Of a stretch of 64,000 bases of DNA, positions 1 through 64,000 are shown in pieces. The notes beneath the pieces are model-generated. The model had not been told where the DNA came from and did not search any database. It was given only the letters and a program-made list of their open reading frames with translations. A program made the position numbers and the translations under genes. Each line of letters opens with the position of its first letter. Position 1 is the stretch's first letter. This DNA is from Candidatus Parvarchaeota archaeon (GTDB lineage: Archaea; Nanobdellota; Nanobdellia; WJKC01). Location: assembly GCA_017608505.1 (NCBI GenBank), contig JAFCFT010000001.1, positions 5,833-69,832 of the forward strand, written 5' to 3'.

Positions 1-1
1 A

Positions 2-727
2 GATAGGACTGTTGATATTGCTAAAAGATACGCGAAAGTATATATTTATGGACCAGATCAATCAAAAGAAAGAGTTTTTGGTGGTCCTTACCAGAGAAAT
101 TATGGTGTTTCAAAAGCAAAGGGTAAATATATTTATTATGTTGATTCTGATATGGAATTAACGCCAAATGTAATTAAAGATTGTGTTTATTTAATAAATA
201 AAAAGAATGCTGATGCAGTAATCGTCCCTGAGGAATCGTTTGGTAAAAGTTTTTGGGCTAAGTGTAAATGGTTAGAAAGAAGATGCTATTGGGGTGATGA
301 TTTGATTGAAGCTCCAAGATTTATTAAGAGGGATGTTTGGAATAAATTAGGTGGTTTAGATGTCAAATTAGGTGGAGGTGACGATTGGGATTTCCACAGG
401 AGATTAAAATTGAATGGTTATAAAATAGTAAGGACTAAAGAACTTGTAATGCATAATGAAGGTGAATTAACTTTAAGAAAATTATTTAAAAAGAAATTTA
501 TCTATGGTAAAACAGTTACTAATTATTTTAAAAAGCATAAAGATAAAAGTACAAATATTAAACAATTTACTATCTTTAGAAAAGCTTACTTTAAAAATTT
601 GAAACTCTTTTTAAAACATCCAATACTTTCTATTGGTTTTTTAATTATGAGGTTTACTGAATATTTCGCTGCATTGTCAGGGATAATTTATTCAAAATTT
701 CATAAGACTACTGCGGTGATTAAATGA
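2..727 (+). CDS. Family-2 glycosyltransferase (GT2), 5' end cut by window edge
   Basis: Frame open from base 2 (DRTVDIAKRYAKVYIYGP...QRNYGVSKAKGKYIYYVDSDMEL): GT-A core with DxD-type DSD. Hydrophobic C-terminal anchor. Stop overlaps next start (ATGA at 724-727). Confidence 0.75.
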   Translation, partial: DRTVDIAKRYAKVYIYGPDQSKERVFGGPYQRNYGVSKAKGKYIYYVDSDMELTPNVIKDCVYLINKKNADAVIVPEESFGKSFWAKCKWLERRCYWGDDLIEAPRFIKRDVWNKLGGLDVKLGGGDDWDFHRRLKLNGYKIVRTKELVMHNEGELTLRKLFKKKFIYGKTVTNYFKKHKDKSTNIKQFTIFRKAYFKNLKLFLKHPILSIGFLIMRFTEYFAALSGIIYSKFHKTTAVIK

Positions 728-1893
728 GAATTGCAATAATGTTGGATAGACTATCACAGGGAGGATATGCAAAAGCAGCTTGCGAAGAAGTTAGAAATTT
801 AAATAAAATGGGGCATAAAGCTGAATTATTAATAATCATGCGTGAAAAATATGATGAGTATCGATTTAATGATTTTCTTAAAGGAATAAAAGTGCGTTTT
901 TTATCAGACTATTTTCCAAAAATTTTTAGAAAGTCATTTAAGTTCCCCTTTTTTTCGTTTTTTTCACTTTTTCATTTAACAAGTTCGTTAGTAGTCCACA
1001 AATCTCTAAAGAAAAACGAATTCGACATAATAGTCGCACATGGTACTTACACATATTTTGCAGTACATGCAATATATAAAAAATTAGGGATTCCATATGT
1101 TTTATTCATTTGGGACCCTATAAGTTATATTTTACCAAAAGCGTACAAAAAAGGAAGTGTGTTGAGATTTGTGTTGCCTATATTAACTTTTTTTGGAAAA
1201 AAATTAGATAAAAAAATAATAAAGGATTCTCTAGGCATTATTACTTGTTCAAAGGTCCATATGAATTTTTTCAAGCAATTATCTAAAAATAAAGTGTATG
1301 TTTCTTATCCTGGCTGTTTTCCAATGAGTAAAATAACTCCACCTGGAGATTACATACTTGCGGTTACTAAATGGGATATAGGGAAAAGACCAGATATAAT
1401 TCTTGATGCTTATAAATTACTACCTAAAAAACTTAAATTAATTGTTGCTGGATTTTGGGTTAGAAAATCAGTAAAAGACGATTTTCTTAAAAAAGTAAAT
1501 GACTATGGTTTATCAGATTGGGTTGAAGTACAAGGACCAGCTGACAAGAAAAAATTAAGGGAGTTGTATTCTAATGCAAGAATATTAATACATCCTTTAT
1601 TCGAGGCTTTTGGGATGATTTGTTTAGAGGCGGCTGAATGTGGTTGTTCTTTTATAATACCTAAGGGTTCTGGTGTTAATGACATATTCAGTAGTGATGA
1701 AGCTTTTTTTCCTAAGGAACATGATGTGATTTCATATGCCAAATATTTATCTATGGTTATAAATAATAAAAAATTAGCAGAAGTTATGGGTAAAAGAGCA
1801 TGGCATAAATCGAAAAAATATACATGGATGGAACATACAAAATCTTTATTAAAGTGTGTAAATAGTGTATTAAAATGCACAAGAAAAAGATAA
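724..1893 (+). CDS. Family-4 glycosyltransferase (GT4, GT-B fold)
   Basis: C-terminal Glycos_transf_1-type signature HPLFEAFGMICLEAAECGCSFIIP (E-x7-E). ATGA coupling to upstream GT2. Confidence 0.75.
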   Translation: MRIAIMLDRLSQGGYAKAACEEVRNLNKMGHKAELLIIMREKYDEYRFNDFLKGIKVRFLSDYFPKIFRKSFKFPFFSFFSLFHLTSSLVVHKSLKKNEFDIIVAHGTYTYFAVHAIYKKLGIPYVLFIWDPISYILPKAYKKGSVLRFVLPILTFFGKKLDKKIIKDSLGIITCSKVHMNFFKQLSKNKVYVSYPGCFPMSKITPPGDYILAVTKWDIGKRPDIILDAYKLLPKKLKLIVAGFWVRKSVKDDFLKKVNDYGLSDWVEVQGPADKKKLRELYSNARILIHPLFEAFGMICLEAAECGCSFIIPKGSGVNDIFSSDEAFFPKEHDVISYAKYLSMVINNKKLAEVMGKRAWHKSKKYTWMEHTKSLLKCVNSVLKCTRKR

Positions 1894-3077
1894 GAATCTT
1901 AGTGTTGTCCTGGCATCCAGAATCTAGAAATTTAATTGCAGGTGGTTTTGTTAAAGCACAAGAAATACTAAAAAGGCGTCCAAAAAATGTTAAAGTATTA
2001 TTAATTGACAAAAAAGGTTCTCTATTAAGATGTGATAAGAGAATTGAGTACTCAATTCCAAGAGGAATAATAAAAATTAGAGATAGGTCATTTATCTTGG
2101 GAAGAGTTTTAGAATGGTTCTACGTTTTTTTATATTTGCTTTATAAGCAAATTTCATTAAATAAATATTATGATGTTGTATATATTCCAACAGCCGAATT
2201 AACTTTTTTAACTCTGTCTGCTGTTATTTCTAAGTTGTTTACAAGAAAAAAAATTATTGCAGATATTCTAAATATTAAAATATTTGGTGGTAATGTTATT
2301 GGTTTTTACCGCATTTTAAGATCAAGAGGATATTCTACTTTTTCTTCTTTAGTTGGTTCTATTGGTACTTTTATTTCAAGAAAATTACTAATATGGTCTA
2401 TAAATAACGCGGATAAAGTTTTAACGATCAGTAAAGATTTAAAAAAAGATTTAACGCGTTATGGCGTGAAAAAAAATATATCAGTCATCCCTGTTGGGAT
2501 AGACATTGCTCTGTATAAAAAAATTAAAAAGCAAAAAAAAATATACGACGCAATTTTTATTGGCAGGCATACTCCTGAAAAAGGCATATTTGATTTAATT
2601 GATGTCTGGAAACTTGTTGTTAAAAAGAAAAAAGATGCTAAGTTAGTTATGGCTGGTTTATGCGATAGTGTTACAAAAGATAAATTAAAAAGGCTTATTA
2701 AAAAAAATAAATTGGAAGATAATGTCTTTTTGATGGGCGAAGTTACCGAATCAAGTAAAATTAAACTTCTCAAACAAAGCAAAACACTTTTATTTTTAAG
2801 CCACATAGAAGGTTGGGGAATCGTTCCATTTGAAGGTCTTGCTTGTGGGCTTCCAGTAATTGCCTATAATCTTCCAGTTTATAAAGAGACAATTAAAGAG
2901 TGTAAGTCCGTCTTTCTTTTTAAAAAAAAGGATTATGCAAATATTTCTAAAAAAGTAGTTAATTTATCAAAAAAATATTCGAAATATAGATTTGAAAGTA
3001 TCTCTTATGTTAAAACTTATTCATGGGATAAAATTAGTGTAAAACAATATTCAGTAATGACTTGTGATTTTAAATGA
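1875..3077 (+). CDS. Family-4 glycosyltransferase (GT4)
   Basis: FIGRHTPEKGI...SHIEGWGIVPFEGLACGLPVIAYN (E-x7-E motif). Overlaps upstream gene by 19 nt. Confidence 0.75.
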   Translation: MHKKKIRILVLSWHPESRNLIAGGFVKAQEILKRRPKNVKVLLIDKKGSLLRCDKRIEYSIPRGIIKIRDRSFILGRVLEWFYVFLYLLYKQISLNKYYDVVYIPTAELTFLTLSAVISKLFTRKKIIADILNIKIFGGNVIGFYRILRSRGYSTFSSLVGSIGTFISRKLLIWSINNADKVLTISKDLKKDLTRYGVKKNISVIPVGIDIALYKKIKKQKKIYDAIFIGRHTPEKGIFDLIDVWKLVVKKKKDAKLVMAGLCDSVTKDKLKRLIKKNKLEDNVFLMGEVTESSKIKLLKQSKTLLFLSHIEGWGIVPFEGLACGLPVIAYNLPVYKETIKECKSVFLFKKKDYANISKKVVNLSKKYSKYRFESISYVKTYSWDKISVKQYSVMTCDFK

Positions 3078-3141
3078 TTATGGTCTGTTATGAATCAAGA
3101 TCAACATTAGAAAATTAAGATTCTAATTACATGCTCAATTA

Positions 3142-3924
3142 TTAAATTTTTTTTGCCGAGATAATGATTCCAGCATCTAAAATTCTAAACCTGTGGAATA
3201 TCGAGTCAAGCAGTATTATAATACCTAATAGCGTTAAATGATTATCAAAAAATGAATTGCCTCCAAATATTGCAACACCTTCATTTTTAGTTATTTTGAA
3301 ATTATTCCGTTTTAGTAAACTGACTAGTTCTTTATTAGACATTACAGATATATGTCCTTCTTCGTCCCATACCTCTTTAGTGATGTTCTTTCCCAAGCGA
3401 TAAAATTCGTATGCTCTATATTTGTCAATGTTAATTATCTTGTTTAGTTTAAGTTTCTCTATTAATTGGTTTTTATTTGGTGTGGTGATTATTAGCGTAC
3501 CGCCTTTTTTTAATTTTAAATAGCACTGTTTTATGAGTTTTTCTGGATCCTTAATATGTTCGATAACCTCTGAACACAGTATTACATCAAAAAAACAATT
3601 CTTGTAAGGAAGTTTTTTATTTAAATCTCCAACTTTAAATTTTACATTTTTAAAATTTCTAAATCTTGCTAGCTCTTTTGCTCTCTTTATTGCATTTTTT
3701 GAAATATCGATTCCATAAAAATCTATATTTTTATTGTTCAAGCCAAGCATGAAAATATCTGTTCCTATATAGCAACCCATATCTAAAACTTTAATTTTTT
3801 TCTTGTTTTCGATTGTTTTATCAAATATGTCTTTAATTTTTCTTTTTAATCTATTTGTAAAATAAATTTCTGATACTGTTCTGTAAAAACTTGTTCCTTC
3901 GCATATTTTATTATAATCTAACAT
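3142..3924 (-). CDS. Class I SAM-dependent methyltransferase
   Basis: Motif I VLDMGCYIGTD, post-I YGIDIS, DVILCSEVIEHI, GGTLIITTPN. Sits inside the GT cluster. Confidence 0.75.
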   Translation of the reverse strand: MLDYNKICEGTSFYRTVSEIYFTNRLKRKIKDIFDKTIENKKKIKVLDMGCYIGTDIFMLGLNNKNIDFYGIDISKNAIKRAKELARFRNFKNVKFKVGDLNKKLPYKNCFFDVILCSEVIEHIKDPEKLIKQCYLKLKKGGTLIITTPNKNQLIEKLKLNKIINIDKYRAYEFYRLGKNITKEVWDEEGHISVMSNKELVSLLKRNNFKITKNEGVAIFGGNSFFDNHLTLLGIIILLDSIFHRFRILDAGIIISAKKI

Positions 3925-5039
3925 TTTAATACCTCCTTAAACATTTTATTGAATCCCTTTGCCGTGTTACTAACAGAAAAATTATTTTCAACGAATTTCC
4001 TTCCATATATGCCTTTCTTAATAATAAATTTATAATCCTTTCTCCATTTATTATAAACATATTGGATTTTGTTAGCTAATTCTTTAGCATTTAATTCTTT
4101 TAGAAACCACCCATTTTTCCCATTTAAGATTAATTTATTTGGTCCAGGAATATTTGAGCTAATTACTGGTAATCCGCAGGAGTTTGCTTCTGTTATAATT
4201 AAGCCGAATGTTTCTTGCCTAGAAGGTGCCAATAATACATCATTGTTCTGATATATTTTAACAATATCATCTACGAATCCTAAATAATTAACTTTGTCAT
4301 TTTTGGCAAGCTCTTCAACCAATCTTCTTTTTTCACCCGATCCAACAATATTAAATTCAACTTTTGCTTCTGGATTTTCTTCTAAAAATCTTTTAATGCC
4401 CTCCACTAATATGTCAACTCCTTTTTGTTCAGCAAGTCTTCCAACGAATAGAAATTTTAGTCTTGAAGTTTTTTTAAATTTTTTCAATTTAAAATCGTCT
4501 GTATTACTTCCTGAAGGAATGTAGTATACTTTTTTAATACCCCATTTTTTCATAATATTTTTGTCCTTATCATTTAAAACATGAATTGCATCAAATTTTT
4601 TAAGCACCCTTTTTGTAATTAATTTGACGTATGTATTGTGAATTTTGTTTTCAAAGAAGAGTGGGGCATGGATACCACATATCATTGGTTTTTTTACTTT
4701 TCTTTTAACGAGATACATTAATATATCTTGGAATATAAACGAGAAATTAAAATACAAAAGATCATACTCTTTAAAGATATTTGCTATTTCTTTGATATTG
4801 TGTACTTTTGGTAGCAATATATTATTCCTAACAAATTCATTGATTCTGTAATGTTTTACATTTTTTATTTTTCCTTTAACTTCTTTATCACTCCATCTTT
4901 TAATAGGGATGAAATTTGTGTCGATTATGTCTATTTGCATATTATATTTATTGATTAAAATATTTGACAGTTCTGAAAACCAATTTTCACACCCGCCACC
5001 ATAGTTTAATGACATAGGTGTATAAAATATGGCTTTCAT
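3918..5039 (-). CDS. Family-4 glycosyltransferase (GT4)
   Basis: FVGRLAEQKGVDIL...PSRQETFGLIITEANSCGLPVISS (E-x7-E). Confidence 0.8.
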   Translation of the reverse strand: MKAIFYTPMSLNYGGGCENWFSELSNILINKYNMQIDIIDTNFIPIKRWSDKEVKGKIKNVKHYRINEFVRNNILLPKVHNIKEIANIFKEYDLLYFNFSFIFQDILMYLVKRKVKKPMICGIHAPLFFENKIHNTYVKLITKRVLKKFDAIHVLNDKDKNIMKKWGIKKVYYIPSGSNTDDFKLKKFKKTSRLKFLFVGRLAEQKGVDILVEGIKRFLEENPEAKVEFNIVGSGEKRRLVEELAKNDKVNYLGFVDDIVKIYQNNDVLLAPSRQETFGLIITEANSCGLPVISSNIPGPNKLILNGKNGWFLKELNAKELANKIQYVYNKWRKDYKFIIKKGIYGRKFVENNFSVSNTAKGFNKMFKEVLKC

Positions 5040-5293
5040 TTTTCACCACCTGTTTTAAATATTCTGCTGATTATATTTTTTTTCATTTAAATGAATGTTT
5101 ATATGCTCTTTAACAATGAAATTTTTTAATATTTTTGATTTTTTGCTATTTAAAATTTTTTAAAAAGTTTTAAGCTAATAAAAAAGAAAAGACTTTAAAT
5201 AGAATTTATTGTTGCGGGTTTTAGAAATTTATATAAGGTTTTTGAAGAATTAAACATATTCGACGCTAGTAAAAAAATTTGGCCTGATGTATT

Positions 5294-7930
5294 ATGCATA
5301 AAAAAAATTTAGAACTGTTTGTATTATGTTTCTTTGTTATTATCCTATATTTTAATAAAATTTATTTTAATTTAGAACCTATTACGTGGGGCGATTGGTC
5401 TTTTGGATTTAATAACAAACTAAAGGATTATTTTAGAATGCCATCTGCATGGGATAATTCTGTGAATGGAGGTTATCCTACATTTATTAATTTGTATTAT
5501 TATCCCATGTTTTTTTTATTTTCACTAATAGGACTTCTAGGATTTGATTCATCAGTAACTACTCGTTTATTTTTTTATTGGCCATACCCTATTGTATCTA
5601 TAATTTCAATGTATGTTTTTTCCTATTATTTTTTTAAAAATAGAAAAGTAAGTTTTATTGCATCCTTTATTTATTCTATTAATCCTTATTCTTTAGTATT
5701 CTTGTCCGGAGGACATATGACTGTTGGGATGGGAAATGCTTATGCGCCTTTGATTTTGTATTTTTTTATAAAAAGTATTAGAGAAATTAAATTAAAATAT
5801 GTAATCATCTCCGGATTGCTTTCAGAATTCGTTTTTATTTACGAACCAAGAATATTCTTTTTAATATTTTTGTTTCTTTTATTACCATTTTGTTTATTTT
5901 ATTCAATAAATAAAAAATTTAATTTAAAAAAATTATTTTTTAATACTAAAGTTCTAGTTGGGATCATATTTATTTTATTATTAACTAATTTTTATTGGAT
6001 TTTGCCCCTCATAAGATTTGGTCAAGCGGAATTATTTAATTTTCCAGAGGGTTATAAACAACCCACATGGGTAAGTGCTTTAAGTTATTCTAATTTTTAC
6101 AATATGTTTTTCTTTGTATCAGAATTTTGGTTGTCTAATAATTGGTGGGGTGTTTTTAGTGAGAGATCATTACCAATAATTTATGTTATGTCTCCTATTT
6201 TTTTAATAATGCCTGTTTTATTATTTCTTCCTATTTATAAAATGAAAGATAAAAAAATAATATTTTTAACTATTCTATTGTTAATTTCTTTTTTTTTGGT
6301 GATTGCAGCAAATTCACCCCTAAAATTTTTATACATTCTCTTATTTTTGTTTCTTCCCGGATTTAACATGTTTAGAGACCCTTCTAAATTTTATTTAGTA
6401 TATAATTTTGCTGGTTCCATATTGATTGGTTTTGGTGTTATGATTCTTTTTAAATTTTTAAAAAGAAAATTAAATATCAAAAAATTTGGTTTTTTGTTTA
6501 ACAACTATCATATACTTTGGATTATGTTGTATATAGTTATGTTGTTGCCAGCTACATTAGAATTACCTTACGGAATGTTTAGTACACATCCATATTCTAC
6601 AGAAAAAATTAATATGAAAAATTGGTTGTTAAATAATTCAGCTCCTCATTATAAGACTCTATGGGTTCCTGATTATCAACATTTTATTATGCATGATTCT
6701 TTACATCCTGAAATCTCTCTAAGATCATATAGTTATTTTGGAGAATATATTAAAAGAAATATTGAAAATATTACTATGTTTGGCAAATTACTTTCACCAT
6801 TAAATGTCAGATACATTTTTTTAAGTCCTGACGAAGACGATTATCAATATTCTAATATGAAAAAAAATGATTTTTTAAAAATATTAGAAAAAGATTCGAG
6901 TATTCAAAAAATAAATGATAACATCTTTGAAAATAAATACGCCTTTGATTTATTGTCGCTAAAACCAAACGCATTTTATCTAATTGGTGATTTAGGGTCA
7001 TATATTAAATTATTAAATAAAACAAAATTAAATAATAATGTTGTTATTTTTTTTGGAGAAACTGATTTTGTAAATACGGATACTAATGTAGATTATTACA
7101 TAATCGATAATTCTTCTTGGAGTGCTGACGATTTAATTCTTTCATTAGTTAATGATAGTTATAAAACGTACTTTTGGAATTTGGCTGGTTATTTAACAAG
7201 GAACAATAATATTTTATATAAGGATTTTTACCCTGATGCAAATTATATTTATGGACAATTTTCAAAACATGGCTTGACCAAACATGTTGGAAAAACTATA
7301 TTGAGTATTAAGCATTATGTAAATTCTTCTGGAGTTTATCAAATATGGATTCGCGGATTCTCAGGCATAAATAGGGGCACGATATCTTTTAATGACGCTA
7401 AAATTGTTTTTAATTCTTCATTAAACAAACTAAAATGGTTTTATTTGACTAAAGTTACATTGAATAAGGGTGAAAGTTTTCAATTAAACTTAGAACTTCA
7501 AGGGATTCTTGATCTAGATAGTGTAGCGATAGTTCCTGAAAATATTGTTGAAAATATAAAATCTAAAATAAAACAAAAAATAATTAATCTTTCTGAATTC
7601 GATAATCTATCAAATGAGAATGATGTAATTTCTAAATTAAAATGGTATTATATTTCACCTTCTGAATATAAATTTATAATTGAAAATGCAAGTAGTAAAT
7701 TAATTTTAATATTCGGTAATAATTATAATCCTTATTGGCGAATGTTGATAAATAATGAAACATATCCTTCAATAAAGTGTTATTACACCCTTAATTGCTT
7801 TCCAATTAATATAAGTAGCTCTTACTTAGAAGGGAGAATTTATTTTTTACCTCAAAGTTATGTTGATTTAGGATTCCTGATTTCCATAGTTTCATTTATT
7901 GTGTTGCTTGGTCTTCTGGTTATTTTATAA
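5294..7930 (+). CDS. Large polytopic membrane protein (878 aa), putative GT-C-like glycosyltransferase or glycan polymerase; function unknown
   Basis: About 12+ hydrophobic segments in the first ~430 aa, then a ~400-aa hydrophilic N-x-S/T-rich domain and one terminal TM. The N-terminal block is homologous to ORF 12064-15726 (INPYSLVFLSGGHMTVGMGNAYAPLILYFF vs LNPLVFNKIVAGHVTYLFSYMLAPLLFLAF). Confidence 0.55.
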   Translation: MHKKNLELFVLCFFVIILYFNKIYFNLEPITWGDWSFGFNNKLKDYFRMPSAWDNSVNGGYPTFINLYYYPMFFLFSLIGLLGFDSSVTTRLFFYWPYPIVSIISMYVFSYYFFKNRKVSFIASFIYSINPYSLVFLSGGHMTVGMGNAYAPLILYFFIKSIREIKLKYVIISGLLSEFVFIYEPRIFFLIFLFLLLPFCLFYSINKKFNLKKLFFNTKVLVGIIFILLLTNFYWILPLIRFGQAELFNFPEGYKQPTWVSALSYSNFYNMFFFVSEFWLSNNWWGVFSERSLPIIYVMSPIFLIMPVLLFLPIYKMKDKKIIFLTILLLISFFLVIAANSPLKFLYILLFLFLPGFNMFRDPSKFYLVYNFAGSILIGFGVMILFKFLKRKLNIKKFGFLFNNYHILWIMLYIVMLLPATLELPYGMFSTHPYSTEKINMKNWLLNNSAPHYKTLWVPDYQHFIMHDSLHPEISLRSYSYFGEYIKRNIENITMFGKLLSPLNVRYIFLSPDEDDYQYSNMKKNDFLKILEKDSSIQKINDNIFENKYAFDLLSLKPNAFYLIGDLGSYIKLLNKTKLNNNVVIFFGETDFVNTDTNVDYYIIDNSSWSADDLILSLVNDSYKTYFWNLAGYLTRNNNILYKDFYPDANYIYGQFSKHGLTKHVGKTILSIKHYVNSSGVYQIWIRGFSGINRGTISFNDAKIVFNSSLNKLKWFYLTKVTLNKGESFQLNLELQGILDLDSVAIVPENIVENIKSKIKQKIINLSEFDNLSNENDVISKLKWYYISPSEYKFIIENASSKLILIFGNNYNPYWRMLINNETYPSIKCYYTLNCFPINISSSYLEGRIYFLPQSYVDLGFLISIVSFIVLLGLLVIL

Positions 7931-9073
7931 AAGTTTTTTGTATATTTCAAAAATTTTATCAGCAGTATATTCTATTGTATATTTTTTTAATAATTTTTTA
8001 GCTTCAACGACCAACTTTTTCCCAAGCTGTTCGTTTTCTAATAATTTTAATATTTTATTAGATAGATCATTCACGCTGTCGTATTTAAATAATAAAGCGG
8101 TTTTGTTATTAAAAAACCCATTTGTATAGAAACTCTTAGGAATTATTATTGGTGTATTATTGGCTATTGCTTCAAAGCCAACTTTGTTTGGTTGAGATAT
8201 TCCTGGATCACACAGGGCAAATGCTTTTTGCAAATTTTCAAAAACTTTGTTTCTTGGCAAACCCCCTTTAAATTCAACATATTTGGTTAATCCTAATTTT
8301 TTTGTTATATTCAATAATTCTTGTTTGTAAGGACCCTCCCCTATTATTACAACTTTTATTTTCTTTTTTATTTTGCTATTTACTATTTGTAATGACTTTA
8401 TTAACATTTGAAAATTTCTTTCTTTAACTAAAACTCCCACTGCGCAGATGTGTCTTGATTTTTTCTTTTTTATTCTTCCTGAATTTTTAATTAAGGAATT
8501 AGTTATTGTAGGAGATAAAACAATAATTTTATTTTTTGGAATGTTCATCTTTTGGGATACTATCTCTTTCATAAATGGATTATATAAAATTACAATATTC
8601 GCATTTTTGACAGTTCTTTTATAAAGATAGTATAACATGAAATTTTTAATTTTGTAACTAATCTTTTTTGTTTTTTGCAATAGTGGCATTCTAGGTCCAT
8701 ATTGTGGACCCATTACTGTAGATATTTTTGTTTTGAATATAGATAGCAGGTCAAAAGTTCTTGTAAAACATAAAGGACCTATTCTATGGTATATTTTTAT
8801 TTTTTCTTTTTTAATAATCTTCTTTGCTATATAGTATGCTTTTATGTTAAACCACAGTCTTTGGAAAATATTTGGGTCTCGAATATACTTATTAAATATT
8901 TTATAAATTTTCCAATTATTTTTGCCTTTAATTGCGGTGTACCCTGCTATTACATATGGTTTTACTCCTTTTTTTTCTAGTCTACTAATTAGCTCGAAGC
9001 AAGTTCTTCCTTCAGAGTCGTGTATATCGTCCCTATTATGTAGCAAGTAGTTACCAACAAAGAGTACTTTCAT
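7925..9073 (-). CDS. Family-4-like glycosyltransferase (divergent)
   Basis: Two-Rossmann GT-B layout: MKVLFVGNY..., VVIIGEGPYKQEL, CDPGISQPNKVGFEAIANNTPIIIP (degenerate E-x7-E). Last gene of a minus-strand operon. Confidence 0.6.
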   Translation of the reverse strand: MKVLFVGNYLLHNRDDIHDSEGRTCFELISRLEKKGVKPYVIAGYTAIKGKNNWKIYKIFNKYIRDPNIFQRLWFNIKAYYIAKKIIKKEKIKIYHRIGPLCFTRTFDLLSIFKTKISTVMGPQYGPRMPLLQKTKKISYKIKNFMLYYLYKRTVKNANIVILYNPFMKEIVSQKMNIPKNKIIVLSPTITNSLIKNSGRIKKKKSRHICAVGVLVKERNFQMLIKSLQIVNSKIKKKIKVVIIGEGPYKQELLNITKKLGLTKYVEFKGGLPRNKVFENLQKAFALCDPGISQPNKVGFEAIANNTPIIIPKSFYTNGFFNNKTALLFKYDSVNDLSNKILKLLENEQLGKKLVVEAKKLLKKYTIEYTADKIFEIYKKLL

Positions 9074-9085
9074 AAAGATTACCTC

Positions 9086-10183
9086 TTATGTTAAGAATTC
9101 TTTTATACACTCACAGATAAATAAGCATTCCTCTTTTTTTAATTCAGGAAACATTGGTAAAGATAAAATTTTCTTAGACAAGTCTTCTGTTATTCTATAA
9201 CTTTTATTATTAAATTCTTTATAAGCGTCTTGTAAGTGTATTGGAATGGGATAATGTATTCCGGTAGATACTCCTTTATTTTGAAGGTATTTTTGGAGTT
9301 CATCTCTATTATTGCACTGTATTACATATAAATGATAAACATGTTCTGAATCTTTATGTTCGAATGGTGTTTTAATAGTATTAATTTCTTTTAGGAGCTT
9401 AGTATACATTTTAGCATTTTCTCTTCTTTTTTCATTCCATTTATCCAAATATTTTAATTTAACATCTAAAATTGCTGCTTGCAGAGTGTCAAGTCTACTA
9501 TTTGTGCCTTTAATTATATGATGATATTTTATTTTTTGACCATAGTTTCTAAGCAATTCTATTTTTTCAGCTAGTTCTTCATTATTTGTTGTCACAGCAC
9601 CACCGTCTCCATACGCTCCCAAGTTTTTCCCGGGATAAAAACTAAAACACGCTATGTCCCCAATACTTCCCACTTTTTTGCCTTTATATTTTGCTCCATG
9701 TGCCTGGCAAGCGTCTTCAATAACAAATAAATCATTTTCTTTCGCAATTTCTAAAATTTCATCCATTCGCGCAGGTTGACCATACAAATGTACTGGAAGG
9801 ATGGCTTTTGTTTTATCCGTTATTGCTTCTTTGATTTTTGAAACATCTATATTATAATCTTTTGGATCTACATCTACGAATACTGGTTTTGCACCACATG
9901 CTGAAATTGCCAAGGCCGTTGCTATATACGAATTCGGAGGAGTAATTACTTCATCTCCTTTGCCAATTCTTATTGCTTTTAATGCAAGAGTTAATGCGTC
10001 TGTGCCGGATCCAACTCCTATACAGTATTTTGTATTACAAAGTTTTGCAAAATTTTTCTCAAAATTAAATACCTCTGGTCCAAGAATAAAACTTGTGCTA
10101 TCAATTACTGATTGGATTGCGCTATTAACTTCTTCTTTAATTGATATATATTGTCTTTTTAGATCAACAAAATTAATTTTCAT
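9086..10183 (-). CDS. DegT/DnrJ/EryC1/StrS-family PLP-dependent sugar aminotransferase (WbpE/GnnB-like)
   Basis: [66 protein letters not shown]; [18 protein letters not shown] (PLP-lysine region). Confidence 0.85.
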
Positions 10184-10185
10184 AG

Positions 10186-10965
10186 TTAATATTCTTTTAT
10201 TCTATTTTCAAGCCATCTTTCTTTAGGTACATTTTTTATTTTTCTTGCTGGATTCCCAACCCACACTTCTCTATCAGGAACATCTTTTGTAACAACAGCC
10301 CCAGCACCAATGACAGCATCTAAGCCTATGGTTATAGCAGATAAGATAGACGCATTTGAGCCTATTGTTGCTCCGTCTTTAACAGTTGCACCTTTGTATA
10401 CGTATTCTACAGTATCCATATATTTATCATTCATAGTACATACTTCTGGTCCAAAAAACACATATCTTCCTATTTTTAAATTTCCTGTTAAGTGACAAGC
10501 AGTTTGTATTTTTGTATGATCCATTATCTCTGTTTCATATTCTATTGTTGTTCCTCTTCCAATTATTACATAATCATGTATGTTACATTTTTCCCTTATT
10601 GACGCTAAGTCCCCAATAAAACATTTATTCCCTATTTTAGTTCCTCCATAGATTATTGATCCTGTTCCTATTAAAGTTCCATATCCAATTTCCGCAATTA
10701 AGAGTTTCTTAGAAGCTTTTCTTGAACTAATCGGACTAGACCTCGGTTGTTTTCCGATGACCACATTATCTTGGACTTCTATGTCCTCCTTCAAAATAGT
10801 TTCTTCTTTTATAACTATATTATTTCCTAAATAACAATTATCTCCAATTATCGCTTTTCTTTCAATAACTACATTAAAACCAAATTTGACATTTTCTCCT
10901 ATCTGCGCGTCTTTATGTATTGCTATGTTTTTGGCAGGTATTATTTTATACTCATCAAATTCCAT
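10186..10965 (-). CDS. Left-handed beta-helix (hexapeptide-repeat) acetyltransferase, WbpD-like
   Basis: Repeated [LIV]G-x4 hexapeptides throughout ([51 protein letters not shown]). 2-nt gap to the aminotransferase. Confidence 0.75.
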
Positions 10966-11016
10966 TTTATAATCGGATAAGTATATTCATTTATAAGTTT
11001 TATTGTTGTAAAGTTT

Positions 11017-12048
11017 CTAAAGCTTATAATCTAATGACTTTATTTCGATATATTTACCATTACTTTTTAATGATTTCTGCGCAGATTCTAATATATTAGT
11101 TATTAATAACCCTTCTAGTGCATCTGTTTTTGGTTGTTTATCATTTATTAAGCAATCTAGAAAATGTTTACACTCTTCTTTTAGCGGTTCTTTTATAGGC
11201 ACCTTGGGTATTATTATGTCCCCATCTCTTATGCTAATCTGAAATTCACCAAAGTCTGGACATACTTGATTTCCTGATTTAATTACTCCTTTATCAAATA
11301 TTTTTATAGGTTCTGATTTATTAATGTCATTAAAGACAACCATCTTTTTATCTCCTACAAAAGTAGTTTCCCTAATCTTTAGAGGACCCAACCAACTAGC
11401 GTTAATATTCATTTTAACTTTGTTCGGATAATACAATGTCAAAAAAACCACATCTTCAATACCTTTTTGTAGATAATCTTCTCCTTGCGCGATAACACCT
11501 ATTGGATTCTTTTTGAAGACATATTGAAATATAGTAATGTCATGTATTGCAAGGTCCCACATTGCGTTGACATCTTTTCTAATAGGCCCGAGGCCCATTC
11601 TAGTGGAGTAAGCGTAATACATTTTTCCTAGTTTGTTCTTGTTAACAAGTTCTCTAAGATACTCTACAGCGGGGTTGTATTCAAAAATATGGCCGACCAT
11701 TACTTTTTTGTTTTTTTCTTTAGCTAATTTAATTATTTCAATACCATCTTTGATACATGTAACAAAAGGTTTTTCAACTAATACATTTTTATTATGTTCT
11801 AATGATTCCCTAATCAATTTGTAATGTGTTGTTGCAGGCGTAGCGATTAACACTCCATCTATAGCTTTATCATTAAGTATTTTGTGATAATCCAACACCG
11901 GCTTAACATTATAAGTCTCACTAATATTTTTGCATTTGTCAATATCCAAGTCACAACAATATATCAATTCCGCTTCTGGCAATTCATTTAGAACTCTTAC
12001 ATAATTTGGACCCCAACGTCCGCAACCGATAATTCCAAGTTTTACCAT
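11017..12048 (-). CDS. Gfo/Idh/MocA-family NAD(P)-dependent sugar oxidoreductase (WbpB/GnnA-like)
   Basis: N-terminal Rossmann KLGIIGCGRWGPNY; VLVEKPF (EKP motif). Confidence 0.8.
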   Translation of the reverse strand: MVKLGIIGCGRWGPNYVRVLNELPEAELIYCCDLDIDKCKNISETYNVKPVLDYHKILNDKAIDGVLIATPATTHYKLIRESLEHNKNVLVEKPFVTCIKDGIEIIKLAKEKNKKVMVGHIFEYNPAVEYLRELVNKNKLGKMYYAYSTRMGLGPIRKDVNAMWDLAIHDITIFQYVFKKNPIGVIAQGEDYLQKGIEDVVFLTLYYPNKVKMNINASWLGPLKIRETTFVGDKKMVVFNDINKSEPIKIFDKGVIKSGNQVCPDFGEFQISIRDGDIIIPKVPIKEPLKEECKHFLDCLINDKQPKTDALEGLLITNILESAQKSLKSNGKYIEIKSLDYKL

Positions 12049-12063
12049 TTTAAGAATTTAAGC

Positions 12064-15000
12064 TTATCTTTTATTCTTAAATTTTGCGCTTTTAATTAAA
12101 GTACCAATAATGAGTAACATGTATGCAATGAATAATGTGTAATTGGTAAAATACCTTAATTTAAACGATTTAATTACAAATATTGCTCCTAAAGGTATTA
12201 AGTGTATATAAACAATAATTAATGCTATTGTTAAACACCATTTTTCAAGATGTTTAATGGATAGAATTCTTTTGTAATATAAAAAAATCTTTGATTTTTC
12301 AAATTCTTTAATTATCATTTTTTCTTGATTGTTAAAACTCTTTTTAAATTTTAATTTATATATGTTAAGTCTTTTATTTTTTGAGCATAGCCAAATAAGA
12401 ATATATAAAGTAAAAATTTTGAAAATAATTTTAGTTATAATTATTGTTTGAATAATCTCTTTATGTAAGAAAATAATTAGTAAGATTAAAAGAGTGAACA
12501 ATGAAAGTATAATATGTGTATAATATGTTTCTTGTTTTTTGTAAATAATACTGACTGTAAAATTTCCCGTTTTATTAATGTAATATGTGTTAGCAAAGCC
12601 ATTAACTTTGTAGTGTTCGAAAGTTGTTCTGTCTGATTCAGCAATCCAAGCAGAATCATAAGAACTTGAGAATACAAGGAAGAAGGGTTTGCTAGAATTA
12701 ACATTAACTATATAATTTGTTGGATTTAATTTAGAAAACGAAATGTGTGGTCCATATTGTTTTGTGCTTTCTTCTTTATGTTTAGTTAGTATAATGTTGT
12801 GTATTTTAGCATATGTTGTTGCATTGAATTCTAAAGAGGATATGTTAAATTCTCCAAGAGAGATAATGGCTGGTTTGCTTGAGTTAATGAATATAGATCT
12901 ATTTTGATTGTTCAATGAAATGTTGATAAGGCCTGTGCCAGATACAGAAAGGCTGATATTGTAAATATCATTTTTAATGTTTGTCTTTTTATAATAATGA
13001 TTTAAGAGCAATTCTTTTGGATAGAATGTTGCATTGCGAATCCAAAATGAGTAAAAATTGTTAGGAGCGTCAACTATCCACCATTTATGCAAGTAAAAAT
13101 AGATTGCGTCAATGTCGTTTAATGATTTATTTAGTAAGTTAGCATACTCGCTGATGTTTATTGTGATTGTGCTGTAACCTGTAGTATAAGAGAGAGGGTC
13201 ACTTGCGAGAATTTTGCTGGTATTTTTAAAATGTAATCCAAACTGCAATGTTTGAATTGATTTGTCTTCTAGCATGAATTCAAATTTTAGAATTGGGAAA
13301 TTAGAAATGTTAAAGTCAATTGGAATTCTCAATAAGAAATATTCGTCTACACTTTCATTTTGATAAAAATGAACATCGAAACGCCAAGTATTGTTGTTTA
13401 TTAAAATGTTTGGTCTGCAGTTAATTTCGCAGCCGTAAACTCCATAGGAGCTGGTTAGTATATTAGGAATTTTATTTTGGAAAGGAACATCATATTTGTC
13501 AGGAGTAAAAGCGTAATCCATGGATGGGTGAATTAAAGAAGTTGCAATAGCAATACTTGAAATTGCTGCTTCGCCTTGACTGATAAATTCAATGAATTTT
13601 TCTGATGAAATGTTTGCAATTTTATGCCAAGAAATGCTTGAAGAATTAATTGAGAATGTTGCATTATCTATTTTGATTAAGATAGGGCCAAGAGATTTTA
13701 TGTAAAGTGTTCCTGTGGTACTAATTGGTACTTTAAGGGTTGAATTAGGAACTAGTGTTAAAATAGATGAATCAATATGGCTAGAGTATTTTGGATTGTA
13801 CCACCACCAGCCAAATGAGTAATCAAAGAAACGAGCCCAGCCAGCTGATGCATTACTATTGGTTACAAAGTCAGATGGTTTGTATTTTGTTGCGTTAATT
13901 AGCTGAATGTCTAATGGGTCTGAAGCAATTATATCATCAACTATTTCTATTAATTGAGTATTGGCTTGGGAAGCAAAGAAAATGGCGGGCTTTGAAGAAT
14001 TAAGAGAATCATAGTTAGTAAGTATGTCTAAATTTGAAGACGTAAGAATACTCTTGTCAGCAGCATAAATAATAGGCGAATAGTTAGGAACTTCAAAAAT
14101 GTGAACATTTGAATATTGTTTGTTTGTTATGGAAACTTCTGGAAGCAGTTTTTTAATATATTCTGTTTTAGATTTGCTGTATTGAGAGGAAATTGTAGGG
14201 AAATATTGCATGTATGAGTAATTCCAAAATTTGGAGCTGAAGTCATCGCGTGAAATGATATACTTTATGTTTAGTATTCTAAGAAGATCTTGGAGATTAT
14301 TAGGAGACTCGTAATTGATGAGATTTGAAAGGTAAGCAGTGATTCTATTTGGATCTGTTTCAAGACTTATATATTGGTTAAGTGATGGCTTTGGTGAAGT
14401 GGTAATCATTGGGTCTACGCCAGGGTATTTTAAATTTTTGGGATGCATTGGTTGGTTCATTGGCAGGTAAAGCACCCTGTAATTGTTTGGATCGTTGTTT
14501 AGAGATAGCATTATTTCGCCGTAAGATTTGTCCCATTCGTAAATTTGGACTTGATTCATAAAATTTCCGGAGAGGAGTGGGTAAGAAAAAAGGACAATAG
14601 CAAGAACGAACAAAGGCAACAATTTTTTGTTTTTAAACAATTCGTAACTCGAGCCAAAAAGGACCGCATATGCAAAAGCAGGAATAAATAATAAGTGATG
14701 AACTTCTCTAAAAATTCCAATAAATGGAATTTTTAAGAATAATTCACCAAAAGGAGGATTTGCGCCTTTAGAAAGAAACAGTCCAATTATAGCAAGCATG
14801 ATGAAAAACCATACAAACTTTTTCTTAGATTTAATGTTTAAAAGCAATAATAATAGAATTGTTATGCCTCCAGTAAGAAATGGAATTAAGCCCACGCCCC
14901 AAACAGCGTCGACAAAATATGTAGTTCCTAAAAGAAACGGAACAGCGATTATGGGAGGTGATCTTCGGGCAATGACGTCGACACTTGTTCCTGTTTGGAT

Positions 15001-15726
15001 GTATGATGTTGTTTCTTGTATGTTTAATATTTTAGGAAGGATCCATGGGGAGTGTACTAGAAATCCAATAGAAATAATAAATAAAGAATTGGTAATCAAT
15101 GTTTTATCTTTCATGAAGAGTGAATAGAAAATTAATAAGCATGGAATCATGATGATGAATTGAAGTTGTGTAAATACTAAAGGACAAAGAAGCGCAGCAC
15201 CAAATATGTATTTTTTTTCATTCTTTGATTTTAAGAATGCAAGGAATAATAAAGGAGCAAGCATGTAAGAAAAAAGATATGTTACATGTCCCGCAACAAT
15301 TTTGTTGAAAACAAGTGGGTTCAAGGAGTAGAGAAGGCCGGAGAGAAAAGCAGAACCTAATTTTTTGAAATAGTGTTTTGAAAGAAAAAACATAAAAAGC
15401 GCAGAACCAAAAATAAAAGAGAATACTAAAAATTTAGTCATAAAGACGCCTCCAGCGCCATAAAGCGCTGGGGTACAAGTAATTAAAACATAAAGATATG
15501 GACTTGCGTAGGGGAGTTCCATTCCAAAATTATCTTCTTGCCAAGCATAGAACATTTTATATATTTGACTTGAAATCATATAAGCATATTGTGGGTATCC
15601 CCAATCATGTCGGTATCCTATAGGCCCATATTTTAGTAACAGTTGCCAAATGGATAGCAAAGCGAGGGTGATGTATACTATTATTATAGTCCAGATTTTC
15701 ATTGATTTGTATTTGTCTCTTTTCAC
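12064..15726 (-). CDS. Giant polytopic membrane protein (1220 aa), putative GT-C-like enzyme with large sequon-rich extracytoplasmic domain; function unknown
   Basis: N-terminal ~420 aa multi-TM domain paralogous to 5294-7930. The ~600-aa hydrophilic middle contains 23 N-x-S/T sequons by my count. About 4 further TM helices at the C-terminus. First gene of the operon carrying the WbpB/D/E-like trio. Confidence 0.55.
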   Translation of the reverse strand: MKRDKYKSMKIWTIIIVYITLALLSIWQLLLKYGPIGYRHDWGYPQYAYMISSQIYKMFYAWQEDNFGMELPYASPYLYVLITCTPALYGAGGVFMTKFLVFSFIFGSALFMFFLSKHYFKKLGSAFLSGLLYSLNPLVFNKIVAGHVTYLFSYMLAPLLFLAFLKSKNEKKYIFGAALLCPLVFTQLQFIIMIPCLLIFYSLFMKDKTLITNSLFIISIGFLVHSPWILPKILNIQETTSYIQTGTSVDVIARRSPPIIAVPFLLGTTYFVDAVWGVGLIPFLTGGITILLLLLLNIKSKKKFVWFFIMLAIIGLFLSKGANPPFGELFLKIPFIGIFREVHHLLFIPAFAYAVLFGSSYELFKNKKLLPLFVLAIVLFSYPLLSGNFMNQVQIYEWDKSYGEIMLSLNNDPNNYRVLYLPMNQPMHPKNLKYPGVDPMITTSPKPSLNQYISLETDPNRITAYLSNLINYESPNNLQDLLRILNIKYIISRDDFSSKFWNYSYMQYFPTISSQYSKSKTEYIKKLLPEVSITNKQYSNVHIFEVPNYSPIIYAADKSILTSSNLDILTNYDSLNSSKPAIFFASQANTQLIEIVDDIIASDPLDIQLINATKYKPSDFVTNSNASAGWARFFDYSFGWWWYNPKYSSHIDSSILTLVPNSTLKVPISTTGTLYIKSLGPILIKIDNATFSINSSSISWHKIANISSEKFIEFISQGEAAISSIAIATSLIHPSMDYAFTPDKYDVPFQNKIPNILTSSYGVYGCEINCRPNILINNNTWRFDVHFYQNESVDEYFLLRIPIDFNISNFPILKFEFMLEDKSIQTLQFGLHFKNTSKILASDPLSYTTGYSTITINISEYANLLNKSLNDIDAIYFYLHKWWIVDAPNNFYSFWIRNATFYPKELLLNHYYKKTNIKNDIYNISLSVSGTGLINISLNNQNRSIFINSSKPAIISLGEFNISSLEFNATTYAKIHNIILTKHKEESTKQYGPHISFSKLNPTNYIVNVNSSKPFFLVFSSSYDSAWIAESDRTTFEHYKVNGFANTYYINKTGNFTVSIIYKKQETYYTHIILSLFTLLILLIIFLHKEIIQTIIITKIIFKIFTLYILIWLCSKNKRLNIYKLKFKKSFNNQEKMIIKEFEKSKIFLYYKRILSIKHLEKWCLTIALIIVYIHLIPLGAIFVIKSFKLRYFTNYTLFIAYMLLIIGTLIKSAKFKNKR

Positions 15727-15779
15727 ATTGAATTTGAGTTTATAAGCACTATAAAAAACTTTTTAAGCTTCTTGATACC

Positions 15780-17225
15780 TTGAAAAAACAGATGGAAGAA
15801 AGTTATGACTCGATTTTTGGGAGAGAGTCTACAATTAAAGAAGTAAAAATAACACATGAGATGCTTCCCTTAACAATAAATGAAAATATTACTAAAAATG
15901 CATTAAATAAGGGTGCTGAAGAAAATAAATGGGTGTTGGCGTTTGTGGTAGGAACTAAACCCTGTTTTTACAAGTTCTATGGGTCAATAATTGCTGCAGA
16001 GAAGCATAATATTCCTTACATAGTGATAAATGCAAACCAGCATTATGATGATAATTTAACATATGGTATTAAGGAATTTGGAATAAATGTTGCTTGTAAT
16101 CTAAATATTAGGGGCGGATTGCTTAAAAAATCAGTAGAATTGTTACTGAAGTTCAAGTGGTTATCTGATTATTTTGAAAGAATAAATGAAAAAGCAAAGG
16201 TTGTACCTGTGGTTTTAGGCGATACAATACTAACTAGTATTGTGCCTGCTGCATGGATGTTTACTAGAAATGAAAAGGCTATACAAAATGAAGCAGGATT
16301 AAGAGCTATGGCTCCCACAGTGTTAAAAGATAAAAATGTGAGTTTTGAAGAGTTTTATAAAAAGCAAGCAACAGGTAATTGGATGCTTTTAAGAAATGAG
16401 CCGTTTCCAGAACAGTGGGATACATATGTGTCTGCTGCAGGGTGCGAATATTTATTCGCACCAACAGAATTAAATAAAAAACACTTGTTAAGAGAGGGGT
16501 ATAACGAAAACAATATTTATGTGACTGGCGGTGTAGTAGTAGAAGCTTTAGATTTAAAATTAAAGGAAAAACCAAGGAGGAGTATATTTGAAGTTTATCC
16601 GGAATTAAGTAAGGGTGAATGGATAAGAGTAGATATTCACAGGAGAGGAAACTTAACACCTACAAGATTTAAGGCAATAATAAGTGGAATTAAAAAATTG
16701 GTTAAAAGTGGATACAAAGTTAATTTTATAGAAATGAACGCTACAAAATATGCAATAAACAAATATGGTTATAGGGGTGTACTGAACAAGTTAAAAGAGA
16801 ACAAGAACTTTTTAATGACCGATGTGTGGCCCGAATATTCTAATGTGGTTGAATTTTATAAGTCAAAAAATTGCTTGACGGCATTTACAGATAGTGGTGG
16901 GGTGCAAGAAGAAATGAATTTATTAAGTAAACCATGTCTTACGTGCAGATTTAATACTGATAGGCCAGAAACGGTAATGGACGCAAAAAGTAATTTATTA
17001 GTTCCGCCTAAAAGTGGAGAATTTATATTTGATTCTATAAATTACTTAGTAAAAAATGGAAAATTGGATGAATTGTCAAAAGGAAAGAAAATTTATGGGA
17101 AAAATGTTGGTGAAAAATTTATATTGGTAATAAAAGACTTAATGAAACAGAACAAAAGTTTGTTTAATTGGGCTCATGACGTATTGGGATATGAAGAAGA
17201 AAAAATTAATCCAGACTTTTTATAA
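15780..17225 (+). CDS. UDP-N-acetylglucosamine 2-epimerase-family protein (WecB/WbpI-like) with N-terminal extension and insertions
   Basis: VVGTKPCFYKF (GTRPE-like), IQNEAGLRAM (EAGLR), FTDSGGVQEE (DSGG[IV]QEE). TTG start at 15780; first ATG at 15792. Confidence 0.8.
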   Translation: MKKQMEESYDSIFGRESTIKEVKITHEMLPLTINENITKNALNKGAEENKWVLAFVVGTKPCFYKFYGSIIAAEKHNIPYIVINANQHYDDNLTYGIKEFGINVACNLNIRGGLLKKSVELLLKFKWLSDYFERINEKAKVVPVVLGDTILTSIVPAAWMFTRNEKAIQNEAGLRAMAPTVLKDKNVSFEEFYKKQATGNWMLLRNEPFPEQWDTYVSAAGCEYLFAPTELNKKHLLREGYNENNIYVTGGVVVEALDLKLKEKPRRSIFEVYPELSKGEWIRVDIHRRGNLTPTRFKAIISGIKKLVKSGYKVNFIEMNATKYAINKYGYRGVLNKLKENKNFLMTDVWPEYSNVVEFYKSKNCLTAFTDSGGVQEEMNLLSKPCLTCRFNTDRPETVMDAKSNLLVPPKSGEFIFDSINYLVKNGKLDELSKGKKIYGKNVGEKFILVIKDLMKQNKSLFNWAHDVLGYEEEKINPDFL

Positions 17226-18183
17226 ATTCCTCCAAATTAAAAAAGAAATTATCAGACTTGGTTGCTGAAAGGGCTGATGCACGCAAAGCAAGGTCAACGC
17301 CCACTGTCACTGGAATATTGCTAGCATAAGACAGACCAAGTACTGCCATTATAGCGCTGCCAGTAGAAATATAATTATAAATAAAATTTTTTAGTTTGGG
17401 ACGGTATTTTTTAATATGCTCATTGTCAAGACTAAAAAGGTATGAGTCTAACTCTAAGTGGCTTAATAATAAATTCTTGCTCTTGCATGTATTTAATATT
17501 TTTTTGCCAGTAATTAATGCGCTGGTTGTGTTATAACAATTAATTGAAAAGATGCGTAATGCCTTAAACAAGTTGATTTTCATTAAGTCAACACCTTCAT
17601 AAAGATAGTATTTGGATTCGTTTGGGCGGACAATTATGGGTGTGTTTTCAAAAGAGTTGTTAAGTGTAGATAGTAGTTTTGTAATAAAATTGTCATTAAA
17701 TAATCCGTTTAACCCGTAGTCTAGGATCATTATTGACTCAATATCGCTTGGAGCGCTTTCTACTAGGTGTAGAAAATCATTAATTGTTTGTTTTGGGATT
17801 GTGGCGTAATGTGATTCCAGTCTAAGTAATTGTTGATTTAATGCTTTAATACGGGTGATATATGGGGTATTAACATTTTCACTAACTAGTATGCCTGAAG
17901 TGTTAACTTTAAGTTTTTGTAATTTTTTGATTATTTGGTCGCCGTCATAATCATTTCCTACGATGTTGTATGTGTAAGGAATTCCAGAGAGAGATTTAAT
18001 ATATTTTAAGACCATGCCTGCGCCACCTAGATAATTATGCGTTTCGTTGATAGTGATGCTTGGAACAGGCGCGTCGGGCGATAATTTATCAGCAGTGCCA
18101 AAAATGTACTTGTCAAGTAATAAATCTCCTATTATTAAGAGCTTCTTGTTATGGAATTTTTTAGCTTCTTTAGCAAGCGTCAT
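17206..18183 (-). CDS. pfkB/ribokinase-family sugar kinase homolog (HldE/RfaE kinase-domain-like), catalytic motif degenerate
   Basis: KKLLIIGDLLLDKYIFGTADKLSPDAPVPSITINETHNYLGGAGMV resembles the HldE domain I N-terminus. The C-terminal GAGD anion-hole motif reads STGS (NYISTGSAIMAVLG). Confidence 0.6.
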   Translation of the reverse strand: MTLAKEAKKFHNKKLLIIGDLLLDKYIFGTADKLSPDAPVPSITINETHNYLGGAGMVLKYIKSLSGIPYTYNIVGNDYDGDQIIKKLQKLKVNTSGILVSENVNTPYITRIKALNQQLLRLESHYATIPKQTINDFLHLVESAPSDIESIMILDYGLNGLFNDNFITKLLSTLNNSFENTPIIVRPNESKYYLYEGVDLMKINLFKALRIFSINCYNTTSALITGKKILNTCKSKNLLLSHLELDSYLFSLDNEHIKKYRPKLKNFIYNYISTGSAIMAVLGLSYASNIPVTVGVDLALRASALSATKSDNFFFNLEEFIKSLD

Positions 18184-18313
18184 GATTATCTAATTTTATA
18201 ATTGTGCTTGTTTTTATAAGTTGTTATCCCGCAATTCTTTTATTTTTCAAAAAACTAAAATAAAATGTGTATGTTCATGCTTTACATTGGCATCCTCATA
18301 AGCGCTTTGATAG

Positions 18314-18907
18314 TTGGTAGTAATAGTATATTTGAATAATAAGAAGAGCCAAGTTAATCAGTTGCTGTTTTTAGGGTTTGTATTGATTGGTTTGTTTGTA
18401 TTGGTAAGTTTTATAAGAAATATTTATGATATTTCAAGTGATGTGGATTTGTTTTTGGGCAGGACAACAGATGCGTTGACAATGATGTCGTCTTTTTGCG
18501 TGCTTTTGTCAGCTATTGAGTTGCGGTTTAGAAAAAGGAACGCATACAAGTTATTATGTGCGTTTGTGTTGTTTTCAATAGTTCCTTTGATTGTGCCAGA
18601 CAATTTTTATATGTATGTAAATGATAGTTGGGTGACGCCTCCTTTAATGCTTGCGTATCAGTATGCGTTGATACTTGCAAGCACAATTCTTATTGTTGCG
18701 TTGTTTTTGATGGTGGCAAGAAGGGCAAGGAGTATAAATTTGAAGCATAAGGTGCTTATGCTTGCTTTTGGATTTTTAATGGTTGTTTTTGCAGGACTTT
18801 TTGCTTTGGTGTGCGACATTTTGTTGATTTATGAAAAGGTTTATTATTTGACGCCCTTGATAATACTTATTGGCACGTCAGTAATAACATACGCTTTTAA
18901 GAGGTAA
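18314..18907 (+). CDS. Hypothetical ~6-TM membrane protein
   Basis: Six hydrophobic segments. No recognisable motif. Start uncertain (TTG at 18314). Directly upstream of the GtrB-like GT2. Confidence 0.4.
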   Translation: MVVIVYLNNKKSQVNQLLFLGFVLIGLFVLVSFIRNIYDISSDVDLFLGRTTDALTMMSSFCVLLSAIELRFRKRNAYKLLCAFVLFSIVPLIVPDNFYMYVNDSWVTPPLMLAYQYALILASTILIVALFLMVARRARSINLKHKVLMLAFGFLMVVFAGLFALVCDILLIYEKVYYLTPLIILIGTSVITYAFKR

Positions 18908-18940
18908 AGTTTTTAAGTTAGAATTAGTGATTCTAAAGTA

Positions 18941-19807
18941 ATGAAAGAGCTTGTAGTGTTGCTTCCTACGTTAAATGAGGAAAAGGGCGTTGCAAGAGTA
19001 ATAAGGCAAGTGCCTGTTACGAAGTTGAAGAAATTGGGGTTTAAGACAAAGATATTAGTGGTGGACGGGCACAGCAAGGATAAGACTAGGGAAGTAGCAG
19101 AAAAGTTAGGTGCCAAAGTGATTTTGCAAAAAGGGAAAGGCAAAGGCATGGCGTTTAGGACTGCTTTGCATGAGTTAAAGAAAAATCCTCCAGATGCGCT
19201 TGTAATGCTTGATGCAGACAATACTTATGATCCTAAAGAGATGCCGCAGTTATTGCTGCCAATAGTGATAGAAGAAGCAGATGTTGTTATGGGTGCGAGG
19301 GAAATAAAGACGCACAAAACAGGAAATAAGATTTTGACTGCAGCAGCAAAAATGGCTTTTAAGCATAATATAAAAGATTTATGCACAGGGTATTGGGCGT
19401 TTAATGAGGAGGCAATAAGAAAAATACAAGTGGATGCTAAGGGTTTTGATTTGGAAAGCGATTTGTTTGCCAAGGCAAATAAAGAGGGCTTAAGGATAAA
19501 AGGAGTGCCTGTAAGTTACAGGAAAAGGGTGGGGGAAAGCAAGTTAAGGATAAGCGACGCTTTTAAGATAGTTGGGAGGATAATAAGGAATGTAAGGGAC
19601 TGGAATCCTTTGGCTTTGTTTGGAAGCTTGGGGACTTTAGGGCTCGGCCTTGCGTTTTATTTTGGATTAAGGGTTATTGAAGATTATATGAAGAGAGGGT
19701 ACGTCGTTGCAGTAAGCACTGCAATATTGACTGCAATTTTAGGAATCACAGGATTCTTTTTTTTGACAATAGGGTTGATGCTTGATTTCTTGGAGAGAAG
19801 GGTATGA
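18941..19807 (+). CDS. GT2 polyprenol-phosphate hexose synthase-like protein (DPM1/GtrB/AglD-like) with two C-terminal TM helices
   Basis: VVLLPTLNEEKGVARVI...VVDGHSKDKTREVAEKLGAKVI...GKGKGMAFRTA...MLDADNTYDP. C-terminal TMs LALFGSLGTLGLGLAFYFGL and AILTAILGITGFFFLTIGLML. Confidence 0.7.
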   Translation: MKELVVLLPTLNEEKGVARVIRQVPVTKLKKLGFKTKILVVDGHSKDKTREVAEKLGAKVILQKGKGKGMAFRTALHELKKNPPDALVMLDADNTYDPKEMPQLLLPIVIEEADVVMGAREIKTHKTGNKILTAAAKMAFKHNIKDLCTGYWAFNEEAIRKIQVDAKGFDLESDLFAKANKEGLRIKGVPVSYRKRVGESKLRISDAFKIVGRIIRNVRDWNPLALFGSLGTLGLGLAFYFGLRVIEDYMKRGYVVAVSTAILTAILGITGFFFLTIGLMLDFLERRV

Positions 19808-19810
19808 GGC

Positions 19811-20827
19811 ATGAGAATTGCAATTGCAGGATTTAACAGGGCAAAGAAAGATGCAATAGGAAATTATGTAGAAGAAATAAAGAAAATTTTCAAGAATGTG
19901 GATGTTTTAGTTCAGCAGTCAAGCGAGTACGAAGAAGACAAGAAAATGATGAAGATAAGGGGTTTGTTTCCATTTGAGTTGGGGTTTGTTGACGCTTATT
20001 ATGCAAAAAAGATCGATGAGAGATATGATTATTTGTGGCTGAACTGGTTTATATGGAACGCGTTCGGACCTGTTGCCTTAAAGTTGAAAAAATGCAAGTT
20101 AATACTTGATTATCACGGGATAACGCCTGAGAAGTATGTGAGAAATCCTGTGTATAAGTTGCTGTTAAGGCAGGCAAGAATGTTGTGCAAAAAATTGGAG
20201 AAAAAAGCCTGGAAAGTGATAGTGCATTCAAAATATATGAAAAAAGAATTGGGAAGCAGAAAGGCCGTAGTAGTGCCGCTTCCAATTATAAAGAGAAGAA
20301 AAGGAAGGGGCAAGAAAAAGGATTATCTGCTGTATGTTGGAAGAGTATCGCCGCACAAGAGGATAGACGTGATAATAAAGGCGCTTGGGAGTAGAGAATT
20401 AAAAGTGGTAGGGAACGTTTCAAGGAGCGAGTATAGGGGCGAAAAAAAGAGATTAGAAAAGCTTGCAAAACGCATTGGGGCAAAAGTTGTTTTTTTAGGA
20501 GCTATTGATGATGAAAAGTTAAATGATTATTATAAGCAGGCGTTTGCATTTGTAACTGCAAGCGAGCACGAGGGGTTCTGCGTGCCTGTTTTAGAAGCAA
20601 TGAGCCAGGGAACTCCAGTAATAGGGGCTAATGCTGCAGCATTAAAAGAAACTATTGGGGACTGCGGATTGCTGTTTAAACCTGGAGACAGCAAGGACTT
20701 GAAAAAAAAGATAAAAATGCTTGAAGACAAAAAAGTTTATGAAAAAATGGTTAAAGCAGGGCTTAAAAAGGCAAGAAAATATTCATTAGAAAATTTTAGA
20801 AAAATAATTAAAAACGTGATTGCTTGA
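19811..20827 (+). CDS. Family-4 glycosyltransferase (GT4)
   Basis: YVGRVSPHKRIDV...ASEHEGFCVPVLEAMSQGTPVIGAN (E-x7-E). Confidence 0.8.
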   Translation: MRIAIAGFNRAKKDAIGNYVEEIKKIFKNVDVLVQQSSEYEEDKKMMKIRGLFPFELGFVDAYYAKKIDERYDYLWLNWFIWNAFGPVALKLKKCKLILDYHGITPEKYVRNPVYKLLLRQARMLCKKLEKKAWKVIVHSKYMKKELGSRKAVVVPLPIIKRRKGRGKKKDYLLYVGRVSPHKRIDVIIKALGSRELKVVGNVSRSEYRGEKKRLEKLAKRIGAKVVFLGAIDDEKLNDYYKQAFAFVTASEHEGFCVPVLEAMSQGTPVIGANAAALKETIGDCGLLFKPGDSKDLKKKIKMLEDKKVYEKMVKAGLKKARKYSLENFRKIIKNVIA

Positions 20828-21869
20828 AAATTTTATGTTGGCCTTCGTGCTTGCTAAAGTGTTTATATAGGTTTAATAATTTTTTAGATATTAAGTCCCA
20901 GTCGTGCTTTTTAAGTTGAATTTTTTTTGGTTTTCTTTTAAAGGCTTGTTTAAGGACTTTGGCTGGGTCTTTGTTTTTAAAGTCAGAGATATCAAGGGTT
21001 ACGCATCCGCAAGCTTTTGCTTCTAGTAAGGACATGCCAAAGCCTTCGCGCTCGCTCATTGAAGCGTAGACATGGGATGATTTCATGTGTTTTAGAACTG
21101 TTTTGTGGGATTTTAAGAAGCCAAGGAATTTGACGTTTTGGCCAGCAATTGATTTTAAGTATTTTAATTCAGGGCCTTCGCCAATGATTGTGAGCTTGCC
21201 TTTGTTAAGTTTGTTAAATGCTTTTATGAGCTTGTCTACGTTTTTTTCAGGAATTAGGCGCGAGGCAGTGAGTATTGTGTTTGGAGCCCTTTTTGTTTTA
21301 ATGGATTTGATTAATTTTATGTTAAGGCCGTTTGGGATTATTGTTCCTTTTTTGACAAGGTTGCGCGTCTTTTTTGAGACGCAGATTATGTTGCCCAAAT
21401 GTTTTGAAAGAGATTGAATTATAAAGCCCAAGGTTCCAAAAAGCGGGCCTGCATAAGCACGCCAGTACTTGTAAGTCCAGTACTCATGAAATGTTATGAA
21501 AAGAGGGATGCGCTTAATTATTGCGTATATTTTTGCAGGCAAAAGATGCAGAAATGGGAACTCGTCGCAGTCAAGAACATCTAGGTCGTATTTTAGTAGT
21601 TTTGGAAGAAGAAGTGCGGAAAATTTAAGGGCGGGAAGAATTGAGCGGCGGCCCTTTGTGTAAAATGCTTCTTTTTTTGGGGCTTTGCAGACGCAGTGGA
21701 CATTTATGCCGTGATGCTTGAAGTTCCAGGAAGGCATGCCTTCCCAGTGCATAGTGAATATGTGGACTTCGTGCTTTTTTGCAAGGCGGGAGAACAGCTC
21801 GAAAGCTCTGTGCTCTGCTCCGCCAGTCACATACGGATACAAAACGTCATGGATAAAGCCTATTTTCAT
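20808..21869 (-). CDS. Family-4 glycosyltransferase (GT4)
   Basis: TASRLIPEKNVDKL...MSEREGFGMSLLEAKACGCVTL. N-terminal MKIGFIHDVLYPYVTGGAEHRAFEL. Confidence 0.75.
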   Translation of the reverse strand: MKIGFIHDVLYPYVTGGAEHRAFELFSRLAKKHEVHIFTMHWEGMPSWNFKHHGINVHCVCKAPKKEAFYTKGRRSILPALKFSALLLPKLLKYDLDVLDCDEFPFLHLLPAKIYAIIKRIPLFITFHEYWTYKYWRAYAGPLFGTLGFIIQSLSKHLGNIICVSKKTRNLVKKGTIIPNGLNIKLIKSIKTKRAPNTILTASRLIPEKNVDKLIKAFNKLNKGKLTIIGEGPELKYLKSIAGQNVKFLGFLKSHKTVLKHMKSSHVYASMSEREGFGMSLLEAKACGCVTLDISDFKNKDPAKVLKQAFKRKPKKIQLKKHDWDLISKKLLNLYKHFSKHEGQHKIFKQSRF

Positions 21870-21943
21870 GAGTGTTTAATGCTTTTTTGAATTTAAATAT
21901 CTTAGGCAAAAGCATAAAAAATAAAGGGCTTTTAGAAAAATAA

Positions 21944-23908
21944 ATGAAAGTTGAAAATGCGCTTTTGATGCTTGCTTTAATTTTGGCTTTAATTATGAGA
22001 CTATATCCTATGAGGCTTTACGCATTTGTTGGGAACGACCCTTTTGTTCATGCAAGCGTTATTAGGCAGTATTTGGAAACAGGAAATTTGGACACTTATG
22101 AATTGACAGGAGGGATTCAGAAAATAAACGAGCCTAAGGGTTTGTATTGGGTTGCAATCTTGCCTGCTTTAATTGGGGTTCCTTATGTTTTAGCGTTTCA
22201 GTTGATGCCTGTTGTTTTTGGAGCGGTTGCTGTTGCGCTTGCATATTATTTTTTGAAAAATGTGTTTGATAAGAAGACTGCTTTAATAGGGACATTTATA
22301 CTTGCATTAAGCGTGGCGCACACATACAGGACAATGGCAAACTTTTATAGAGGGGATGGATTTTTCTTGACATTTTTGTTAGGAGTGATGCTTGCATATA
22401 CGCTTGTGTTAAAGGAAAAAAAGACAAGAAAGCAAGTTTTGCTTTCTTTTATAAGCGCTTTTTTAGTTCTTGGAATGGTTGTTGTATGGAACGGGCATCT
22501 TTTAGGTATTGCAATAATTGTGTTTTGGCTTTTAGTTTCAGAGATTTTTGCTTATTATGAGGGCAATAGAGATGTTGCAAAAAAACTTATGATTTACGGG
22601 TCTATAGTGCTTCCTGTGTATGTTGGGATGAATTTTTTGCTTATGCAGTTTAATGTGATTTCTAATTTGTTTTTTTATTCTGCCGGCGCTATGGAAGCGT
22701 ACGTTGTTTTTGTGTTGGTTCCTGCAATTTTAGGACCTGTGTTTTATTATGGGATAAGGCTTAAGAAAAAGCACAGGATATATTCAATGATAGGGCTTTT
22801 AAGCGGAGCTTTGATTTTTGCAGGACTAAATGCAGGGATAATTGAAAAAGTTCTTTCGCAGTCAATATTTTTTAAGTCAGCAATATATACAATAGGCGTT
22901 TCAGAACTGCTTCCTCCTACGCCTGAGCTTGTATGGGTTATGCACAATATAATGTATTATTTCATGTGGGCTGGGTTTGTGATTTTTGGAATTATGCTTT
23001 TAAAATTAAGGAAAATCGAATATTTTGTTTTGCTCTCGTATGTTGCGCCTGTTTTGTTTCTTATGTTAAATTATGGGAGGTATGCTTTTTTAGGGTCTTT
23101 TGTAGTTGCTTCTATGGCAGGGCTTGCAATAAGTTATATGTATGGGCAATTGAGAAGAATAAAGCAGTTAAAAAAGGTTGCAATATGCTTGCCAATAGGG
23201 CTTTTGGTGGTGAGTGGCGTATATGGCGCGTATGGAATTTCGTTATTTACGCCAAGAATAAGTGAAGGGTGGGTAAGTGCTTTAAAATGGGTTAAGGGTA
23301 ATTTAGAGCCTGGAAAGGTTGTATGCTGGTGGGACCATGGCTCTTGGATACAATACTACACAGGATTTCCCACTGTTGTTGATTCTGTGTATGGGCAAGT
23401 TGAAAGCAATATACAAAGGATTGCTAAGTTTTTTGTGACGGATAGTAATGACACTTTTAAGGACTATAACGCAAGTTATTTGATTTTAGGAGACGATGCA
23501 ATATATTATATAGGGGCGATACTAGGGCTTGCTAATGAGTCAGAATACACTATTGTGTTCCCGCAGAAGTATGGTGTTAAAAAAGTGCAAGGAGGAGAGA
23601 TTACAGTATATTATGCAGGCGACGGGCAGTTTGAGTTGTATAATGACGGCACGTTATATAGAAGCCCTAATGGGGTTATGCTTTTGAGAAAAAGGGTGTA
23701 TGTCAATAAGTCAGGCGTTTCTGAAGTTATGACAAGCGGGAATTATACTATGGCAGGATGCCTTATAATAAATCCTTATGCAGTTTTTTATGCTAATGAC
23801 AAGGCTTGCAATTCAAATTTGATAAGATTGTTGTTTGGAAAAGGAAAAGAAGGATACAAATTGCTTTATGCAAATGATTTTGTAAGAGTTTATGGGATTA
23901 ATGAATGA
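21944..23908 (+). CDS. Short STT3/AglB-like oligosaccharyltransferase paralog (654 aa)
   Basis: About 13 TM N-terminal domain with NDPFVHASV in the first loop (compare STT3 DPYFNYR). VVCWWDHGSWIQ with WWDHG at 23327-23341 (variant of WWDYG), followed by a ~190-aa soluble C-terminal domain. Confidence 0.65.
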   Translation: MKVENALLMLALILALIMRLYPMRLYAFVGNDPFVHASVIRQYLETGNLDTYELTGGIQKINEPKGLYWVAILPALIGVPYVLAFQLMPVVFGAVAVALAYYFLKNVFDKKTALIGTFILALSVAHTYRTMANFYRGDGFFLTFLLGVMLAYTLVLKEKKTRKQVLLSFISAFLVLGMVVVWNGHLLGIAIIVFWLLVSEIFAYYEGNRDVAKKLMIYGSIVLPVYVGMNFLLMQFNVISNLFFYSAGAMEAYVVFVLVPAILGPVFYYGIRLKKKHRIYSMIGLLSGALIFAGLNAGIIEKVLSQSIFFKSAIYTIGVSELLPPTPELVWVMHNIMYYFMWAGFVIFGIMLLKLRKIEYFVLLSYVAPVLFLMLNYGRYAFLGSFVVASMAGLAISYMYGQLRRIKQLKKVAICLPIGLLVVSGVYGAYGISLFTPRISEGWVSALKWVKGNLEPGKVVCWWDHGSWIQYYTGFPTVVDSVYGQVESNIQRIAKFFVTDSNDTFKDYNASYLILGDDAIYYIGAILGLANESEYTIVFPQKYGVKKVQGGEITVYYAGDGQFELYNDGTLYRSPNGVMLLRKRVYVNKSGVSEVMTSGNYTMAGCLIINPYAVFYANDKACNSNLIRLLFGKGKEGYKLLYANDFVRVYGINE

Positions 23909-25355
23909 CTTTAAATGTGCTTGGTTCGAAAATGTAAAGATTGTTGATTTTGTAAGAAGATGGGTTGTTTGCTATCAAGTTTGTAAGGGCAGAGCATTGA
24001 ACTAAGAGACTTGTATTGTAAGCGCCTTCAAAAAAGCCTTCTGATAAGACATAAGCGTCGAAATATTGGATGAACAATGATTCGTTGTTGCACATGTCTT
24101 TATTAGAGAGGAGAAGAACTGTGTATGTGTCTTTGCCAAGTATTAAAAGAGTATAATCGTCGGTTAATATTGATTTGTATCCTTTGTTTTCTAGAAATGA
24201 ATGAAGTAGAATTGTGTTGTCTCGCTCATTTGGATATTGGTAAAATATGTTTATTGGGTTTAGGGTTTGTTCAAAGTGCGGGATTGCGAGGAGTGCAAAA
24301 ATAAGGCTTGTTGTTATTAGAATTGCAGTTAGATTGTTGAGTTTGAATTTTGAAGATATTATTATGATTGACAAAGGAAATGCAGTAAGTATGTATCTAA
24401 GATTTTTAGGGTCTATTATAAGTGTTGAAGCAATGAGAAATAAGATGCAAAGAAGCAAAGGCATTAGTTCTTTTTGAGGCCTGTGTTTTTTGTAGATAAA
24501 GATGATTATCAGGAAGAAAAGGGCTGTGGAAATATGCGTAAAAAAATTTAAGAAAAAGACTAAAGGCCCAAAAAGTCCAAGACTAGAGTCGCTTGCCCGT
24601 TCAGAATATATTTTGTATATGTACTCATAAAAGGGAAGTATGTATGCGAATGCGAATATTGAGACTGCAAGAAAAGAGACAAAAAGGATTTTTTTCTTGT
24701 GTTTTGATGATATTATAAGAGACGGCACTAAGATAAGGGGGATAAAATTGCGGGAAAATAAGGCAAGTATGAGTAAAGAAGTTAATATTAGTGTGTTCTG
24801 ATTATTAGGGTTTTTTTCAAAAATGAAGATAAAAAAGTAGAGCGTGCATAAAAAGAAAAATAAGAAGTATATGTCTAGCAAGGCTGCGGAGCTTAAAAAA
24901 AGAAGCGGCGGCGATACAATGCTAAGTGCGTAGGCAAGGAGGGCTTTGGATTTGTCTTCAGTTAGTTTGAAGACAAAAAAATAAATGAGGATGCACGATA
25001 ATGCGCCAAAAGCAACAGAAAGGATTCTTGCGCAGAATAAAAGGTCTGAAATTGTTGGGTAAAGAAAAGGGAGCGCCATTCCAACATATGAATTTGCAAT
25101 TAGGCTTTGGAAATTCTTCCATTCATAAGAATAAAAAAGAGAAGGGAGCCCTATAATTGCTTCTGCAAGCGGAGGATGCTGAAAATTAAAAAGGATTGGG
25201 TTAAAGCCTTCTTGATTTGCTTCTGGATGGAGCAATTTGATTCCTGCTGTTACATATATTGGCTCGTCAATGTGGACATATGATGTTATTCCAAGAAGTT
25301 TTAATGTTATGTTTAAAAATGTAAGAATTATGAAAATGCATGTGTGTTTTTTCAT
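23898..25355 (-). CDS. GT-C glycosyltransferase, ArnT/PMT_2 (GT39/GT83)-like
   Basis: First loop YVHIDEPIYVTAG (DE motif) then FQHPPLAEAIIGL (HPPL as in PMT/ArnT). About 11-13 TM helices. Confidence 0.65.
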   Translation of the reverse strand: MKKHTCIFIILTFLNITLKLLGITSYVHIDEPIYVTAGIKLLHPEANQEGFNPILFNFQHPPLAEAIIGLPSLFYSYEWKNFQSLIANSYVGMALPFLYPTISDLLFCARILSVAFGALSCILIYFFVFKLTEDKSKALLAYALSIVSPPLLFLSSAALLDIYFLFFFLCTLYFFIFIFEKNPNNQNTLILTSLLILALFSRNFIPLILVPSLIISSKHKKKILFVSFLAVSIFAFAYILPFYEYIYKIYSERASDSSLGLFGPLVFFLNFFTHISTALFFLIIIFIYKKHRPQKELMPLLLCILFLIASTLIIDPKNLRYILTAFPLSIIIISSKFKLNNLTAILITTSLIFALLAIPHFEQTLNPINIFYQYPNERDNTILLHSFLENKGYKSILTDDYTLLILGKDTYTVLLLSNKDMCNNESLFIQYFDAYVLSEGFFEGAYNTSLLVQCSALTNLIANNPSSYKINNLYIFEPSTFKVIH

Positions 25356-26680
25356 TGCGATTTCCTCTTGTACTGTTTGACAAGTTCTATGAATTCAGTA
25401 AGGAGCGTATTTGCTTTTTCTTTAGAATCTGATTCAGCAAAGACTTTGATTGTATGTCTTGTTTCAGATGCGCGTATAAGAACAAAGCCTTCTTTAGTTT
25501 TAAATTTGACGCCGTCAATTGTTAGTGCGTTTGGGTGGAATTTAATGAGGTCTTGTTTAATGCGCCCCATTGTTTTGTTTTTGATTTTATGCGTTGGGAA
25601 TTCAACTTCTTCTTTTACAACAAAGACTTTTGGGAGTTCTTTAAGAAGTTCTGAAAGGTTCTTTTTTGACTCATGGAGGATTTTCGCAAGCATTAGCGTT
25701 GAAAGGATTCCGTCAGAAAAAGGATAGAACTCATTCCAGTAAAAGTGGCTTGAATATTCGCCTCCAAATAGGCCGTTGCGTTTTAGCAGTTCTTCTTCAA
25801 TAAAGCGGTGGCCTACTTTGCACCAGACAACGCGTCCATTGAAATTTTTAACAAAGGGCTCAATGCTTGATGAGACTGATACTGGAACAACAATTGTGCC
25901 TCCATTGTTGCGCTTAAGAACATGCTTGGCAAAAAGCATTGTCATTCTGTTTCCGTCAATGACTTCTCCTTTGTCATCAATAAATACTGAGCGGTCTGCG
26001 TCTCCGTCAAGTCCTACTCCAAAAGACGCTTTAGACTTTAAGACTGCTTTTTTAAGTTGTGCAAGGTTTTTTTCGCTTGGTTCAGGAATTCTCCCTCCAA
26101 AGTCAGGAAGCGGCTGGTCGTTTAAGACGTCTGCATTCAAAAGGTTTTTAAAAACGCGCTTTGACAAGACGCTTGCAGAACCATTAAAGCAGTCAATAAC
26201 GCATTTTATAGGTATTTTGCCAAATTCTTTTTCAAGGAAGCGCGCATAGTCATTTAAGGCAGTTATGTTTATTCTAGCGCTTCCATTTCCAGATTTGAAT
26301 TTGTATTTGTAAAAGGCTTCTTTTACTTTTTTGTAGCGCTCTTCGTCAATCGTTGCGCCGTTTTTAAGTATTATTTTGTAGCCGTTGTATTCTGTTGGCA
26401 AGTGGCTGCCAGTTATGTACACGCCAAAGTCGTATGTTTTAAAGACTTTAAAGTAGCAGACCGGGTTTGGAACAAGACCAATATTTATGACTTTTATGCC
26501 TGAGTTTTTTAAGCCTTCAGTTAAGTGTTCGCAAAGGTCTGGGGACGTTTCTCTTGAGTCATGGCCTACAATGCATGTGCCTTTAAAAACTGCGCCAAGA
26601 GCTTTGCCTAAAAGAAATGAGTCATGCGTGCTTATGTTTCTTCCTCTTATGTCATATGCTAAGAAAATGTCCTCCTTCAT
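25352..26680 (-). CDS. Phosphoglucomutase/phosphomannomutase-family phosphohexomutase
   Basis: YDIRGR, GHDSRETS, TGSHLPTEYNGYKI (active-site Ser loop), GVGLDGDADRSVFID (Mg site), GGEYSSH. Start moved to ATG 26680 (MKEDIFLAYDIRG), which abuts the upstream stop at 26682. Confidence 0.85.
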   Translation of the reverse strand: MKEDIFLAYDIRGRNISTHDSFLLGKALGAVFKGTCIVGHDSRETSPDLCEHLTEGLKNSGIKVINIGLVPNPVCYFKVFKTYDFGVYITGSHLPTEYNGYKIILKNGATIDEERYKKVKEAFYKYKFKSGNGSARINITALNDYARFLEKEFGKIPIKCVIDCFNGSASVLSKRVFKNLLNADVLNDQPLPDFGGRIPEPSEKNLAQLKKAVLKSKASFGVGLDGDADRSVFIDDKGEVIDGNRMTMLFAKHVLKRNNGGTIVVPVSVSSSIEPFVKNFNGRVVWCKVGHRFIEEELLKRNGLFGGEYSSHFYWNEFYPFSDGILSTLMLAKILHESKKNLSELLKELPKVFVVKEEVEFPTHKIKNKTMGRIKQDLIKFHPNALTIDGVKFKTKEGFVLIRASETRHTIKVFAESDSKEKANTLLTEFIELVKQYKRKSQ

Positions 26681-26681
26681 T

Positions 26682-27857
26682 TTAGACCCAGTACATGCTG
26701 TTTTTAAGTTTTGAATTGTCAAATTCTGTTGGAAGCACATCGCCGTCAATGATTCCTGAAGCAGCAAGATAAGGCCATACGCGCGAGTGCTTGAATATGT
26801 GCGACTTGTCTTTAATTACTGATTTAAAGCCTACAATTGAGTAATCATCTATTGTGACGCAGTCATTAATCCAGGCGTGGCCGTCAATAATGCTGTTGCG
26901 TATTTTTGAGTTGTCGCCTATCCTAACCTCTTCAAATACTATTGAGCCTGTGACAATGCTGTTGTCTCCAACTAGCGTGTCATGCATTAAGTGCGTGCAA
27001 GGGCCTATGACTGTGTTTTTGCCAATAATGCATCCTTTTTCAATTATTACAGGGGGCTTAATAATTGCGTGAGGCGGAATCTCTGCTGCGTCGTCAATTA
27101 TGCGGCATTTTGCGAGATTCATAGCTCCTGCATTAGTATCAATGTATGATTTTGGTTTTCCAATGTCCCCCCAAAGCCCAGCAAATTTGTATCCGTTTAT
27201 GTGTTCTGTTTTTGAGAAATATTCCCACAAAGCGCCTATTGTGTCCAAGTTTCCCGCAGACTCTAAATATTTGTTAAATGGACCGCTGAAAAAACCCCTG
27301 CTTATTTTGTAGACTAACGTGCTTGCAAGCTTTGACTTTGCTTCTTCCATCCTTGGTTTTTCTTGGAAACCTATTATTCTGTTGTTTTTAGTAACAGCAA
27401 CGCCGTAATTTTCAACTAGGAACTTGTTTGGAAGCTCAAATAACGCGATTGTGGCAAGGCCCTTGTTTGCATCATGGAATTTTGAGAATTCTTTAAGAGA
27501 CAGGCCTGAGAAGTGATTGTCTGCGCCTATTATTAGATAGTCGTCGTCTCCAAGCAAGTCGTAGATATATTTTATAGCTCCAATTGAGCCAAGCTTGTTT
27601 GAATGGTCTGTTGATTCTTCAAGTATTATTTTAACATATTCGTTGTTTCCTAAGAATTTTTTTACTTTAAGTTGATTTGTGTTAATGCTTAAATACACAT
27701 TTTCTATGCCTGCTTCTTTTAATGCTTTAATAAGCCATGTAATGTTTGGTTTTCCAGCTATTGGGAGGAGGAGTTTTGGAGTTCTAAGTGTTAATGGATG
27801 CATTCTTGTTCCATAGCCGCCGCCAATAATGACTGCCTTCAAGTAATGCCCCTCCAC
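26682..27857 (-). CDS. Bifunctional-type sugar-1-phosphate nucleotidylyltransferase with C-terminal LbH domain (archaeal GlmU/ST0452-like)
   Basis: KAVIIGGGYGTRMHPLTLRTPKLLLPIAGKP (G-x-G-T-R-x-P-L-T). C-terminal hexapeptide repeats (IGKNTVIGPCTHL, VGDNSIVTGSIV, IGDNSKIRNSII). Confidence 0.75.
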   Translation of the reverse strand: MEGHYLKAVIIGGGYGTRMHPLTLRTPKLLLPIAGKPNITWLIKALKEAGIENVYLSINTNQLKVKKFLGNNEYVKIILEESTDHSNKLGSIGAIKYIYDLLGDDDYLIIGADNHFSGLSLKEFSKFHDANKGLATIALFELPNKFLVENYGVAVTKNNRIIGFQEKPRMEEAKSKLASTLVYKISRGFFSGPFNKYLESAGNLDTIGALWEYFSKTEHINGYKFAGLWGDIGKPKSYIDTNAGAMNLAKCRIIDDAAEIPPHAIIKPPVIIEKGCIIGKNTVIGPCTHLMHDTLVGDNSIVTGSIVFEEVRIGDNSKIRNSIIDGHAWINDCVTIDDYSIVGFKSVIKDKSHIFKHSRVWPYLAASGIIDGDVLPTEFDNSKLKNSMYWV

Positions 27858-28669
27858 TCTTTTATAGCGCGCTCGTAGCGCTCAGTATTGTCTGTTGGAA
27901 GCCACTGGCCTTCAAAAGGGTATCCAAAAAGTTTTCCTTGTTCAAGGATTTGTGGAAACACATCTGTTTCTATCATTGAAGGCCCTTTTGGAACTAAGTC
28001 TATTATTTCTGGTTCTAGAATGTATACGCCAGCATTAATTAGTTTGCTTGGCGGATTTTTTGGCTTTTCTAAGAATGCTTTGATGCGCGGTCCTTCTAAT
28101 ACTGCGACTCCGTAACTTGTTGGGTCATCAACAGTTGTTAGTGCAATTGTTGCTTTTGCTTTGCCTTGTTTGTGAAATTCATAAAGAGATTCTATGTCTA
28201 TGTTTACTAAGTTGTCGCCATTAAACATTATAAATGTTTCATCAAGAAGGGGCTTTGCAAGCCTTAAGGCTCCTGCAGTGCCAAGCGCTTCATCTTCTTC
28301 AATATATGTGATTTTAACGCCGAATTTGCTTCCGTCGCCAAAGTATTCTTTGATTTTTTCTCCTAAATATCCTATTGTGATGATTACATCGCGGACATCG
28401 TATTTTCTTAGCAATTCAATTGTGTGCTCTAAAATTGGCCTTCCTTTTATTGGGACCATTGGTTTTGGAATTTCGTATGTAATGGGTCTAAGACGCGTTC
28501 CTTTGCCTCCTGCAAGGATGTATGCTTTTTTTAATTTTTTGCGATTTAGCGCTTTCTTAAGAAGAAATTCAATTGCGTGGCTCCTGTTGCGTATGCTTAC
28601 TCCATCAATGAGATTGTCAAGATCTGAGAGTAAGTGTTTGTTTAAAGTGACAGTTATTCTTTCTTTCAT
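27839..28669 (-). CDS. Ribbon-helix-helix (CopG-like) domain fused to sugar-1-phosphate nucleotidylyltransferase
   Basis: N-terminus MKERITVTLNKHLLSDLDNLIDGVSIRNRSHAIEFLLKKAL (RHH pattern), then KAYILAGGKGTRLRPITYEIPKPMVPIKGRPIL. Start set at ATG 28669, which avoids overlap with the flippase. Confidence 0.75.
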   Translation of the reverse strand: MKERITVTLNKHLLSDLDNLIDGVSIRNRSHAIEFLLKKALNRKKLKKAYILAGGKGTRLRPITYEIPKPMVPIKGRPILEHTIELLRKYDVRDVIITIGYLGEKIKEYFGDGSKFGVKITYIEEDEALGTAGALRLAKPLLDETFIMFNGDNLVNIDIESLYEFHKQGKAKATIALTTVDDPTSYGVAVLEGPRIKAFLEKPKNPPSKLINAGVYILEPEIIDLVPKGPSMIETDVFPQILEQGKLFGYPFEGQWLPTDNTERYERAIKEWRGIT

Positions 28670-28694
28670 ATGAAGTATGATAAATTCATACCTT

Positions 28695-30134
28695 TTATAT
28701 ATGTTTATTACTTCTTTTTGGTAATAATATTTTTCTAAGTAAGCTCTTGAACAAAGTTTTGTCTTCTTTGTCAAATACAAAGTAATTTATGCAAACAAGA
28801 TATGTTATTGCGCCAAGCAGGTAAATAATTGCTTTGTAAATAAATGCTGTCTCAATAAGCAGTCCAGGAAGTATTGTTAGATTTAATAAGATGACTATAA
28901 AATATGTTTTTAAAGGATGTTTAATCCTCTTTTTTAGGATTGTATTTAAGAAGACGAATGAAGCCATTATTGATATTAAGTAAGCGACTGCAGCGCCAAA
29001 AGCCAGATAATTAATGGCTAGTGGAATCAAACATACAATTATTAAAGTCCTAATGATGTAGTTGATTAACACATATAATGGCTTTCCAATACCGTATGCA
29101 ATCGATTCAAAAAATTGATTATATGCTGAAAAAAATATTGCAATAATCATAATTTTTAATACATTGCTCATGGCTAAGTAATTGGCTCCTAAAAGTAAAC
29201 TGATTGTTAAATTTGTTGCAAGGGCAAATGTTAAACACATTGGTAAAATGGCGATTAAAAAATATTTCATAATGCGTTGTGTGATTTCTCTAATATCTCC
29301 AATACTTGCTTTTGGAATGTTTGGCCATACCGCAGTTGCAAGCGCGGTTGGTATAAGGAATATTAATAAGCTAATTCTATTTGAGGCGTCAAAATATCCT
29401 AATTGAGCAGTGTTAAATCCTAAAGCAAGATTTAATAAGTAGTTAGATAAAAAAAAGAATATAGAACCAGCATATGAAATTAATGAGTATTTGATTAATT
29501 TGCCCTTGTTGAATTTATTAGCAGTTTTGCGCCAATATTTTTTATGTATTATAAATACAAAAAAGAAGATGCAAGACAATAAGTAACTGATTCCATATCC
29601 AACTAGTGCTCCGATGATGCCAAGTCCTAAAAGTACGAAGATTACGGCCAAAAATTTAAGCAAGTTAAATGTTATGTCAAGGTACATTCCATATTTTAGT
29701 TTTTTAAATGCCATAAACACATACGGGTACAATTGAAGGAACATGAACGGCGTTGTAATAATAGCAACTATTTTTAAGTAATAGTTAAGTTCTGGATTGC
29801 CATACAATGAACTGATGATTCCTGATGAGAAAAAAAGGATTGTGCAAGCAGCTAAAATTATAATGAATTTTATTTTAAAGACAAATTTGAGAATGCTTGA
29901 ACTTTTGTTCAAATATTTTGGAATAAAATAAGGCAAAGAAGTATCTAATCCTAAGGAAGTGAATTGATGAAGCATAAATATAAAAGTTGTACTTAAGCTA
30001 AGAAGCCCATAATTGCTTGGCCCAAGATATCTAGCAAGCAGGTATACAACCAGCATTGATAAAATTGCAGAAACTGTTTTGCCAATTAGATGCCATAAAG
30101 CATTTTTTCCAATCTCTTTTACTTGGATACTCAT
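28695..30134 (-). CDS. MOP-superfamily oligosaccharide/polysaccharide flippase (Wzx-like)
   Basis: 479 aa with ~12-14 TM helices. N-terminus NALWHLIGKTVSAILSMLVVYLLARYLGPSNYGLLSL is typical of polysaccharide biosynthesis (Wzx/RfbX) proteins. Confidence 0.7.
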   Translation of the reverse strand: MSIQVKEIGKNALWHLIGKTVSAILSMLVVYLLARYLGPSNYGLLSLSTTFIFMLHQFTSLGLDTSLPYFIPKYLNKSSSILKFVFKIKFIIILAACTILFFSSGIISSLYGNPELNYYLKIVAIITTPFMFLQLYPYVFMAFKKLKYGMYLDITFNLLKFLAVIFVLLGLGIIGALVGYGISYLLSCIFFFVFIIHKKYWRKTANKFNKGKLIKYSLISYAGSIFFFLSNYLLNLALGFNTAQLGYFDASNRISLLIFLIPTALATAVWPNIPKASIGDIREITQRIMKYFLIAILPMCLTFALATNLTISLLLGANYLAMSNVLKIMIIAIFFSAYNQFFESIAYGIGKPLYVLINYIIRTLIIVCLIPLAINYLAFGAAVAYLISIMASFVFLNTILKKRIKHPLKTYFIVILLNLTILPGLLIETAFIYKAIIYLLGAITYLVCINYFVFDKEDKTLFKSLLRKILLPKRSNKHI

Positions 30135-30211
30135 TAATTCATAATTAAATAAAACCTATTTTATAAATTAATATAGTAATATTTAAATTGTAATTTTTAA
30201 TTAGTCAACAC

Positions 30212-31687
30212 ATGAAGGTTTTAATTGCTAATCCGCCATGGATTGCAGGAGATAGGTGTGGGGTTAGAGCTGGTTCAAGGTGGCCCAGTACTAGTAAAAA
30301 AGAAAAGGTTGATTACAAAAATAGATACATGCCATTCCCATTTAATCTTGCATATGCTGCAGCAGTGCTTGAGGATGCAGGGCATAAAGTAAAAGTTATT
30401 GATGGAATTGCAGAAGATTTAAGTAAAAAGGAGTTTGTTCAAAGAGCTAAGAGAGTAAAGCCAGAGATATTCTTTATGGAGTGTGCTACTGCTTCAATAT
30501 ATGCAGATCTTAAGTGGGCTGAAATAATGAAACATGAACTAAATTGTCCTATCATATTCGCCGGCACTCATATAACTGCTCTTCCAAAAGAGGTTTTGGC
30601 AAGTCCAAATATTGACTATGGGTTGTTAGGCGAGTACGAGTACACTTTTAGAGAGCTTCTTAATCGCCTTGAGCGCAAAAAACCCATTTCAAAAGTTTTG
30701 GGTTTGGCTTATAAAAGAGGTAAGAAGGTCATAATTAATGAAAGAAGACCCTTGCTGGACTACAACGAGTTGCCTATGCCTGCCAGGCATTTATTTAATA
30801 TGAAATTATATCATGACACCTTTTGTCTTAATTATCCAACAATTCAAGTGATGACTAGTAGAGGTTGCCCTTTTAATTGCATATTCTGCTTAGAGCCCAA
30901 TGTTTGGTATGGGCCTAGATGGAGGGTAAGATCTCTTGAAAATGTCAGAAAAGAAATAAGCCAGGTTATTGAAGATTATAAGCCAAAGGAAATTTACTTT
31001 GATGATTCAACATTCACTGTAAGAGAAGATAGAACAATCTCAATCAGTCGTCTTATGAGGGAGTTTGGTCTTCCATGGTCATGTATGACTAGTGTTAACA
31101 CAATAAGATCTAAAAAAATGCTTGAAGAAATGGCGCGGGGTGGTTGCTACAGGGTTAAGTTTGGCTTAGAAAGTGCGCATCCAAAAGTATTGAAATTTAC
31201 TGGCAAGCCATACAATTTAAGGCATGTTGTTAAGGCATTAAAGTGGGCAAATGATGTAGGCATAGGTTGCCACATTACAATGATGGTTGGTTTGCCAGGA
31301 GAAACCAAAACAACAATGAAGAGAACTTTTAATTTTGCTAAAAAGTTAGCTTTAGATGGGCTTGTTGAAAGCATTCAATGGAGCATTGCAACACCATATC
31401 CTGGAACTAAGTTTTACAAAATGTGTGTGGATAATAAATGGATAGTATCAAAGGACTGGAGCAAGTATGATGGAAGCAACAGTTGCGTAATAAATTACAA
31501 GAATTTGTCAAAAAATGAGATTGAAGAGCATTTTAAGAATTTAGAAAGTTATTGGCGCTACGAAGTATTGAACGCTAATGTGATATTAAAGAAGATAATG
31601 ATTAACTTGAAAACAAAAGGAATTAAGGCAATCCCTTATCTGTCTAGGAGATTTGCATCATTATTGATGTATAAGCTTAGAAAGTAA
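30212..31687 (+). CDS. B12-binding-domain radical SAM protein (class B rSAM)
   Basis: N-terminal cobalamin-binding-like Rossmann region (KVIDGIAEDL...IIFAGTHITALP). Radical SAM cluster motif TSRGCPFNCIFCLEP (CX3CX2C). Confidence 0.8.
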   Translation: MKVLIANPPWIAGDRCGVRAGSRWPSTSKKEKVDYKNRYMPFPFNLAYAAAVLEDAGHKVKVIDGIAEDLSKKEFVQRAKRVKPEIFFMECATASIYADLKWAEIMKHELNCPIIFAGTHITALPKEVLASPNIDYGLLGEYEYTFRELLNRLERKKPISKVLGLAYKRGKKVIINERRPLLDYNELPMPARHLFNMKLYHDTFCLNYPTIQVMTSRGCPFNCIFCLEPNVWYGPRWRVRSLENVRKEISQVIEDYKPKEIYFDDSTFTVREDRTISISRLMREFGLPWSCMTSVNTIRSKKMLEEMARGGCYRVKFGLESAHPKVLKFTGKPYNLRHVVKALKWANDVGIGCHITMMVGLPGETKTTMKRTFNFAKKLALDGLVESIQWSIATPYPGTKFYKMCVDNKWIVSKDWSKYDGSNSCVINYKNLSKNEIEEHFKNLESYWRYEVLNANVILKKIMINLKTKGIKAIPYLSRRFASLLMYKLRK

Positions 31688-32551
31688 GTATTTGATAGTG
31701 TAATATGTTCTGCCTAATTCAAATACAAATTTTTGAATTATTTTATAAGGTTTAATTTTGCTCGCTGAAAGCAGTATTAAAGGAGCAAAGAGTAATGGGT
31801 TTAATGGGCCTATAAAAAACATAATAGTAATTGCTACTTTAAGCAAGTGATTTATTAAATTCTTGTCTAAGTATTTTAGGTGTCTTAATTCGCCTTGGCT
31901 TGTACTGAAGATATCTTTTAGCACAGCGCTAAAGTTTTGGTAAGATTTCAGATGAACGCTTTTTAATCTTGGGTCATAGATTATTACGCCTCCTTTCTTA
32001 AGCATTCTTAAAAACCAGTCCATATCCTCCCCATTTCTTGTGAAAAATGGGTCGAAGTATCCTGTTTTGTAAACCCATTCTTTTTTTATTAAGTAACAAA
32101 AGGGCAGTATGAAAAAGTTGTCCTCGCGCAGCACCATTTCATTATCAGGTCCTTCATATGAGTGAAATATTAAATCCCACTTTGTTTTTCTAACCCAGTC
32201 TACTTTGCCACAAATTGCTGCTGAGTTTTTCTTTTTAAATTCTTTATTAGCGAGCGCGTTCCTGAACCAATTTTTATCAAGTATTATGTCTGAATCGAGG
32301 AATAACAAATACTTAAATTTTTTATTTTTTAAGTAATTAAGTGCGTAATTCCTGGTTTTTCCAAGACCCGAATGTTCTTTTGAAATGATTGTTATATTGT
32401 TTTTATATTTATTTTTTAGTTTTTTGATAAATTTTTTTTCTGAACCGTCATCTATTAAGAATATTTTATATTTGCCTTTTTGCCTTAATATTGAGTTAAT
32501 TGTTTCAGAAACTTTATAACAATTATAGCAAGGTATTACAATATAAATCAT
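31661..32551 (-). CDS. Family-2 glycosyltransferase (GT2) with C-terminal TM
   Basis: IYIVIPCYNCYKVSETINSILRQ...FLIDDGSE...LLFLDSDIIL (DxD). Confidence 0.7.
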   Translation of the reverse strand: MIYIVIPCYNCYKVSETINSILRQKGKYKIFLIDDGSEKKFIKKLKNKYKNNITIISKEHSGLGKTRNYALNYLKNKKFKYLLFLDSDIILDKNWFRNALANKEFKKKNSAAICGKVDWVRKTKWDLIFHSYEGPDNEMVLREDNFFILPFCYLIKKEWVYKTGYFDPFFTRNGEDMDWFLRMLKKGGVIIYDPRLKSVHLKSYQNFSAVLKDIFSTSQGELRHLKYLDKNLINHLLKVAITIMFFIGPLNPLLFAPLILLSASKIKPYKIIQKFVFELGRTYYTIKYLLSKLIHQ

Positions 32552-32576
32552 TATTTAATTTTAATCATGGTTATTT

Positions 32577-33494
32577 TTAAAAATATGATGTTTTAAAAAA
32601 GTAGAATATTGTTACCAGGGATCTTAGTATTCCAACAATAATTGAGTATAGTGTTACGTGTATTAGTTTTATTCCATAATAATTAATGATTAATAATACT
32701 GCGACGTACGCAACAGTTAATATAACGCTTATTGGGATTAAAGCATTTAGTATTATAAGCAGGAATATGCTTGCTCTGCAGAAATTAATTAATAACATTT
32801 TAAGAGCGTGCCATTTATCCTTTTTGTAAAGAGTGCTTAATCCTTTGCCATAAGAGACGCCTTGTTTTAAATAATCAATAAGTGTGTTGGGGTCTTCATG
32901 GAAGACTATTAATTGTGGGTCATGGTATGCTTTAAATCCCATTTCGTAAAACTTTTTAGTTATTAAGTAATCTTCAAAATATGAAACCGATTCGTCATAT
33001 CCTCCTAATTTTTTTATTACGCTTTTTTTAAAAGTGAAAACATACGCCCCTTTCTCAAATCCAGGCTTTAAAATTCTTGACTGGAATTTTTTATAGCGCT
33101 CATTAATCATTTTTGAAACCATTGTTTTAGGATTCTTAGTGTAAACATTCCAAGTAACTGCATCCGCTTTTTGTTCTTTAAAATGATTTATTATCTTTTT
33201 AATGAAGTGCTTATTAAATGTAATGTCTGCATCAACAAATATAATGTATTTGCCTTTTGCAATTCGAAGACCGGCATTTCTAGCTTTTGCAGCATTGCCC
33301 CCTTTTATATTAATTAATTTGATTCTTTTATCTTTCTTAATGTAAGATTCAACAATTTCCTTAGTTTTATCAGTGCTTGAGTCGTTTACAACAATTAACT
33401 CATAATCTTTAAAAGTTTGTTTGAGAACAGATTCAATAGCGCCCTTAATTGAAGCCTCTTCATTATGAGCAGGTATTATGATGCTTGCTTCCAT
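32577..33494 (-). CDS. Family-2 glycosyltransferase (GT2) with C-terminal TM helices
   Basis: IIIPAHNEEASIKGAIESVLKQTFKDYELIVVNDSSTDKT...IIFVDADI. Two or three C-terminal TM segments. Confidence 0.8.
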   Translation of the reverse strand: MEASIIIPAHNEEASIKGAIESVLKQTFKDYELIVVNDSSTDKTKEIVESYIKKDKRIKLINIKGGNAAKARNAGLRIAKGKYIIFVDADITFNKHFIKKIINHFKEQKADAVTWNVYTKNPKTMVSKMINERYKKFQSRILKPGFEKGAYVFTFKKSVIKKLGGYDESVSYFEDYLITKKFYEMGFKAYHDPQLIVFHEDPNTLIDYLKQGVSYGKGLSTLYKKDKWHALKMLLINFCRASIFLLIILNALIPISVILTVAYVAVLLIINYYGIKLIHVTLYSIIVGILRSLVTIFYFFKTSYF

Positions 33495-33575
33495 ACTTTA
33501 GAGAATTGGCTTGTAGTATTTATTGTTTTTTAAAAACCAAAAATCTTTTAATTAGTAACTAGTAATTTTCTCCTT

Positions 33576-34730
33576 ATGAAAGTAACCTTTGTAAGTTTAT
33601 TTGATTATGATATGAGTCCTGGCATAAGAATAATGTCTCTTGCTAAAGAATTGGTTAAAAAAGGATTATCTGTTGACTATGTTAATGCTGCTTGGGTCAA
33701 GGGTATTGGATCTAAGAAAAAAAAAGATCATGTATATTGCGGAGTCAATGTAAAATACATAAAAGCAAAAAAAAGCAAGTTAAGTATTCTGTTATCAACA
33801 AGCCAAATGCTTAAGAAATTAAATTCCAGTGACTTTTTCCATTTAAGTAAGGCGTTGCCAATTCATTCCATACCATTTTACATAGCTAAGAAATTTAAAA
33901 AGGGAAAATTTATCTTGGACCTTGATGACTGGGAAAGTGTTGGTGGTGGGTCATCATTTAGCAATACTGATTTTAGTAAAAGAATAATGATCACTTTTCT
34001 TGAAGAATACTTGTCAAGAAAAGCTGAAGGAGTGACAGTAGCTAGCAAAGTTCTTGAAAAACGAGTTAAAGACATGGGTGTAAAAAATGTATTATATATT
34101 CCTAATGGAGCTGATTACGAGTTATTTAATCCTGAAAATTACGATAAGAACAAATTAAGAAAAAAATATGGATTTAAGAAAACAGATTTTATACTTTGTT
34201 ATGTTGGCACTTTACCAAAAACCTTATCAGCAGTCGATCAAATTATTGAGGCAGTAAAATCATTAAAGGATGTAAAATTATTGCTTGTTGGTTTTGGCGA
34301 AGGACTGAATAGATTAAAGAGGTATTGCAATAAAAATAATTTAAGAAAGCGGGTGATATTTACTGGGCGCGTAAAGCACGATGCTGTACCTGAATATATA
34401 ATGGCAAGTGATGCTTGTTTGCTTCCTTATAGTGATAAATATCCTGAAGTTTTATACAATAGGGCAAGAAATTCTGTAAAACTTTTTGAGTACATGAGCA
34501 TGGCTAAGCCAGTGATTGCAAGTGATTTAGGAGAGTTAAGTATCGCGCTTAGGGGGACTAAATTGTTATTTAAGCCTGATTGTGTTGAAGCGTTAATTAA
34601 TACTATTAATAAAGTCAAGAATTCTAATCTAAAAAAAATAGGCAATGAAATGAGGCAGAGAGTTATAAAAGAATACAATTATAAAATACAAGCTGAGAGG
34701 TTGCTTAAATTTTATAAGAAGTTACTATGA
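33576..34730 (+). CDS. Family-4 glycosyltransferase (GT4)
   Basis: YVGTLPKTLSAVDQII...LLVGFGEG...NSVKLFEYMSMAKPVIASDLGE. Confidence 0.7.
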   Translation: MKVTFVSLFDYDMSPGIRIMSLAKELVKKGLSVDYVNAAWVKGIGSKKKKDHVYCGVNVKYIKAKKSKLSILLSTSQMLKKLNSSDFFHLSKALPIHSIPFYIAKKFKKGKFILDLDDWESVGGGSSFSNTDFSKRIMITFLEEYLSRKAEGVTVASKVLEKRVKDMGVKNVLYIPNGADYELFNPENYDKNKLRKKYGFKKTDFILCYVGTLPKTLSAVDQIIEAVKSLKDVKLLLVGFGEGLNRLKRYCNKNNLRKRVIFTGRVKHDAVPEYIMASDACLLPYSDKYPEVLYNRARNSVKLFEYMSMAKPVIASDLGELSIALRGTKLLFKPDCVEALINTINKVKNSNLKKIGNEMRQRVIKEYNYKIQAERLLKFYKKLL

Positions 34731-35779
34731 AAATCGCTCAAATAATAATCGGCTACAATAAAGAAATTGGAGGATATGGCAGGCATGTGAATTTAATAAC
34801 AGGCGAATTAAAGAAAAGGGGGCACAATGTTGCAATAATTACTACAAAGTATTCTCCGGGAAAGTACGGCGATGAAAAAGGAGTTATAAGATTGTGGAAC
34901 GACCCTTTATTGAAAATCACTCCTTCGCTTTTTACGCATTTGTTAAGCAATGATTATGATTTAGTTCACGTTCACGGGTACCCAAGTTTTTTGCCATTTA
35001 TTGCTTGTCTTGCTAAAGAATTTAAGAACTTTCCGCTTGTATTCACTCCGCATTATCACCCCTTTGGCCACAAGCCGCTTCCATTAAGAAGATTATTTGA
35101 TCTGACTTTTGGCAATTATTCATTAAAAAAGCCAGATTATGTTGTTGCATTAACAGATTACGAAAAAAGATTGTTGAGGCGCAGAGGAGCAAAAAAAATA
35201 AGTGTGATTCCAAATCCAATAAAAACTGAAAATTTAAGAAAAATTAAAGGTTTTAAGAAAAAGTTTGGTATTGCCGGGCCTTTTATTGTCTTTGTTGGGA
35301 GAATAGAGAAAGACAAAGGTCTTGAATACTTAATAGATGCTGTTATGGGGCTTCCAGTTACTCTTGTCATTATTGGCGAGGATGCTGGATATAAAAAAGA
35401 GCTTAAAGAAAGTGAAAATGTGTTGTTTACAGGGGCATTGTCTCAAAAAGATTTGATGAGCGCTTACACTGAGTGCGAGTTTTTAGTTTTGCCAAGCAAG
35501 TACGAAGCTTTTGGCATAGTGCTCATTGAGGCAATGTATTATGGAAAGCCTGTGATTGCCACAAATGTTGGGCCAATCCCTTCAATTGTCAAAGATGCAG
35601 GTCTGCTAGTGAAATATGGAGATGTAAAAGGGCTTCGCACCTCAATAAAGAAATTGTTAAAAGACGAGAAATTAAGAATCTTAATGGGCAAAGAAGCGCA
35701 AAGGCACGCACAAATTTATGATGTTAAAAATGTTGTTGACAAATTAATGAAAGTATACGAGAGCGCGGTGAAAAAATGA
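34727..35779 (+). CDS. Family-4 glycosyltransferase (GT4)
   Basis: FVGRIEKDKGLEYL...PSKYEAFGIVLIEAMYYGKPVIATNVG (E-x7-E). ATGA coupling at both ends. Confidence 0.8.
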   Translation: MKIAQIIIGYNKEIGGYGRHVNLITGELKKRGHNVAIITTKYSPGKYGDEKGVIRLWNDPLLKITPSLFTHLLSNDYDLVHVHGYPSFLPFIACLAKEFKNFPLVFTPHYHPFGHKPLPLRRLFDLTFGNYSLKKPDYVVALTDYEKRLLRRRGAKKISVIPNPIKTENLRKIKGFKKKFGIAGPFIVFVGRIEKDKGLEYLIDAVMGLPVTLVIIGEDAGYKKELKESENVLFTGALSQKDLMSAYTECEFLVLPSKYEAFGIVLIEAMYYGKPVIATNVGPIPSIVKDAGLLVKYGDVKGLRTSIKKLLKDEKLRILMGKEAQRHAQIYDVKNVVDKLMKVYESAVKK

Positions 35780-35866
35780 AAGTCACAATAGGGATTGCAG
35801 CCCGAGGCGGGGACACCTACGGTTGTAGGCGGTGTGTAAAATGAAAGTCACAATAGGGATTGCAGC
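35773..35866. repeat. 29-nt exact direct repeat (35773-35801 and 35838-35866) flanking a 36-nt GC-rich spacer that contains a hairpin
   Basis: AAAATGAAAGTCACAATAGGGATTGCAGC occurs twice, 65 nt apart. GCGGTG also precedes both copies (35765, 35829). The spacer 35802-35837 has 24 G/C in 36 nt. Hairpin ACACCTAC-GGTT-GTAGG(CGG)TGT at 35813-35835. Confidence 0.9.
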
Positions 35867-36695
35867 GTATAAGGAGCCAAGGATTGCTAAATGCTTAAAT
35901 GCAATACTTAATGAGAAATTAAGAAATTTGGAAATAATTGTTGCGTGCCCTGATGAGGAAACTGCATCTTTAGTCAGGAAATTTAAGAAAGCAATTCTAA
36001 TTAAAGAGTCTAAAAAAGAAGGCAAGCCTGCAGCAATTAATAAAATACTAAAAAGGGCCAAGGGCGATATAATTGTAATTACAGACGCTGACATGGTTAT
36101 CAAGAAGGGAAGCTTAAAGAAGTTGCTCTCGCACTTTAAAGACAAAAGTGTGGGCGTTGTCTGCGGACATCCTGTTGTCACTAATAAGAGAGACAACATG
36201 CTTGGGTTTTGGGGGCATCTTTTGTACGATATAGCTCACAAAAGAAGGCTTGCAGGCGCAAAGCACGTGACAATGAATTTATGCGCTTTTAGAAAAGGAA
36301 TTGTTAAAAAAATAAATAGAGAGGCCCTTGTTGACGATTACATAATAGGCGTTGAAAATGAGAGAAAGGGTTACAAATTTGTTTACGAGCCAAATGCAGT
36401 AGTTTATGTTACTTTTCCAACAAACACAAAGGATTTCTTAAAGCAAAGAATAAGGACGTTTGCTGGCTACATGCAAATAAAAGACTGGTATGGCGAAGGC
36501 GAAAGAAGTTTTGCTCAAGAAGTAAAACATGGCGCAAACGTTTTTTCTTATCCAAAGAATTTTAAAGAATGGGTTTGGCTTGGCTTGCTGTTTGTTTATA
36601 GATTAGTTGCATGGATTAAGGCGTACTGGGTTTACAAGGTAAAGAAGAAGAAACTTGTTGAGATTTGGAAGCCTGCTTTAAGTACTAAGACATAA
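35841..36695 (+). CDS. Family-2 glycosyltransferase (GT2)
   Basis: MKVTIGIAAYKEPRIAKCLNAIL...KEGKPAAINKIL...IVITDADMVI (DxD). ATG at 35841 preferred over GTG at 35832. Confidence 0.7.
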   Translation: MKVTIGIAAYKEPRIAKCLNAILNEKLRNLEIIVACPDEETASLVRKFKKAILIKESKKEGKPAAINKILKRAKGDIIVITDADMVIKKGSLKKLLSHFKDKSVGVVCGHPVVTNKRDNMLGFWGHLLYDIAHKRRLAGAKHVTMNLCAFRKGIVKKINREALVDDYIIGVENERKGYKFVYEPNAVVYVTFPTNTKDFLKQRIRTFAGYMQIKDWYGEGERSFAQEVKHGANVFSYPKNFKEWVWLGLLFVYRLVAWIKAYWVYKVKKKKLVEIWKPALSTKT

Positions 36696-36733
36696 TAAAA
36701 TTTATAAGATAATAATTATAGAATCAATAAGTT

Positions 36734-38317
36734 ATGAAATTAAAAAACAAGCTGTTTTACGCTTTTATAGCAACGTACTTTGTATTCTTGCTTGTAAATG
36801 TAAGTCCTTATTACTTGGACGCTGATGAAGGTTCGCATGCGCTTACTTCAGTCTTTTTTTCAAGATTTTATGAAGACTTTTTTAGCAGTCCTACGTTTTC
36901 ATTAAGAGATATTTACAATTATGCAAAAGCCTATTATGTCCGCTATCCAAAATTTTCTTTTATTTACGGGCCAGTGTTTCCTTTAATAATGGGTGCTGTG
37001 CTTTTGCTTACAGGCCCTTCGATTGCAGTGATAAGAATTGTTGAAGCTCTTTTGGGAACCGCCACTCTTATAGTATTTTATTACGCATTGCGAAACTGGT
37101 ATGATGAAAATGTTTCTCTTCTTGCAACAGCTCTTTTAGGGACTTCAGGGCTTTTTGTTACGCTTTCGCTTAAAGTAATGCTTGACATTCCTTGCTTCTT
37201 TTTTTATATGCTGGGCTTTTATTTCTTCACAAAAAAACGCTATTTTTACTCTGGATTATTTTTAGGATTAAGCATTTTGACAAAGGAAATCGCACTCGTG
37301 TTTTCAGGAGCGCTTCTAATTGCAGCCATGACTAATTATAAGAAAGTGAAATTTAAAGGATTGTTATTAATGTGTGTTGGCATTGCTGTTTTTGTTCTTC
37401 CTTATTTTGCACTGCTTTACTTCACGCAGGGCGGGCTTGATGTTGTATTAAGACTGCCGTTAAGACAGCAATATTATGGAATAAGTGACTCAGACCCGCA
37501 GTGGTACGAGCTTTATGGCTGGATATACCCTTTTGTTATAATTGCCAATAACTTTTCTTTGATTTTTGTGCTTGCTTTGATTCCTTCTTTGTATTATGTT
37601 TTTAAGCATAAGAATTTTGCAAACAAGACTTTGCTTGCGCTTTTTTTAGTTATGTATTTGTCTGTTGTTTTTTTTACTGACAAAAATGAGAAGTTTATAC
37701 TATTGGGAACAGGATTTTGCGCAGCAATCACTTCAATAGGCTTAAACAAGATGTTTAAGTATTATGCTTCAAATAAGGCAAGATTTGCAATTTTATTTGC
37801 AACAGTTTTAATGATGGTTGCAAGTGTGCCAGCAGACAACTCAAAGCCAGAGGTTCCAATGAGCAATGTTGCAGAGTACTTAGTTAATAACTGCAAAAAC
37901 TGCACAATTTTAGTTGCTTCAGAAGTAGGAAGCGTGTATGACAGCTACTTGTTGTACGAGTCTTTTGTAAGAGACAAAGATGCAACTTTGCGCTTTATAA
38001 GACCAACAATATTTTCATCAGTGAATGCAAAAGAAGCAATAGAAAATAATTCAGTAAGCAAAGTCATTGTTATTGGAGATTATGATTTCATAAAAAGAAA
38101 TGAAGAAATCAAGCCATACTTAAACAATGTTGAGTATGTAATTAATAAGTATGATGTTGCAAAAGTCTATGATTCGGACATAGTTGGCAAAATAATTATT
38201 TATGATACGAAGATTGCGCCAAGCCAAAAAGTTCCTATGTGCTTTACAGCGCTTGCAATTAATAAGAGTTTTTGCACAGAGTTTTTAAGGCCAAAAGACG
38301 CATTAAAATCCTTATAA
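36734..38317 (+). CDS. GT-C glycosyltransferase, ArnT/PMT-like (GT39/83-like)
   Basis: First loop YYLDADEGSHALTS (DE motif). About 11 TM helices, then a ~170-aa soluble C-terminal domain. Confidence 0.6.
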   Translation: MKLKNKLFYAFIATYFVFLLVNVSPYYLDADEGSHALTSVFFSRFYEDFFSSPTFSLRDIYNYAKAYYVRYPKFSFIYGPVFPLIMGAVLLLTGPSIAVIRIVEALLGTATLIVFYYALRNWYDENVSLLATALLGTSGLFVTLSLKVMLDIPCFFFYMLGFYFFTKKRYFYSGLFLGLSILTKEIALVFSGALLIAAMTNYKKVKFKGLLLMCVGIAVFVLPYFALLYFTQGGLDVVLRLPLRQQYYGISDSDPQWYELYGWIYPFVIIANNFSLIFVLALIPSLYYVFKHKNFANKTLLALFLVMYLSVVFFTDKNEKFILLGTGFCAAITSIGLNKMFKYYASNKARFAILFATVLMMVASVPADNSKPEVPMSNVAEYLVNNCKNCTILVASEVGSVYDSYLLYESFVRDKDATLRFIRPTIFSSVNAKEAIENNSVSKVIVIGDYDFIKRNEEIKPYLNNVEYVINKYDVAKVYDSDIVGKIIIYDTKIAPSQKVPMCFTALAINKSFCTEFLRPKDALKSL

Positions 38318-38341
38318 GTGTGTTATAATTAAAAAATTATA

Positions 38342-40747
38342 ATGAAATTTAAAGTAATGGTTAATCATGCAATACTTTTTGCGCTGCTGTTTGTTGTCTT
38401 TAGGCTTTATTTGCTAAAATTCATTTATTTGCTTGTCTTGCCTGGGTTTTGCATATTGTTGCTAACATCAAAATTTGATTTTAAAAAGACACTTTTGCTC
38501 TCTTTTCCAGCTTCTCTTGTATTGTACATTTATCCTTACTTTTTGATAACAAGGTCTTTGCTTCCAATCCCACCGTGGATTTACTTGCTTTTGCCTCTAG
38601 TGCTTGCTCTTGTTGTTTTTAAGAAAGGGTTGTTTGAATTAGAATTTAAAAATGCTATAAATTATAAAGATCTTTTTTATTCTATTTTGCCTGTTGCTAT
38701 TTTGTTAATAGTTTATTATCCATATTTTACAAGAGGGGAAGTTTCGCTTACAGCAGGGACTAACAGCCTTTTATTTCAAAAAATAAATGTTGAAAGGATT
38801 TTAAACGAGTGGAAGGTGCCAATATGGACGCAGGCAGAATATGCAGGCAGCCATTTTTATTATACATATCCCCCTTTGACTTATGTGACAACAGCGCTTC
38901 TTAATGCAATTCCAACAGAGGCTGTTAATTATACAACCAATTTGACTGTGGTCGCGCTTTATTTGTACATGTTGTTTGCTTCATACATGCTTTTTAGATC
39001 ATTAAAATTAGGAAAAAGCGCTTCAGTCCTTGGCATTTCAATAATGATGGGGGTTCCAATTTTAGTTGGCGAGCCAACTTACTCAGGAAATATTACTATG
39101 GCATACATGTTTTCTTTGTATCCTGCAGCACTTTACGGCTTTTTTAACATGTTTAAGGAAAAAAGGATAAAAGACGTGATTTTTTTATCATTTACTGTAG
39201 CGTCTTTTGTGATTGTTTATCACCACATAAGCTACTTTATGTTAATTCCTGCTTTTGTTACAGCAGGCGCATATTTTCTTGTAGGCAAGGAGAAGAAATT
39301 ACTTCTTAAAAATGCAATTGTGTTTTTTTCAGTAATTGCCGTTTTAATTGGCGCTTGGGCGCTAAGACTTATTTTTACAAGCGAGTTTGTAACAACTTCA
39401 GGAGTAGAAGGCTCGTGGAACAAGCCATTAAGCAATTTTACAGAGTTCTTAAGTTTTATTGCAGCAACTGGGAGAGAGACAGACGACTTATACAAGCAAG
39501 TAATTACATTAACTCCTCTTTTCTTTTGGCTTGGATTCGTATCTATGTTTTTGGCGCTAAGAATTGAAAACTCAAAAATAAAAATATTAAATACTGATTT
39601 GCTTCTTCTTGCTTACTTCGCATTCTTGTTTTTTTTGATTATTTGCGAGATATTTCCGTTCCACACAATGATTCCATTAAGGGACAGATTTTATCGCATC
39701 TTTAGATACTGGGAAGTTCTTGTGCCTTTGTTTGCTTTTGGCATTGGAAGGCTTTATGAGAATGCAAGCAACATGTTTGGGTACAAGCCATTGCTGTTTG
39801 GCGCATTTTTGCTGATATTTGCTCCAATGATTGCAATGTCAAAAGATAATGCGTCTAATTGGCTTGTTGAGAACGCAATTGTAACTGACAAGTTTTCAGA
39901 GCTTACGAATTTGTTGAGAAATCTTCCTGATAGGGTTGCTTTATTTGGAGGGTATGGCCCTGCAATGATTCCAGCAATACAGAATTGGAGTGGCAAGGCC
40001 ATGCTTAAGGGCTACAATTTCCAGAGGCATGCTTCTAAACTTGTTTATGAAAATTTGCTTAATCCTTTAAGCGAGGCAAGCATGGATTATATAAAAAATG
40101 ATGTAACGCCTGTAAAAGCATACAACATATTTCAAGTTTCAGGCACAAACACTTTAGTTTACTTTGCATGCGACCAAAAAGGAGCTAATGCTCTAAACTT
40201 AACAGCGTCTTATAATGGGTATGAATTAATTGCGCAAGGCAGATGCCTTGTTGTGTTGTCTTTAAGACCTAAAAGCAGTCTTGTTGAAAAAGTTAAGCTT
40301 GCATGTGTAAATGCCAGTGATGATGTCAAAGCAAAAGTTCTTGATTATGAGTTAGGATACAAAGTCATAATGCCTTATTATGAGTTAAACAAAAGCGAGT
40401 GCGCTTTTGTTGTAGACAAAGACTTTGTGCTAAAAGGGAATTATTCTATCTTTAATTACTTAAGTGAAAGCCTGGATTACAAGTTCTTAAGTGACGAATC
40501 ATTGATAATTAATGCCTCGCCAGGATGGATTTTATTTAAAGGCGCTTATTTTCCAACAATGCACGCGTACCAAGATGGAAAAGAGCTTGTTGTGTTGCCG
40601 ACTTATCATGGAATGACATTGATAAAGTCTTTAAGTGATAAACAAATATTATTGGTGCACAAACCTCATTATTCAGAAATCCTTGGATTGCTTTTATATC
40701 TTGGATTTATTGTTTTGTTATTTGCGATTCATTTACATAATAAATAA
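38342..40747 (+). CDS. Large polytopic membrane protein (801 aa), GT-C-like; function unknown
   Basis: Many TM helices over ~500 aa. HFYYTYPPLTYVTTALL (hPPL-like motif). About 300-aa C-terminal soluble domain and a terminal TM. Confidence 0.5.
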   Translation: MKFKVMVNHAILFALLFVVFRLYLLKFIYLLVLPGFCILLLTSKFDFKKTLLLSFPASLVLYIYPYFLITRSLLPIPPWIYLLLPLVLALVVFKKGLFELEFKNAINYKDLFYSILPVAILLIVYYPYFTRGEVSLTAGTNSLLFQKINVERILNEWKVPIWTQAEYAGSHFYYTYPPLTYVTTALLNAIPTEAVNYTTNLTVVALYLYMLFASYMLFRSLKLGKSASVLGISIMMGVPILVGEPTYSGNITMAYMFSLYPAALYGFFNMFKEKRIKDVIFLSFTVASFVIVYHHISYFMLIPAFVTAGAYFLVGKEKKLLLKNAIVFFSVIAVLIGAWALRLIFTSEFVTTSGVEGSWNKPLSNFTEFLSFIAATGRETDDLYKQVITLTPLFFWLGFVSMFLALRIENSKIKILNTDLLLLAYFAFLFFLIICEIFPFHTMIPLRDRFYRIFRYWEVLVPLFAFGIGRLYENASNMFGYKPLLFGAFLLIFAPMIAMSKDNASNWLVENAIVTDKFSELTNLLRNLPDRVALFGGYGPAMIPAIQNWSGKAMLKGYNFQRHASKLVYENLLNPLSEASMDYIKNDVTPVKAYNIFQVSGTNTLVYFACDQKGANALNLTASYNGYELIAQGRCLVVLSLRPKSSLVEKVKLACVNASDDVKAKVLDYELGYKVIMPYYELNKSECAFVVDKDFVLKGNYSIFNYLSESLDYKFLSDESLIINASPGWILFKGAYFPTMHAYQDGKELVVLPTYHGMTLIKSLSDKQILLVHKPHYSEILGLLLYLGFIVLLFAIHLHNK

Positions 40748-42101
40748 TTGCTCTAGGGTTTGCTGGATTTGGATATGCTTTTATCGGCGCAAAAACTGGC
40801 TGCGACAAATTATACGCATAATCAGGATGATGCTCGTATATGCTTGCCATAACATATTTTATGCTTTTGTTTGCAATCAATTCGTAAAAGGCAGTTTCAT
40901 TCTCAGGAAAATTATATGTATTCTTTCCACTATAATATGTAATTTGCGGCTGGCTTGCAGAAATAATGTTTTCTGCAGGTAGTTGGGACAAGTATTCTCC
41001 TGCAAGTTTCACATCTTCGTATGAGCCTGCAGATAATTGCACTCTTTGATAGCCATTAATTGAATTCTCAAGCACTATGAGTATTGATAAGCTTACTAAG
41101 AATATTGTTAAGTGCTTTTTTGAGAAGACATTGCATATTAAGGCTATTCCAATAACGCTTGTAACACTTAAGAAAGGCAACAAGTGAATTAAAAATCTAA
41201 ATTCTTTTACTTGCGTTATTAATGAATAAAATGATAAGAATACTGTTAAATTAAGAAGCACAAATAAATTATTCTTTTTGTTTGCTTTAAGTACGAGCCC
41301 AAGCAAGCCAAGCCATATTGTCAGCCCCATTATTATGCCGTAATTGAAAAACATTGTTGTTATGTAATACAAAGGACCTCCTTGCTGGGCTCCGCCACTT
41401 GATTCTAAGTTGAATTTTAGGAATTCTAATGCAGAATGTAGTGGGTTTCCATACATAACTAATTCATAGACGCCCAGTATTGAAAATCCTAAAATAAATC
41501 CTAAAAGCCAGAAGTAATTTTTGTATTTAAAGTTCTTTGTTAGAAGCAAGTATGCAAAATATACAAGGATAAGCACCCCGCTTGTGAATCTGATATCAAA
41601 TGCGATTCCTAAAAGCAAGCCAGATAATAAATTCTGTTTGAAATCTTTATTTATGCTTTTTATGAAATAATATGAACTTGTTGCCAGGAAAAATGCTGAT
41701 GGGATGCCCAGCAATATTCTAAAAGAGTAAAAGAAAAAAACCCATTGCGCGCTTGTTATTAGCGCTGCTGCAAGCGCATATCTTTCGCTGTATAATAGCC
41801 TTATTAATTTGTATGTCATGAAGATAAAGCCTAGTGAAAATAAGACGTTAATAATCCTTACCCATAACTCATTAAAACCTATTGGAAAGCTTAAGGCTGC
41901 TAAAAGCAATGGATAAAATATGCTTCTGCCTTCCCACCACCCTGTTGTTGGCGAGCCGGTAAGCAAGTGCTTTGTCATCAATAAATACTGTGTTTCATCC
42001 CACCAAGCAGCTTTGTTTACATTTATTAGGGCAAATCTTGGAATTGCTGCAAAGATAAGTATTAGTCCTATCCAGAAGTATTTGTGGTCTGTTATGCTCA
42101 T
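40707..42101 (-). CDS. GT-C glycosyltransferase, ArnT/PMT_2-like
   Basis: Start set at ATG 42101 (MSITDHKYFW), forming ATGA with the upstream stop. First loop NKAAWWDETQYLLMTKHLL (DE motif) then SIFYPLLLAAL. About 11 TM helices. Confidence 0.6.
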   Translation of the reverse strand: MSITDHKYFWIGLILIFAAIPRFALINVNKAAWWDETQYLLMTKHLLTGSPTTGWWEGRSIFYPLLLAALSFPIGFNELWVRIINVLFSLGFIFMTYKLIRLLYSERYALAAALITSAQWVFFFYSFRILLGIPSAFFLATSSYYFIKSINKDFKQNLLSGLLLGIAFDIRFTSGVLILVYFAYLLLTKNFKYKNYFWLLGFILGFSILGVYELVMYGNPLHSALEFLKFNLESSGGAQQGGPLYYITTMFFNYGIIMGLTIWLGLLGLVLKANKKNNLFVLLNLTVFLSFYSLITQVKEFRFLIHLLPFLSVTSVIGIALICNVFSKKHLTIFLVSLSILIVLENSINGYQRVQLSAGSYEDVKLAGEYLSQLPAENIISASQPQITYYSGKNTYNFPENETAFYELIANKSIKYVMASIYEHHPDYAYNLSQPVFAPIKAYPNPANPRAIIYYVNESQITKQ

Positions 42102-43189
42102 ACAAACACCCTTGATATTACAAATGCAAGCATGCAAAATATGCTTACAATAATTATCATGAATAAAGTTATGTACTTTTCTTTTTTGACAAGCCTCATG
42201 GCAATGTGCGTCCATGAATATGTTTTCTTGTATTTTGGTTTTAATGTTCCGTCTGGCTGCAGTATTCCTAGACTTGATGCTTGGAATTTCATTTTTGCTT
42301 TTAATGCGAATTCAACAAACCATGGGATAAACGCAATTGCTGCAAATTTTTCAATATTGCCTATTATTATGCTTGCAGCAAATGTCGAGCCAATTAGGTA
42401 TGTTAAAGAATCCCCTGGCAAGTATTTTGCAGGGTGCTTATTATAATATAAAAATCCTAATAAAGCGCCGGCCATGATTAGGGCAATTATTGCTCCTTCA
42501 ACATTGCCGTATAATAGTGCATACGCGCCTGTGCTGCCAAGCAAGACTGCTCCGATTCCAGCTTCCAAGCCGTTCATTCCTGCAAGCATGTTTGTTGCGT
42601 TAGAACAGAATATGATTATTAAGGGGACTATTAAGAGCGGATAAAGCAGTCCGAAGTTCACTTCGCCAAGAAATGGAATGCTTACTGTGGATGTGCCTGC
42701 ATTTACAACCATTAATGGAAAAACAGCAAGAGCAGACAAGAGCAATTTCTCCCCTTGCCTAAGCCCTATGCGCGTATCGAGTTCTCCTTTGTGTGTTTTT
42801 TGTTCAGGCAGTATTATGATATCATCAAACAATCCTGTAAGCAAAGTCATGAGCAAAATTGTTGTAACGCCTGCATATATAAGCGTTAGATTTGTGGGAG
42901 CCCCAGAAATAAATGTTGTATATGCTATGTATATTGACACGCCGAGCATGAAGCCGATCACTACAGGGATTCCTCCTGATGTTGCCATTTTTGGCTTGTT
43001 CTTTTTTTGCACATCCATTGCAACTAAGCCTATTAATTCAAATTTCTTTTTGGCAAAATTAGTCATGAATAAAGTGAATATGAGCGCCATGTATGCGCTT
43101 CCAAGTATAGACCCATATTTTCCTATTAGAATGAAAATTACAGCGCAGATAATTCCTGCAATAATAATTAATTTTAATTTGCCACTCAT
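42098..43189 (-). CDS. aglH: UDP-GlcNAc:dolichyl-phosphate GlcNAc-1-phosphate transferase (AglH/Alg7, MraY/WecA superfamily)
   Basis: LLTGLFDDIIILPEQ (DD motif); CSNATNMLAGMNGLEAGIG (N-x-x-N-x-x-AG-x-NGLE as in Alg7/AglH). About 10 TM helices. Confidence 0.8.
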   Translation of the reverse strand: MSGKLKLIIIAGIICAVIFILIGKYGSILGSAYMALIFTLFMTNFAKKKFELIGLVAMDVQKKNKPKMATSGGIPVVIGFMLGVSIYIAYTTFISGAPTNLTLIYAGVTTILLMTLLTGLFDDIIILPEQKTHKGELDTRIGLRQGEKLLLSALAVFPLMVVNAGTSTVSIPFLGEVNFGLLYPLLIVPLIIIFCSNATNMLAGMNGLEAGIGAVLLGSTGAYALLYGNVEGAIIALIMAGALLGFLYYNKHPAKYLPGDSLTYLIGSTFAASIIIGNIEKFAAIAFIPWFVEFALKAKMKFQASSLGILQPDGTLKPKYKKTYSWTHIAMRLVKKEKYITLFMIIIVSIFCMLAFVISRVFV

Positions 43190-43217
43190 TCATTAACTTT
43201 AAAGAAGACATTATTTT

Positions 43218-45869
43218 TTAAGCATTTGGGCTTGCATTGCTTAGTTCGCGGGCGCTTGCAGCTTCAAGTTCTTCATAATTGATTTTGTATATTTTAATAT
43301 CTGTTGGGTCGAATTGACTGACTGTTGCAGTTATGCTTAATGGAGTTGTGTTGTCATCATACACTAGTTCAAAACCAGGCACTGTCAAGTTAAGAATATA
43401 AAGTTTTGTCATAAGTCTTTCACGAAGATTCGAAGGAATATGTATAATTCCTTGCTGCACAAAATTGTAGCATGCTGGAATGCCGTCGCTGCTTACGTCA
43501 GTGCAGCCTATGTTTGTCTCGCACTTGCAGTTATATATCATTATGTGCTGTTCATTAAGTTTTGCATTGTATATTGCTGCAAGCACAGGCCCGAATTCTT
43601 GATTGTCGCTAAACGGGACTAGTATGTTCACTATGTACGTGTCGCTGTCTGCTAATACTTTGTTGTTTGGAAGTATCATGTCTGTGCCTATTTTGCCGTA
43701 TCCTGTGACAGGGGCAAATATAAGCAATGTTGAATAATTTTCAGGCATGTATATGCTGTTTTTTGTTTGTCCCTGATAAGTGTAGACAGAATAATATCCT
43801 GGCCTTCCTCCTATATTTGCCATTTGCACATACTTTAGTACATCATCATCTACTATCAGGAAATAATCAGGTCTTTTCACCCCTTGAGTCGTATTTTTGG
43901 CAAACTGATTAAGCGACCACAAGATTTCTGTTGAATTGTATCCGCTGAATAAATAACCTCCTATTATCTCATCCCATTTGACTATGTAGTTTCCTCCGTC
44001 AACTGTTGTAGTTCTGTTGCCGACTGTCTGCACCCAGTATCCGTAGTCCCACCAGTGCGTGAACACTGCATCGCTTGCAGTATTGTTTTGTACCCAATCC
44101 ATTGCTTTTTGCCAGTCATCTGTAAAGCTAGGATAATACTTGTCTGCGCCTTGAAGTATTGTCATAAATGCCCAGGAGCCAACAAGTATCACTATTAAAT
44201 ACATTGAATATGCATATACTTTGTCTTTTAAAATGCGCTCGATTAGCTCTTTTGATCTTGTTACGCAGTATGCTGAAAGCACTAAAGCGACTGGCGTTAA
44301 TGCAAAAAGAACTCTTATTGCCCCTCTTGCGCCTATAATGCTTAATGAAAACCATGCAATTAAAAGCATGTTTGCAGGGCTTATTGTGTTCCACTTTTTA
44401 GACGCACTACTTTTTATGTAATCAAGCGCAAGAACAATCAAATACAATGGAAGAAAGTAAATATATATTGCACCAAGAAATGCATTGAGCGTGTTGTATT
44501 TTGGGTCAGTGGAATATTTGGAAAACATGAACATTAAAATAAATCCTGCAAATCCAAGGATTTGAGGAATTGCTTTATACTTGAATTTTTCTAAAGTCTT
44601 TTGATAATATAAAATACTTCCTATGACAAATAATGGTATAAACCATGAAAGCCTGTGCCACCAGTCTACGCCTCGCTGGGGGTCAAAAAAGTATGGGGCT
44701 TGATTTTCGCTGACAGAAACGCAAAAAGGGCAGGTGCCAAATGGAAATAATATTGTTTCATAAGCGCTTTTTAGCTGTTCAGTAATGCTAAATATGCCTG
44801 TTATTTCTGCAATGATGAGCAAAGGTATTGACACTATTACTAAAAACACAAGAAAATGCGTTGGCTTTTTTGATTTAAAGAATGCATCATGAAATATTCT
44901 TAATGATATTATTATCATAGCAATAAATGCGCTTACAAATATTTGATGCTCGTATAATTTAAAACCGCCGTAGCGCAGTGTAAGCGTTGCATTCATTAAT
45001 AATGTGGGAATTGCCCACAAGAAAAATGAGAGCGCATATTTTTTGTTTAGTCTGTTTATTAACGTAAGACCTATAAACGTTAATGCAACGCTGTGAAACA
45101 AGAAATTAGCTCCGCCCCATGTTAGCGCATTAAGTCCTCCTAAGACGCCTGAGAGCGCACCCCATGTTAATACGCCTTTTGTATTTTTTGCTTTAAGAGA
45201 TTTTAGCAATGCCCATGTCATTGAAAACCAAAAGACCATTGCCAGAGCTTCTTTGTCGCCAAATCCTGCTATTGTTCTAAATAAATAGCTTGGTGCGAAT
45301 GCCAAAAATAATGATGCAATGAGCGCAGTCTGTTTGTTTGTAAATTCTTTTGCCATAAGGTAATAAAAAATCATTCCAATTGCAAATGCTATCACAGGAT
45401 ATATTATTGCAGCATTAACTACTTTAAAACCAGGAACTAAAGGGCTTATTATGAAATATATTAACGCAATGAAATATGTGTGCGCTTGCTGTTCTTGAAA
45501 TGTCTTAAAGCCAAGCGGGAAATATCTCATTTCGTCAATTTCTGGCAAATAGCCATGCTGCACTAAGTATTTTGCATATCTATAAAATACGTAAGGGTCA
45601 AGCCCTAAAGGCCTGTCTTTGTAATTAGGTATGCTAAGCGTTCTTATCCATGATGATACAAGTATTATAGATATGAGTCCTATGTAAAAAAGCATTTTTT
45701 TATTTTCTTTTAAAAAAGAAACAACAGCTTGAAAATCAATTTCTTCTTCAAAGCCTTGGCTTCGCTCTTCAGACTTTTTTAAAGGCTTTTTTTCGGTTTT
45801 TTTAAACTTTTTCTTGATGCCTTTCCAGATGTTGCTTAAGTCAATTTCGTCAAATTCTTCTTCACTCAT
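43218..45869 (-). CDS. aglB: Dolichyl-(mono/di)phosphooligosaccharide-protein glycosyltransferase AglB (STT3 homolog)
   Basis: LGLDPYVFYRYAKYL (compare STT3 FDPYFNYR), AGFGDKEALAM, FTHWWDYGYWVQ with WWDYG at 44040-44054 (minus strand). 13-TM type N-terminal domain plus a ~280-aa C-terminal globular domain. Confidence 0.85.
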   Translation of the reverse strand: MSEEEFDEIDLSNIWKGIKKKFKKTEKKPLKKSEERSQGFEEEIDFQAVVSFLKENKKMLFYIGLISIILVSSWIRTLSIPNYKDRPLGLDPYVFYRYAKYLVQHGYLPEIDEMRYFPLGFKTFQEQQAHTYFIALIYFIISPLVPGFKVVNAAIIYPVIAFAIGMIFYYLMAKEFTNKQTALIASLFLAFAPSYLFRTIAGFGDKEALAMVFWFSMTWALLKSLKAKNTKGVLTWGALSGVLGGLNALTWGGANFLFHSVALTFIGLTLINRLNKKYALSFFLWAIPTLLMNATLTLRYGGFKLYEHQIFVSAFIAMIIISLRIFHDAFFKSKKPTHFLVFLVIVSIPLLIIAEITGIFSITEQLKSAYETILFPFGTCPFCVSVSENQAPYFFDPQRGVDWWHRLSWFIPLFVIGSILYYQKTLEKFKYKAIPQILGFAGFILMFMFSKYSTDPKYNTLNAFLGAIYIYFLPLYLIVLALDYIKSSASKKWNTISPANMLLIAWFSLSIIGARGAIRVLFALTPVALVLSAYCVTRSKELIERILKDKVYAYSMYLIVILVGSWAFMTILQGADKYYPSFTDDWQKAMDWVQNNTASDAVFTHWWDYGYWVQTVGNRTTTVDGGNYIVKWDEIIGGYLFSGYNSTEILWSLNQFAKNTTQGVKRPDYFLIVDDDVLKYVQMANIGGRPGYYSVYTYQGQTKNSIYMPENYSTLLIFAPVTGYGKIGTDMILPNNKVLADSDTYIVNILVPFSDNQEFGPVLAAIYNAKLNEQHIMIYNCKCETNIGCTDVSSDGIPACYNFVQQGIIHIPSNLRERLMTKLYILNLTVPGFELVYDDNTTPLSITATVSQFDPTDIKIYKINYEELEAASARELSNASPNA

Positions 45870-45870
45870 T

Positions 45871-46680
45871 TTACATGCCCATTGAAATGTATGTTTCTAT
45901 TATTGCTCCGGCAATTATTAATACGCTTGCAAGCAATATTAAATCTAATGAATCAAGCAAGACTTCTTTAAATTTTTTGCCCCTCCTAATTATGCCTGCA
46001 CTTATTATACCCCCCGCAATTCCTGCAAGAAAATATGCAGTTATTTCTAAAATTCCGTGGAGCATGTACCTTCCAAATCCAAGAGGGACCACGCCAAAAT
46101 AAGACCACACATCAGACAAATTAACCTTTATTGCATTTCCAATCGCAGTGCCTAAGACGCTTGCGTTCCATGTTAGTATGAAAAGCGCGCCAGAGCCGTA
46201 TATGAGGCTGAAAAGCAGGCAGAATGCCATGACTTTAAAATTGTTTAAAATTATCATTCTCAATAAAGAAGGGTTTGTTGCCCTTCCTTGAACATTGCTG
46301 CTTATTGCCTTGATTGTTTTTATTTGCTCATTAAAAACAGCGCTTGCAAGGCTGTCTGGAAGCAGCACATACCATGTTACATAAGCAAGCATCATTCCTA
46401 AGAAGAGAAAGAAAAAAATTCCCAGTATGTCTTTGTGTTCTCCCACAAGCCATGCTTTTTCTTTTATTTTTAAGTCTTCTTCAGCTTCTTTTTTAAGCGA
46501 ATTTACAATTAATGGAAGCCCTGCCATTGTTGTTAAAAACACCATTGTAAGACCTGTGTTGCTTGGAAATATCCACAGTCCTAAAAGCAGGCCTACTGAC
46601 GCGTAGATAAAGCCCAAGACTGCCATGAATTGCGGTTTTTTCCCTGCTTTTATAGGATTTATGAGCGATTCAAGAACCAT
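45871..46680 (-). CDS. SpoIIM/DUF95-family integral membrane protein
   Basis: RYMLHGILEITAYFLAGIAGG resembles the SpoIIM PHGxxE...G motif. About 6 TM helices. Overlaps orc1/cdc6 by 11 nt and lies 1 nt from aglB. Confidence 0.55.
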   Translation of the reverse strand: MVLESLINPIKAGKKPQFMAVLGFIYASVGLLLGLWIFPSNTGLTMVFLTTMAGLPLIVNSLKKEAEEDLKIKEKAWLVGEHKDILGIFFFLFLGMMLAYVTWYVLLPDSLASAVFNEQIKTIKAISSNVQGRATNPSLLRMIILNNFKVMAFCLLFSLIYGSGALFILTWNASVLGTAIGNAIKVNLSDVWSYFGVVPLGFGRYMLHGILEITAYFLAGIAGGIISAGIIRRGKKFKEVLLDSLDLILLASVLIIAGAIIETYISMGM

Positions 46681-47719
46681 TTTTCACCCACAACCTTCTG
46701 CTTTTCCCTTGAAAGCCCTCGCCTGTCTGTTCTGCAATTATTATGCCAAGTTTTTCAAGAGATTTTACATATCTTCTAAAGCTTCGCATGCTTAATTTTC
46801 CTCCGTTTTCTAAATAAACTTCATATATTTTTCCTGAGACTGCTCCATTGTTTTCTTTAATTGCATCGTAAACTTTTTTTTCTTCATCACTTAGTTCAAG
46901 CATCACTTTGTCTTTTAATTTGCTCATTGCTTCTTCAACATGTTTTTTAAGAATTTTTTTGCTCGCATCTTTTTCAGCTAAACGCGCTGTTTCTATTAAA
47001 AGCGCCATCCCTTTTCTTACGTCGCTTCCTGCTCCGGACGCAATCATTTTTATCATTTCGCTGTCAATAACTCCTGGACGCAAAGCCATTTTTGCGCGCC
47101 TGCTTAGTATTTCATACATTTCTTTTTCTGTGTAATCCTTGAATTCTAAATTTCTTAAATTAAGTCTTGATGCAAGTCTTGGTTCGATATATTCTTTCCA
47201 TTCAGCATGATTTGTTATTAAAATCAAGCCTGCATTGCTAAGCTCATTAATAAGAAGATATAAAATGTCTGCATCTTTTAGTCTGTCTACTTCATCTAGA
47301 CATATGACTAGCCCTTTTTTTTCTTTTAATTTTGCAAGTGCGCTTTTTACAATTTCTTCTGTAGGCACGCCCTTTGGTGGGTACAGAAGACCTGCTATAC
47401 GCGCAAGTTCAAGCGCTATTGTATGTGTTGTCTGATTATTCCAACAATTAATATATATCGGGATTATATCCCCTCCAGTTTTTCTTAGTTCGTTAAATAC
47501 AAAATTAACGCTTGCAGTTTTTCCAACTCCTGGATTTCCAAATATAAACAAATTTCCTGCCTTGCGTTCGCTAAACAGTGGTTTTATTGATTCTGCTATT
47601 TCGGTTATTTCAGCATCTCTTTCAGGCATTTCTTCTGGCACATAATCATAATCCAAAAGAGACTCGTCAGCAAACAATGTCTCGTCATGCATAAGTATGT
47701 CAGAGAACAGATCCCTCAT
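46670..47719 (-). CDS. cdc6: Orc1/Cdc6 replication initiator (AAA+ with C-terminal winged helix)
   Basis: LDYDYVPEEMPERDAEI, Walker A FGNPGVGKTAS, Walker B VICLDEVDRL, sensor region ITNH, and a C-terminal wH (SMRSFRRYVKSLEKLGII). Confidence 0.9.
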   Translation of the reverse strand: MRDLFSDILMHDETLFADESLLDYDYVPEEMPERDAEITEIAESIKPLFSERKAGNLFIFGNPGVGKTASVNFVFNELRKTGGDIIPIYINCWNNQTTHTIALELARIAGLLYPPKGVPTEEIVKSALAKLKEKKGLVICLDEVDRLKDADILYLLINELSNAGLILITNHAEWKEYIEPRLASRLNLRNLEFKDYTEKEMYEILSRRAKMALRPGVIDSEMIKMIASGAGSDVRKGMALLIETARLAEKDASKKILKKHVEEAMSKLKDKVMLELSDEEKKVYDAIKENNGAVSGKIYEVYLENGGKLSMRSFRRYVKSLEKLGIIIAEQTGEGFQGKSRRLWVKNGS

Positions 47720-47802
47720 GTTTTTACCGGACGCGCTAGTGCTTATTAAAGTTTCCTGTATTTCGTAAAATTATTATCTTACTTTGTCTCTTTAATTCAT
47801 TA

Positions 47803-48825
47803 ATGGGCGTGAATCTTAGAAGTCTTGTGACTCCTGTTGAAATTAATTTAGAAGACTTAAAAGGAAAATCCATTGGAGTGGACGCCTTTAATTGGATTTA
47901 CCAATTCATTTCAACAATTCGCCAGCCTGACGGCTCGCCTTTAAGCGACAAAAAAGGCAGAATCACAAGCCACTTAATAGGGCTTTTTTATCGCATGTCT
48001 AACTTGCTTATGCTTGGCATTAAGCCTTGTTTTGTTTTTGACGGCGCTCCCCCTGATTTTAAAGCCGTAACTTCTGAAAGAAAAATTCGCAGGGAAGAAG
48101 CAAAAATCAAATATGAAGAGGCCCTAAAAGAAGCAGATTTTGAAAAAGCGCGCTCTTTGGCAGGCCAAGCAGCTCAGCTGACTGAAGAGATGATTTCTGA
48201 AAGCAAAGAGTTGCTTAAAGCATTAGGCCTCCCTGTCATACAGGCGCCTTCAGAAGGAGAAGCCCAAATCGCATACATGACAAAAGCAGGAGACTTTTAT
48301 GCGTCTGCAAGCCAGGATTTTGACACTCTTCTTTTTGGAAGCCCTCTTCTTATTAGAAACATAAATATTAGTGGCAGGAAAAAACTTCCAGGAAAAAACA
48401 TATGGGTGAATGTCAAGCCAGAACTTATTAAATTAGAGAACGTATTGGGCGAATTAGGGCTCTCGCGCAAGCAATTAGTAATTCTCGGCGTGTTGGTCGG
48501 CACAGATTATAATCCTGGCGGTGTTAAAGGCGTAGGTCCAAAAACTGCCCTAAAGCTTGTAAAAGAGCATAAAGACGAATCTGTGTTCAAGCATGTTGAA
48601 TGGGGCTTTGACATTGAGCCAAAGCAAATAATTGATTTCTTTTTAAATCCGCCTGTGCTAAAAGACTACAAGCTTGCTTGGCATTCAGTTGATGAAGATT
48701 TAGTCCGGGAGATTCTTATAAAAGAACATGATTTTTCTTCTGAAAGGGTGGAAAACACTTTAAAGAAAATTAAAAAAGCTTCAAGCGCCATGGGCCAGCA
48801 AGACTTGGCAAAGTGGTTTAAATGA
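47803..48825 (+). CDS. fen: Flap endonuclease 1
   Basis: MGVNLRSLV...GKSIGVDAFNWIYQFIS...PCFVFDG.PPDFK...QAPSEGEAQIAYM...SQDFDTLLFGSP...GTDYNPGGVKGVGPKTALKL. Confidence 0.9.
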   Translation: MGVNLRSLVTPVEINLEDLKGKSIGVDAFNWIYQFISTIRQPDGSPLSDKKGRITSHLIGLFYRMSNLLMLGIKPCFVFDGAPPDFKAVTSERKIRREEAKIKYEEALKEADFEKARSLAGQAAQLTEEMISESKELLKALGLPVIQAPSEGEAQIAYMTKAGDFYASASQDFDTLLFGSPLLIRNINISGRKKLPGKNIWVNVKPELIKLENVLGELGLSRKQLVILGVLVGTDYNPGGVKGVGPKTALKLVKEHKDESVFKHVEWGFDIEPKQIIDFFLNPPVLKDYKLAWHSVDEDLVREILIKEHDFSSERVENTLKKIKKASSAMGQQDLAKWFK

Positions 48826-49094
48826 TGCGACTTCATGCATTTATTTCTGGCATTGTGCAAGGCGTGTTTTTTAGAAGCAATACAGTAGCGCATGCTAAGC
48901 AATTAGGTCTTAAAGGATGGGTTCGCAATCTAGATGACGGCAGAGTGGAAGTTGTTGCAGAAGGGGGCGTAGAGTCTTTAAAAAAACTTCTTAAGTGGCT
49001 ATATAAAGGCCCTTCTGGAGCCATTGTTAAAAAAGTCGAGTATGAATGGCTTGACGCAACAGGCGAGTTTAGTGATTTTGAAATTTTATACTAG
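48822..49094 (+). CDS. acyP: Acylphosphatase
   Basis: ISGIVQGVFFRSNTVAHAKQLGLKGWVRNLDDGRVEVVAEG (V-x-G-x-V-Q-G-V-x-F-R and GWVRN motifs). ATGA overlap with fen. Confidence 0.85.
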   Translation: MMRLHAFISGIVQGVFFRSNTVAHAKQLGLKGWVRNLDDGRVEVVAEGGVESLKKLLKWLYKGPSGAIVKKVEYEWLDATGEFSDFEILY

Positions 49095-49698
49095 ATAAAA
49101 CTATTTGATTTGCGAGTTTCCACATTGAGATGCCTGTTTTTTCTGATTCTTCTTTTAATTTTTCTTTTAAATATTCAGGAACTTGCACAGACCTGTTTTT
49201 ATATAATATATCCTCATTATTCCATTCTATTTTTGTATTAAAAAAATAATGCTCGTACAAACTTGCTCTTACAAGTTCTGAAAATGAAAATATTCGTTTG
49301 TATGACATATTGTTAATTGCTTCTGCTGTTTTTCTTCCATACGCAAAATTAATAAATGCCTTTTTTTGATTTTTTGCGTTATTTTCTCTTATTAAACTTT
49401 CAAGCCCATCTATTGCGCACCTTACTTTTTCTGAGAAATTTTCAGCATTATCTATATAATAGACAGGCGTAACCACGCTTAAGAGCACTTTTTTACAAGA
49501 AGGATTATAATAATACAATTTATATTTTTCAAGCTCTGGCATTTCCTTCTTTTTTATTCTGCCTATGTCTTGGAAATAAAGAGCTAATCTTATAGAATCT
49601 CCTTTTGAGCTGTAAAGACTTTCAAGAAATTCATACTGCCTTTTATATATAGATATGCTGGTGATCTTTGTTTTAGGCCTTGGAAATTCAATTGTCAT
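49069..49698 (-). CDS. Hypothetical protein; possibly four tandem ribbon-helix-helix-like modules
   Basis: Four segments fit a strand-helix-turn-helix pattern: KITSISIYKRQYEFLESL..GDSIRLAL; VLLSVVTPVYY..FSEKVRCAIDGL; AFINFAYGRKTAEAINNM..SFSELVRASL; RSVQVPEYLKEKLKEESEKTGISMWKLANQIV. Confidence 0.35.
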   Translation of the reverse strand: MTIEFPRPKTKITSISIYKRQYEFLESLYSSKGDSIRLALYFQDIGRIKKKEMPELEKYKLYYYNPSCKKVLLSVVTPVYYIDNAENFSEKVRCAIDGLESLIRENNAKNQKKAFINFAYGRKTAEAINNMSYKRIFSFSELVRASLYEHYFFNTKIEWNNEDILYKNRSVQVPEYLKEKLKEESEKTGISMWKLANQIVLSSIKFQNH

Positions 49699-49710
49699 GT
49701 ATTGCTTATT

Positions 49711-50382
49711 CTATCTTTTTTTCTTAAAAAAATTTTTGGCAGGACCTTCTTTAATTGCCCATCCAAAACCTATCCCTATTGCTATTGCAAGCCCCATGCT
49801 AATTCCAAGCACTAAGTATCTAAATGAATCTTCAATTAACGCAGTGTTTTCTAATCCAAACTTTGGAAGCGCCATTACAATTCCTAAAAAAAGAGTAATT
49901 CCATAGACAACTCCGCTAATTGTTTCTTTAAAAGGAAACGTTGAACTTAAAATATGTCTCTTGAAAAAATCTGCAAGTATCAATGTTATGACTATTATTA
50001 CTGAGCCAAGAATTATTGAAGGGATAGCTGTAAGGACTCCTCCTAGAAGCTCTGCAATGAATGTAAGCGTTGCTTTTGATGCTGCTTCTTTTAAAAACAC
50101 TATTAAAATATAATACTTGATAATTACGCTTGTTGTTTTTTCTACTGAAATGTTAAATAGCGGTTCTTTTAATTTTGCTTTTTCAACCCACTTGTCAACT
50201 TCCCAGGCATGCATTAATTTATAAAGAATTTTTTCTGTGAGCTTTGCAATGAGCCATCCTAAAATTATTATTATCAAAGCTGTAGCTGCTTTTGGTATTG
50301 CAATTATTGTATTGCTGATAATTTCATTTATAAGTTGCGTTGGGAGATCAAGCATCTCATAAGTCATATTTGCGCTAGCCAT
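49711..50382 (-). CDS. Hypothetical membrane protein (resembles 'conserved TM helix' repeat proteins)
   Basis: About 5 TM segments, e.g. ALIIIILGWLIAKLTEKILYKL and GGVLTAIPSIILGSVIIVITLILADFF. No catalytic motif recognised. Confidence 0.4.
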   Translation of the reverse strand: MASANMTYEMLDLPTQLINEIISNTIIAIPKAATALIIIILGWLIAKLTEKILYKLMHAWEVDKWVEKAKLKEPLFNISVEKTTSVIIKYYILIVFLKEAASKATLTFIAELLGGVLTAIPSIILGSVIIVITLILADFFKRHILSSTFPFKETISGVVYGITLFLGIVMALPKFGLENTALIEDSFRYLVLGISMGLAIAIGIGFGWAIKEGPAKNFFKKKR

Positions 50383-50464
50383 TAATTATTATTTACTCAT
50401 TGATTAATTTAATAATGTTTTGGGTAGTAACACTTAAAAAGCGCACGCTTTATTTTTACAGAAT

Positions 50465-50653
50465 ATGATAATTAAAGGCCTTGATAAGGAGCTTGAATTT
50501 GATTTTAGGGGCTCTGTGCTAGCTTTGCTTAAAGCCCTTAAATTAAATCCAGTAGAGCATTTAGTGATTGTAAATGGGGAACTTGCGCACGAGTCAAAGC
50601 ATTTATGCGGCAACGAAGAAGTCAAAATAATTCGCGTGGTTTCAGGAGGTTGA
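50465..50653 (+). CDS. ThiS/MoaD/TtuB-like ubiquitin-fold sulfur-carrier protein with C-terminal Gly-Gly
   Basis: 62 aa ending ...VKIIRVVSGG-stop. LVIVNGEL is typical of ThiS/MoaD. Immediately upstream of the PP-loop thiolase. Confidence 0.55.
   Translation: MIIKGLDKELEFDFRGSVLALLKALKLNPVEHLVIVNGELAHESKHLCGNEEVKIIRVVSGG
50645..50650 (+). promoter_or_regulatory. Shine-Dalgarno-like GGAGGT 5 nt upstream of the ttuA/ncsA-like ATG
   Basis: ttcaGGAGGTtgaatATG. It lies within the last codons of the upstream Ubl gene (operon-internal RBS). Confidence 0.35.
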
Positions 50654-50655
50654 AT

Positions 50656-51477
50656 ATGAAGTGCGAGTCTTGCGGAAAACCTGCAGTTGTCAATAAATAT
50701 TGCAAAACATGTTTTATAAAATACTTTGAAAAAGAATTTAAAAAAGGTCTTGGCAACCTTAAAGGCAAGTCTTTGTGCGTTGCTGTTTCAGGGGGAAAAG
50801 ACTCGCTGACGACTCTTTATTTAACAAAAAAATTCTATCCAAAAAACAAGATTCTTGCCTTATTAATTGACGAAGGGATTAAAGGATACAGGCCTCACAC
50901 TATCAAATCTTTGAAAAAATATGCCAAAGAATGGGACATTCCTTATAAAATTGTAAAATTTGAAAAGCCGCTTGACGATATTAAAGGAAGTCGCGCATGC
51001 AGTGTTTGCGGCGTGTTGCGCCGTTATTACTTGAACAAACATGCGCGCGGCTTTGACGTTTTAATTACTGGGCACAACCTTGATGACGAAGCGCAAGCAA
51101 CACTAATGAATGTATTCATGCGCTATGCTTCGCGCTTTAAGCGAATGACAATGCCATTAGTTACACACAAATTATTCATTAAGCGCATAAAGCCTTTGCG
51201 CCATTTAAGCGAACGCGAAGTCATGGCATACTTTATTCTTAAAGGGTTTGATACTCCTATGGATGAATGCCCTTATGCGCGCAGCAGTTTCCGCGATGTA
51301 GTGAGAACTGCATTAAATGAATTCGAATGCAAGCACCCTGGCTCAAAATTAAACATAATAAAGGCCTACGATTCCCTAAACATTAGCAACAGCACAGGAC
51401 ACTTAAGCTCATGCATATACTGCAATGAACCTTCAAGCAACGAGGTGTGTCAAGCATGCAAGATATTAAGGAATTAG
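50656..51477 (+). CDS. TtuA/NcsA (Ncs6/Ctu1)-family tRNA 2-thiolation PP-loop ATPase
   Basis: Start at ATG 50656 (MKCESCGKPAVVNKYCKTC zinc finger). PP-loop VAVSGGKDS. Fe-S ligand pattern ACSVCGVLRR ... DECPYA. C-terminal zinc finger CIYCNEPSSNEVCQAC. Confidence 0.8.
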   Translation: MKCESCGKPAVVNKYCKTCFIKYFEKEFKKGLGNLKGKSLCVAVSGGKDSLTTLYLTKKFYPKNKILALLIDEGIKGYRPHTIKSLKKYAKEWDIPYKIVKFEKPLDDIKGSRACSVCGVLRRYYLNKHARGFDVLITGHNLDDEAQATLMNVFMRYASRFKRMTMPLVTHKLFIKRIKPLRHLSEREVMAYFILKGFDTPMDECPYARSSFRDVVRTALNEFECKHPGSKLNIIKAYDSLNISNSTGHLSSCIYCNEPSSNEVCQACKILRN

Positions 51478-51728
51478 TTTTAAAGGAAAAATCAAGAACT
51501 GACGAAGCTTTCAGAGCAATGACTGTGAAAGACGACAAATCTGCGCGCGATTTGTACGAGTTGGCAAAATCCTATTATGAAGACGCAAAATACTTCCAAA
51601 GCAAAGGAGCTTACTTAGAAGCTTTAGAACTGTATTCTTATCTTTGGGGCTTGCTTGATGCTGGAGCCCGCCTAGGCCTCTTTGACCCAGGAACTGCGCG
51701 AAAACATTTTAAAATAGAACAAGATTAA
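51447..51728 (+). CDS. DUF357-like small archaeal protein
   Basis: YEDAKYFQSKGAYLEALELYSYLWGLLDAGARLGLFDPG matches my recollection of the DUF357 family pattern. Start could be ATG 51456. Confidence 0.45.
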   Translation: MSSMQDIKELVLKEKSRTDEAFRAMTVKDDKSARDLYELAKSYYEDAKYFQSKGAYLEALELYSYLWGLLDAGARLGLFDPGTARKHFKIEQD

Positions 51729-51735
51729 TTCTTTT

Positions 51736-52137
51736 GTGAAATACCGTTCTGAAAGCCAAAAAGAAGTTTCTTTATTTATTTTTAAAAACACGCCTTCTGC
51801 AAGGAACAAAGTTGATGCAATACTTACAGAAACAGACGCTTATGCAACATATATTGAAGGCATAAAATATTCAACTCTAATAATTGACAAAGACCTTGCT
51901 GAATTAGTCAAATCCCGCCTAAAAGGCGCAATAAAAAAAGAAATCAAGGACTTAACAGCTTTTTTCTTGTCTTTCCCAAAACAAGCGCTTACAACGCCTG
52001 GCATATTGTTTTTTATGTTAAATAGATTCAAGCAGCTAAATATTAATATAGTCCAACTAATTACCTCTTACACAAATTTGATAATTGTAGTCAGCAAAGA
52101 AGACGGAATCAGAGCTCAAAAATTATTGGGTGTGTAA
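51736..52137 (+). CDS. Hypothetical protein with ACT-like C-terminal domain (COG2150-like)
   Basis: TPGILFFMLNRFKQLNINIVQLITSYTNLIIVVSKEDGIRAQKLL resembles ACT_7-type regulators. GTG start. Confidence 0.35.
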   Translation: MKYRSESQKEVSLFIFKNTPSARNKVDAILTETDAYATYIEGIKYSTLIIDKDLAELVKSRLKGAIKKEIKDLTAFFLSFPKQALTTPGILFFMLNRFKQLNINIVQLITSYTNLIIVVSKEDGIRAQKLLGV

Positions 52138-52807
52138 TGTGAGCGAAGAAGAAGCTTTGTCTGTAAGAGAACTCTTAAAAGGAGTATACGACCTGCTTGC
52201 GCAAAGAAATGAGCACGAAAACATTGTTTTTGAAAAGCCCTGCGCCACATTGATTGCTTACGACTTTGATTTGCACAGAAAAAGAAGAGGATACATGCGT
52301 TACGCAGAAGCAAACATATACAATTTTAATGGCAAACAATATTTGATAGCCAGGGGAGAAAAGTGCGGCAGTTACCCTGCTGAGCCTTATGACAGCGACA
52401 TACTTTATGTTGAAGTGTTGTCTAAAGAAAACATTCAAGACCTGATAAAAAAATATGAAGAAAAAACAGACTTATGTTTAATGGACAAAATGTATTTAGA
52501 TCTATTACGTTGCGACCTTGATCTCATAGATAATGGCGGTTTTATTGAAAGCCTTATAGAACGATGCAGATATTTTGAGAATTCCTTAATAGTTGGATAT
52601 GCTGATGGGCGTATCACACTTGAACCAGAACTACTTGAAATGTTAGGTCCAAAAATAGAAGATATGATCTATCAAGATGTGGAGCGCGACAGCAGATACA
52701 TTGCATTTTCAACACTTAAACCTGTTGTTGTAAAACAAATGAAGTACAAGCCAGAATTTGTCGAAGTTTTGACAGAAACTATTGAAAAATATTTGAGGGG
52801 TTTGTAA
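52130..52807 (+). CDS. Hypothetical protein (225 aa), no recognisable motif
   Basis: Long ORF with the same codon style as its neighbours. 8-nt overlap with the upstream gene suggests co-transcription. Confidence 0.4.
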   Translation: MCNVSEEEALSVRELLKGVYDLLAQRNEHENIVFEKPCATLIAYDFDLHRKRRGYMRYAEANIYNFNGKQYLIARGEKCGSYPAEPYDSDILYVEVLSKENIQDLIKKYEEKTDLCLMDKMYLDLLRCDLDLIDNGGFIESLIERCRYFENSLIVGYADGRITLEPELLEMLGPKIEDMIYQDVERDSRYIAFSTLKPVVVKQMKYKPEFVEVLTETIEKYLRGL

Positions 52808-52819
52808 ATTAAATTGAAA

Positions 52820-53497
52820 TTATATTTTAAATAACATTGTTTTATAAATATTAATTAACACCGTCTTGTTAATCCTTGAGGCGCCCATTTTATGTGAATG
52901 CCCTGAGAAGCAAATTAAAGGTTGATAATTCTTAATAATTTTTAATAAAATTTTGGACCCAAATCTGCTTTTATTATGTATTGATTTGTCAAAAAATCCA
53001 TACGGGGGTGTATGCGAGAAAACTAAGTCAACTTTTTTTAGTTTATTTAATAACTCATTAATTTCTATTTCCATTTTAACTGCTTTGTTAATTTTTTCAG
53101 GCCTGTTTTTTTCGCACCACCAACGTTCCATAAAAAAGTCCAAAAATAAAACATTAAGACCATTAATCTTTACTAACTTGTTGCCAACATATTCGATGTT
53201 ATTTTTTTTAAAAAAATTTAGTAGACCTTCTTTTATATTTAAATCTGCGTTTCCTAAAATTGCTAAACAAGGTTTTTTGGTAAGCAAGGTACTTAAGACT
53301 TTCTTACTTGATTCAAGTAAGACTTCTATGGCGTCATTTTCTGTTCCTTTATTATTTAATATAAAATCTCTCAATAGTGAGGCGTTACCATAATCTCCTA
53401 GCAGTATTATCATGTCAGCAGAGTCGTCAACAAAGGGGATTTCCCCATGAAGATCTGAAATTATCTGAATATTAGTGATATTTTTAAATTGATTCAT
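52820..53497 (-). CDS. Calcineurin-like metallophosphoesterase
   Basis: IISDLHGE (DxH), IILLGDYGN (GD), LGNADL, FSHTPP, FSGHSH (GHxH). Confidence 0.7.
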   Translation of the reverse strand: MNQFKNITNIQIISDLHGEIPFVDDSADMIILLGDYGNASLLRDFILNNKGTENDAIEVLLESSKKVLSTLLTKKPCLAILGNADLNIKEGLLNFFKKNNIEYVGNKLVKINGLNVLFLDFFMERWWCEKNRPEKINKAVKMEIEINELLNKLKKVDLVFSHTPPYGFFDKSIHNKSRFGSKILLKIIKNYQPLICFSGHSHKMGASRINKTVLINIYKTMLFKI

Positions 53498-53701
53498 CAG
53501 TAATAAACAATTATGGATTCTATTAAATATTTTTCAGTAAGTTACTAAAAACATATTAATGAGTCTATTGAAGCGAGAAAAAATTTTGAAAATCAAATGT
53601 TTGAAGTTTTTGAAAGACAGATTTTTCTTTTTAATTTTATATAAAGGTCCATTGAACCTATTGAGTAACCTTTAAAAAGGATTACACATTTCCTTGACTC
53701 T

Positions 53702-53863
53702 ATGGCTGACACTTGCATTTCATGCAAAAAGGACATAAGCACTATTGAGAACTCTGTCATTTTTAAATGCCCGAAATGCGGTGAAAAAATAGTACGATGC
53801 GGCAGGTGTCGCAAATTAGGGATTAATTACAAATGCCCTAAATGCGGGTTGGAGGGTTTATAA
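53702..53863 (+). CDS. Small Zn-ribbon protein (COG2888-like, conserved partner of aEF-1beta)
   Basis: 53-aa ORF below the ORF-track cutoff: MADTCISCKKDISTIENSVIFKCPKCGEKIVRCGRCRKLGINYKCPKCGLEGL (four CxxC pairs). Its stop is 1 nt before the EF-1beta start. Confidence 0.65.
   Translation: MADTCISCKKDISTIENSVIFKCPKCGEKIVRCGRCRKLGINYKCPKCGLEGL
53851..53856 (+). promoter_or_regulatory. Shine-Dalgarno-like GGAGGG 8 nt upstream of the aEF-1beta ATG
   Basis: ttGGAGGGtttataatATG, within the last codons of the Zn-ribbon ORF. Confidence 0.3.
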
Positions 53864-53864
53864 T

Positions 53865-54134
53865 ATGGGAAAAGTGCTCGTAACTTTAAGAGTTATGCCA
53901 AAAGGCGTTGAAACAGACCTTGACAAATTAATGGAAGATATAAAAGAGATTTTAAGCAAGCATGCAGAAGGCGAGGCAGGCTTTAAAAAAGTGCCAATTG
54001 CTTTTGGCTTAGTGAGTTTGGAAGTCAATTTTGTTATGGATGAAAAAGAAGGAGGAACAGAGCCAATAGAAAAGGAAATAAGCAATTTAGAAGACGTGTC
54101 TGGCGTTGATACAATTGGCGTAACATTACTTTAA
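53865..54134 (+). CDS. ef1b: Translation elongation factor aEF-1 beta
   Basis: MGKVLVTLRVMPKGVETDLDKL...PIAFGLVSLEVNFVMDEKEGGTEPIEKEI closely follows the archaeal EF-1beta pattern (IKVMP..., AFGL, EGGTEPIE). Confidence 0.9.
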   Translation: MGKVLVTLRVMPKGVETDLDKLMEDIKEILSKHAEGEAGFKKVPIAFGLVSLEVNFVMDEKEGGTEPIEKEISNLEDVSGVDTIGVTLL

Positions 54135-54527
54135 TTCTTTTGCAAAAATAATTGCTTTTTTATTTGGGTATATCCCTTTTTGTTTATTAATTTCTTTAAA
54201 GCCAAGTTTTTTTAACATTTCAATTCTTTTTTTCTTCCCCTCTTTTTCTATCACTCCAATTCTTTTTAATTTTAGAGCTTTGCATTTTGTGTACAGTTCT
54301 TTAAACAAGGCTATGTCTTCCTTTTTAACAGCCCATGCATTGATTTCAAGCATGTTATGCAATTTTTGGGCAAGGATTACACCATTAATTTCTTTTTCAA
54401 CACTTATGAGTGAGACATTTGCATCTTTTATGTTTCTTAGTATGCTCGTTATGTTAATGTCAAGCCCATGATTTTTTAAGAAGTCCCAAATTCTTATTGC
54501 ATCTTGCGTTTTTGGCTTTAAAATCAT
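54126..54527 (-). CDS. Hypothetical protein, weakly GNAT-like
   Basis: C-terminal ...EMLKKLGFKEI resembles a GNAT C-terminus, but no clear Q/RxxGxG/A motif is present. Start at ATG 54527 preferred over 54572, which would overlap the divergent gene. Confidence 0.3.
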   Translation of the reverse strand: MILKPKTQDAIRIWDFLKNHGLDINITSILRNIKDANVSLISVEKEINGVILAQKLHNMLEINAWAVKKEDIALFKELYTKCKALKLKRIGVIEKEGKKKRIEMLKKLGFKEINKQKGIYPNKKAIIFAKELK

Positions 54528-54561
54528 AATAATTATAACAAAGAATTGATTATTAATTTTT

Positions 54562-55452
54562 GTGATAGACAAAATTGTTAGAGATATTAAGTCTTTAAAG
54601 ATTCAAGGCGCATCTAACATTGCTTGGACAGGCCTCCATGCCTTGGATTATGTGGCAAGGACTTCAAAAGCTAAGAGCAAGAAAGAGTTCTTAAACGAAT
54701 TGCGTGCTGCAAAAAACAAATTATTTGATGCTAGGCCTACTGAGCCCATGCTTCGCAACGCCGTAAGATACGTTCTTTTCAAGGCAAAAGAAACTGACGA
54801 ATTTAATTACAGAAAAGAGACGCGCGATTACATAAAATCATTATATGGAAGCGCTATTAAAGCAAAGAAGCGCGTAATTGATATTGGCAAAAATGTTGTC
54901 AAAAAAAATTACACTGTTTTGACACACTGCCACTCAAGCACTGTTGCAGGAATTCTTAAAAAAGCAAAGCCAAAAAAAGTCATATGCACAGAAACCAGAC
55001 CTTTGTTTCAAGGCAGGATAACTGCAAAAGAACTTGTTAGCGCAGATATAAATACTACTATGATTATTGACAGCGCAGTTGCTGATTTCATTAAAGAGGC
55101 AGACATAGTCCTTCTTGGGTGCGACGTGATAGCTCCAAATTATGTTGTTAATAAAATAGGTTCTAAATGCATAGGGTTGTTGTGTGAAAAGTACGACATT
55201 CCTTTATACATCTGTTCAACAAGTTTCAAGTTTGACCCAGAGTCAAGATATGGCGTTGGCGTCAAGATAGAAGAGCGAAGCCCAAAAGAAGTATGGAACA
55301 AACCTCCAAAAAATCTTAAAATACTAAATCCGGCTTTTGACATCATTGATTACGACAACATCACAGGGTTTATTAACGAGTTGGGAGTCTTTAGTCCTGA
55401 CTCTTTGTTTGTCACTTTACGCGAAAAATACAAATGGATGTTTGAACCATGA
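54562..55452 (+). CDS. eIF-2B alpha/beta/delta-family protein, probable ribose-1,5-bisphosphate isomerase
   Basis: IKSLKIQGASNIA, THCHSSTVAGIL, TETRPLFQGRITAKEL, LGCDVIAPNYVVNKIGS. Genomic link to AMP phosphorylase. GTG start. Confidence 0.7.
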   Translation: MIDKIVRDIKSLKIQGASNIAWTGLHALDYVARTSKAKSKKEFLNELRAAKNKLFDARPTEPMLRNAVRYVLFKAKETDEFNYRKETRDYIKSLYGSAIKAKKRVIDIGKNVVKKNYTVLTHCHSSTVAGILKKAKPKKVICTETRPLFQGRITAKELVSADINTTMIIDSAVADFIKEADIVLLGCDVIAPNYVVNKIGSKCIGLLCEKYDIPLYICSTSFKFDPESRYGVGVKIEERSPKEVWNKPPKNLKILNPAFDIIDYDNITGFINELGVFSPDSLFVTLREKYKWMFEP

Positions 55453-56102
55453 AAAGAGCATTAATTTTTGATGCAACAGGACTTTTGTACTATCGCGAGC
55501 CAGGGCATTACGAGCCATTAAGAGAATTGCTTAGAAGGCAGGGCCTAAAAGTTAGAAATCCTTGGATTGTTTATGACGTTGTAAATAGATACTCAAAAGT
55601 AGGCATTATTCATCAAAAAGAAATGATTGAAATCTTTTTAAAAGTGCTTGGAATTTACACTCCTAAATTTGCAAGAGAATATTTTAAGACCTACAAAAAA
55701 TTAAAGTCGCAAGTTAAATTATGCCCTCATGTTAAAGAAGGACTTAAAAAATTATATGACATGGGCTTTAAATTATTTGTATTTTCTGACAGTTCTACAA
55801 CATCTCTTGAAAAACTTAAATGGCTTAAAAAATTAAAAATTGCAAAGTACTTTGACAAAGTCATTTGCTCTTGCGACGTTGGCTACTTAAAAAGCGACAT
55901 TAAAAAATTTAGAAAATTCTTGAGAATGATAAATGTTAGAAAAAACAATGCAGTTTTTGTTTACCACGAGCTTCAAGATGTTGTAAGCGCCAAGCTTTTA
56001 GGCGTTACATGCGTAAGCGTCAAAAAAGGCATTTTAGAAGATTATTACATTAAAGACTTAAGCGAACTTCCAGAACTTATGAAAAAACTAAATAAGTGTT
56101 AG
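55449..56102 (+). CDS. HAD-superfamily hydrolase-like protein
   Basis: Motif I region ALIFDATGLLY (DxTG rather than DxDxT), motif II VFSDSS, and a C-terminal VYHELQDVVSAKLLG. ATGA-type overlap with the upstream gene. Confidence 0.5.
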   Translation: MKRALIFDATGLLYYREPGHYEPLRELLRRQGLKVRNPWIVYDVVNRYSKVGIIHQKEMIEIFLKVLGIYTPKFAREYFKTYKKLKSQVKLCPHVKEGLKKLYDMGFKLFVFSDSSTTSLEKLKWLKKLKIAKYFDKVICSCDVGYLKSDIKKFRKFLRMINVRKNNAVFVYHELQDVVSAKLLGVTCVSVKKGILEDYYIKDLSELPELMKKLNKC

Positions 56103-56118
56103 CATCCTTAATTTTTCT

Positions 56119-58971
56119 ATGCGCTTAAAAGTTAGAGACTTAAACATATCTGGCGGGAGTTTTGACATTGTAGTTATAAATCAAGACACAGCCTCTTCTT
56201 TAGATATTCACGCCTCAAGCCGTCTGCGCTTGACAAGCGGAAGGCGCTCTGTTGTTGCAGTTGTTGACTTGGCTGAGCCTAATGTATTAAAACGCGGAGA
56301 AATAGGGCTTTTTACAGAAGTTTATGAAAAACTTAAAGTTAAGGACGGCGATTTTGTTAATGTATTTGCAGTCCCTCAACCAGAAAGCGTTGAGTACATA
56401 AAAAAGAAGCTTGACGGCCTTGAATTAAACAGCAACGAGATCAAAAGCATTATAAAAGACATTGTAAAAAACCATCTTAGTCAAGTTGAGATGAGCGCTT
56501 TTGTAACTGCTTGTTACACAAGACGCTTGACCATGGATGAAACATATTATTTGACAAAAGCCATTGTTGATACTGGAGAAACTATCAAATTTAAAGATGA
56601 AGTAATATTAGATAAACATTGCGTTTCAGAAGACACTCCCTTGCTTATTAAAGACACTTCTGGATTAAAAGTTGTACGTTTTAAAGATTTAGGTTTAAAA
56701 TATGATTTTAGAAAATGCGACGCAGAAACTGAAGAGGCGAAAATAACTAATTTAAAAGCATTAACTTTTGATGAAAATAATAAACTTGTTTTTGATGACA
56801 TTGTTTCTATAATTAGACACAAGGCTCCTAAAAAATTATATCGTATAATACTTAAAGGCAATAAATACATTGATTTGACTGATTATCACACAATTTTTGT
56901 TCTTAAAAAAGGCGCAATTAGAAATTTGCCTGTAACATCATTAAGAAAAGGCGATTATGTTGTTGTCCCAAGAGCGTTTAGTTATTCTAAAAAAATAACT
57001 TCAATTAATCTGCTTGAATTTGGTTTAAAAAATGGATTAATTGATAAAGAAATAATATATCATTCAGATGGCACGGTTTCTTTAAAAAAGAGTGGTAAAA
57101 GCATAAATTTAAATATGCCCATTAATACTGATTTAATGCATTTTCTAGGTTTATACTTGGCTGAAGGGTTTACAAATTACCAAGGTGTATTTTTAAATTT
57201 TGGTTCGCATGAAATCAAATTAATCAATAAAGTTATAGAACTTATTGAGAGATTATTTAATGTAACTCCTACAATAAATAAACCTCACAAAACTGCTGTA
57301 AGGATATGTATATACAATCGGTTGCTTGCTAAATTATTCAAGCATTATTTTAAATTTAATGATGGCGCCACGAACAAAAGAATACCTGATTTAATATTTT
57401 CTTTGCCTGATGACCTTAAAATTGAATTTTTAAAAGCTTATGCAATGGGTGATGGTTATGTAAGAAGGGGTTACGAATGCGTTTTTGTAACTAATAGCCC
57501 TTATATTGCTGAGCAACTGCAGTATTTGTTATCCATTCTTGGCATGTCATCATCCATTAGCGAAGCAGAAGAAAGAAATACTATATTCCCAACAAGAACA
57601 TCTAAAGTTAACAAAAGTTACTACATATACACTCAAGCAAGAGAGCTATTTGGAGGCAGGACAGGCGCAAATGTATCTTTTAAAAATTTAATACCAATTA
57701 AAGAATCAGGTTTATATAAATTAGTAAATGAAGATATAGGATGGATCGATAGAAGAAAAATTAAGAATCAAAAATATTTGTGTTTTGAAACTGCTAGAAA
57801 AATATTAAATAAATTAGGCAATAAATATCCTATCCTTAAGAAACTTATTGATTCTGATTTGTCGTTTATAGAAATCAAAGATGTTGTGCCTTTTAATTAC
57901 GCTGGTAAATACGTTTATGATCTAAAAATGAAAAAATATCACAGATTTGTTGCTGGCAAAGGTCCCATGCTAATACATAATTGCATCGGCGGCATTTCAG
58001 GAAACCGCACTACAATGATTGTTGTTCCAATAATTGCTTCTTTTGGCGTAAAAATTCCAAAAACAAGCTCCCGCTCAATTACAAGCCCTGCGGGCACAGC
58101 AGACACAATGGAAATCTTAGCGCCTGTTGAACTTAGTGTCAAAAAAATCAGGCAGGTTGTAACAAAAGCAAACGGGTGCATTGTTTGGGGCGGAAACATT
58201 AATTTGGCAGCAGCTGACGATAAACTAATTAGCGTAAGGCACCCTCTTGCTTTGGATCCTGTAGGCCTTATGCTTGCAAGCATTATGGCAAAAAAGGCAG
58301 CAGTAGGCTCCACTCATGTTTTAGTTGACATTCCTTTAGGTGCTGGCGCTAAAATAAAAGACCTTGGTGAAGCCAAATTTTTAGGAATGCAGTTTATAGA
58401 GCTTGGCAAAAGACTTGGGATCAAAGTTAAGCCAATAATATCAGACGGAAGCAAGCCTATTGGCAAAGGCATAGGGCCTGTTCTTGAGGCGCGAGACGTT
58501 TTAAGCGTGCTAAGAAACGAAATTGGAGCGCCAACTGACTTGTATAACAAGTCTTTAAGGCTTGCTGCTGAACTTCTTGAATTCTCTGGCGTTGTCCCTG
58601 TTGGAGAAGGTTTTCATATTGCTAAAGACATTCTTGACTCTGGCAGGGCATATGAAACAATGAAGCAAATCATTAAACTGCAAGGCGGAGACCCTGATAT
58701 AAGCCCTAGCGCGCTAAGGCCTGGAAAATACGAATACGCTCTTTATTCTCCGAAAACAGGAAAAATAAAATTCATGAACGACGACCTAGTTTCTAAGATA
58801 GCTAGAATGGCAGGCGCTCCAAAAAGCAAAAAAGCAGGAGTATATTTGCACAAGAACGCAGGAGACTTTGTTAAAAGAGGCCAAGAAGTGCTGACAATTT
58901 ATTCAGAATCTGAAGACTTGCTTAAAAACGCAAAAGATGTGATACGCAAAGACTTATTCATCATTACGTAA
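56119..58971 (+). CDS. deoA: AMP phosphorylase (thymidine phosphorylase family, archaeal DeoA-type), interrupted by an intein
   Basis: N-extein MRLKVRDLNISGG...LSQVEMSAFVTACYTRRLTMDE...ILDKH, then C-extein CIGGISGNRTTMIVVPIIASFGVKIPKTSSRSITSPAGTADTMEIL. The extein total of 496 aa is typical of AMPpase. Confidence 0.85.
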   Translation: MRLKVRDLNISGGSFDIVVINQDTASSLDIHASSRLRLTSGRRSVVAVVDLAEPNVLKRGEIGLFTEVYEKLKVKDGDFVNVFAVPQPESVEYIKKKLDGLELNSNEIKSIIKDIVKNHLSQVEMSAFVTACYTRRLTMDETYYLTKAIVDTGETIKFKDEVILDKHCVSEDTPLLIKDTSGLKVVRFKDLGLKYDFRKCDAETEEAKITNLKALTFDENNKLVFDDIVSIIRHKAPKKLYRIILKGNKYIDLTDYHTIFVLKKGAIRNLPVTSLRKGDYVVVPRAFSYSKKITSINLLEFGLKNGLIDKEIIYHSDGTVSLKKSGKSINLNMPINTDLMHFLGLYLAEGFTNYQGVFLNFGSHEIKLINKVIELIERLFNVTPTINKPHKTAVRICIYNRLLAKLFKHYFKFNDGATNKRIPDLIFSLPDDLKIEFLKAYAMGDGYVRRGYECVFVTNSPYIAEQLQYLLSILGMSSSISEAEERNTIFPTRTSKVNKSYYIYTQARELFGGRTGANVSFKNLIPIKESGLYKLVNEDIGWIDRRKIKNQKYLCFETARKILNKLGNKYPILKKLIDSDLSFIEIKDVVPFNYAGKYVYDLKMKKYHRFVAGKGPMLIHNCIGGISGNRTTMIVVPIIASFGVKIPKTSSRSITSPAGTADTMEILAPVELSVKKIRQVVTKANGCIVWGGNINLAAADDKLISVRHPLALDPVGLMLASIMAKKAAVGSTHVLVDIPLGAGAKIKDLGEAKFLGMQFIELGKRLGIKVKPIISDGSKPIGKGIGPVLEARDVLSVLRNEIGAPTDLYNKSLRLAAELLEFSGVVPVGEGFHIAKDILDSGRAYETMKQIIKLQGGDPDISPSALRPGKYEYALYSPKTGKIKFMNDDLVSKIARMAGAPKSKKAGVYLHKNAGDFVKRGQEVLTIYSESEDLLKNAKDVIRKDLFIIT
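56620..57981 (+). mobile_element. Intein (454 aa) with LAGLIDADG homing-endonuclease domain, inserted in the DKH|S phosphate-binding loop
   Basis: Starts at Cys (CVSEDTPLLI), block B TDYHTIF, LAGLIDADG motifs FLGLYLAEGF and FLKAYAMGDGYV, terminal VYDLKM...PMLIHN followed by +1 Cys. In frame: 1362 nt. Confidence 0.85.
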
Positions 58972-59005
58972 TCTTTTTAAATAGTTATTTAATTCATTCT
59001 CCCTT

Positions 59006-59233
59006 ATGGGAAGAATTAGAACTGATGAAATAAAGAACATTACATCAATGATATTAGGCAAATATACGCTTTCGTATTTTAGCGACGACTTTGAGACTAA
59101 CAAACAAAGGCTTAAGTCCTTGCCTGAAGAATTCCCAAGCAAGAAGGTCTTAAACAAAGTTGCAGGCTACATTACATTTCTTTACAAAAGAGAGCGCGAA
59201 GAAGAGAAAAAATTGCTTGCTCCCTCAAAATAA
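59006..59233 (+). CDS. rps17e: 30S ribosomal protein eS17
   Basis: MGRIRTDEIKNITSMILGKY...DDFETNKQRL matches the S17e N-terminal pattern (MG+IRTK.VKR...FETNK). Confidence 0.85.
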   Translation: MGRIRTDEIKNITSMILGKYTLSYFSDDFETNKQRLKSLPEEFPSKKVLNKVAGYITFLYKREREEEKKLLAPSK

Positions 59234-59288
59234 TTGTCCTAAAATTTATAAAGAGAAATAATATAAAATCATCTTATGACAAGCCAGC

Positions 59289-59534
59289 GTGGTTGTCCCT
59301 GGAGAACATAAAGATTTTCTTAGAGGCAGGACTGGGCTTGTCTTTAAGTGCTTATTCAATTTTAATGGATGCACGCAATACAAAGCTGTTAAATACATTT
59401 CTAAGGAGCAGAATTTAGCTACTTCAACAATTAAATACGCTTTAAAAAAACTAAGAGAAGCCGGCGTAATTAGTTACAATGGAAAAATTACATTTACTCA
59501 ATTTGGGGAGGTGTTAAAAAATGAGATTAAGTAA
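59289..59534 (+). CDS. Hypothetical small winged-helix-like protein
   Basis: LATSTIKYALKKLREAGVISYNGKITFTQFG resembles a wHTH recognition helix plus wing. GTG start only, so the start is uncertain. Confidence 0.3.
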   Translation: MVVPGEHKDFLRGRTGLVFKCLFNFNGCTQYKAVKYISKEQNLATSTIKYALKKLREAGVISYNGKITFTQFGEVLKNEIK

Positions 59535-60126
59535 AATGCTTGCAGATTTGGAATCAAAGATTTTGCCATATCCTGAGCAGTACAGTCTTGAGAGACTTAG
59601 ACAAACTGCTTTTAAAGTCTTTGATGGAGATTTTAAGAAAATTAAAAGCACATACGAATGCTTGCTAAAAATTACAAGTTTTTATGATTTGATAAATGCA
59701 GACCTTTTATTTGAAAAAATTTATAATGCGACAAAAGAGGCGCCAGCAAGCATATTTCCAATGTTTTCAGGATATGATGAGCTTTATGAAATTCTAGAGA
59801 CATACAAAGTGCCTTTTGAGTTTTGCGAGTGCGATCTTGAGGATACAAAAGATTGCATTGTTGACTTGATTTTTGAGAAGAGAGGAAATAATTTAAAGCT
59901 TGAAAGGCTGTTTAAAGACTTAAGCATTATTGAGCGCGTAGCAGAATACATGGCTGTTGTCACTTCACTTCAAGACACTGGCAAAATAGTTTTTGATAAA
60001 AGGAATTCATACACGCAGTATTTTACTGCAAAAAAGATATTTCGCCTTTTAGGCGTGAAATTTGGCAAAGTGCCTGTTATCATCTACAATAATAGAAAAG
60101 TTAATAGCGAGAATTTGCATAGGTGA
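59521..60126 (+). CDS. Hypothetical protein (201 aa), no recognisable motif
   Basis: ORF overlaps the upstream wHTH ORF by 14 nt and ends just upstream of trpS. Confidence 0.4.
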   Translation: MRLSKMLADLESKILPYPEQYSLERLRQTAFKVFDGDFKKIKSTYECLLKITSFYDLINADLLFEKIYNATKEAPASIFPMFSGYDELYEILETYKVPFEFCECDLEDTKDCIVDLIFEKRGNNLKLERLFKDLSIIERVAEYMAVVTSLQDTGKIVFDKRNSYTQYFTAKKIFRLLGVKFGKVPVIIYNNRKVNSENLHR

Positions 60127-60131
60127 TTATA

Positions 60132-61223
60132 ATGAAAAATGTCATAAATCCTTTTGGAACAAGCACGATTAAAGATTATGAAAAATTATTCAAAGAATTT
60201 GGAGTTTCTCGCTTTAGCAAGATTTTGCCAAAAATGCCTGACCCTTTAGTCACAATGAGAAGAGGAATCATATTTGGACATCGCGATTTAGAAATAATAG
60301 TTGATGCTATGAATTCTAAAAAGAAATTTGCTGTTATGAGCGGGATAAAACCAACAAATTATCTGCATATTGGGTCTAAAATGATTGTTGACGAAATTGT
60401 TTATTTCCAGAATCATGGCGGTCTTGTGTATTATTCTATTGCTGATTTAGAGGCTCTTGTTGACAATGGATTGCCTTTAGACGAGTCGCGCAAATTTACA
60501 TATGACAACCTCCTTGATTTAGCAGCGCTTGGCATTGATTTAAAGAAAGCACGCATATACTTGCAGTCAGAGGAAATTAAAGTGCAGCGCTACGCTTATG
60601 TTTATTCCCGCAATGTCACAAACAATATGCTGCGCGCCATTTACGGCGAACATCCAGTTGGCATTTATATGGCAGCATTAACTCAAGTGGCAGACATACT
60701 TTTGCCGCAAATCGAGCATGGAAAAATGCCTGTGGTGGTTCCTGTTGGATTTGACCAAGACCCTCACATCCGCCTGACACGCGACATTGCAAAAAAACAC
60801 GGCTTGATTCCTCCTGCTTCGACATATCACAAGTTTATGTGTTCTTTGACAGGCGTTGACAAGAAAATGAGCAAGCGCGAGCCGCAGGGTATAATTTACT
60901 TAAATGAGCCGCCTGAAGTTGCCAGAAAAAAAATAATGAAGTATGCTTTTAGCGGAGGGCAGCCAACAGTAGAAGAACACCGCAAAAAAGGAGGCAATCC
61001 AGACATAGATGTTTCTTATCAGTATCTTACATTTTTAGAAGAGAACGATAAAAAATTAAGGCAAATATATGAGGATTACAAATCTGGGAAATTGCTTTCA
61101 GGAGAACTTAAACAAATACTTGCTTTAAAAATTGAGGCTTTCTTAAGAAAGCACCAAGAAAAGCGCGAGAAAATGCGCAAAGTAGTTGACAAATTCATAG
61201 CTTCCCAAGGATTTTCTGCTTAG
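60132..61223 (+). CDS. trpS: Tryptophanyl-tRNA synthetase (archaeal/eukaryotic type)
   Basis: INPFGTSTIKDYEKLFKEFG, class I HIGH-type PTNYLHIGS, GFDQDPHIRLTRD, KMSKS-type KKMSKRE. ATG 60132 preferred (GTG 60123 possible). Confidence 0.8.
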   Translation: MKNVINPFGTSTIKDYEKLFKEFGVSRFSKILPKMPDPLVTMRRGIIFGHRDLEIIVDAMNSKKKFAVMSGIKPTNYLHIGSKMIVDEIVYFQNHGGLVYYSIADLEALVDNGLPLDESRKFTYDNLLDLAALGIDLKKARIYLQSEEIKVQRYAYVYSRNVTNNMLRAIYGEHPVGIYMAALTQVADILLPQIEHGKMPVVVPVGFDQDPHIRLTRDIAKKHGLIPPASTYHKFMCSLTGVDKKMSKREPQGIIYLNEPPEVARKKIMKYAFSGGQPTVEEHRKKGGNPDIDVSYQYLTFLEENDKKLRQIYEDYKSGKLLSGELKQILALKIEAFLRKHQEKREKMRKVVDKFIASQGFSA

Positions 61224-62403
61224 CTTTTTTAACTTTAGCTTCTAACTCTTTTTCATTAATTTTTTCCACTAACTTGTAGTTCTTCAGTTTGTATTCCCCA
61301 TTAATTAAGACAGAATTAATACAGTTGTTCTTAAGTATATTTAAATACAATCTTTCAATTTCTTTATACGGCCTTACTTTCCATAAGTCTATAAGCAAGA
61401 GATTTGCTGGAGCGCCTTCAAATATTCCTGCTTCTTCCCATAACGCGTGCCCGTTCCACAACATATTGAACGCATCGCTAACACTTATTTTTCCAAGACT
61501 TATTGCTTTTAGAGCCTCGCTTCTTATGTCTGGATTTGGGTTCCATGGAAACTCATCTGTTCCAAGCCCAACATTAATCTTGTGTTCAAGCATTAATTTT
61601 GTGTTTGGAATTTTTCTTGATATTTCATAATTGCATGTTGGGCAGTGTATTACTGGCACGCCGTGGCCTGAAAGCAAAAGCGTTTCTCCAATGTCAATGT
61701 ACGTGCAGTGAGCAAGACTTACATCATAATCTAAGAATCCAAGACTTTCTAAATAATTTATAGTTCTTTTCCCAGTTGCCTTTTTAATTTTTACAACTTC
61801 ATCGCGCGTTTCAGCAGCGTGCATGTGCACTTGTAAATCGTGCTCTTTTGCAAACTCAAGCGCTTGGCGTATTAATTTTGGCGAGCACTCAACTTCATTT
61901 GCAAGCCCTACGTAAATTTTGTCTTTGTGCTCTTTATTAAGCTGTTCAATCATCTTAAAAGAGTTTTCAATGTTTTGCGCTTCTTCATACTTGTCTTTTA
62001 ATGGATACCCAGACAAGTAATTTAATCCAAGTTTTTCTAAGGCTTTTATCACTGGCTTAGGGTGCACATCCATTGTCAGTACATTTGTTACCCCACTTTT
62101 TAAAAACTCAATTCCTGCAAGCAACGCTGCATTGTAAACGTCTTCTTTTGTTCTTAATCTGTGCGCTTTAAATCCAACTTTTGTGAAAAATGTAAATTTT
62201 GAGAGGCCAAGCCCCAGCCCGCTTATCAGTCTTGAAGCCATGTGCGTATGGGCATTTGCAAACCCAGGAATCAAAAGCTTTCCAGCGCAGTTTTCCCCTT
62301 TAGGAAGCGACTTGCTTATTTTGCGAATTCTTCCATGCTTTAACTCAATGTCTCTCTTGACTAAAGAACCGTTTTCTATAATTTTAACATCATTTAATAT
62401 CAT
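61195..62403 (-). CDS. Amidohydrolase-superfamily deaminase (MtaD/DadD-like)
   Basis: LLIPGFANAHTHMASRL (HxH metal site), VHMHAAET, LAHCTYI, GLGTDE. Confidence 0.65.
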   Translation of the reverse strand: MILNDVKIIENGSLVKRDIELKHGRIRKISKSLPKGENCAGKLLIPGFANAHTHMASRLISGLGLGLSKFTFFTKVGFKAHRLRTKEDVYNAALLAGIEFLKSGVTNVLTMDVHPKPVIKALEKLGLNYLSGYPLKDKYEEAQNIENSFKMIEQLNKEHKDKIYVGLANEVECSPKLIRQALEFAKEHDLQVHMHAAETRDEVVKIKKATGKRTINYLESLGFLDYDVSLAHCTYIDIGETLLLSGHGVPVIHCPTCNYEISRKIPNTKLMLEHKINVGLGTDEFPWNPNPDIRSEALKAISLGKISVSDAFNMLWNGHALWEEAGIFEGAPANLLLIDLWKVRPYKEIERLYLNILKNNCINSVLINGEYKLKNYKLVEKINEKELEAKVKKAKQKILGKL

Positions 62404-62444
62404 TAGACATTATTATTAACGCAACTAGTACTTATTATTTTTGT

Positions 62445-64000
62445 TCAAATTATCAATAGTATCCCAGGCTTTCCTGGAAGCGCGCTTTTTGCCTTTTTAT
62501 CATATATAGCATCTTCTGCTTTGATAATTTCCACCTTGCACTCGAACTCGCGTTCAATGAAGTCTTTAGATTCTGTAAAGAATGAATATTCGTCCTTTTG
62601 CGAGATTTTTATTGGAACAACCTTGCTTAAGTCTCTAGTGACTGTTTGAATTATTTTTACTGCTTCACTTCCATGCTTTTTTATTGCAGGAACATTCATT
62701 GCCTGCTTAGTTATTGCTTTAAAGTCTCTTTTATCCTTTGCTTCTCTTATTATGTCTATTAGTTTGTACTTCCATGATTCGCTAATGAAAATCTTAATTG
62801 TATCTGGTTTTTTATCAACAAGTTTTATTATTTCATTAATGTCTCCAATAACTTGACTTAAAATTTGGTCAAGCACTTCTGCTTTTTCATCTATTAATTT
62901 TTTGTCATACTTTGGCCATTCTGCAACCGAGACAAATCCAGATCCTCCTATTTTTTCCCATAATTCTTCACAAGTATGAGGCATAAATGGTGAAAGCAGA
63001 ATTATTAGTTTTGTGTAAGCATAGTCATATATCTCATATCTTATGTCTGTCTTTACCCTATTAAGTGTGTTTGTAAGTTCCATAATGCTTGCAATTGCCA
63101 TATTAAATTCATAATTCTCAATCTGCTCTGTAACTTTTTTTATGGTCCTGTGTAACTTGCCTACAACACTTTTCTCTTTAGAGCTAAGTGACTTTGGTAA
63201 CTTGTCATTAAAAGACACTTTGTCACTCATCATTATAACTTTTTTTATGAATTTGTGGCTTGCGGAAACTCCCTTGTCTGTCCAGTCAAGTTCCTTTTCT
63301 GGTAGTGCTGCAAACAGTATGAATAGTCTTGCAGTGTCTGCGCCATATTTTTCAGTAATCTCTTTAGGCTCTACTATGTTTCCTATGCTTTTGCTCATTT
63401 TAACGCCGTCTTTTATGACCATGCCTTGAGTAAGTAATCTCTTAAATGGCTCGTCAAAATTAAGCATTCCAATATCTCTTAAGAACTTAGTAAAAAAGCG
63501 CGAGTAAAGCAAGTGCATCACTGCATGTTCAATACCTCCTATGTACTGATCAACAGGCATCCAGTACTTGACTTTTTCCTTATCAAAAGGTGCTTTATCA
63601 TACTTTGGACTGCAGTATCTTAAGAAGTACCATGAGGAATTAAAGAATGTGCCCATTGTGTCGGTTTCTCTTCTTGCTTTGCCACCGCACTTTGGGCATG
63701 TTGTGTTTACAAAGGACTTGCTTGTTTCTAGAGGATTCCCTCTTCCAAATTTTACGTCATCAGGGAGCAGTACTGGAAGGTCTTTAAATGGAACTGGAAC
63801 TATGCCGCAGGATTCACAATGAATCATTGGTATTGGCGTTCCCCAGTATCTTTGCCTTGATATTGGCCAATCTTTTAGTTTATATTGTGTTGCTTTTTTT
63901 CCAAATCCCTTTTTTTCCATCCACTTGCTAATTGCTTTTTTTGCTTCTTCACTTTCCATACCGTCAAATTTACCTGAATTAATAAGCACTCCTTCATCAA
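62445..64000 (-). CDS. leuS: Leucyl-tRNA synthetase, C-terminal part (5' end beyond window)
   Basis: Frame stays open to the window edge ([13 protein letters not shown]...). [39 protein letters not shown] motif [10 protein letters not shown]. Confidence 0.9.

Follow-up and report, generated by a model that had tools for sequence, protein, structure and literature searches.

In the AglJ/AglD, AglR, AglS and AglB system of Haloferax volcanii, the final mannose is delivered from dolichol-phosphate-mannose (Dol-P-Man) on the outer face of the membrane by AglS, an enzyme of the GT-C type. Other archaea, for example Methanococcus with its 2,3-diacetamido sugars, carry AglB-centred N-glycosylation gene clusters. 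In Gram-positive bacteria, teichoic acids are glycosylated by CsbB/GtlA (GT2), GtcA (flippase) and YfhO/GtlB (GT-C) (PMC5836110, PMC8035078); the role of YfhO as an outer-face GT-C enzyme, working alongside a GtrB-like GT2 in a system of three components, is established (PMC5836110). ALG3, ALG9 and ALG12 use an acidic residue of the first loop as catalytic base (PMC13503287), and the lumenal ALG enzymes are reported to be eukaryote-specific, with only distant, PMT-like relatives in prokaryotes (PMC4973528).

The 64,000-nucleotide stretch of DNA analysed here (the window) holds about 35 sugar-handling genes within 46 kb, eight GT-C-type membrane enzymes among them. Almost all genes from base 2 to 46680 are glycan-related, as a preliminary description had proposed in speaking of a glycan super-locus, and its tally of eight GT4 and five GT2 glycosyltransferases, an AglH-type transferase, a Wzx flippase, a methyltransferase and a B12-radical-SAM enzyme agrees with Pfam. 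Like the Methanococcus-type clusters, the locus groups AglB with GT2/GT4, flippase and sugar-modifying genes; unlike them, it is far longer (46 kb at the least, continuing past the window), has a mosaic GC content, with the left 17 kb of the window low in GC, and carries a second STT3 paralogue and, in addition, six more GT-Cs. We lean towards the view that it is a composite island for cell-surface glycosylation in a DPANN-type archaeon, one that serves more than one pathway.

The largest class of enzymes is of the cytoplasmic type. GT4 (GT-B) glycosyltransferases are encoded at 724-1893 (+; Pfam Glycos_transf_1 3.5e-20), 1875-3077 (+; 2e-32), 3918-5039 (-; 3.4e-34), 7925-9073 (-; 2.4e-18), 19811-20827 (+; 3.6e-29), 20808-21869 (-; 3e-22), 33576-34730 (+; 8e-21) and 34727-35779 (+; 1e-34). 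The GT2 enzymes lie at 2-727 (+; Glycos_transf_2 1.1e-10), 18941-19807 (+), 31661-32551 (-; 1.9e-18), 32577-33494 (-; 4.8e-39, two C-terminal TMs) and 35832-36695 (+; Glyco_tranf_2_3 2.8e-24). The first of these is truncated at its 5' end by the window edge (its reading frame is already open at base 2 and the Pfam match begins at profile position 39), so the locus extends further left. An AglH/Alg7/MraY-family polyprenol-P HexNAc-1-P transferase (42098-43189, -; Glycos_transf_4, PF00953, 1.5e-29) is the predicted initiating enzyme. Sugar supply is represented by a DegT/WbpE-type aminotransferase (9086-10183, -; DegT_DnrJ_EryC1 8e-130), a putatively WbpD-like hexapeptide-repeat acyltransferase (10186-10965, -; Hexapep 1.3e-28), a putatively WbpB-like GFO/IDH/MocA oxidoreductase (11017-12048, -; GFO_IDH_MocA 1.5e-26) and a protein that resembles UDP-GlcNAc 2-epimerase and has an additional region at its N-terminus (15780-17225, +; Epimerase_2 2e-33; NCBIfam wecB 7e-38, below cut-off), a set resembling the WbpB/E/D/I route to diacetamido sugars. 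It further comprises a phosphoglucomutase/phosphomannomutase (25352-26767, -; PGM_PMM domains I-IV) and two sugar-1-P nucleotidyltransferases, one of them GlmU-like with an LbH acyltransferase domain (26682-27857, -; NTP_transferase 6.5e-31 and Hexapep; the other 27839-28780, -; NTP_transferase 2.6e-47). A PfkB-family sugar kinase (17206-18183, -; PfkB 6e-7), a SAM-dependent methyltransferase (3142-3924, -; Methyltransf_31 9e-28) and an HpnJ-like B12-binding radical SAM enzyme (30212-31687, +; Pfam Radical_SAM and B12-binding; NCBIfam HpnJ 2.8e-71, below cut-off) are also present.

The GT2 at 18941-19807 is the best candidate for the GtrB/DPM1-like polyprenol-P-hexose synthase of the preliminary description. 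It matches NCBIfam AglJ (TIGR04182) at 3e-61 (207 bits against an equivalog cut-off of 325) and the haloarchaeal Dol-P-hexose transferase NF041391 at 1.3e-25, below cut-off, and has a C-terminal TM at residues 262-280. The GT2 at 32577-33494 was rejected for this role: its nearest relatives are PgaC, TuaG and GalT1-type enzymes, not DPM1, and in the PDB its sequence is best matched by GalT1 and chondroitin synthase. Immediately ahead of the AglJ-like gene, 18314-18907 (+) encodes a protein with five TMs in a TM scan and no family assignment; Pfam gives nothing better than E 0.03. The locus carries one Wzx/MOP-type lipid-linked oligosaccharide flippase (28695-30134, -; Polysacc_synt 1.3e-23, Polysacc_synt_3 2.5e-20). 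No Dol-P-hexose flippase was identified in the locus, where Pfam found no GtcA/GtrA homologue; it is speculation that the five-TM protein fills this place. Haloferax offers the archaeal precedent, with a GT2 that charges dolichol-P with hexose, a polytopic Dol-P-sugar-dependent transferase outside and AglB moving the main glycan. The AglJ-like GT2 and the PMT-like GT-Cs of the window are the points of likeness. The differences are six candidate outer-face transferases of three families here against one there, and a lone Wzx with no AglR-type flippase recognised.

All eight large reading frames for polytopic proteins (A to H) named in the preliminary description are present, and all eight proteins are of the GT-C type. 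Five score above Pfam cut-offs (two STT3/AglB, one PMT, one PMT_2, and one both Alg9-like GT22 and PMT_2); by family, two are STT3, three PMT-like and three YfhO/AftD-like. None of the eight matched a transporter or protease family in Pfam, NCBIfam, Foldseek searches with A and F or profile comparisons. The motifs quoted earlier (HIDEP, DADEG, WWDET, DPYVFYR, HPPL and YPPL) are all found in the translations, each of the two STT3 homologues has a WWDxG motif (WWDHG in C, WWDYG in H), and alignment shows that orthologues keep the first-loop motifs. In a hydropathy scan, seven of the eight have an acidic residue 4-11 residues past TM1, preceded by a K/R-rich N-terminal tail; under the positive-inside rule this suggests that the residue lies outside the cell. 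The predicted extracytoplasmic position of the acidic motif thus stands for seven proteins but not for F, which lacks the first-loop Asp of its family.

Proteins C and H appear from their sequences to be oligosaccharyltransferases (OSTs) rather than elongating enzymes. Protein H (883 aa; 43218-45869, -), the AglB/STT3 enzyme, scores 75 bits against Pfam STT3 (cut-off 24.5) and 1.4e-23, under cut-off, against NCBIfam archaeo_STT3; it has GLDP in loop 1, DKE, SVSE and WWDYG. Protein C (654 aa; 21944-23908, +) is a short paralogue with GNDP after TM1, GVSE and WWDHG. Its Pfam STT3 score is weak (30.7 bits), its archaeo_STT3 match (2.7e-12) is far under cut-off, and it matches H at 1.6e-9 in phmmer.

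The PMT-like proteins are D, E and G. Protein D (485 aa; 23898-25355, -) matches Pfam PMT at 30.2 bits (cut-off 22.7), with HIDEP 4 residues past TM1 and HPPLAE in loop 1. Protein E (527 aa; 36734-38317, +) matches PMT_2 at 49.1 bits (cut-off 26.1) and PMT at 29.2 bits, with DADEG 4 residues past TM1, kept in its orthologue. Protein G (464 aa; 40707-42101, -) matches Glyco_transf_22 at 57.9 bits (cut-off 23.8) over profile positions 53-409 of 414 and PMT_2 about equally (50.4 bits), with WWDET 7 residues past TM1, also kept in its orthologue. The longest reading frame for G extends to 42215; we take the ATG at 42101 as its start because the orthologue alignment fits and a 118-nt overlap with AglH is avoided. 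G is the only one of the six non-OST GT-Cs to match an ALG-type family; the other five match no GT57, GT58 or GT59-type profile.

The right part of the locus is conserved. The order PMT_2-like E, F, GT22-like G, AglH, AglB, SpoIIM and Cdc6 is kept in three related contigs (L001, L004 and L009). Four GT-C genes hold their order there, and the clustering is not due to chance. The core begins with the GT4 at 34727-35779 (76% identity to its L001 counterpart), followed by the GT2 at 35832-36695 (73%), and AglH is 75% identical to its counterpart. The six-TM SpoIIM-family protein (45871-46680, -; SpoIIM 4.8e-19) adjoins AglB in every relative compared.

Proteins A (878 aa; 5294-7930, +), B (1220 aa; 12064-15726, -) and F (801 aa; 38342-40747, +) have no Pfam hits, and none reaches the Pfam YfhO model; Foldseek searches with AlphaFold models (A and F) and profile comparisons place them in the YfhO/AftD-like clan, as profile-level relatives of YfhO. 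The model of A (pLDDT 74, pTM 0.76) matches AftD (6w98; 2e-8, TMq 0.53), then STT3, AglB, PglB and DPY19. A consists of a TM module at the N-terminus, an outer domain that is a beta-sandwich (CBM-like) and a single TM at the C-terminus; its first-loop Asp, D34, is nearly invariant among homologues, and its C-terminal part matches CBM6/35 in Foldseek. A has no NCBIfam match, while some homologues match YfhO, GT-C_AftD, PTPS_related, CBM_4_9 and Laminin_G_3. Protein B, from sequence an AftD-like GT-C, has an N-terminal TM module, an outer domain of about 680 aa and four C-terminal TMs. It matches A in blastp (1.8e-6), a PF11847-annotated protein in phmmer (4e-19) and, weakly, NCBIfam MmpA; its family aligns with the F/YfhO family in hhalign (probability 99.9, E 6e-35), and its profile matches AftD in the PDB at 0.004. 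Protein F, of the YfhO/PTPS-related/AftD clan, carries a YPPL motif, an outer domain rich in beta structure and a TM at the C-terminus. Its model (pLDDT 88.9, pTM 0.92) matches AftD (9e-10), then STT3, PglB, DPY19, Pmt4 and ALG6, and its family profile matches AftD (2.8e-11) and AftA (2e-5). The F clade is rare, with 129 representatives among 1.84 billion proteins.

Among the known systems nearest to these proteins are the mycobacterial arabinofuranosyltransferase AftD (PDB 6W98) and the AftA/Emb enzymes. AftD is the best structural match of A and F and the best sequence-profile match of the F and B families, and it shares their layout, in which a GT-C module at the N-terminus is joined to a large outer domain containing beta-sandwich/CBM-like parts and to one or more TMs at the C-terminus. 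The essential K39 and D41 of AftD are paralleled by R39-H-D41 in the first loop of B. Sequence identity is only 9-11%, the three proteins are shorter (801-1220 aa against an AftD average of about 1381 aa), and decaprenyl-P-arabinose pathway genes and signs of acyl-carrier-protein binding are absent here. The Gram-positive three-component system is similar in its YfhO component, its GtrB/CsbB-like GT2 and its use of polyprenol-P-sugar on the outer face. It differs in its GtcA/GtrA component, in the match to the YfhO model and in the Asp missing from F, and the host here is an archaeon without teichoic acid.

These likenesses raise the possibility that A, B and F, perhaps with some PMT-like proteins, build or decorate a putative lipoglycan or exopolysaccharide instead of glycoproteins, akin to the GT-Cs for arabinan/mannan in mycobacteria or to the glycosylation of teichoic acids in Gram-positive bacteria; in that case the locus would be two or three unrelated pathways side by side. 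The tripartite architecture of B and the CBM-like domains of A and its homologues are in keeping with it. The segment carrying A and B has 25-32% GC and is absent from the conserved block of the relative, which suggests a separately acquired module. Elsewhere, proteins like A are encoded in comparable loci alongside AftD-like, PMT_2-like, Wzx and GT2 genes, and some such loci have no AglB nearby. However, family searches within the window found no Wzy/WaaL-type polymerase or ligase and no chain-length regulator, and F is bound by synteny to AglH and AglB rather than to A and B. We consider this reading unlikely.

Less likely still is a partly non-catalytic set, in which F and possibly C are pseudoenzymes (scaffold, lectin or accessory subunit of a putative AglB-centred complex) and the active outer-face transferases number fewer than eight. 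Ala138 of F sits at the first-loop Asp position, where the F clade has A/E/G/L/R and 57 of 59 YfhO-like sequences have Asp; the equivalents of R355, R451 and D495 are also lost. Conservation of F is nonetheless good (63-39% identity), its place between E and G beside AglB is fixed, and C has D-G-F in place of the expected DxD/DxE/DxH-type second metal-binding motif. Against this, E193, E244 and the YPPL region are conserved in the F clade, in one member Glu takes the place of the Asp, and the residue serving as base varies among GT-C enzymes.

Least probable is an ER-lumen-like route, in which a short core is flipped, most sugars are added outside by Dol-P-sugar-dependent analogues of ALG3/9/12/6/8/10 and AglB transfers the product: the locus does combine a candidate Dol-P-hexose synthase with six non-OST GT-Cs, G, E and F lie directly beside AglH (Alg7-type) and AglB (STT3-type) in four contigs, and GT-C fold, Dol-P-sugar donors and first-loop acidic base (the DET of G) are common to both. 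On the other side, the 13 cytoplasmic-type transferases suffice to complete a long glycan ahead of the flip, Wzx-type flippases typically handle repeat units whose assembly is complete, A, B and F are closer to polymer-acting AftD and YfhO than to lipid-linked-oligosaccharide enzymes, the one ALG-like candidate of six is equally PMT_2-like, F lacks its Asp, and prokaryotic relatives of the lumenal enzymes are reported to be distant. The earlier proposal of an ER-lumen-type battery is further reduced by the two OSTs among the eight.

The presence of 13 GT-A/GT-B genes and AglH, against six non-OST GT-Cs, speaks for assembly mostly on the cytoplasmic side, where together with Wzx they point to a long lipid-linked glycan. 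The preliminary description had offered assembly mostly after translocation or, alternatively, several acceptor classes; the first is not supported, and the second is the better fit to the family mix. For the composite island, family membership would imply that a dolichol-linked glycan is begun by AglH at the cytoplasmic face and then lengthened by the 12 soluble or peripheral GT4/GT2 enzymes, some of which may serve other products. The PGM/PMM, nucleotidyltransferase and WbpB/E/D-plus-epimerase-like genes would supply NDP-sugars, the methyltransferase and radical-SAM enzyme would modify sugars, and Wzx would flip the finished glycan for transfer by AglB (H), possibly also by C, to Asn of surface proteins. 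In a separate branch, the AglJ-like GT2 would load dolichol-P with hexose; once flipped, this would supply the non-OST GT-Cs with their outer-face sugar donor. The PMT-like trio could place single sugars on Ser/Thr of proteins or on attached glycans, as AglS does, A and B, with their lectin-like outer domains, may decorate or extend a polymeric glycan, and F could be a diverged enzyme with another base (E193 or E244) or a non-catalytic partner. It is more likely that the six non-OST GT-Cs decorate several classes of acceptor on the outer face. The enzyme families are already known; a concentration this high is unusual, and the cell surface of this small-genome archaeon probably carries several distinct sugar coatings.

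The eight ORFs for large polytopic membrane proteins that the preliminary description had placed in the 46-kb glycosylation locus (positions 1–46680), here called A to H, were all recovered with the same boundaries, and each of the motifs quoted for them is present in the translations. A Pfam search upheld the gene inventory: eight Glycos_transf_1 (GT4) and five GT2 genes, an AglH/Alg7-type initiating transferase (PF00953), a Wzx-type flippase, a B12-radical-SAM enzyme and a methyltransferase, together with a sugar-supply set of PGM/PMM, two nucleotidyltransferases, a DegT aminotransferase, a hexapeptide acyltransferase, a GFO oxidoreductase and a 2-epimerase-like gene. We take the last four to resemble the WbpE/D/B/I route to diacetamido sugars. 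The frame of the first GT2 gene is already open at base 2, and the locus therefore extends beyond the left edge of the window. Just past its right end lie two archaeal replication genes identified by Pfam, Cdc6/Orc1 (46670–47719) and FEN1 (47803–48825). The window is AT-rich (25–41% GC), and Rfam and tRNA scans of it returned no matches. Since the locus has its nearest public relative in a 727-kb contig from a 'Candidatus Parvarchaeota archaeon' MAG, the view of the host as a small-genome archaeon, a DPANN-type organism, is reasonable.

Outside the locus, 56119–58971 (+) encodes a 950-aa AMP/thymidine-phosphorylase-type protein (Glycos_trans_3N, Glycos_transf_3, PYNP_C), which is split by an intein with a LAGLIDADG endonuclease at about residues 205–621. 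Ahead of it lie an IF-2B-family gene (ribose-1,5-bisphosphate isomerase-like, 54562–55452) and a HAD hydrolase gene (55449–56102). These three look like genes of the archaeal AMP-salvage pathway.

All eight polytopic proteins proved to be GT-C-type, as had been proposed: five by Pfam, A and F by structural models and B by profile, so that no protein of the set was left without a GT-C assignment. The five (C, D, E, G and H) score above the Pfam cut-offs for STT3, PMT, PMT_2 or GT22. H (43218–45869) matches STT3 with 75 bits and carries WWDYG, SVSE and, after TM1, GLDP; C (21944–23908) matches it with 30.7 bits (cut-off 24.5) and carries WWDHG and GVSE. An STT3 membrane domain together with a C-terminal domain bearing WWDxG marks both as STT3/AglB (GT66) proteins, that is, homologues of the oligosaccharyltransferase (OST). 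Their scores of 83 (H) and 46 bits (C) are far under the cut-off of 450 for NCBIfam archaeo_STT3 (TIGR04154), which by these profiles puts them in the STT3 family and outside its archaeosortase-linked subfamily.

The other three qualify as PMT/PMT_2 (GT39/GT83-like) proteins whose loop 1 contains a DE motif. D (23898–25355) matches PMT with 30.2 bits (cut-off 22.7) and contains HIDEP and HPPLAE, E (36734–38317) matches PMT_2 with 49.1 bits (cut-off 26.1) and contains DADEG, and G (40707–42101), with WWDET, matches both Glyco_transf_22 (57.9 bits, cut-off 23.8) and PMT_2 (50.4 bits, cut-off 26.1). The match of G to the Alg9-like Glyco_transf_22 profile spans positions 53–409 of 414. By its profile scores G is a GT22 member, though not exclusively, the PMT_2 score being similar. 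The MIR domains of eukaryotic PMTs were not found in the Pfam search of the eight proteins, and single-sequence searches of the PDB with G, E and D gave nothing meaningful. The longest ORF of G, 40707–42215 (-), would add 114 nt ahead of the likely start at 42101 and run into the 3' end of AglH. This extension appears conserved in tblastn because the AglH coding sequence, which occupies another frame there, is itself conserved.

A (5294–7930), B (12064–15726) and F (38342–40747) had no Pfam match at E ≤ 0.01, no meaningful NCBIfam match and no meaningful single-sequence match in the PDB. None of them directly matches Pfam PF09586, PF11847 or PF10131, which only some of their homologues do. Among PDB sequences AftD was reached only by a deeper profile of the F family and by the B-family profile, and the A-family profile found nothing. 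The AlphaFold model of A, built with 18 homologues (pLDDT 74, pTM 0.76), has AftD as its best Foldseek match (2e-8, TMq 0.53), followed by STT3, AglB, PglB and DPY19, and its C-terminal beta domains match CBM6/35 modules. B, which was assigned to GT-C by profile comparison alone, is homologous to A (1.8e-6) and matches a protein annotated as GT-C_AftD at 4e-19. The B-family profile matches the F/YfhO family in hhalign (probability 99.9, E 6e-35) and AftD in the PDB (0.004). B is built in the way described for AftD, with a TM module at the N-terminus, a soluble domain of 680 aa and four TMs at the C-terminus, and the essential K39 and D41 of AftD are paralleled by R39-H-D41 in B. Profiles and predicted structures thus relate A, B and F as members of a YfhO/AftD/PTPS-related clan. 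The A family may cross domains: an A-like protein is also found in a CPR bacterium (P0018, Woesebacteria). Multi-GT-C glycan loci recur in groundwater-metagenome material, since one such contig (L005) carries an A-like gene with an AftD-like GT-C, a PMT_2/GT22-like GT-C, Wzx, a GT2 and methyltransferases within 16 kb.

F has just five close homologues, and its wider family has 129 representatives among 1.84 billion proteins. The family profile finds proteins annotated as YfhO, PTPS-related, AftD and PMT_2, and among PDB sequences AftD (2.8e-11) and AftA (2e-5). The AlphaFold model of F is confident (pLDDT 88.9, pTM 0.92); Foldseek places AftD first (9e-10) and also recovers STT3, PglB, DPY19, Pmt4, ALG6 and EmbB. 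A transporter or protease identity was rejected: no transporter family was matched significantly by the models of A and F, transporter folds appearing for F only at E > 0.06 and probability ≤ 0.13. At the site that is Asp in 57 of 59 YfhO-like relatives, F has Ala138, and all members of its close clade carry A, E, G, L or R at this near-invariant first-loop position of the family. The clade also lacks equivalents of R355, R451 and D495, and it retains E193, E244 and the YPPL region. Despite these losses it is well conserved and syntenic (38342–40747 in the window; related contigs L001, L004 and L009; homologous proteins P0025–P0033). With the fold predicted and the motif absent, F would be an enzyme that has been re-wired or else a pseudoenzyme.

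The acidic first-loop motif reported for the polytopic proteins accordingly stands for seven of the eight, in which D or DE follows TM1 at a distance of 4–11 residues, and fails for F. The motifs of E, G and H are kept in their orthologues, and D34 in the A family and D41 in the B family are almost invariant. In the seven proteins the first TM helix is preceded by a K/R-rich N-terminal tail. With TM helices taken from a hydropathy scan, the positive-inside rule predicts from this tail that the loop after TM1 is extracellular, so that an acidic loop outside the cell is supported, if not proven. In F, four helices precede the EL1-like region, and the same rule would be satisfied with the N-terminus outside. 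Nearly all N-X-S/T sequons lie in C-terminal soluble domains (12/12 in A, 25/26 in B, 5/5 in C and 8/9 in H), which fits an outside location, with the count biased by Asn-rich composition and by TM helices without Asn. Subject to this composition bias, the GT-C enzymes may themselves be N-glycosylated.

On its right-hand side the locus has a conserved core, whose genes are arranged as GT4, GT2, E, F, G, AglH, AglB (H), SpoIIM, Cdc6 and FEN1. The same order is found in the Parvarchaeota MAG with 56–77% protein identity, in a second contig in which F is 39% identical, and in a third contig with an additional G-like paralogue, where the comparison covered the genes other than AglH. A metagenome scan with an AglB alignment yielded five loci only, and AglB genes at just 30% identity had no GT-C neighbours. 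The core and the housekeeping genes have 34–41% GC. The left 17 kb, with A, B, GT4s and amino-sugar genes, has 25–32% GC, and a second low-GC patch at 28.7–34.7 kb, with Wzx and three GTs, has about 30%. These low-GC parts are missing from the conserved block of the relative, which suggests variable or acquired modules. The conserved core order and uneven GC thus characterise the locus, at the level of sequence, as a mosaic in which variable modules accompany an N-glycosylation core conserved in the lineage, the usual pattern of surface-glycan loci. The SpoIIM-family protein between AglB and Cdc6, at 45871–46680 (-), has six TMs and is also present in two relatives.

The GtrB/DPM1-like polyprenol-phosphate-hexose synthase of the preliminary description, for which no coordinates had been given, is best assigned to an AglJ-like candidate at 18941–19807. 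This protein has a C-terminal TM and matches the NCBIfam models for AglJ (3e-61) and the haloarchaeal Dol-P-hexose transferase (1e-25), both under the curated cut-offs. The ORF 32577–33494 was rejected for this role, its best matches being GalT1, chondroitin synthase, PgaC and TuaG-type enzymes. No flippase for Dol-P-hexose was identified in the locus: a GtrA/GtcA-type small flippase had no Pfam match, and the ORF adjoining the AglJ-like candidate has no family at E < 0.03. This five-TM ORF, at 18314–18907 (+), lies directly upstream of the candidate, a place that, speculatively, would be suitable for a Dol-P-sugar flippase.

Besides AglH and the Wzx flippase, the locus encodes 13 GT-A/GT-B enzymes that are soluble or peripheral; together these are the standard kit for a sizeable dolichol-linked glycan that is made on the cytoplasmic face and flipped whole. 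Judged by family membership, donors and acceptors included, the glycan of this organism would most likely be built in this way, flipped by Wzx and moved to Asn by H (AglB), perhaps also by its short paralogue C. In parallel, the AglJ-like GT2 would make the Dol-P-hexose that the six non-OST GT-Cs use outside the cell. Among these, D, E and G, which are PMT-like, would probably attach single sugars to proteins or to glycans already in place, and A and B, which have lectin-like domains and resemble AftD in build, would more likely act on a polymeric glycan. There are precedents for such an outer-face Dol-P-sugar step: Haloferax AglS, a Dol-P-mannose mannosyltransferase, adds mannose to the N-glycan of the S-layer protein (PMC4973528), and Gram-positive CsbB, GtcA and YfhO glycosylate teichoic acids (PMC5836110).

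The preliminary description had favoured glycan assembly largely on the outer face, as in the ER lumen, with several acceptor classes served by Dol-P-hexose as its alternative; this alternative fits better. For the E-F-G-AglH-AglB block the ER-lumen analogy is a minority possibility. The block would then be a dedicated outer-face finishing line for N-glycans in this DPANN lineage and correspond, in a prokaryote, to the ER-lumen stage: an ALG9-like enzyme would act alongside enzymes of the Alg7 and STT3 types, with Asp-less F as a pseudoenzyme or re-wired enzyme partnering AglB. We regard this proposal as improbable. Lumenal ALG enzymes are reported to be eukaryote-specific, with only distant, PMT-like relatives in prokaryotes (PMC4973528), and ALG3/9/12 have their acidic base in the first loop (PMC13503287); for these reasons, and for its GT22 match beside Alg7- and STT3-type genes, G merits a proper phylogeny. 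Assembly largely on the outer face is overstated, because there are twice as many cytoplasmic-type GTs as non-OST GT-Cs, two of the eight polytopic proteins are OSTs, F lacks the catalytic Asp, and likeness to an ALG family is seen in G alone and is not exclusive; the 13 GT-A/GT-B enzymes and AglH argue against an ER-lumen-type addition of most residues after flipping.

Synthesis on the cytoplasmic face with parallel outer-face steps draws on enzyme families and a logic of outer-face glycosylation that are already known. To our knowledge, characterised archaeal N-glycosylation pathways have AglB and at most one further outer-face transferase. What is unusual here is the presence of eight GT-Cs from three families in a tiny genome (probably under 1 Mb, the contig of the relative being 727 kb), of archaeal YfhO/AftD-like proteins with CBM-like domains, and of an Asp-less clade next to AglB. 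Gene content and predicted folds thus point to three targets for further work: a branch of the YfhO/AftD clan in archaea whose proteins have lectin-like (CBM-like) domains, a conserved GT-C clade (F) that has lost the catalytic Asp of its family and is fixed beside AglB, and a GT22-like enzyme (G) fixed beside Alg7- and STT3-type genes, which may bear on the origin of the eukaryotic lumenal stage. The devotion of at least 46 kb to glycosylation, with this GT-C repertoire, suggests heavy and varied surface glycosylation, which would fit organisms living attached to other cells.

What the first reader, a model, noticed from the sequence alone, without database searches (positions are those of the whole stretch)
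5294..15726. Two paralogous giant membrane proteins with an unrecognised N-terminal polytopic domain and sequon-dense extracytoplasmic domains
ORFs 5294-7930 (878 aa) and 12064-15726 (1220 aa) share a conserved polytopic N-terminal module. Compare ASFIYSINPYSLVFLSGGHMTVGMGNAYAPLILYFF with SGLLYSLNPLVFNKIVAGHVTYLFSYMLAPLLFLAF, and AWDNS..GG with AWQEDNFG. I cannot assign this module to a named family by eye. Each continues into a large hydrophilic domain closed by further TM helices. That layout resembles mycobacterial AftD (GT-C plus carbohydrate-binding modules). The 1220-aa protein carries 23 N-x-S/T sequons (x not Pro) in its ~480-aa distal region by my count, so it may be both enzyme and heavily glycosylated substrate. 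It is the first gene of the operon encoding the WbpB/D/E-like sugar pathway and a GT4. AT-biased composition inflates Asn content, so the sequon density needs a composition-matched control.
Basis: partly seen in the sequence, partly recalled or inferred. Interest (0 to 1): 0.6.

Follow-up and report, generated by a model that had tools for sequence, protein, structure and literature searches.

The report
Divergent YfhO/AftD-type membrane glycosyltransferase paralogs
Two large membrane proteins of a tiny DPANN archaeon are distant relatives in a huge, unnamed family of sugar-transferring enzymes that work outside the cell, so this is a well-supported new member of a known enzyme kind and not a new kind of system.

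Summary
ORF A (5294-7930, +, 878 aa) and ORF B (12064-15726, minus strand, 1220 aa) are homologous over their whole length. BLASTP gives E=3e-7 and the family profiles give E=1e-56. A third full-length copy lies just upstream of the window.

The "unrecognised" N-terminal module is a GT-C-fold glycosyltransferase. AlphaFold models of both proteins hit mycobacterial AftD (6W98) first, then STT3/PglB, DPY19 and AftA. Profile comparisons tie the family to YfhO-annotated proteins (E=8e-41 and 2e-27) and to proteins carrying the AftD Pfam domain (E=6e-42). Neither Pfam model scores A or B themselves.

The family has about 30,000 representatives at 50% identity, almost none covered by Pfam. It occurs in DPANN archaea, Bathyarchaeia, a Methanocaldococcus, CPR bacteria and Chloroflexota, always in glycan gene clusters.

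The sequon claim survives the control: 23 N-x-S/T in residues 576-1055 of B against about 8 expected (z about 6), and only 5 reversed motifs. Other large proteins of this genome are equally enriched, so this marks an N-glycosylated ectodomain, not a special property of B.

The operon link to the WbpB/D/E-like genes is real here but absent next to the closest ortholog.

The likely role is transfer of sugar from dolichol-phosphate donors to a surface glycan on the outer face of the membrane. Interest is modest.

The parts
5294..7930 (+). Paralog A, 878 aa: a YfhO/AftD-type GT-C glycosyltransferase.
   Evidence: Intact ORF. AF2 model has pLDDT 73.5 and pTM 0.74. Foldseek top hit is AftD 6W98, E=8e-12, TMq 0.55. 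hhalign to YfhO-annotated proteins gives E=8e-41.
5294..6583 (+). A, residues 1-430: polytopic GT-C membrane module. It holds the conserved loop-1 Asp34 (5393-5395) and the P-G-F-x-x-F-R-D-x-x-K motif (F360, R361, K365; about 6356-6391).
   Evidence: In 101 relatives F360 and R361 are invariant, and D34, W53, N130, R186, W235 and K365 are kept in at least 90%. Helices come from the model. The module has no sequons.
6584..7867 (+). A, residues 431-858: extracytoplasmic domain. A mixed alpha/beta part is followed by beta-sandwiches of carbohydrate-binding-module type. All 12 sequons lie here.
   Evidence: Secondary structure. Foldseek sub-hits to CBM6/CBM35 and other beta-sandwiches. Relatives carry Pfam CBM_4_9 or Laminin_G_3 in this region. 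Sequons.
7868..7927 (+). A, residues 859-878: single C-terminal TM anchor.
   Evidence: Hydropathy and model helix 854-877.
12064..15726 (-). Paralog B, 1220 aa from GTG (probably 1212 aa from the ATG at 15702): a YfhO/AftD-type GT-C glycosyltransferase.
   Evidence: Foldseek top hit is AftD, E=8e-11. hhalign to the YfhO set gives E=1.7e-27. hhalign to the A family gives E=1.2e-56.
14527..15726 (-). B, residues 1-400: GT-C membrane module with invariant Asp41 (H-D-W) and F339-R340 (F-R-E).
   Evidence: Invariant columns in 7 orthologs. These residues align with the Asp and the F-R motif of YfhO proteins.
12523..14526 (-). B, residues 401-1068: extracytoplasmic domain. It ends in the conserved beta-sandwich (about 990-1062).
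   Evidence: Model: residues 400-600 and 990-1062 are confident, 603-990 are not modelled. The C-terminal block is conserved in all orthologs.
12556..14001 (-). B, residues 576-1057: sequon-dense stretch with 23 N-x-S/T.
   Evidence: Sequon positions 611, 1010 and 1051 are shared by 5-6 of 7 orthologs.
12757..13569 (-). B, residues about 720-990: variable insert missing from most orthologs.
   Evidence: Alignment occupancy falls to 1.5-3 of 6 orthologs. No paralogous copy elsewhere in the genome.
12067..12522 (-). B, residues 1069-1220: four C-terminal TM helices, reminiscent of the second membrane domain of AftD.
   Evidence: Hydropathy. AftD architecture is taken from bioRxiv 10.1101/2019.12.22.885152. 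This part is only partly conserved in orthologs.
11017..12048 (-). GFO/IDH/MocA oxidoreductase, WbpB-like. Its best family match is archaeal UDP-GlcNAc 3-dehydrogenase. It lies 15 bp downstream of B.
   Evidence: E=2.8e-58, below the equivalog cut-off.
10186..10965 (-). Hexapeptide-repeat sugar N-acetyltransferase, WbpD-like.
9086..10183 (-). DegT/DnrJ/EryC1 sugar aminotransferase, WbpE-like.
   Evidence: E=8e-130.
7925..9073 (-). GT4 glycosyltransferase, the last gene of the B operon. Its stop overlaps the 3' end of A.
15780..17225 (+). UDP-GlcNAc 2-epimerase-like gene, divergent from B. It is the only neighbour also kept next to the closest B ortholog.
   Evidence: The L008 copy is 72% identical and in the same arrangement.
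18941..19807 (+). AglJ-like GT2, a candidate dolichol-phosphate-hexose synthase that could make the lipid-linked donor for GT-C enzymes.
   Evidence: AglJ E=3e-61; Dol-P hexose transferase E=1e-25; both below the equivalog cut-offs.
28695..30134 (-). Wzx-type (Polysacc_synt) flippase candidate.
   Evidence: No GtrA-type flippase was found in the genome.

Best explanation
A and B, and a third copy just outside the window, are catalytically competent GT-C-fold glycosyltransferases. They belong to a very large, uncurated family that lies between bacterial YfhO and mycobacterial AftD.

The N-terminal bundle of about 11-13 helices would bind a polyprenyl (dolichol) phosphate-linked sugar in the membrane. 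The conserved Asp of the first outer loop (D34 in A, D41 in B) would act as the catalytic or metal-binding residue. The invariant F-R-(D/E)-x-x-K motif would hold the lipid phosphate. The beta-sandwich ectodomains would hold a glycan acceptor on the cell surface.

The enzymes would therefore add sugars to an already exported glycan on the outer face of the membrane. The acceptor could be an N-glycan on surface proteins or a surface polysaccharide or lipoglycan. This is the archaeal counterpart of the bacterial multi-component transmembrane glycosylation systems (GT2 lipid-sugar synthase, flippase and GT-C enzyme). The ectodomains are themselves N-glycosylated by the AglB enzymes of the same island.

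Shown: homology, fold, conserved residues, sequon excess and glycan-cluster context. Inferred: donor type, acceptor, catalytic roles of the residues and actual glycosylation.
For: Homology of A and B.

GT-C fold: AftD 6W98 is the best Foldseek hit for both models, followed by STT3, PglB, DPY19 and AftA.

Profile links:
- A family against 18 proteins, 17 of which pass Pfam YfhO: E=8e-41 over 629 columns, including the C-terminal sandwich.
- B family against the same set: E=1.7e-27.
- A family against two proteins that pass Pfam GT-C_AftD: E=6e-42.
- The YfhO set against the AftD-type pair: only E=3e-12, so this family bridges the two.

The weak NCBIfam MmpA hit of B fits this, because MmpA is reported to be homologous to the AftD membrane part (PMC8698533).

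Conserved Asp and F-R motif.

Context: relatives lie in glycan clusters. In three bacterial loci an AglJ/DPM-like GT2 lies directly downstream. The window itself has an AglJ-like GT2, a Wzx-like flippase and two AglB genes.

Sequon excess with conserved positions.

Mechanistic template: the review PMC8035078 and the AftD structure paper.
Against: - No sequence-level hit to any solved structure, even with profiles of 20, 7 or 101 sequences.
- The Pfam YfhO and AftD models find nothing in this genome at E<=1.
- Residues 603-990 of B are not modelled, and I had no model coordinates, so the conserved residues were not placed in the AftD active site.
- An exact TM topology could not be derived.
- No GtrA-type flippase is present.
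- A GT2 lipid-sugar synthase is not adjacent to A or B. The nearest is 3.2 kb from B.
- Archaea have no teichoic acids or arabinan, so the acceptor is unknown.
- The operon partners of B differ in its closest ortholog.
- There are no expression or biochemical data.
Confidence: 0.72

Rival explanations
1. The proteins transfer or polymerise whole lipid-pyrophosphate-linked oligosaccharide units, acting like an oligosaccharyltransferase, an O-antigen ligase or a polymerase, and do not add single sugars from dolichol-phosphate donors. B would then be the final assembly enzyme for the glycan built by its own operon (2,3-diacetamido sugar pathway plus GT4).
For: B heads an operon with a nucleotide-sugar pathway and a cytoplasmic GT4. 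The island has a Wzx-type flippase, the kind that moves oligosaccharide units. No dedicated polymerase was recognised. STT3/PglB are the next-best structural matches.
Against: Two STT3/AglB genes already cover the transfer to protein. A and B lack any STT3 Pfam signal, and by direct reading of the translations neither contains a WWDxG motif. The closest characterised relatives, YfhO and AftD, use monophosphate-linked single sugars. The operon link is not conserved.
Confidence: 0.15
2. They are non-catalytic GT-C-derived scaffolds or lipid/glycolipid handling proteins. This has been proposed for the AftD-like protein MmpA of corynebacteria. The lectin-like ectodomains would then serve surface attachment.
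For: B has a weak hit to the NCBIfam MmpA model. MmpA has no shown catalytic activity (PMC8698533). DPANN archaea depend on contact with hosts, and the ectodomains look lectin-like.
Against: The loop-1 Asp and the F-R-x-x-x-K motif are invariant or nearly so across about 100 distant relatives and are shared with YfhO proteins, which indicates a conserved active site. The MmpA score is 43 bits against a cut-off of 210. The gene context is biosynthetic everywhere.
Confidence: 0.06
3. The similarity of A and B is a composition artefact of AT-rich, hydrophobic sequences, and the sequon density reflects only Asn/Ser/Thr richness.
For: The genome has 25-33% G+C in this region. Pairwise identity is only 27% and lies in TM segments.
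Against: Profile-profile E=1e-56 extends through the soluble domains. The two models independently find the same structure. Shuffles that keep global or local composition never reach the observed sequon count, and the reversed motif is 4-5 times rarer.
Confidence: 0.01

Closest known systems
AftD, mycobacterial arabinofuranosyltransferase D (PDB 6W98, 6WBX, 6WBY; Pfam PF11847 GT-C_AftD)
   Same: It is the best structural match for both models. It shares the same order of parts: N-terminal GT-C helix bundle, soluble GT-C domain, beta-sandwich carbohydrate-binding modules, then a return to the membrane. In B the return is a further helix bundle, as in AftD TM12-16. Both have an essential or conserved Asp in the first outer loop.
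   Different: There is no detectable sequence match to AftD chains, and PF11847 does not score A or B. A is much smaller (878 aa against about 1400) and has one terminal helix. There is no evidence for acyl carrier protein binding. No arabinan or decaprenyl-phospho-arabinose is known in archaea.
YfhO (Pfam PF09586), the GT-C enzyme of the CsbB/GtcA/YfhO teichoic-acid glycosylation systems of Bacillus, Staphylococcus and Listeria
   Same: Full-length profile homology, including the N-terminal Asp, the P-G-x-x-x-F-R motif, the C-terminal S-E-x-Y-x-x-x-W ... N-G-F beta-sandwich and the last TM helix. It is a similar size to A. It probably follows the same logic: a lipid-phosphate sugar donor and a polymer acceptor outside the cell (PMC8035078).
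   Different: PF09586 does not score A, B or the third copy, even at E<=1. There is no csbB-type GT2 directly adjacent and no GtcA/GtrA flippase in the genome. The host is an archaeon without teichoic acids.
AglB/STT3/PglB oligosaccharyltransferases (GT66)
   Same: Same GT-C fold class, and the second tier of Foldseek hits. They are encoded twice in the same island.
   Different: A and B have no STT3 Pfam signal, and the translations show no WWDxG motif. The ectodomain is made of beta-sandwiches and is not the STT3 core domain.
MmpA (NCgl2761/Rv0226c; NCBIfam NF053599)
   Same: Weak similarity of B residues 93-448 to the model. MmpA is itself related to the AftD membrane part.
   Different: The score is 43 bits against a cut-off of 210. 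MmpA is about 470-540 aa and has no large lectin-like ectodomain.

Membership tests
GT-C fold glycosyltransferases (structural superfamily) | Polytopic N-terminal helix bundle whose fold matches solved GT-C enzymes | tested here: met
   For both models, every Foldseek hit of more than 500 aligned columns at E<=1e-3 (E<=2e-3 for B) is a GT-C enzyme: AftD, STT3, PglB or DPY19, with AftA at E about 1e-2. Probability is 1.00.
GT-C fold glycosyltransferases (structural superfamily) | Conserved acidic residue in the first extracytoplasmic loop | tested here: met
   D34 (A) and D41 (B) follow TM1. D41 is invariant in 7 B orthologs and D34 is kept in at least 90% of 101 relatives. Both align with the Asp of YfhO proteins. 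Their position in a 3D active site was not checked.
GT-C fold glycosyltransferases (structural superfamily) | Use of a lipid-phosphate-linked sugar donor on the outer membrane face | not testable with these tools
   Inferred from the family only. Candidate donor synthase (AglJ-like GT2) and flippase are present in the island.
YfhO (Pfam PF09586) | Score above the Pfam gathering threshold | tested here: not met
   No hit for A, B or the third copy at E<=1. Only 1 of 53 close family representatives hits it.
YfhO (Pfam PF09586) | Profile-level homology over the full length to proteins that pass the YfhO model | tested here: met
   A family: probability 100, E=8e-41, 629 columns. B family: probability 99.8, E=1.7e-27, 344 columns. 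17 of 18 comparison sequences pass PF09586.
YfhO (Pfam PF09586) | Genetic pairing with a CsbB-type GT2 and a GtrA-type flippase | tested here: not met
   No GtrA family hit in the genome. The AglJ-like GT2 is 3.2 kb from B and is not adjacent. Adjacency is seen in only 3 of about 46 related loci.
AftD (Pfam PF11847 GT-C_AftD) | Score above the Pfam gathering threshold, or a sequence match to AftD chains | tested here: not met
   No hit. No PDB sequence hit, even with profiles.
AftD (Pfam PF11847 GT-C_AftD) | Overall architecture: GT-C bundle, soluble GT-C domain, CBM beta-sandwiches and C-terminal membrane return | tested here: met
   Whole-chain Foldseek alignment with TMq 0.55 (A) and 0.46 (B). 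Secondary structure and TM predictions agree.
AftD (Pfam PF11847 GT-C_AftD) | Arabinofuranosyl transfer from decaprenyl-phospho-arabinose; bound acyl carrier protein | not testable with these tools
Archaea are not known to make these substrates (general knowledge).
STT3/AglB oligosaccharyltransferase (GT66) | STT3 Pfam domains and the WWDxG motif | tested here: not met
   No PF02516 or PF21436 hit for A or B, while two other ORFs of the window hit them. No WWD motif is seen in the translations.

The most novel reading that the evidence does not exclude
The three deeply diverged YfhO/AftD-type copies might work with the two AglB, two PMT-like, one ALG9-like and one further GT-C-like protein of the same 46-kb island as an outer-face glycan assembly line in a genome of about 1 Mb. 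In that reading most of the surface glycan is built outside the cell from dolichol-phosphate sugars. Each lectin-bearing paralog would add a different branch, and the heavily N-glycosylated enzymes would form part of the glycan coat that mediates contact with the host. The family's patchy spread (14 of 121 genomes of the phylum, and also CPR bacteria) would then reflect exchange of surface-glycan modules between episymbiotic archaea and bacteria.
Probability: 0.25. Interest if true: 0.55.

Novelty: new member of a known kind. Interest (0 to 1): 0.33.

Why it matters
The finding gives a name and a testable mechanism to two (in fact three) of the largest genes of a reduced DPANN genome. It also shows that a family of about 30,000 sequence clusters, almost invisible to Pfam and annotated as "hypothetical", connects YfhO with AftD inside the GT-C class. 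A curated model for this family would improve annotation of surface-glycan clusters in DPANN archaea, CPR bacteria and a cultured methanogen. It does not reveal a new kind of system. The enzymology is expected to follow known GT-C rules, and the same family has already been met several times in this scan.

Tried and rejected
- Single-sequence and profile searches of PDB sequences gave only chance hits.
- Pfam and NCBIfam gave nothing on A, B, the third copy or the Methanocaldococcus homolog, apart from the sub-threshold MmpA hit.
- Six-frame searches of the genome with the YfhO and AftD Pfam models found nothing.
One Pfam call exceeded the size limit.
- The idea that B is functionally tied to the WbpB/D/E-like pathway was rejected as a conserved feature. 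The closest ortholog keeps only the divergent epimerase and a nearby A-like paralog.
- The idea that sequon density singles out B was rejected: seven other ORFs show a larger excess.
- A GtrA-type flippase partner was looked for and is absent.
- The variable insert of B (about 720-990) has no paralog in the genome and no confident model.

Full report
**What is there**

The window belongs to a 0.92-Mb, 86%-complete genome of an AT-rich DPANN archaeon. The best ortholog of B comes from a Candidatus Nanoarchaeia MAG.

ORF A (5294-7930, +, 878 aa) and ORF B (12064-15726, minus strand, 1220 aa) are intact. B is listed from a GTG. Four orthologs start at the position of its Met9, and a TATA-like A/T box lies upstream, so the ATG at 15702 is the more likely start.

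Each protein has three parts:
- a hydrophobic N-terminal module of about 400-430 residues;
- a long hydrophilic domain;
- terminal TM helices, one in A and four in B.

**Are they paralogs?**

Yes.

I collected 19 relatives of A and 6 of B. The two family profiles align with probability 100%, E=1.2e-56, over 803 columns. The alignment runs from TM1 through the soluble domain to the last beta-sandwich.

The same profile finds a third full-length copy (865 aa) on the same contig, about 2 kb before the window. It also finds a distant 512-aa relative on another contig. The three copies share only about 20% identity, so they are old paralogs or separate acquisitions.

**What is the module?**

Pfam finds nothing in A or B. 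NCBIfam gives only a sub-threshold hit of B to MmpA, 43 bits against a cut-off of 210. MmpA is reported to be homologous to the membrane part of AftD (PMC8698533).

*Fold.* The AlphaFold2 model of A has pLDDT 73.5 and pTM 0.74. The model of B covers residues 1-1115 with pLDDT 59.8, and residues 603-990 are not modelled. Both models have mycobacterial AftD (6W98) as their best Foldseek match, at E=8e-12 with TMq 0.55 and at E=8e-11. The next hits are STT3, PglB, DPY19 and AftA, which are all GT-C enzymes. The ectodomain of A also matches CBM6/CBM35-type beta-sandwiches.

*Sequence profiles.* The combined family profile reaches proteins that carry Pfam YfhO, some of them named "YfhO family protein" by NCBI, and proteins that carry Pfam GT-C_AftD. 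The hhalign comparisons are:

| Comparison | E-value | Columns |
|---|---|---|
| A family vs 18 proteins, 17 of which pass PF09586 (YfhO) | 8e-41 | 629 (full length) |
| B family vs the same YfhO set | 1.7e-27 | 344 |
| A family vs two proteins that pass PF11847 (AftD type) | 6e-42 | 551 |
| YfhO set vs the AftD-type pair | 3e-12 | 342 |

The family therefore sits between YfhO and AftD. Earlier notes of this scan on relatives in other genomes called them "AftD-like, not YfhO". For the proteins here both links are about equally strong.

Membership in either curated family is not met. Neither Pfam model finds anything in this genome at E<=1, and PDB sequence searches with profiles fail.

*Conserved residues.* In 101 distant relatives F360 and R361 of A are invariant. 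D34, W53, N130, R186, W235 and K365 are kept in at least 90%. B has the equivalent D41 and F339-R340, and these align with the Asp and the F-R motif of YfhO proteins. In AftD a loop-1 Asp (D41) and nearby Lys residues are essential. I could not superpose coordinates, so the catalytic roles are inferred.

**Size and spread of the family**

An exhaustive HMMER search found the following numbers of representatives at 50% identity:

| E-value threshold | Representatives |
|---|---|
| <=1e-3 | 30,108 |
| <=1e-10 | 16,209 |
| <=1e-30 | 6,421 |

Of 53 top representatives, only a handful touch any Pfam family. Named members are "hypothetical protein" in NCBI, or occasionally "YfhO" in UniRef.

Relatives of B occur in Nanoarchaeia, Bathyarchaeia, Methanocaldococcus indicus, Aminicenantes, Saccharibacteria and other Patescibacteria, and Chloroflexota. 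In Micrarchaeota mostly the C-terminal block matches. Within the window's own phylum only 14 of 121 genomes have a hit at E<=1e-10, and no other sampled genome shows three full-length copies.

**Context**

B is followed at gaps of 15, 51, 2 and 12 bp by four genes:
- a UDP-GlcNAc 3-dehydrogenase-like oxidoreductase;
- a hexapeptide acetyltransferase;
- a DegT aminotransferase;
- a GT4.

The closest ortholog locus keeps the divergent 2-epimerase gene (72% identical) and an A-like paralog about 8 kb away, but not these pathway genes. The operon link is therefore local.

Relatives of A and B elsewhere always lie among GT2, GT4, methyltransferase and radical-SAM genes. In three bacterial loci an AglJ/DPM-like GT2 follows directly, as csbB does with yfhO.

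The window also has an AglJ-like GT2, a Wzx-type flippase, two STT3/AglB genes, two PMT-like genes, an ALG9-like gene and a weakly GT-C-like 801-aa ORF. That makes eight GT-C-type genes, as another first-stage note on this stretch said. No GtrA-type flippase exists in the genome.

**Sequons**

B has 26 N-x-S/T, and 25 of them lie in the ectodomain. Global shuffles expect 8.4 for residues 590-1070, which hold 22 (z=5.4). Local shuffles expect 7.7-7.9 (z=6.3, 0 of 5000 reach 23). The reversed motif occurs 5 times.

A has 12 sequons against 6.3-6.8 expected (p=0.013-0.024). Neither TM module has any.

Orthologs of B are enriched too (z=1.7 to 5.8), and positions 611, 1010 and 1051 are shared by 5-6 of 7.

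Across a crude set of 885 ORFs the observed/expected ratio is 1.17. B ranks 8th, and several large proteins are denser. The signal is therefore real selection for N-glycosylation sites, but it is the norm for this organism's surface proteins.

**Mechanism proposed**

By analogy with YfhO systems (PMC8035078) and AftD, the steps would be:
1. A GT2 loads a sugar on dolichol phosphate.
2. A flippase moves it outward.
3. The GT-C module, using the loop-1 Asp and the F-R-x-x-x-K motif, transfers it to a glycan held by the beta-sandwich modules.

The ectodomains are probably N-glycosylated by AglB. The fold and the family are firmly supported. The donor, the acceptor and the roles of the residues are inferred.

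**Verdict**

This is a divergent new member of a known enzyme kind. Its value is mainly for annotation.

Noticed in passing
Own genome contig C1, about 1264-3834 (-), roughly 2 kb upstream of the window start (locus L003:364-2961, -): A third full-length paralog (865 aa, P0029) of the same family, about 20% identical to A and B. It has no Pfam or NCBIfam hit.
   Followed up: partly
Own genome contig C18 (locus L005:655-2193, -): A 512-aa polytopic protein (P0030) with a weak match (E=3e-7) to the TM module of the family and no ectodomain. It is possibly a short GT-C relative.
   Followed up: no
window 38342-40747 (+): An 801-aa ORF with no Pfam or NCBIfam family. hhalign gives 79% probability (E=1.6e-5) to the N-terminal TM part of the A/B family, so it is perhaps another very divergent GT-C enzyme.
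   Followed up: partly
window 21944-23908 (+), 43218-45869 (-), 23898-25355 (-), 36734-38317 (+), 40707-42215 (-): Two STT3/AglB paralogs, two PMT/PMT_2-like proteins and an ALG9/GT22-like protein lie in the same island. With A, B and the 801-aa ORF that makes eight GT-C-type genes in 46 kb of a genome of about 1 Mb.
   Followed up: partly
window 30212-31687 (+); L017:3519-4982 (+): A B12-binding radical SAM enzyme lies in this island, and another lies in the Methanocaldococcus indicus cluster that holds the 974-aa family member. It may be a recurrent glycan-tailoring companion.
   Followed up: no
window 1-14000 compared with the rest: G+C is 25-31% over the first 14 kb (lowest, 25%, across gene A) against 32-40% elsewhere in the window. 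This fits a variable or horizontally exchanged glycan-gene segment.
   Followed up: no
Own genome: C21:27775-31905 (-), C4:29708-33736 (-), C17:38014-40308 (-), C11:18483-21299 (+), C5:15726-17741 (-): Other large ORFs have equal or stronger sequon excess (2.9-4.5 per 100 aa, z=4.3-6.0). They are candidate major N-glycosylated surface proteins.
   Followed up: no
window 15702-15726 (-): The GTG start of B is probably an over-extension. Orthologs align from Met9 (ATG at 15702), and an A/T-rich TATA-like box lies about 45 bp upstream of that ATG.
   Followed up: partly

Follow-up and report, generated by a model that had tools for sequence, protein, structure and literature searches.

The plus-strand gene at positions 56119..58971 of the window (the whole 64,000-nucleotide stretch of archaeal DNA analysed here) is a single open frame of 950 codons plus stop, which encodes an AMP phosphorylase precursor with one intein. 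The insert is, with high probability, a class-1 intein of canonical type that carries a double-motif LAGLIDADG homing endonuclease nested within it and is placed in frame in the AMP phosphorylase (AMPpase) gene of a small DPANN archaeon, splicing and homing in the manner proposed below; this reading draws on the observed sequence, fold, insertion site, distribution and empty sites in sister genomes. The N-extein (aa 1-167; 56119..56619, + strand) ends in ...ILDKH and comprises the AMPpase-specific N-terminal domain and the helical bundle, with Pfam Glycos_trans_3N at aa 92-153 and an alignment with 4GA5 that starts at residue 1. It is followed by the intein (454 aa, precursor aa 168-621; 56620..57981, + strand), recognized by Pfam, PDB and Foldseek matches, and by the C-extein (aa 622-950; 57982..58968, + strand), which holds the alpha/beta catalytic domain and the PYNP_C domain and matches Pfam Glycos_transf_3 and PYNP_C. 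Translated, 56620..57981 comes to exactly 454 aa that begin with CVSEDTPLL... and end with ...GPMLIHN, and the preliminary description of a 454-aa intein directly after ILDKH is borne out to the base. The intein is flanked by ...EVILDKH on one side and CIGGISGNRTTM on the other, and the joined flanks, i.e., the context of an empty site, read GATAAACAT followed directly by TGCATCGGCGGC. NCBIfam AMP_phos, ARCH_P_rylase and PRK04350 each match the precursor in two stretches, one per side of the insert. The insert is also distinct in composition, with a GC content of 28.9% vs 37.1% and 42.5% for the exteins and a GC3 of 0.20 vs 0.32 and 0.35.

The standard class-1 residues of inteins are Cys1, a TxxH motif, a terminal HN and a nucleophilic +1 residue. 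The first residue of the present intein, Cys1 (codon TGC, 56620..56622, + strand), is the block A nucleophile for the N-S acyl shift. Block B is found as T-D-Y-H at intein residues 87-90 (56878..56889, + strand), and all 48 sequences of alignment A1 share its T254 and H257. Blocks F and G (57910..57981, + strand; YVYDL...HRFVAGKGPMLIHN) include YVYDL at intein residues 431-435 and the penultimate His and terminal Asn at 453-454; across the 48 homologues of A1, Y600, D601 and N621 are invariant and H620 is nearly so, and both blocks fall, by alignment, on the C-terminal splicing half of 5O9I, a TFIIB mini-intein. The junction reads ...MLIHN followed by C, this +1 Cys (codon TGC, 57982..57984, + strand) being the first residue of the C-extein and occupying the Ser position of the K-H-S-x-G-G loop. 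All residues needed by the standard splicing mechanism are present and conserved over the 48 homologues, and a motif set of this kind is far beyond chance.

The profile and structural data point in the same direction. The intein scores 60.4 bits with Pfam Intein_splicing (cut-off 35.8) and 33 bits with NCBIfam intein_Nterm (cut-off 24.5), and a PDB sequence search returned PI-PkoII (1e-22) and the TFIIB mini-inteins (1e-14), with matches spanning both the N- and C-terminal splicing halves. The Cys1, TDYH, two LAGLIDADG motifs and terminal HN of the preliminary description were all located, and the intein models of both collections lie above their cut-offs. The whole 950-aa precursor was folded with AF2, using full-length homologues in the alignment; the model has a mean pLDDT of 85.2 and its intein part is confident. 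Foldseek matches of the intein model comprise 7QSS (TMt 0.76), 2CW7 (TMt 0.63), 1DQ3 and 1VDE, as well as the mini-inteins 5O9I and 4E2U, so that TliVMA, PI-PkoII, PI-PfuI and PI-SceI are all among the fold matches. The Hint fold, on which the intein assignment had been made to depend, is present both by profile and by structure. With a nucleophilic residue 1, TxxH, HN plus Cys +1, a Hint fold and an in-frame insertion, the element is a class-1 intein.

Among characterized inteins, the best PDB sequence match, PI-PkoII (T. kodakarensis DNA polymerase intein 2; 2CW7), has the same Hint plus nested double-LAGLIDADG architecture, and the TliVMA/PhoVMA inteins (PDB 7QSS, 7QST) likewise resemble the intein of the window, endonuclease included. 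In contrast, these inteins reside in a DNA polymerase and a V-ATPase, whereas the present host is a metabolic phosphorylase, and their identity to the window intein is only ~18-19% over the fold alignment; the latter belongs to a separate family.

Once rejoined, the exteins (496 aa) give a single-stretch match to AMP_phos TIGR03327 (590.7 bits, cut-off 535), with residues 3-492 covering model positions 2-488 of 500. They align over residues 1-485 with the T. kodakarensis AMPpase 4GA5 (6e-121) and the junction is gap-free, ILDKH-C-IGGISGNRT standing opposite IMDVH-S-IGGVPGNKT; in addition, the extein parts of the AF2 precursor model superpose on 4GA5 with a TMt of 0.90. The host protein is an AMP phosphorylase of the archaeal DeoA-like NP-II family, full-length and including the AMPpase-specific N-terminal domain. 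The same contiguous alignment with the T. kodakarensis enzyme answers the doubt, raised beforehand, that the flanks might not rejoin, and confirms the insertion directly behind the His of the K-H-S-x-G-G loop. The T. kodakarensis enzyme (TK0353; PDB 4GA4/4GA5/4GA6) shares the N-terminal domain and the fold with the window enzyme, but is intein-free and reads D-V-H-S-IGG, compared to D-K-H-C-IGG. The loop Ser contacts phosphate in the TP/PyNP family (Ser86 of E. coli TP); with Cys in its place, the loop of the window enzyme is K-H-C-I-G-G and departs from the Ser-containing K-H-S-x-G-G signature.

The +1 residue is indeed Cys, and Ser stands at this position in the characterized enzymes (T. kodakarensis AMPpase, TP, PyNP), but the suggestion that the intein nucleophile replaces the conserved Ser is not supported, since intein-free same-genus and same-family alleles already read DKHC(I/V)GG. 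The insertion site is empty in the same-genus genome and in both same-family genomes, and all three sisters have DKH-C-(I/V)GG. Cys is the majority state in class-level loci (26/30) and occurs in 34/80 named genomes, bacteria among them, the bacterial Cys-type loci including those of cultured Methylobacter and of MAGs labelled CPR (Peregrinibacteria) and Chloroflexi. Across 18 phylogenetically independent intein+/intein- pairs, the +1 residue is identical in ~16.6. Homologous inteins at the same site are also found with Ser+1, and with Ser1 together with Ser+1, and in all three nucleophile forms the +1 residue equals that of the nearest intein-free hosts. On these data, the loop Cys is the normal residue of the lineage, independent of the intein; because Cys is a common natural state, it is a subfamily trait and does not exclude the protein from the AMPpases. 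The idea of Cys as a footprint of, or precondition for, the intein was also considered and rejected: in the sample used, 33/155 Cys-type and 15/70 Ser-type proteins carry the intein, 21% each. Among AMP phosphorylases, a phosphate-loop Cys is a natural variant of wide occurrence, present also in intein-free bacteria; Cys-type AMP phosphorylase has seemingly been nobody's study object so far and poses a separate small biochemical question.

Taking into account the arrangement of these residues, the 950-aa precursor is predicted to undergo protein splicing. Translation would yield the precursor, in which Cys1 and His167 of the N-extein would form a thioester; this would be attacked by Cys+1 (trans-thioesterification), the intein would be released by cyclization of Asn454, and an S-N shift would then create the DKH-CIGG peptide bond. 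The spliced product would be a 496-aa AMP phosphorylase with Cys in its phosphate loop. The freed intein, if its endonuclease is active, could cut intein-free alleles at the coding site between the His and Cys of DKHC(I/V)GG, and repair of the cut allele would copy the intein in (homing). The AMPpase intein family as a whole occurs in three nucleophile forms, Cys1/Cys+1, Cys1/Ser+1 and Ser1/Ser+1.

A homologous intein is found at the same site in 47 other public protein clusters (P0002-P0048), whose DPANN sources comprise Nanoarchaeota, Pacearchaeota, Aenigmatarchaeota, Anstonellales and Diapherotrites. These inteins have the insertion point after DKH, the domain order and the endonuclease motifs in common with the window intein, but are only 35-46% identical to it, the latter being itself a long-branch outlier. 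Of the 48 same-site inteins, 42 begin with Cys and 6 with Ser; Ser+1 occurs in 9 clusters, and the combination of Ser1 and Ser+1, with an intein of ~507 aa, in 6-7 clusters. Relatives at ≥35% identity all reside in AMPpases, and the nearest in other hosts reach at most 28%. The window intein belongs to a rare and patchily distributed family whose members are confined to AMP phosphorylases, chiefly those of DPANN archaea. By alignment its nearest known relative is at most 46.5% identical, which leaves no candidate for a recent donor. In two further AMP phosphorylases, inteins interrupt the active site at two other positions, which gives three sites in this enzyme: site a, that of the window intein, after the His of K-H-C/S-x-G-G; site b, before the second Ser of I-T-S-A-S-G-T-A-D; and site c, before the Ser of M-L-A-S-I-M-A-K-K. 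All three are at substrate-binding motifs, as expected for inteins.

The survey of alleles in related genomes that had been proposed adds to the picture of the empty sister sites: an intein-length AMPpase ORF is present in only 3/278 AMPpase-bearing genomes sampled in the class. On the extein tree, the presence of the intein requires from at least 16 to 23 changes, a patchy distribution on the host-protein tree that fits a presumably mobile element, as expected. The low GC3 of the insert relative to the exteins also counts in favour of mobility. The exteins are ~77% identical in amino acids to the same-genus allele (76-78%; C-extein 78%). Sliding nucleotide and third-position identity against this allele reveals no visible co-conversion tract, with third positions saturated; the AMPpase genes share 70% nucleotide and 41% third-position identity, with no local dip or peak. 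A recent gain of the intein in the window lineage is probable in view of the empty sister sites, although gain here and loss in all three sisters are formally indistinguishable because the trees are unrooted.

Regarding the endonuclease, the first LAGLIDADG motif, LGLYLAEGF, is located at intein residues 176-184 (57145..57171, + strand) and provides the catalytic acidic Glu (precursor E349); A1 shows no variation at G350 and almost none at E349, and the modelled helix covers 337-349. The second motif, AMGDGYV, at intein residues 275-281 (57442..57462, + strand), provides the catalytic acidic Asp (precursor D445), and both D445 and the following G446 are almost unchanged throughout A1. The Pfam model LAGLIDADG_3 covers intein residues 266-322 with 50.5 bits (cut-off 22.5). 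Both catalytic acidic residues are at least 90% conserved among the same-site family, and EG, DG, FGSHE, PHxTA, RRGYE and YTQA are 85-100% conserved there and all kept in the window intein, which is counted as support for its endonuclease belonging to a family likely to be under constraint. Endonuclease activity and homing are predicted, the patchy distribution and the empty sister sites being indirect evidence for homing, and the intein is probably mobile.

A different fate of the same element is possible, although clearly less probable: splicing may be kept while the endonuclease is inactive or decaying, late in the homing cycle after fixation, the intein being then an immobile passenger, retained only because its imprecise loss would destroy the active-site loop. 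The branch leading to the window intein is long (1.22 changes per site), the second-longest terminal branch of the intein tree, and the intein differs from the family at 16/102 strongly conserved columns (family median 3.5), several of them in the endonuclease region, residues 171-296. Some of these changes (G22K, D204K, C208L, G247N, K294P) are non-conservative, so that decay of the endonuclease is possible; moreover, the strong AT-shift of the insert is what relaxed constraint would be expected to produce in a genome biased towards AT. However, both catalytic acidic residues are intact together with FGSHE, PHKTA, RRGYE and YTQA, the frame is open across 454 codons, and there are no deletions relative to the family, the intein being among the longest Cys1 forms (454 vs 420-457 aa). 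The three empty sister sites also favour recent gain over long residence. The earlier impression that the endonuclease motifs look intact is thus correct for the catalytic acidic residues, but the copy is otherwise one of the most divergent in its same-site family.

The reading as a splicing and homing intein also has to be weighed against the improbable proposal that conditional splicing serves as a post-translational switch at the entry to AMP/RuBisCO salvage, e.g., through a Cys1-Cys+1 disulfide holding the precursor inactive under oxidizing conditions. AMP phosphorylase is the first enzyme of the AMP/pentose-bisphosphate-RuBisCO salvage route, so the host enzyme opens a pathway, and disulfide control of splicing by Cys1-Cys+1 has been reported for some Pyrococcus inteins. 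Here Cys1 and Cys+1 are both there, and the precursor should be inactive because the insert interrupts its phosphate loop; regulatory roles for inteins in general have been proposed in a survey of inteins (PMC4760082). On the other hand, same-site homologues with Ser+1 or with Ser1 and Ser+1 cannot form such a disulfide, the pathway operates in an intein-free state in ~99% of related genomes, and no sequence feature specific to a redox switch is present.

It is very improbable that the insert no longer splices and that the gene is a dead AMP phosphorylase. The copy is divergent and its splicing is deduced from sequence, but the splicing residues are all intact, the exteins are well conserved relative to the sister and above the AMP_phos cut-off, the pathway partners have been retained, and the genome yielded no second AMPpase copy. 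A form III RuBisCO is encoded on another contig, C5 (611.9 bits, cut-off 497), and an e2b2-family, ribose-1,5-bisphosphate isomerase-like gene lies upstream of the AMPpase gene (54562-55452, + strand), scoring 202 bits with eIF-2B_rel (cut-off 185.85) and 220.6 bits with TIGR00511, where the isomerase assignment is tentative because this score is below the cut-off of 314. The partners of AMPpase in the pathway (R15P isomerase, form III RuBisCO) are therefore present, with a tentative identity for the isomerase. A HAD hydrolase gene (55449-56102, + strand), recognized by HAD matches only, overlaps the e2b2-family gene by 4 nt and is separated from the AMPpase start by a 16-nt gap, so that both genes probably form one operon with AMPpase.

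An assembly artefact, in which a metagenome contig joins the intein-bearing allele of another population, can barely be entertained: the genome is a 22-contig MAG and an N run in the related genome G264 connects, within the AMPpase gene, a 5' part that lacks the intein with a 3' part that carries it, but here each junction keeps the exact frame at the canonical site and shows neither N nor a duplication of extein sequence, the precursor lies on a 103.8-kb contig, and both exteins are closest to one and the same sister genome.

In the literature searched, no paper linked inteins to AMP, thymidine or nucleoside phosphorylase as host, and there was no description of same-site or other-site AMP phosphorylase inteins; a search of the DPANN intein literature likewise gave no description of AMP phosphorylase as host. 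The view that this host had not been catalogued is consistent with these searches as far as papers on phosphorylase hosts are concerned, but has to be qualified, since the 47 public clusters carry the same-site intein and some are machine-annotated "thymidine phosphorylase/intein/homing endonuclease", while one same-site precursor is labelled just "LAGLIDADG family homing endonuclease". The main text of the 2016 MBE survey (PMC4760082) does not contain the word "phosphorylase", and the survey found COG category F (nucleotide metabolism), to which AMP phosphorylase belongs, to be enriched among intein hosts. The classical hosts covered by that survey are P-loop ATPases and replication proteins, in which inteins likewise sit in ligand-binding loops of conserved enzymes; the window host is neither of these. 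The element is an ordinary intein in a host enzyme not found described in print.

Replication proteins and ATPases make up most of the listed intein hosts, to which AMP phosphorylase adds an enzyme of central metabolism; the nucleotide-to-RuBisCO salvage route that it opens is presumably important to many DPANN and CPR organisms, which would depend on it. Precursors of 900-1000 aa may be mis-annotated by length or single-domain filters in gene calling and pathway surveys. It is conceivable, but rather unlikely, that DPANN AMPpases host an actively circulating, undescribed intein system at sites a, b and c, with the nucleophile pairs of site a matched to the Cys/Ser dimorphism of the host. If this were true, it would offer a natural system for how inteins retune their chemistry to the host +1 residue and for whether splicing gates the entry to AMP/RuBisCO salvage. 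The series of Cys1/Cys+1, Cys1/Ser+1 and Ser1/Ser+1 at one site could also interest intein engineers.

Nine other inteins are present in the genome, their hosts being SMC, aIF5B, a FlaI-type ATPase, LonB, CDC48, PolD-DP2 and RtcB. Within the AMPpase gene, two minus-strand ORFs were noted at 56547-56870 and 57939-58313, and are taken as chance frames opposite the coding region.

The AMP phosphorylase precursor is encoded by one plus-strand ORF of 950 codons (56119..58971), within which 56620..57981 translates into exactly 454 residues, from CVSEDTPLL to GPMLIHN, flanked by ...EVILDKH upstream and CIGGISGNRTTM downstream. Pfam places the three thymidine/AMP phosphorylase family domains on the two sides of the insert, and the NCBIfam models AMP_phos, ARCH_P_rylase and PRK04350 each match the precursor in two stretches. 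The 496-aa spliced product is matched by AMP_phos (TIGR03327) in one stretch (590.7 bits, cut-off 535), and its residues 1-485 align at 6e-121 with 4GA5, the AMP phosphorylase of T. kodakarensis, ungapped across the junction, where ILDKH-C-IGGISGNRT lies opposite IMDVH-S-IGGVPGNKT. The exteins, i.e. the phosphorylase parts flanking the intein, also return 4GA5 from the precursor model (Foldseek vs PDB, TMt 0.90). Since the intein and AMP_phos profile matches agree with this gap-free alignment, the intein boundaries and the rejoining of the flanks proposed in the preliminary description are correct to the base. Two minus-strand ORFs within the gene, 56547-56870 (107 codons) and 57939-58313 (124 codons), are taken as chance frames opposite the coding region.

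The insert is a real LAGLIDADG intein at this site, as profile scores, PDB sequence matches and fold matches all agree. It scores 60.4 bits with Intein_splicing (cut-off 35.8) and 50.5 bits with LAGLIDADG_3 (cut-off 22.5) in Pfam, and exceeds the cut-off of intein_Nterm in NCBIfam. Among PDB sequences, PI-PkoII is matched at 1e-22 across the endonuclease core as well as the N-terminal splicing region, and TFIIB mini-inteins at 1e-14 at the two ends of the insert (residues 5-119 and 405-454). When the entire precursor is modelled with AlphaFold2 from an alignment of 48 full-length homologues, mean pLDDT is 85.2, and confidence drops only in one loop and at the two junctions (159-166, 623-628). 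In Foldseek searches of the PDB, the fold of the insert is shared with TliVMA (7QSS, TMt 0.76), followed by PI-PkoII, PhoVMA, PI-PfuI and PI-SceI, all endonuclease-bearing inteins, and then by numerous mini-inteins; together with the Intein_splicing score, these matches demonstrate the Hint fold. Neither refuting condition set in the preliminary description, a missing Hint fold or flanks that fail to rejoin, therefore holds. The splicing residues comprise Cys1, T87-x-x-H90, YVYDL of block F and the terminal H453-N454, after which comes Cys+1. In mechanistic terms, the element is a standard class-1 intein in which a LAGLIDADG endonuclease is nested.

The +1 Cys, the first C-extein residue, had been thought to replace a conserved Ser through the intein, a reading that does not survive comparison with related loci. 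Intein-free genes of 498-506 codons, in a same-genus genome (G001, exteins 76-78% identical to those of the window) and two same-family genomes, already carry DKH-C-(I/V)GGISGNRT. Cys occupies this position in 26 of 30 loci of the class sample, with Ser in the other 4; among the 80 named genome loci, Cys is found in 34, Ser in 45 and Gly in 1. The Cys-type named loci include cultured Methylobacter svalbardensis and, by MAG label, other Gammaproteobacteria, one Peregrinibacteria (CPR) bacterium and one Chloroflexi bacterium; MAGs labelled Bathyarchaeota, Thermoproteota, Hadesarchaea, Archaeoglobus and Odinarchaeota are mostly of the Ser type. Inteins at the same site use three different nucleophile pairs, namely Cys1/Cys+1 in 33 clusters, Cys1/Ser+1 in 9 and Ser1/Ser+1 in 6. 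On a 226-sequence extein tree, the +1 residue requires 16 changes and intein presence 23; when intein-bearing proteins are compared with intein-free ones in 18 independent pairs, the residue stays constant in about 16.6, and the Ser+1 forms each group into one clade of the intein tree (support 95 and 100). Because empty Cys sister sites, locus counts, differing pairs, trees and paired comparison all point the same way, the +1 residue belongs to the host lineage and is used by the intein; it is not an intein-forced substitution, and lineage-wide variation of the enzyme explains the Cys.

The sole Gly among the named loci belongs to Candidatus Pacearchaeota archaeon HOT.MB2.108 (L107, DKH-G-IGGIEGNRT). 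In nine bacterial loci (L084, L086, L088, L093, L101, L108, L113, L115 and L117), the AMP phosphorylase is of the archaeal type and shares 43-48% identity with the DPANN query. Besides cultured M. svalbardensis, the carriers are MAGs labelled Methylococcaceae, Thiohalomonadaceae, other Gammaproteobacteria or Pseudomonadota, Chloroflexi, Peregrinibacteria and Patescibacteria; all are Cys-type except L088 (Patescibacteria, Ser).

With the full precursor as query, 47 other clusters (P0002-P0048, clustered at 90% identity) that carry an intein at DKH| were retrieved, from Nanoarchaeota, Pacearchaeota, Aenigmatarchaeota, Anstonellales and Diapherotrites. The window intein is homologous to these same-site inteins (35-46% identity) and the exteins show similar divergence (39-51%). 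When the intein alone is searched, all relatives at 35% identity or more lie in AMP phosphorylases, and the next best matches, at 28% or less, are in Topo VI-B, GyrB, RNR, RFC and a helicase; by these matches, the same-site family is specific to this host. Two other carriers have inteins elsewhere, both with Ser1 and Ser+1: P0049 (1037 aa) between ...SRSITSA and SGTADTM, and P0050 (1030 aa) between ...GMMLA and SIMAKK. The three insertion sites all fall within conserved motifs of the enzyme family that have substrate-binding or active-site roles in TP/PyNP enzymes. The 47 same-site clusters and these two carriers rule out a unique element.

Literature searches found no paper naming an AMP, thymidine or nucleoside phosphorylase as intein host, and the DPANN/CPR RuBisCO-pathway paper checked does not mention inteins. 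In the main text of the intein survey PMC4760082, COG category F (nucleotide metabolism) is enriched among intein hosts and no phosphorylase is named. The suggestion of an uncatalogued host therefore holds for publications, but not for public databases, where same-site inteins occur many times, some machine-annotated 'thymidine phosphorylase/intein/homing endonuclease'. AMP phosphorylase is a new host, apparently undescribed in print, for an element of a known kind; its significance is modest.

AMP phosphorylase occurs in 278 of 401 sampled genomes of the class, and intein-length ORFs in only 3 of these (the window's genome, G402 and G264). Together, this rarity, the intein-free sister alleles and the number of changes needed on the tree fit repeated invasion and loss. 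A gain in this lineage, against three losses in its sisters, is favoured as a parsimony argument only, because the trees are unrooted. The intein has a GC content of 28.9% (exteins 37.1% and 42.5%, genome 35.3%) and a GC3 of 0.20 (exteins 0.32 and 0.35). No co-conversion tract is seen between the window and the sister allele, where saturation of synonymous sites would hide one. The window intein sits on a long terminal branch (1.22) whose placement is not fixed, and differs at 16 of 102 columns with at least 85% family conservation (family median 3.5). Every residue known to matter for splicing and LAGLIDADG catalysis is nevertheless retained; the endonuclease motifs are intact, as first proposed, with Glu in LGLYLAEGF and Asp in AMGDGYV at the helix ends and the family motifs FGSHE, PHKTA, RRGYE and YTQA. 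Splicing is rated very likely, and the chances of an active endonuclease are roughly even or a little better.

In G264 (C26, minus strand 1483-4404; L011), an AMP phosphorylase ORF runs through an intein-free DKHCIGG...SPAGTA into an X run (N in the DNA), after which come a same-site intein, represented by its body and C-terminus, and a second CIGGVPGNRTTM... C-extein. This looks like a scaffold join, or masked stretch, between intein-free and intein-bearing alleles of one population.

The window's own assembly (0.92 Mb, 22 contigs, 86% complete) contains ten inteins in eight genes, an unusually heavy load for such a small genome; among named relatives of the host protein, the nearest comes from a MAG labelled Candidatus Parvarchaeota. 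FlaI-type ATPase and CDC48 carry two inteins each. SMC, aIF5B, LonB, the large subunit of PolD and RtcB carry one each, as does AMP phosphorylase, the sole metabolic enzyme among them. The eight genes lie at C17:44607-49760, C6:83772-87299, C11:9727-14745, C4:3907-8925, C4:11878-13959, C16:9356-14203, C3:26935-29892 and window 56119-58971. Upstream of AMP phosphorylase, with operon-like spacing (54562-56102), lie an e2b2-family gene, whose best model is ribose-1,5-bisphosphate isomerase yet at 220.6 bits, below the curated cut-off of 314, and, between that gene and AMP phosphorylase, a HAD hydrolase without specific assignment whose gene overlaps the e2b2 one by 4 nt. Because this string is complemented by a form III RuBisCO gene on a different contig, the AMP salvage route looks complete from gene content. 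The LonB frame (C4:11878-13959, plus strand; L122) spans 693 aa, with about 230 N-terminal LonB residues, the intein N-part and an endonuclease-like region before a stop, and that frame includes neither a C-terminal splicing block nor a C-extein; the locus may represent an intein-bearing gene that is broken or frameshifted, or else one that is split.
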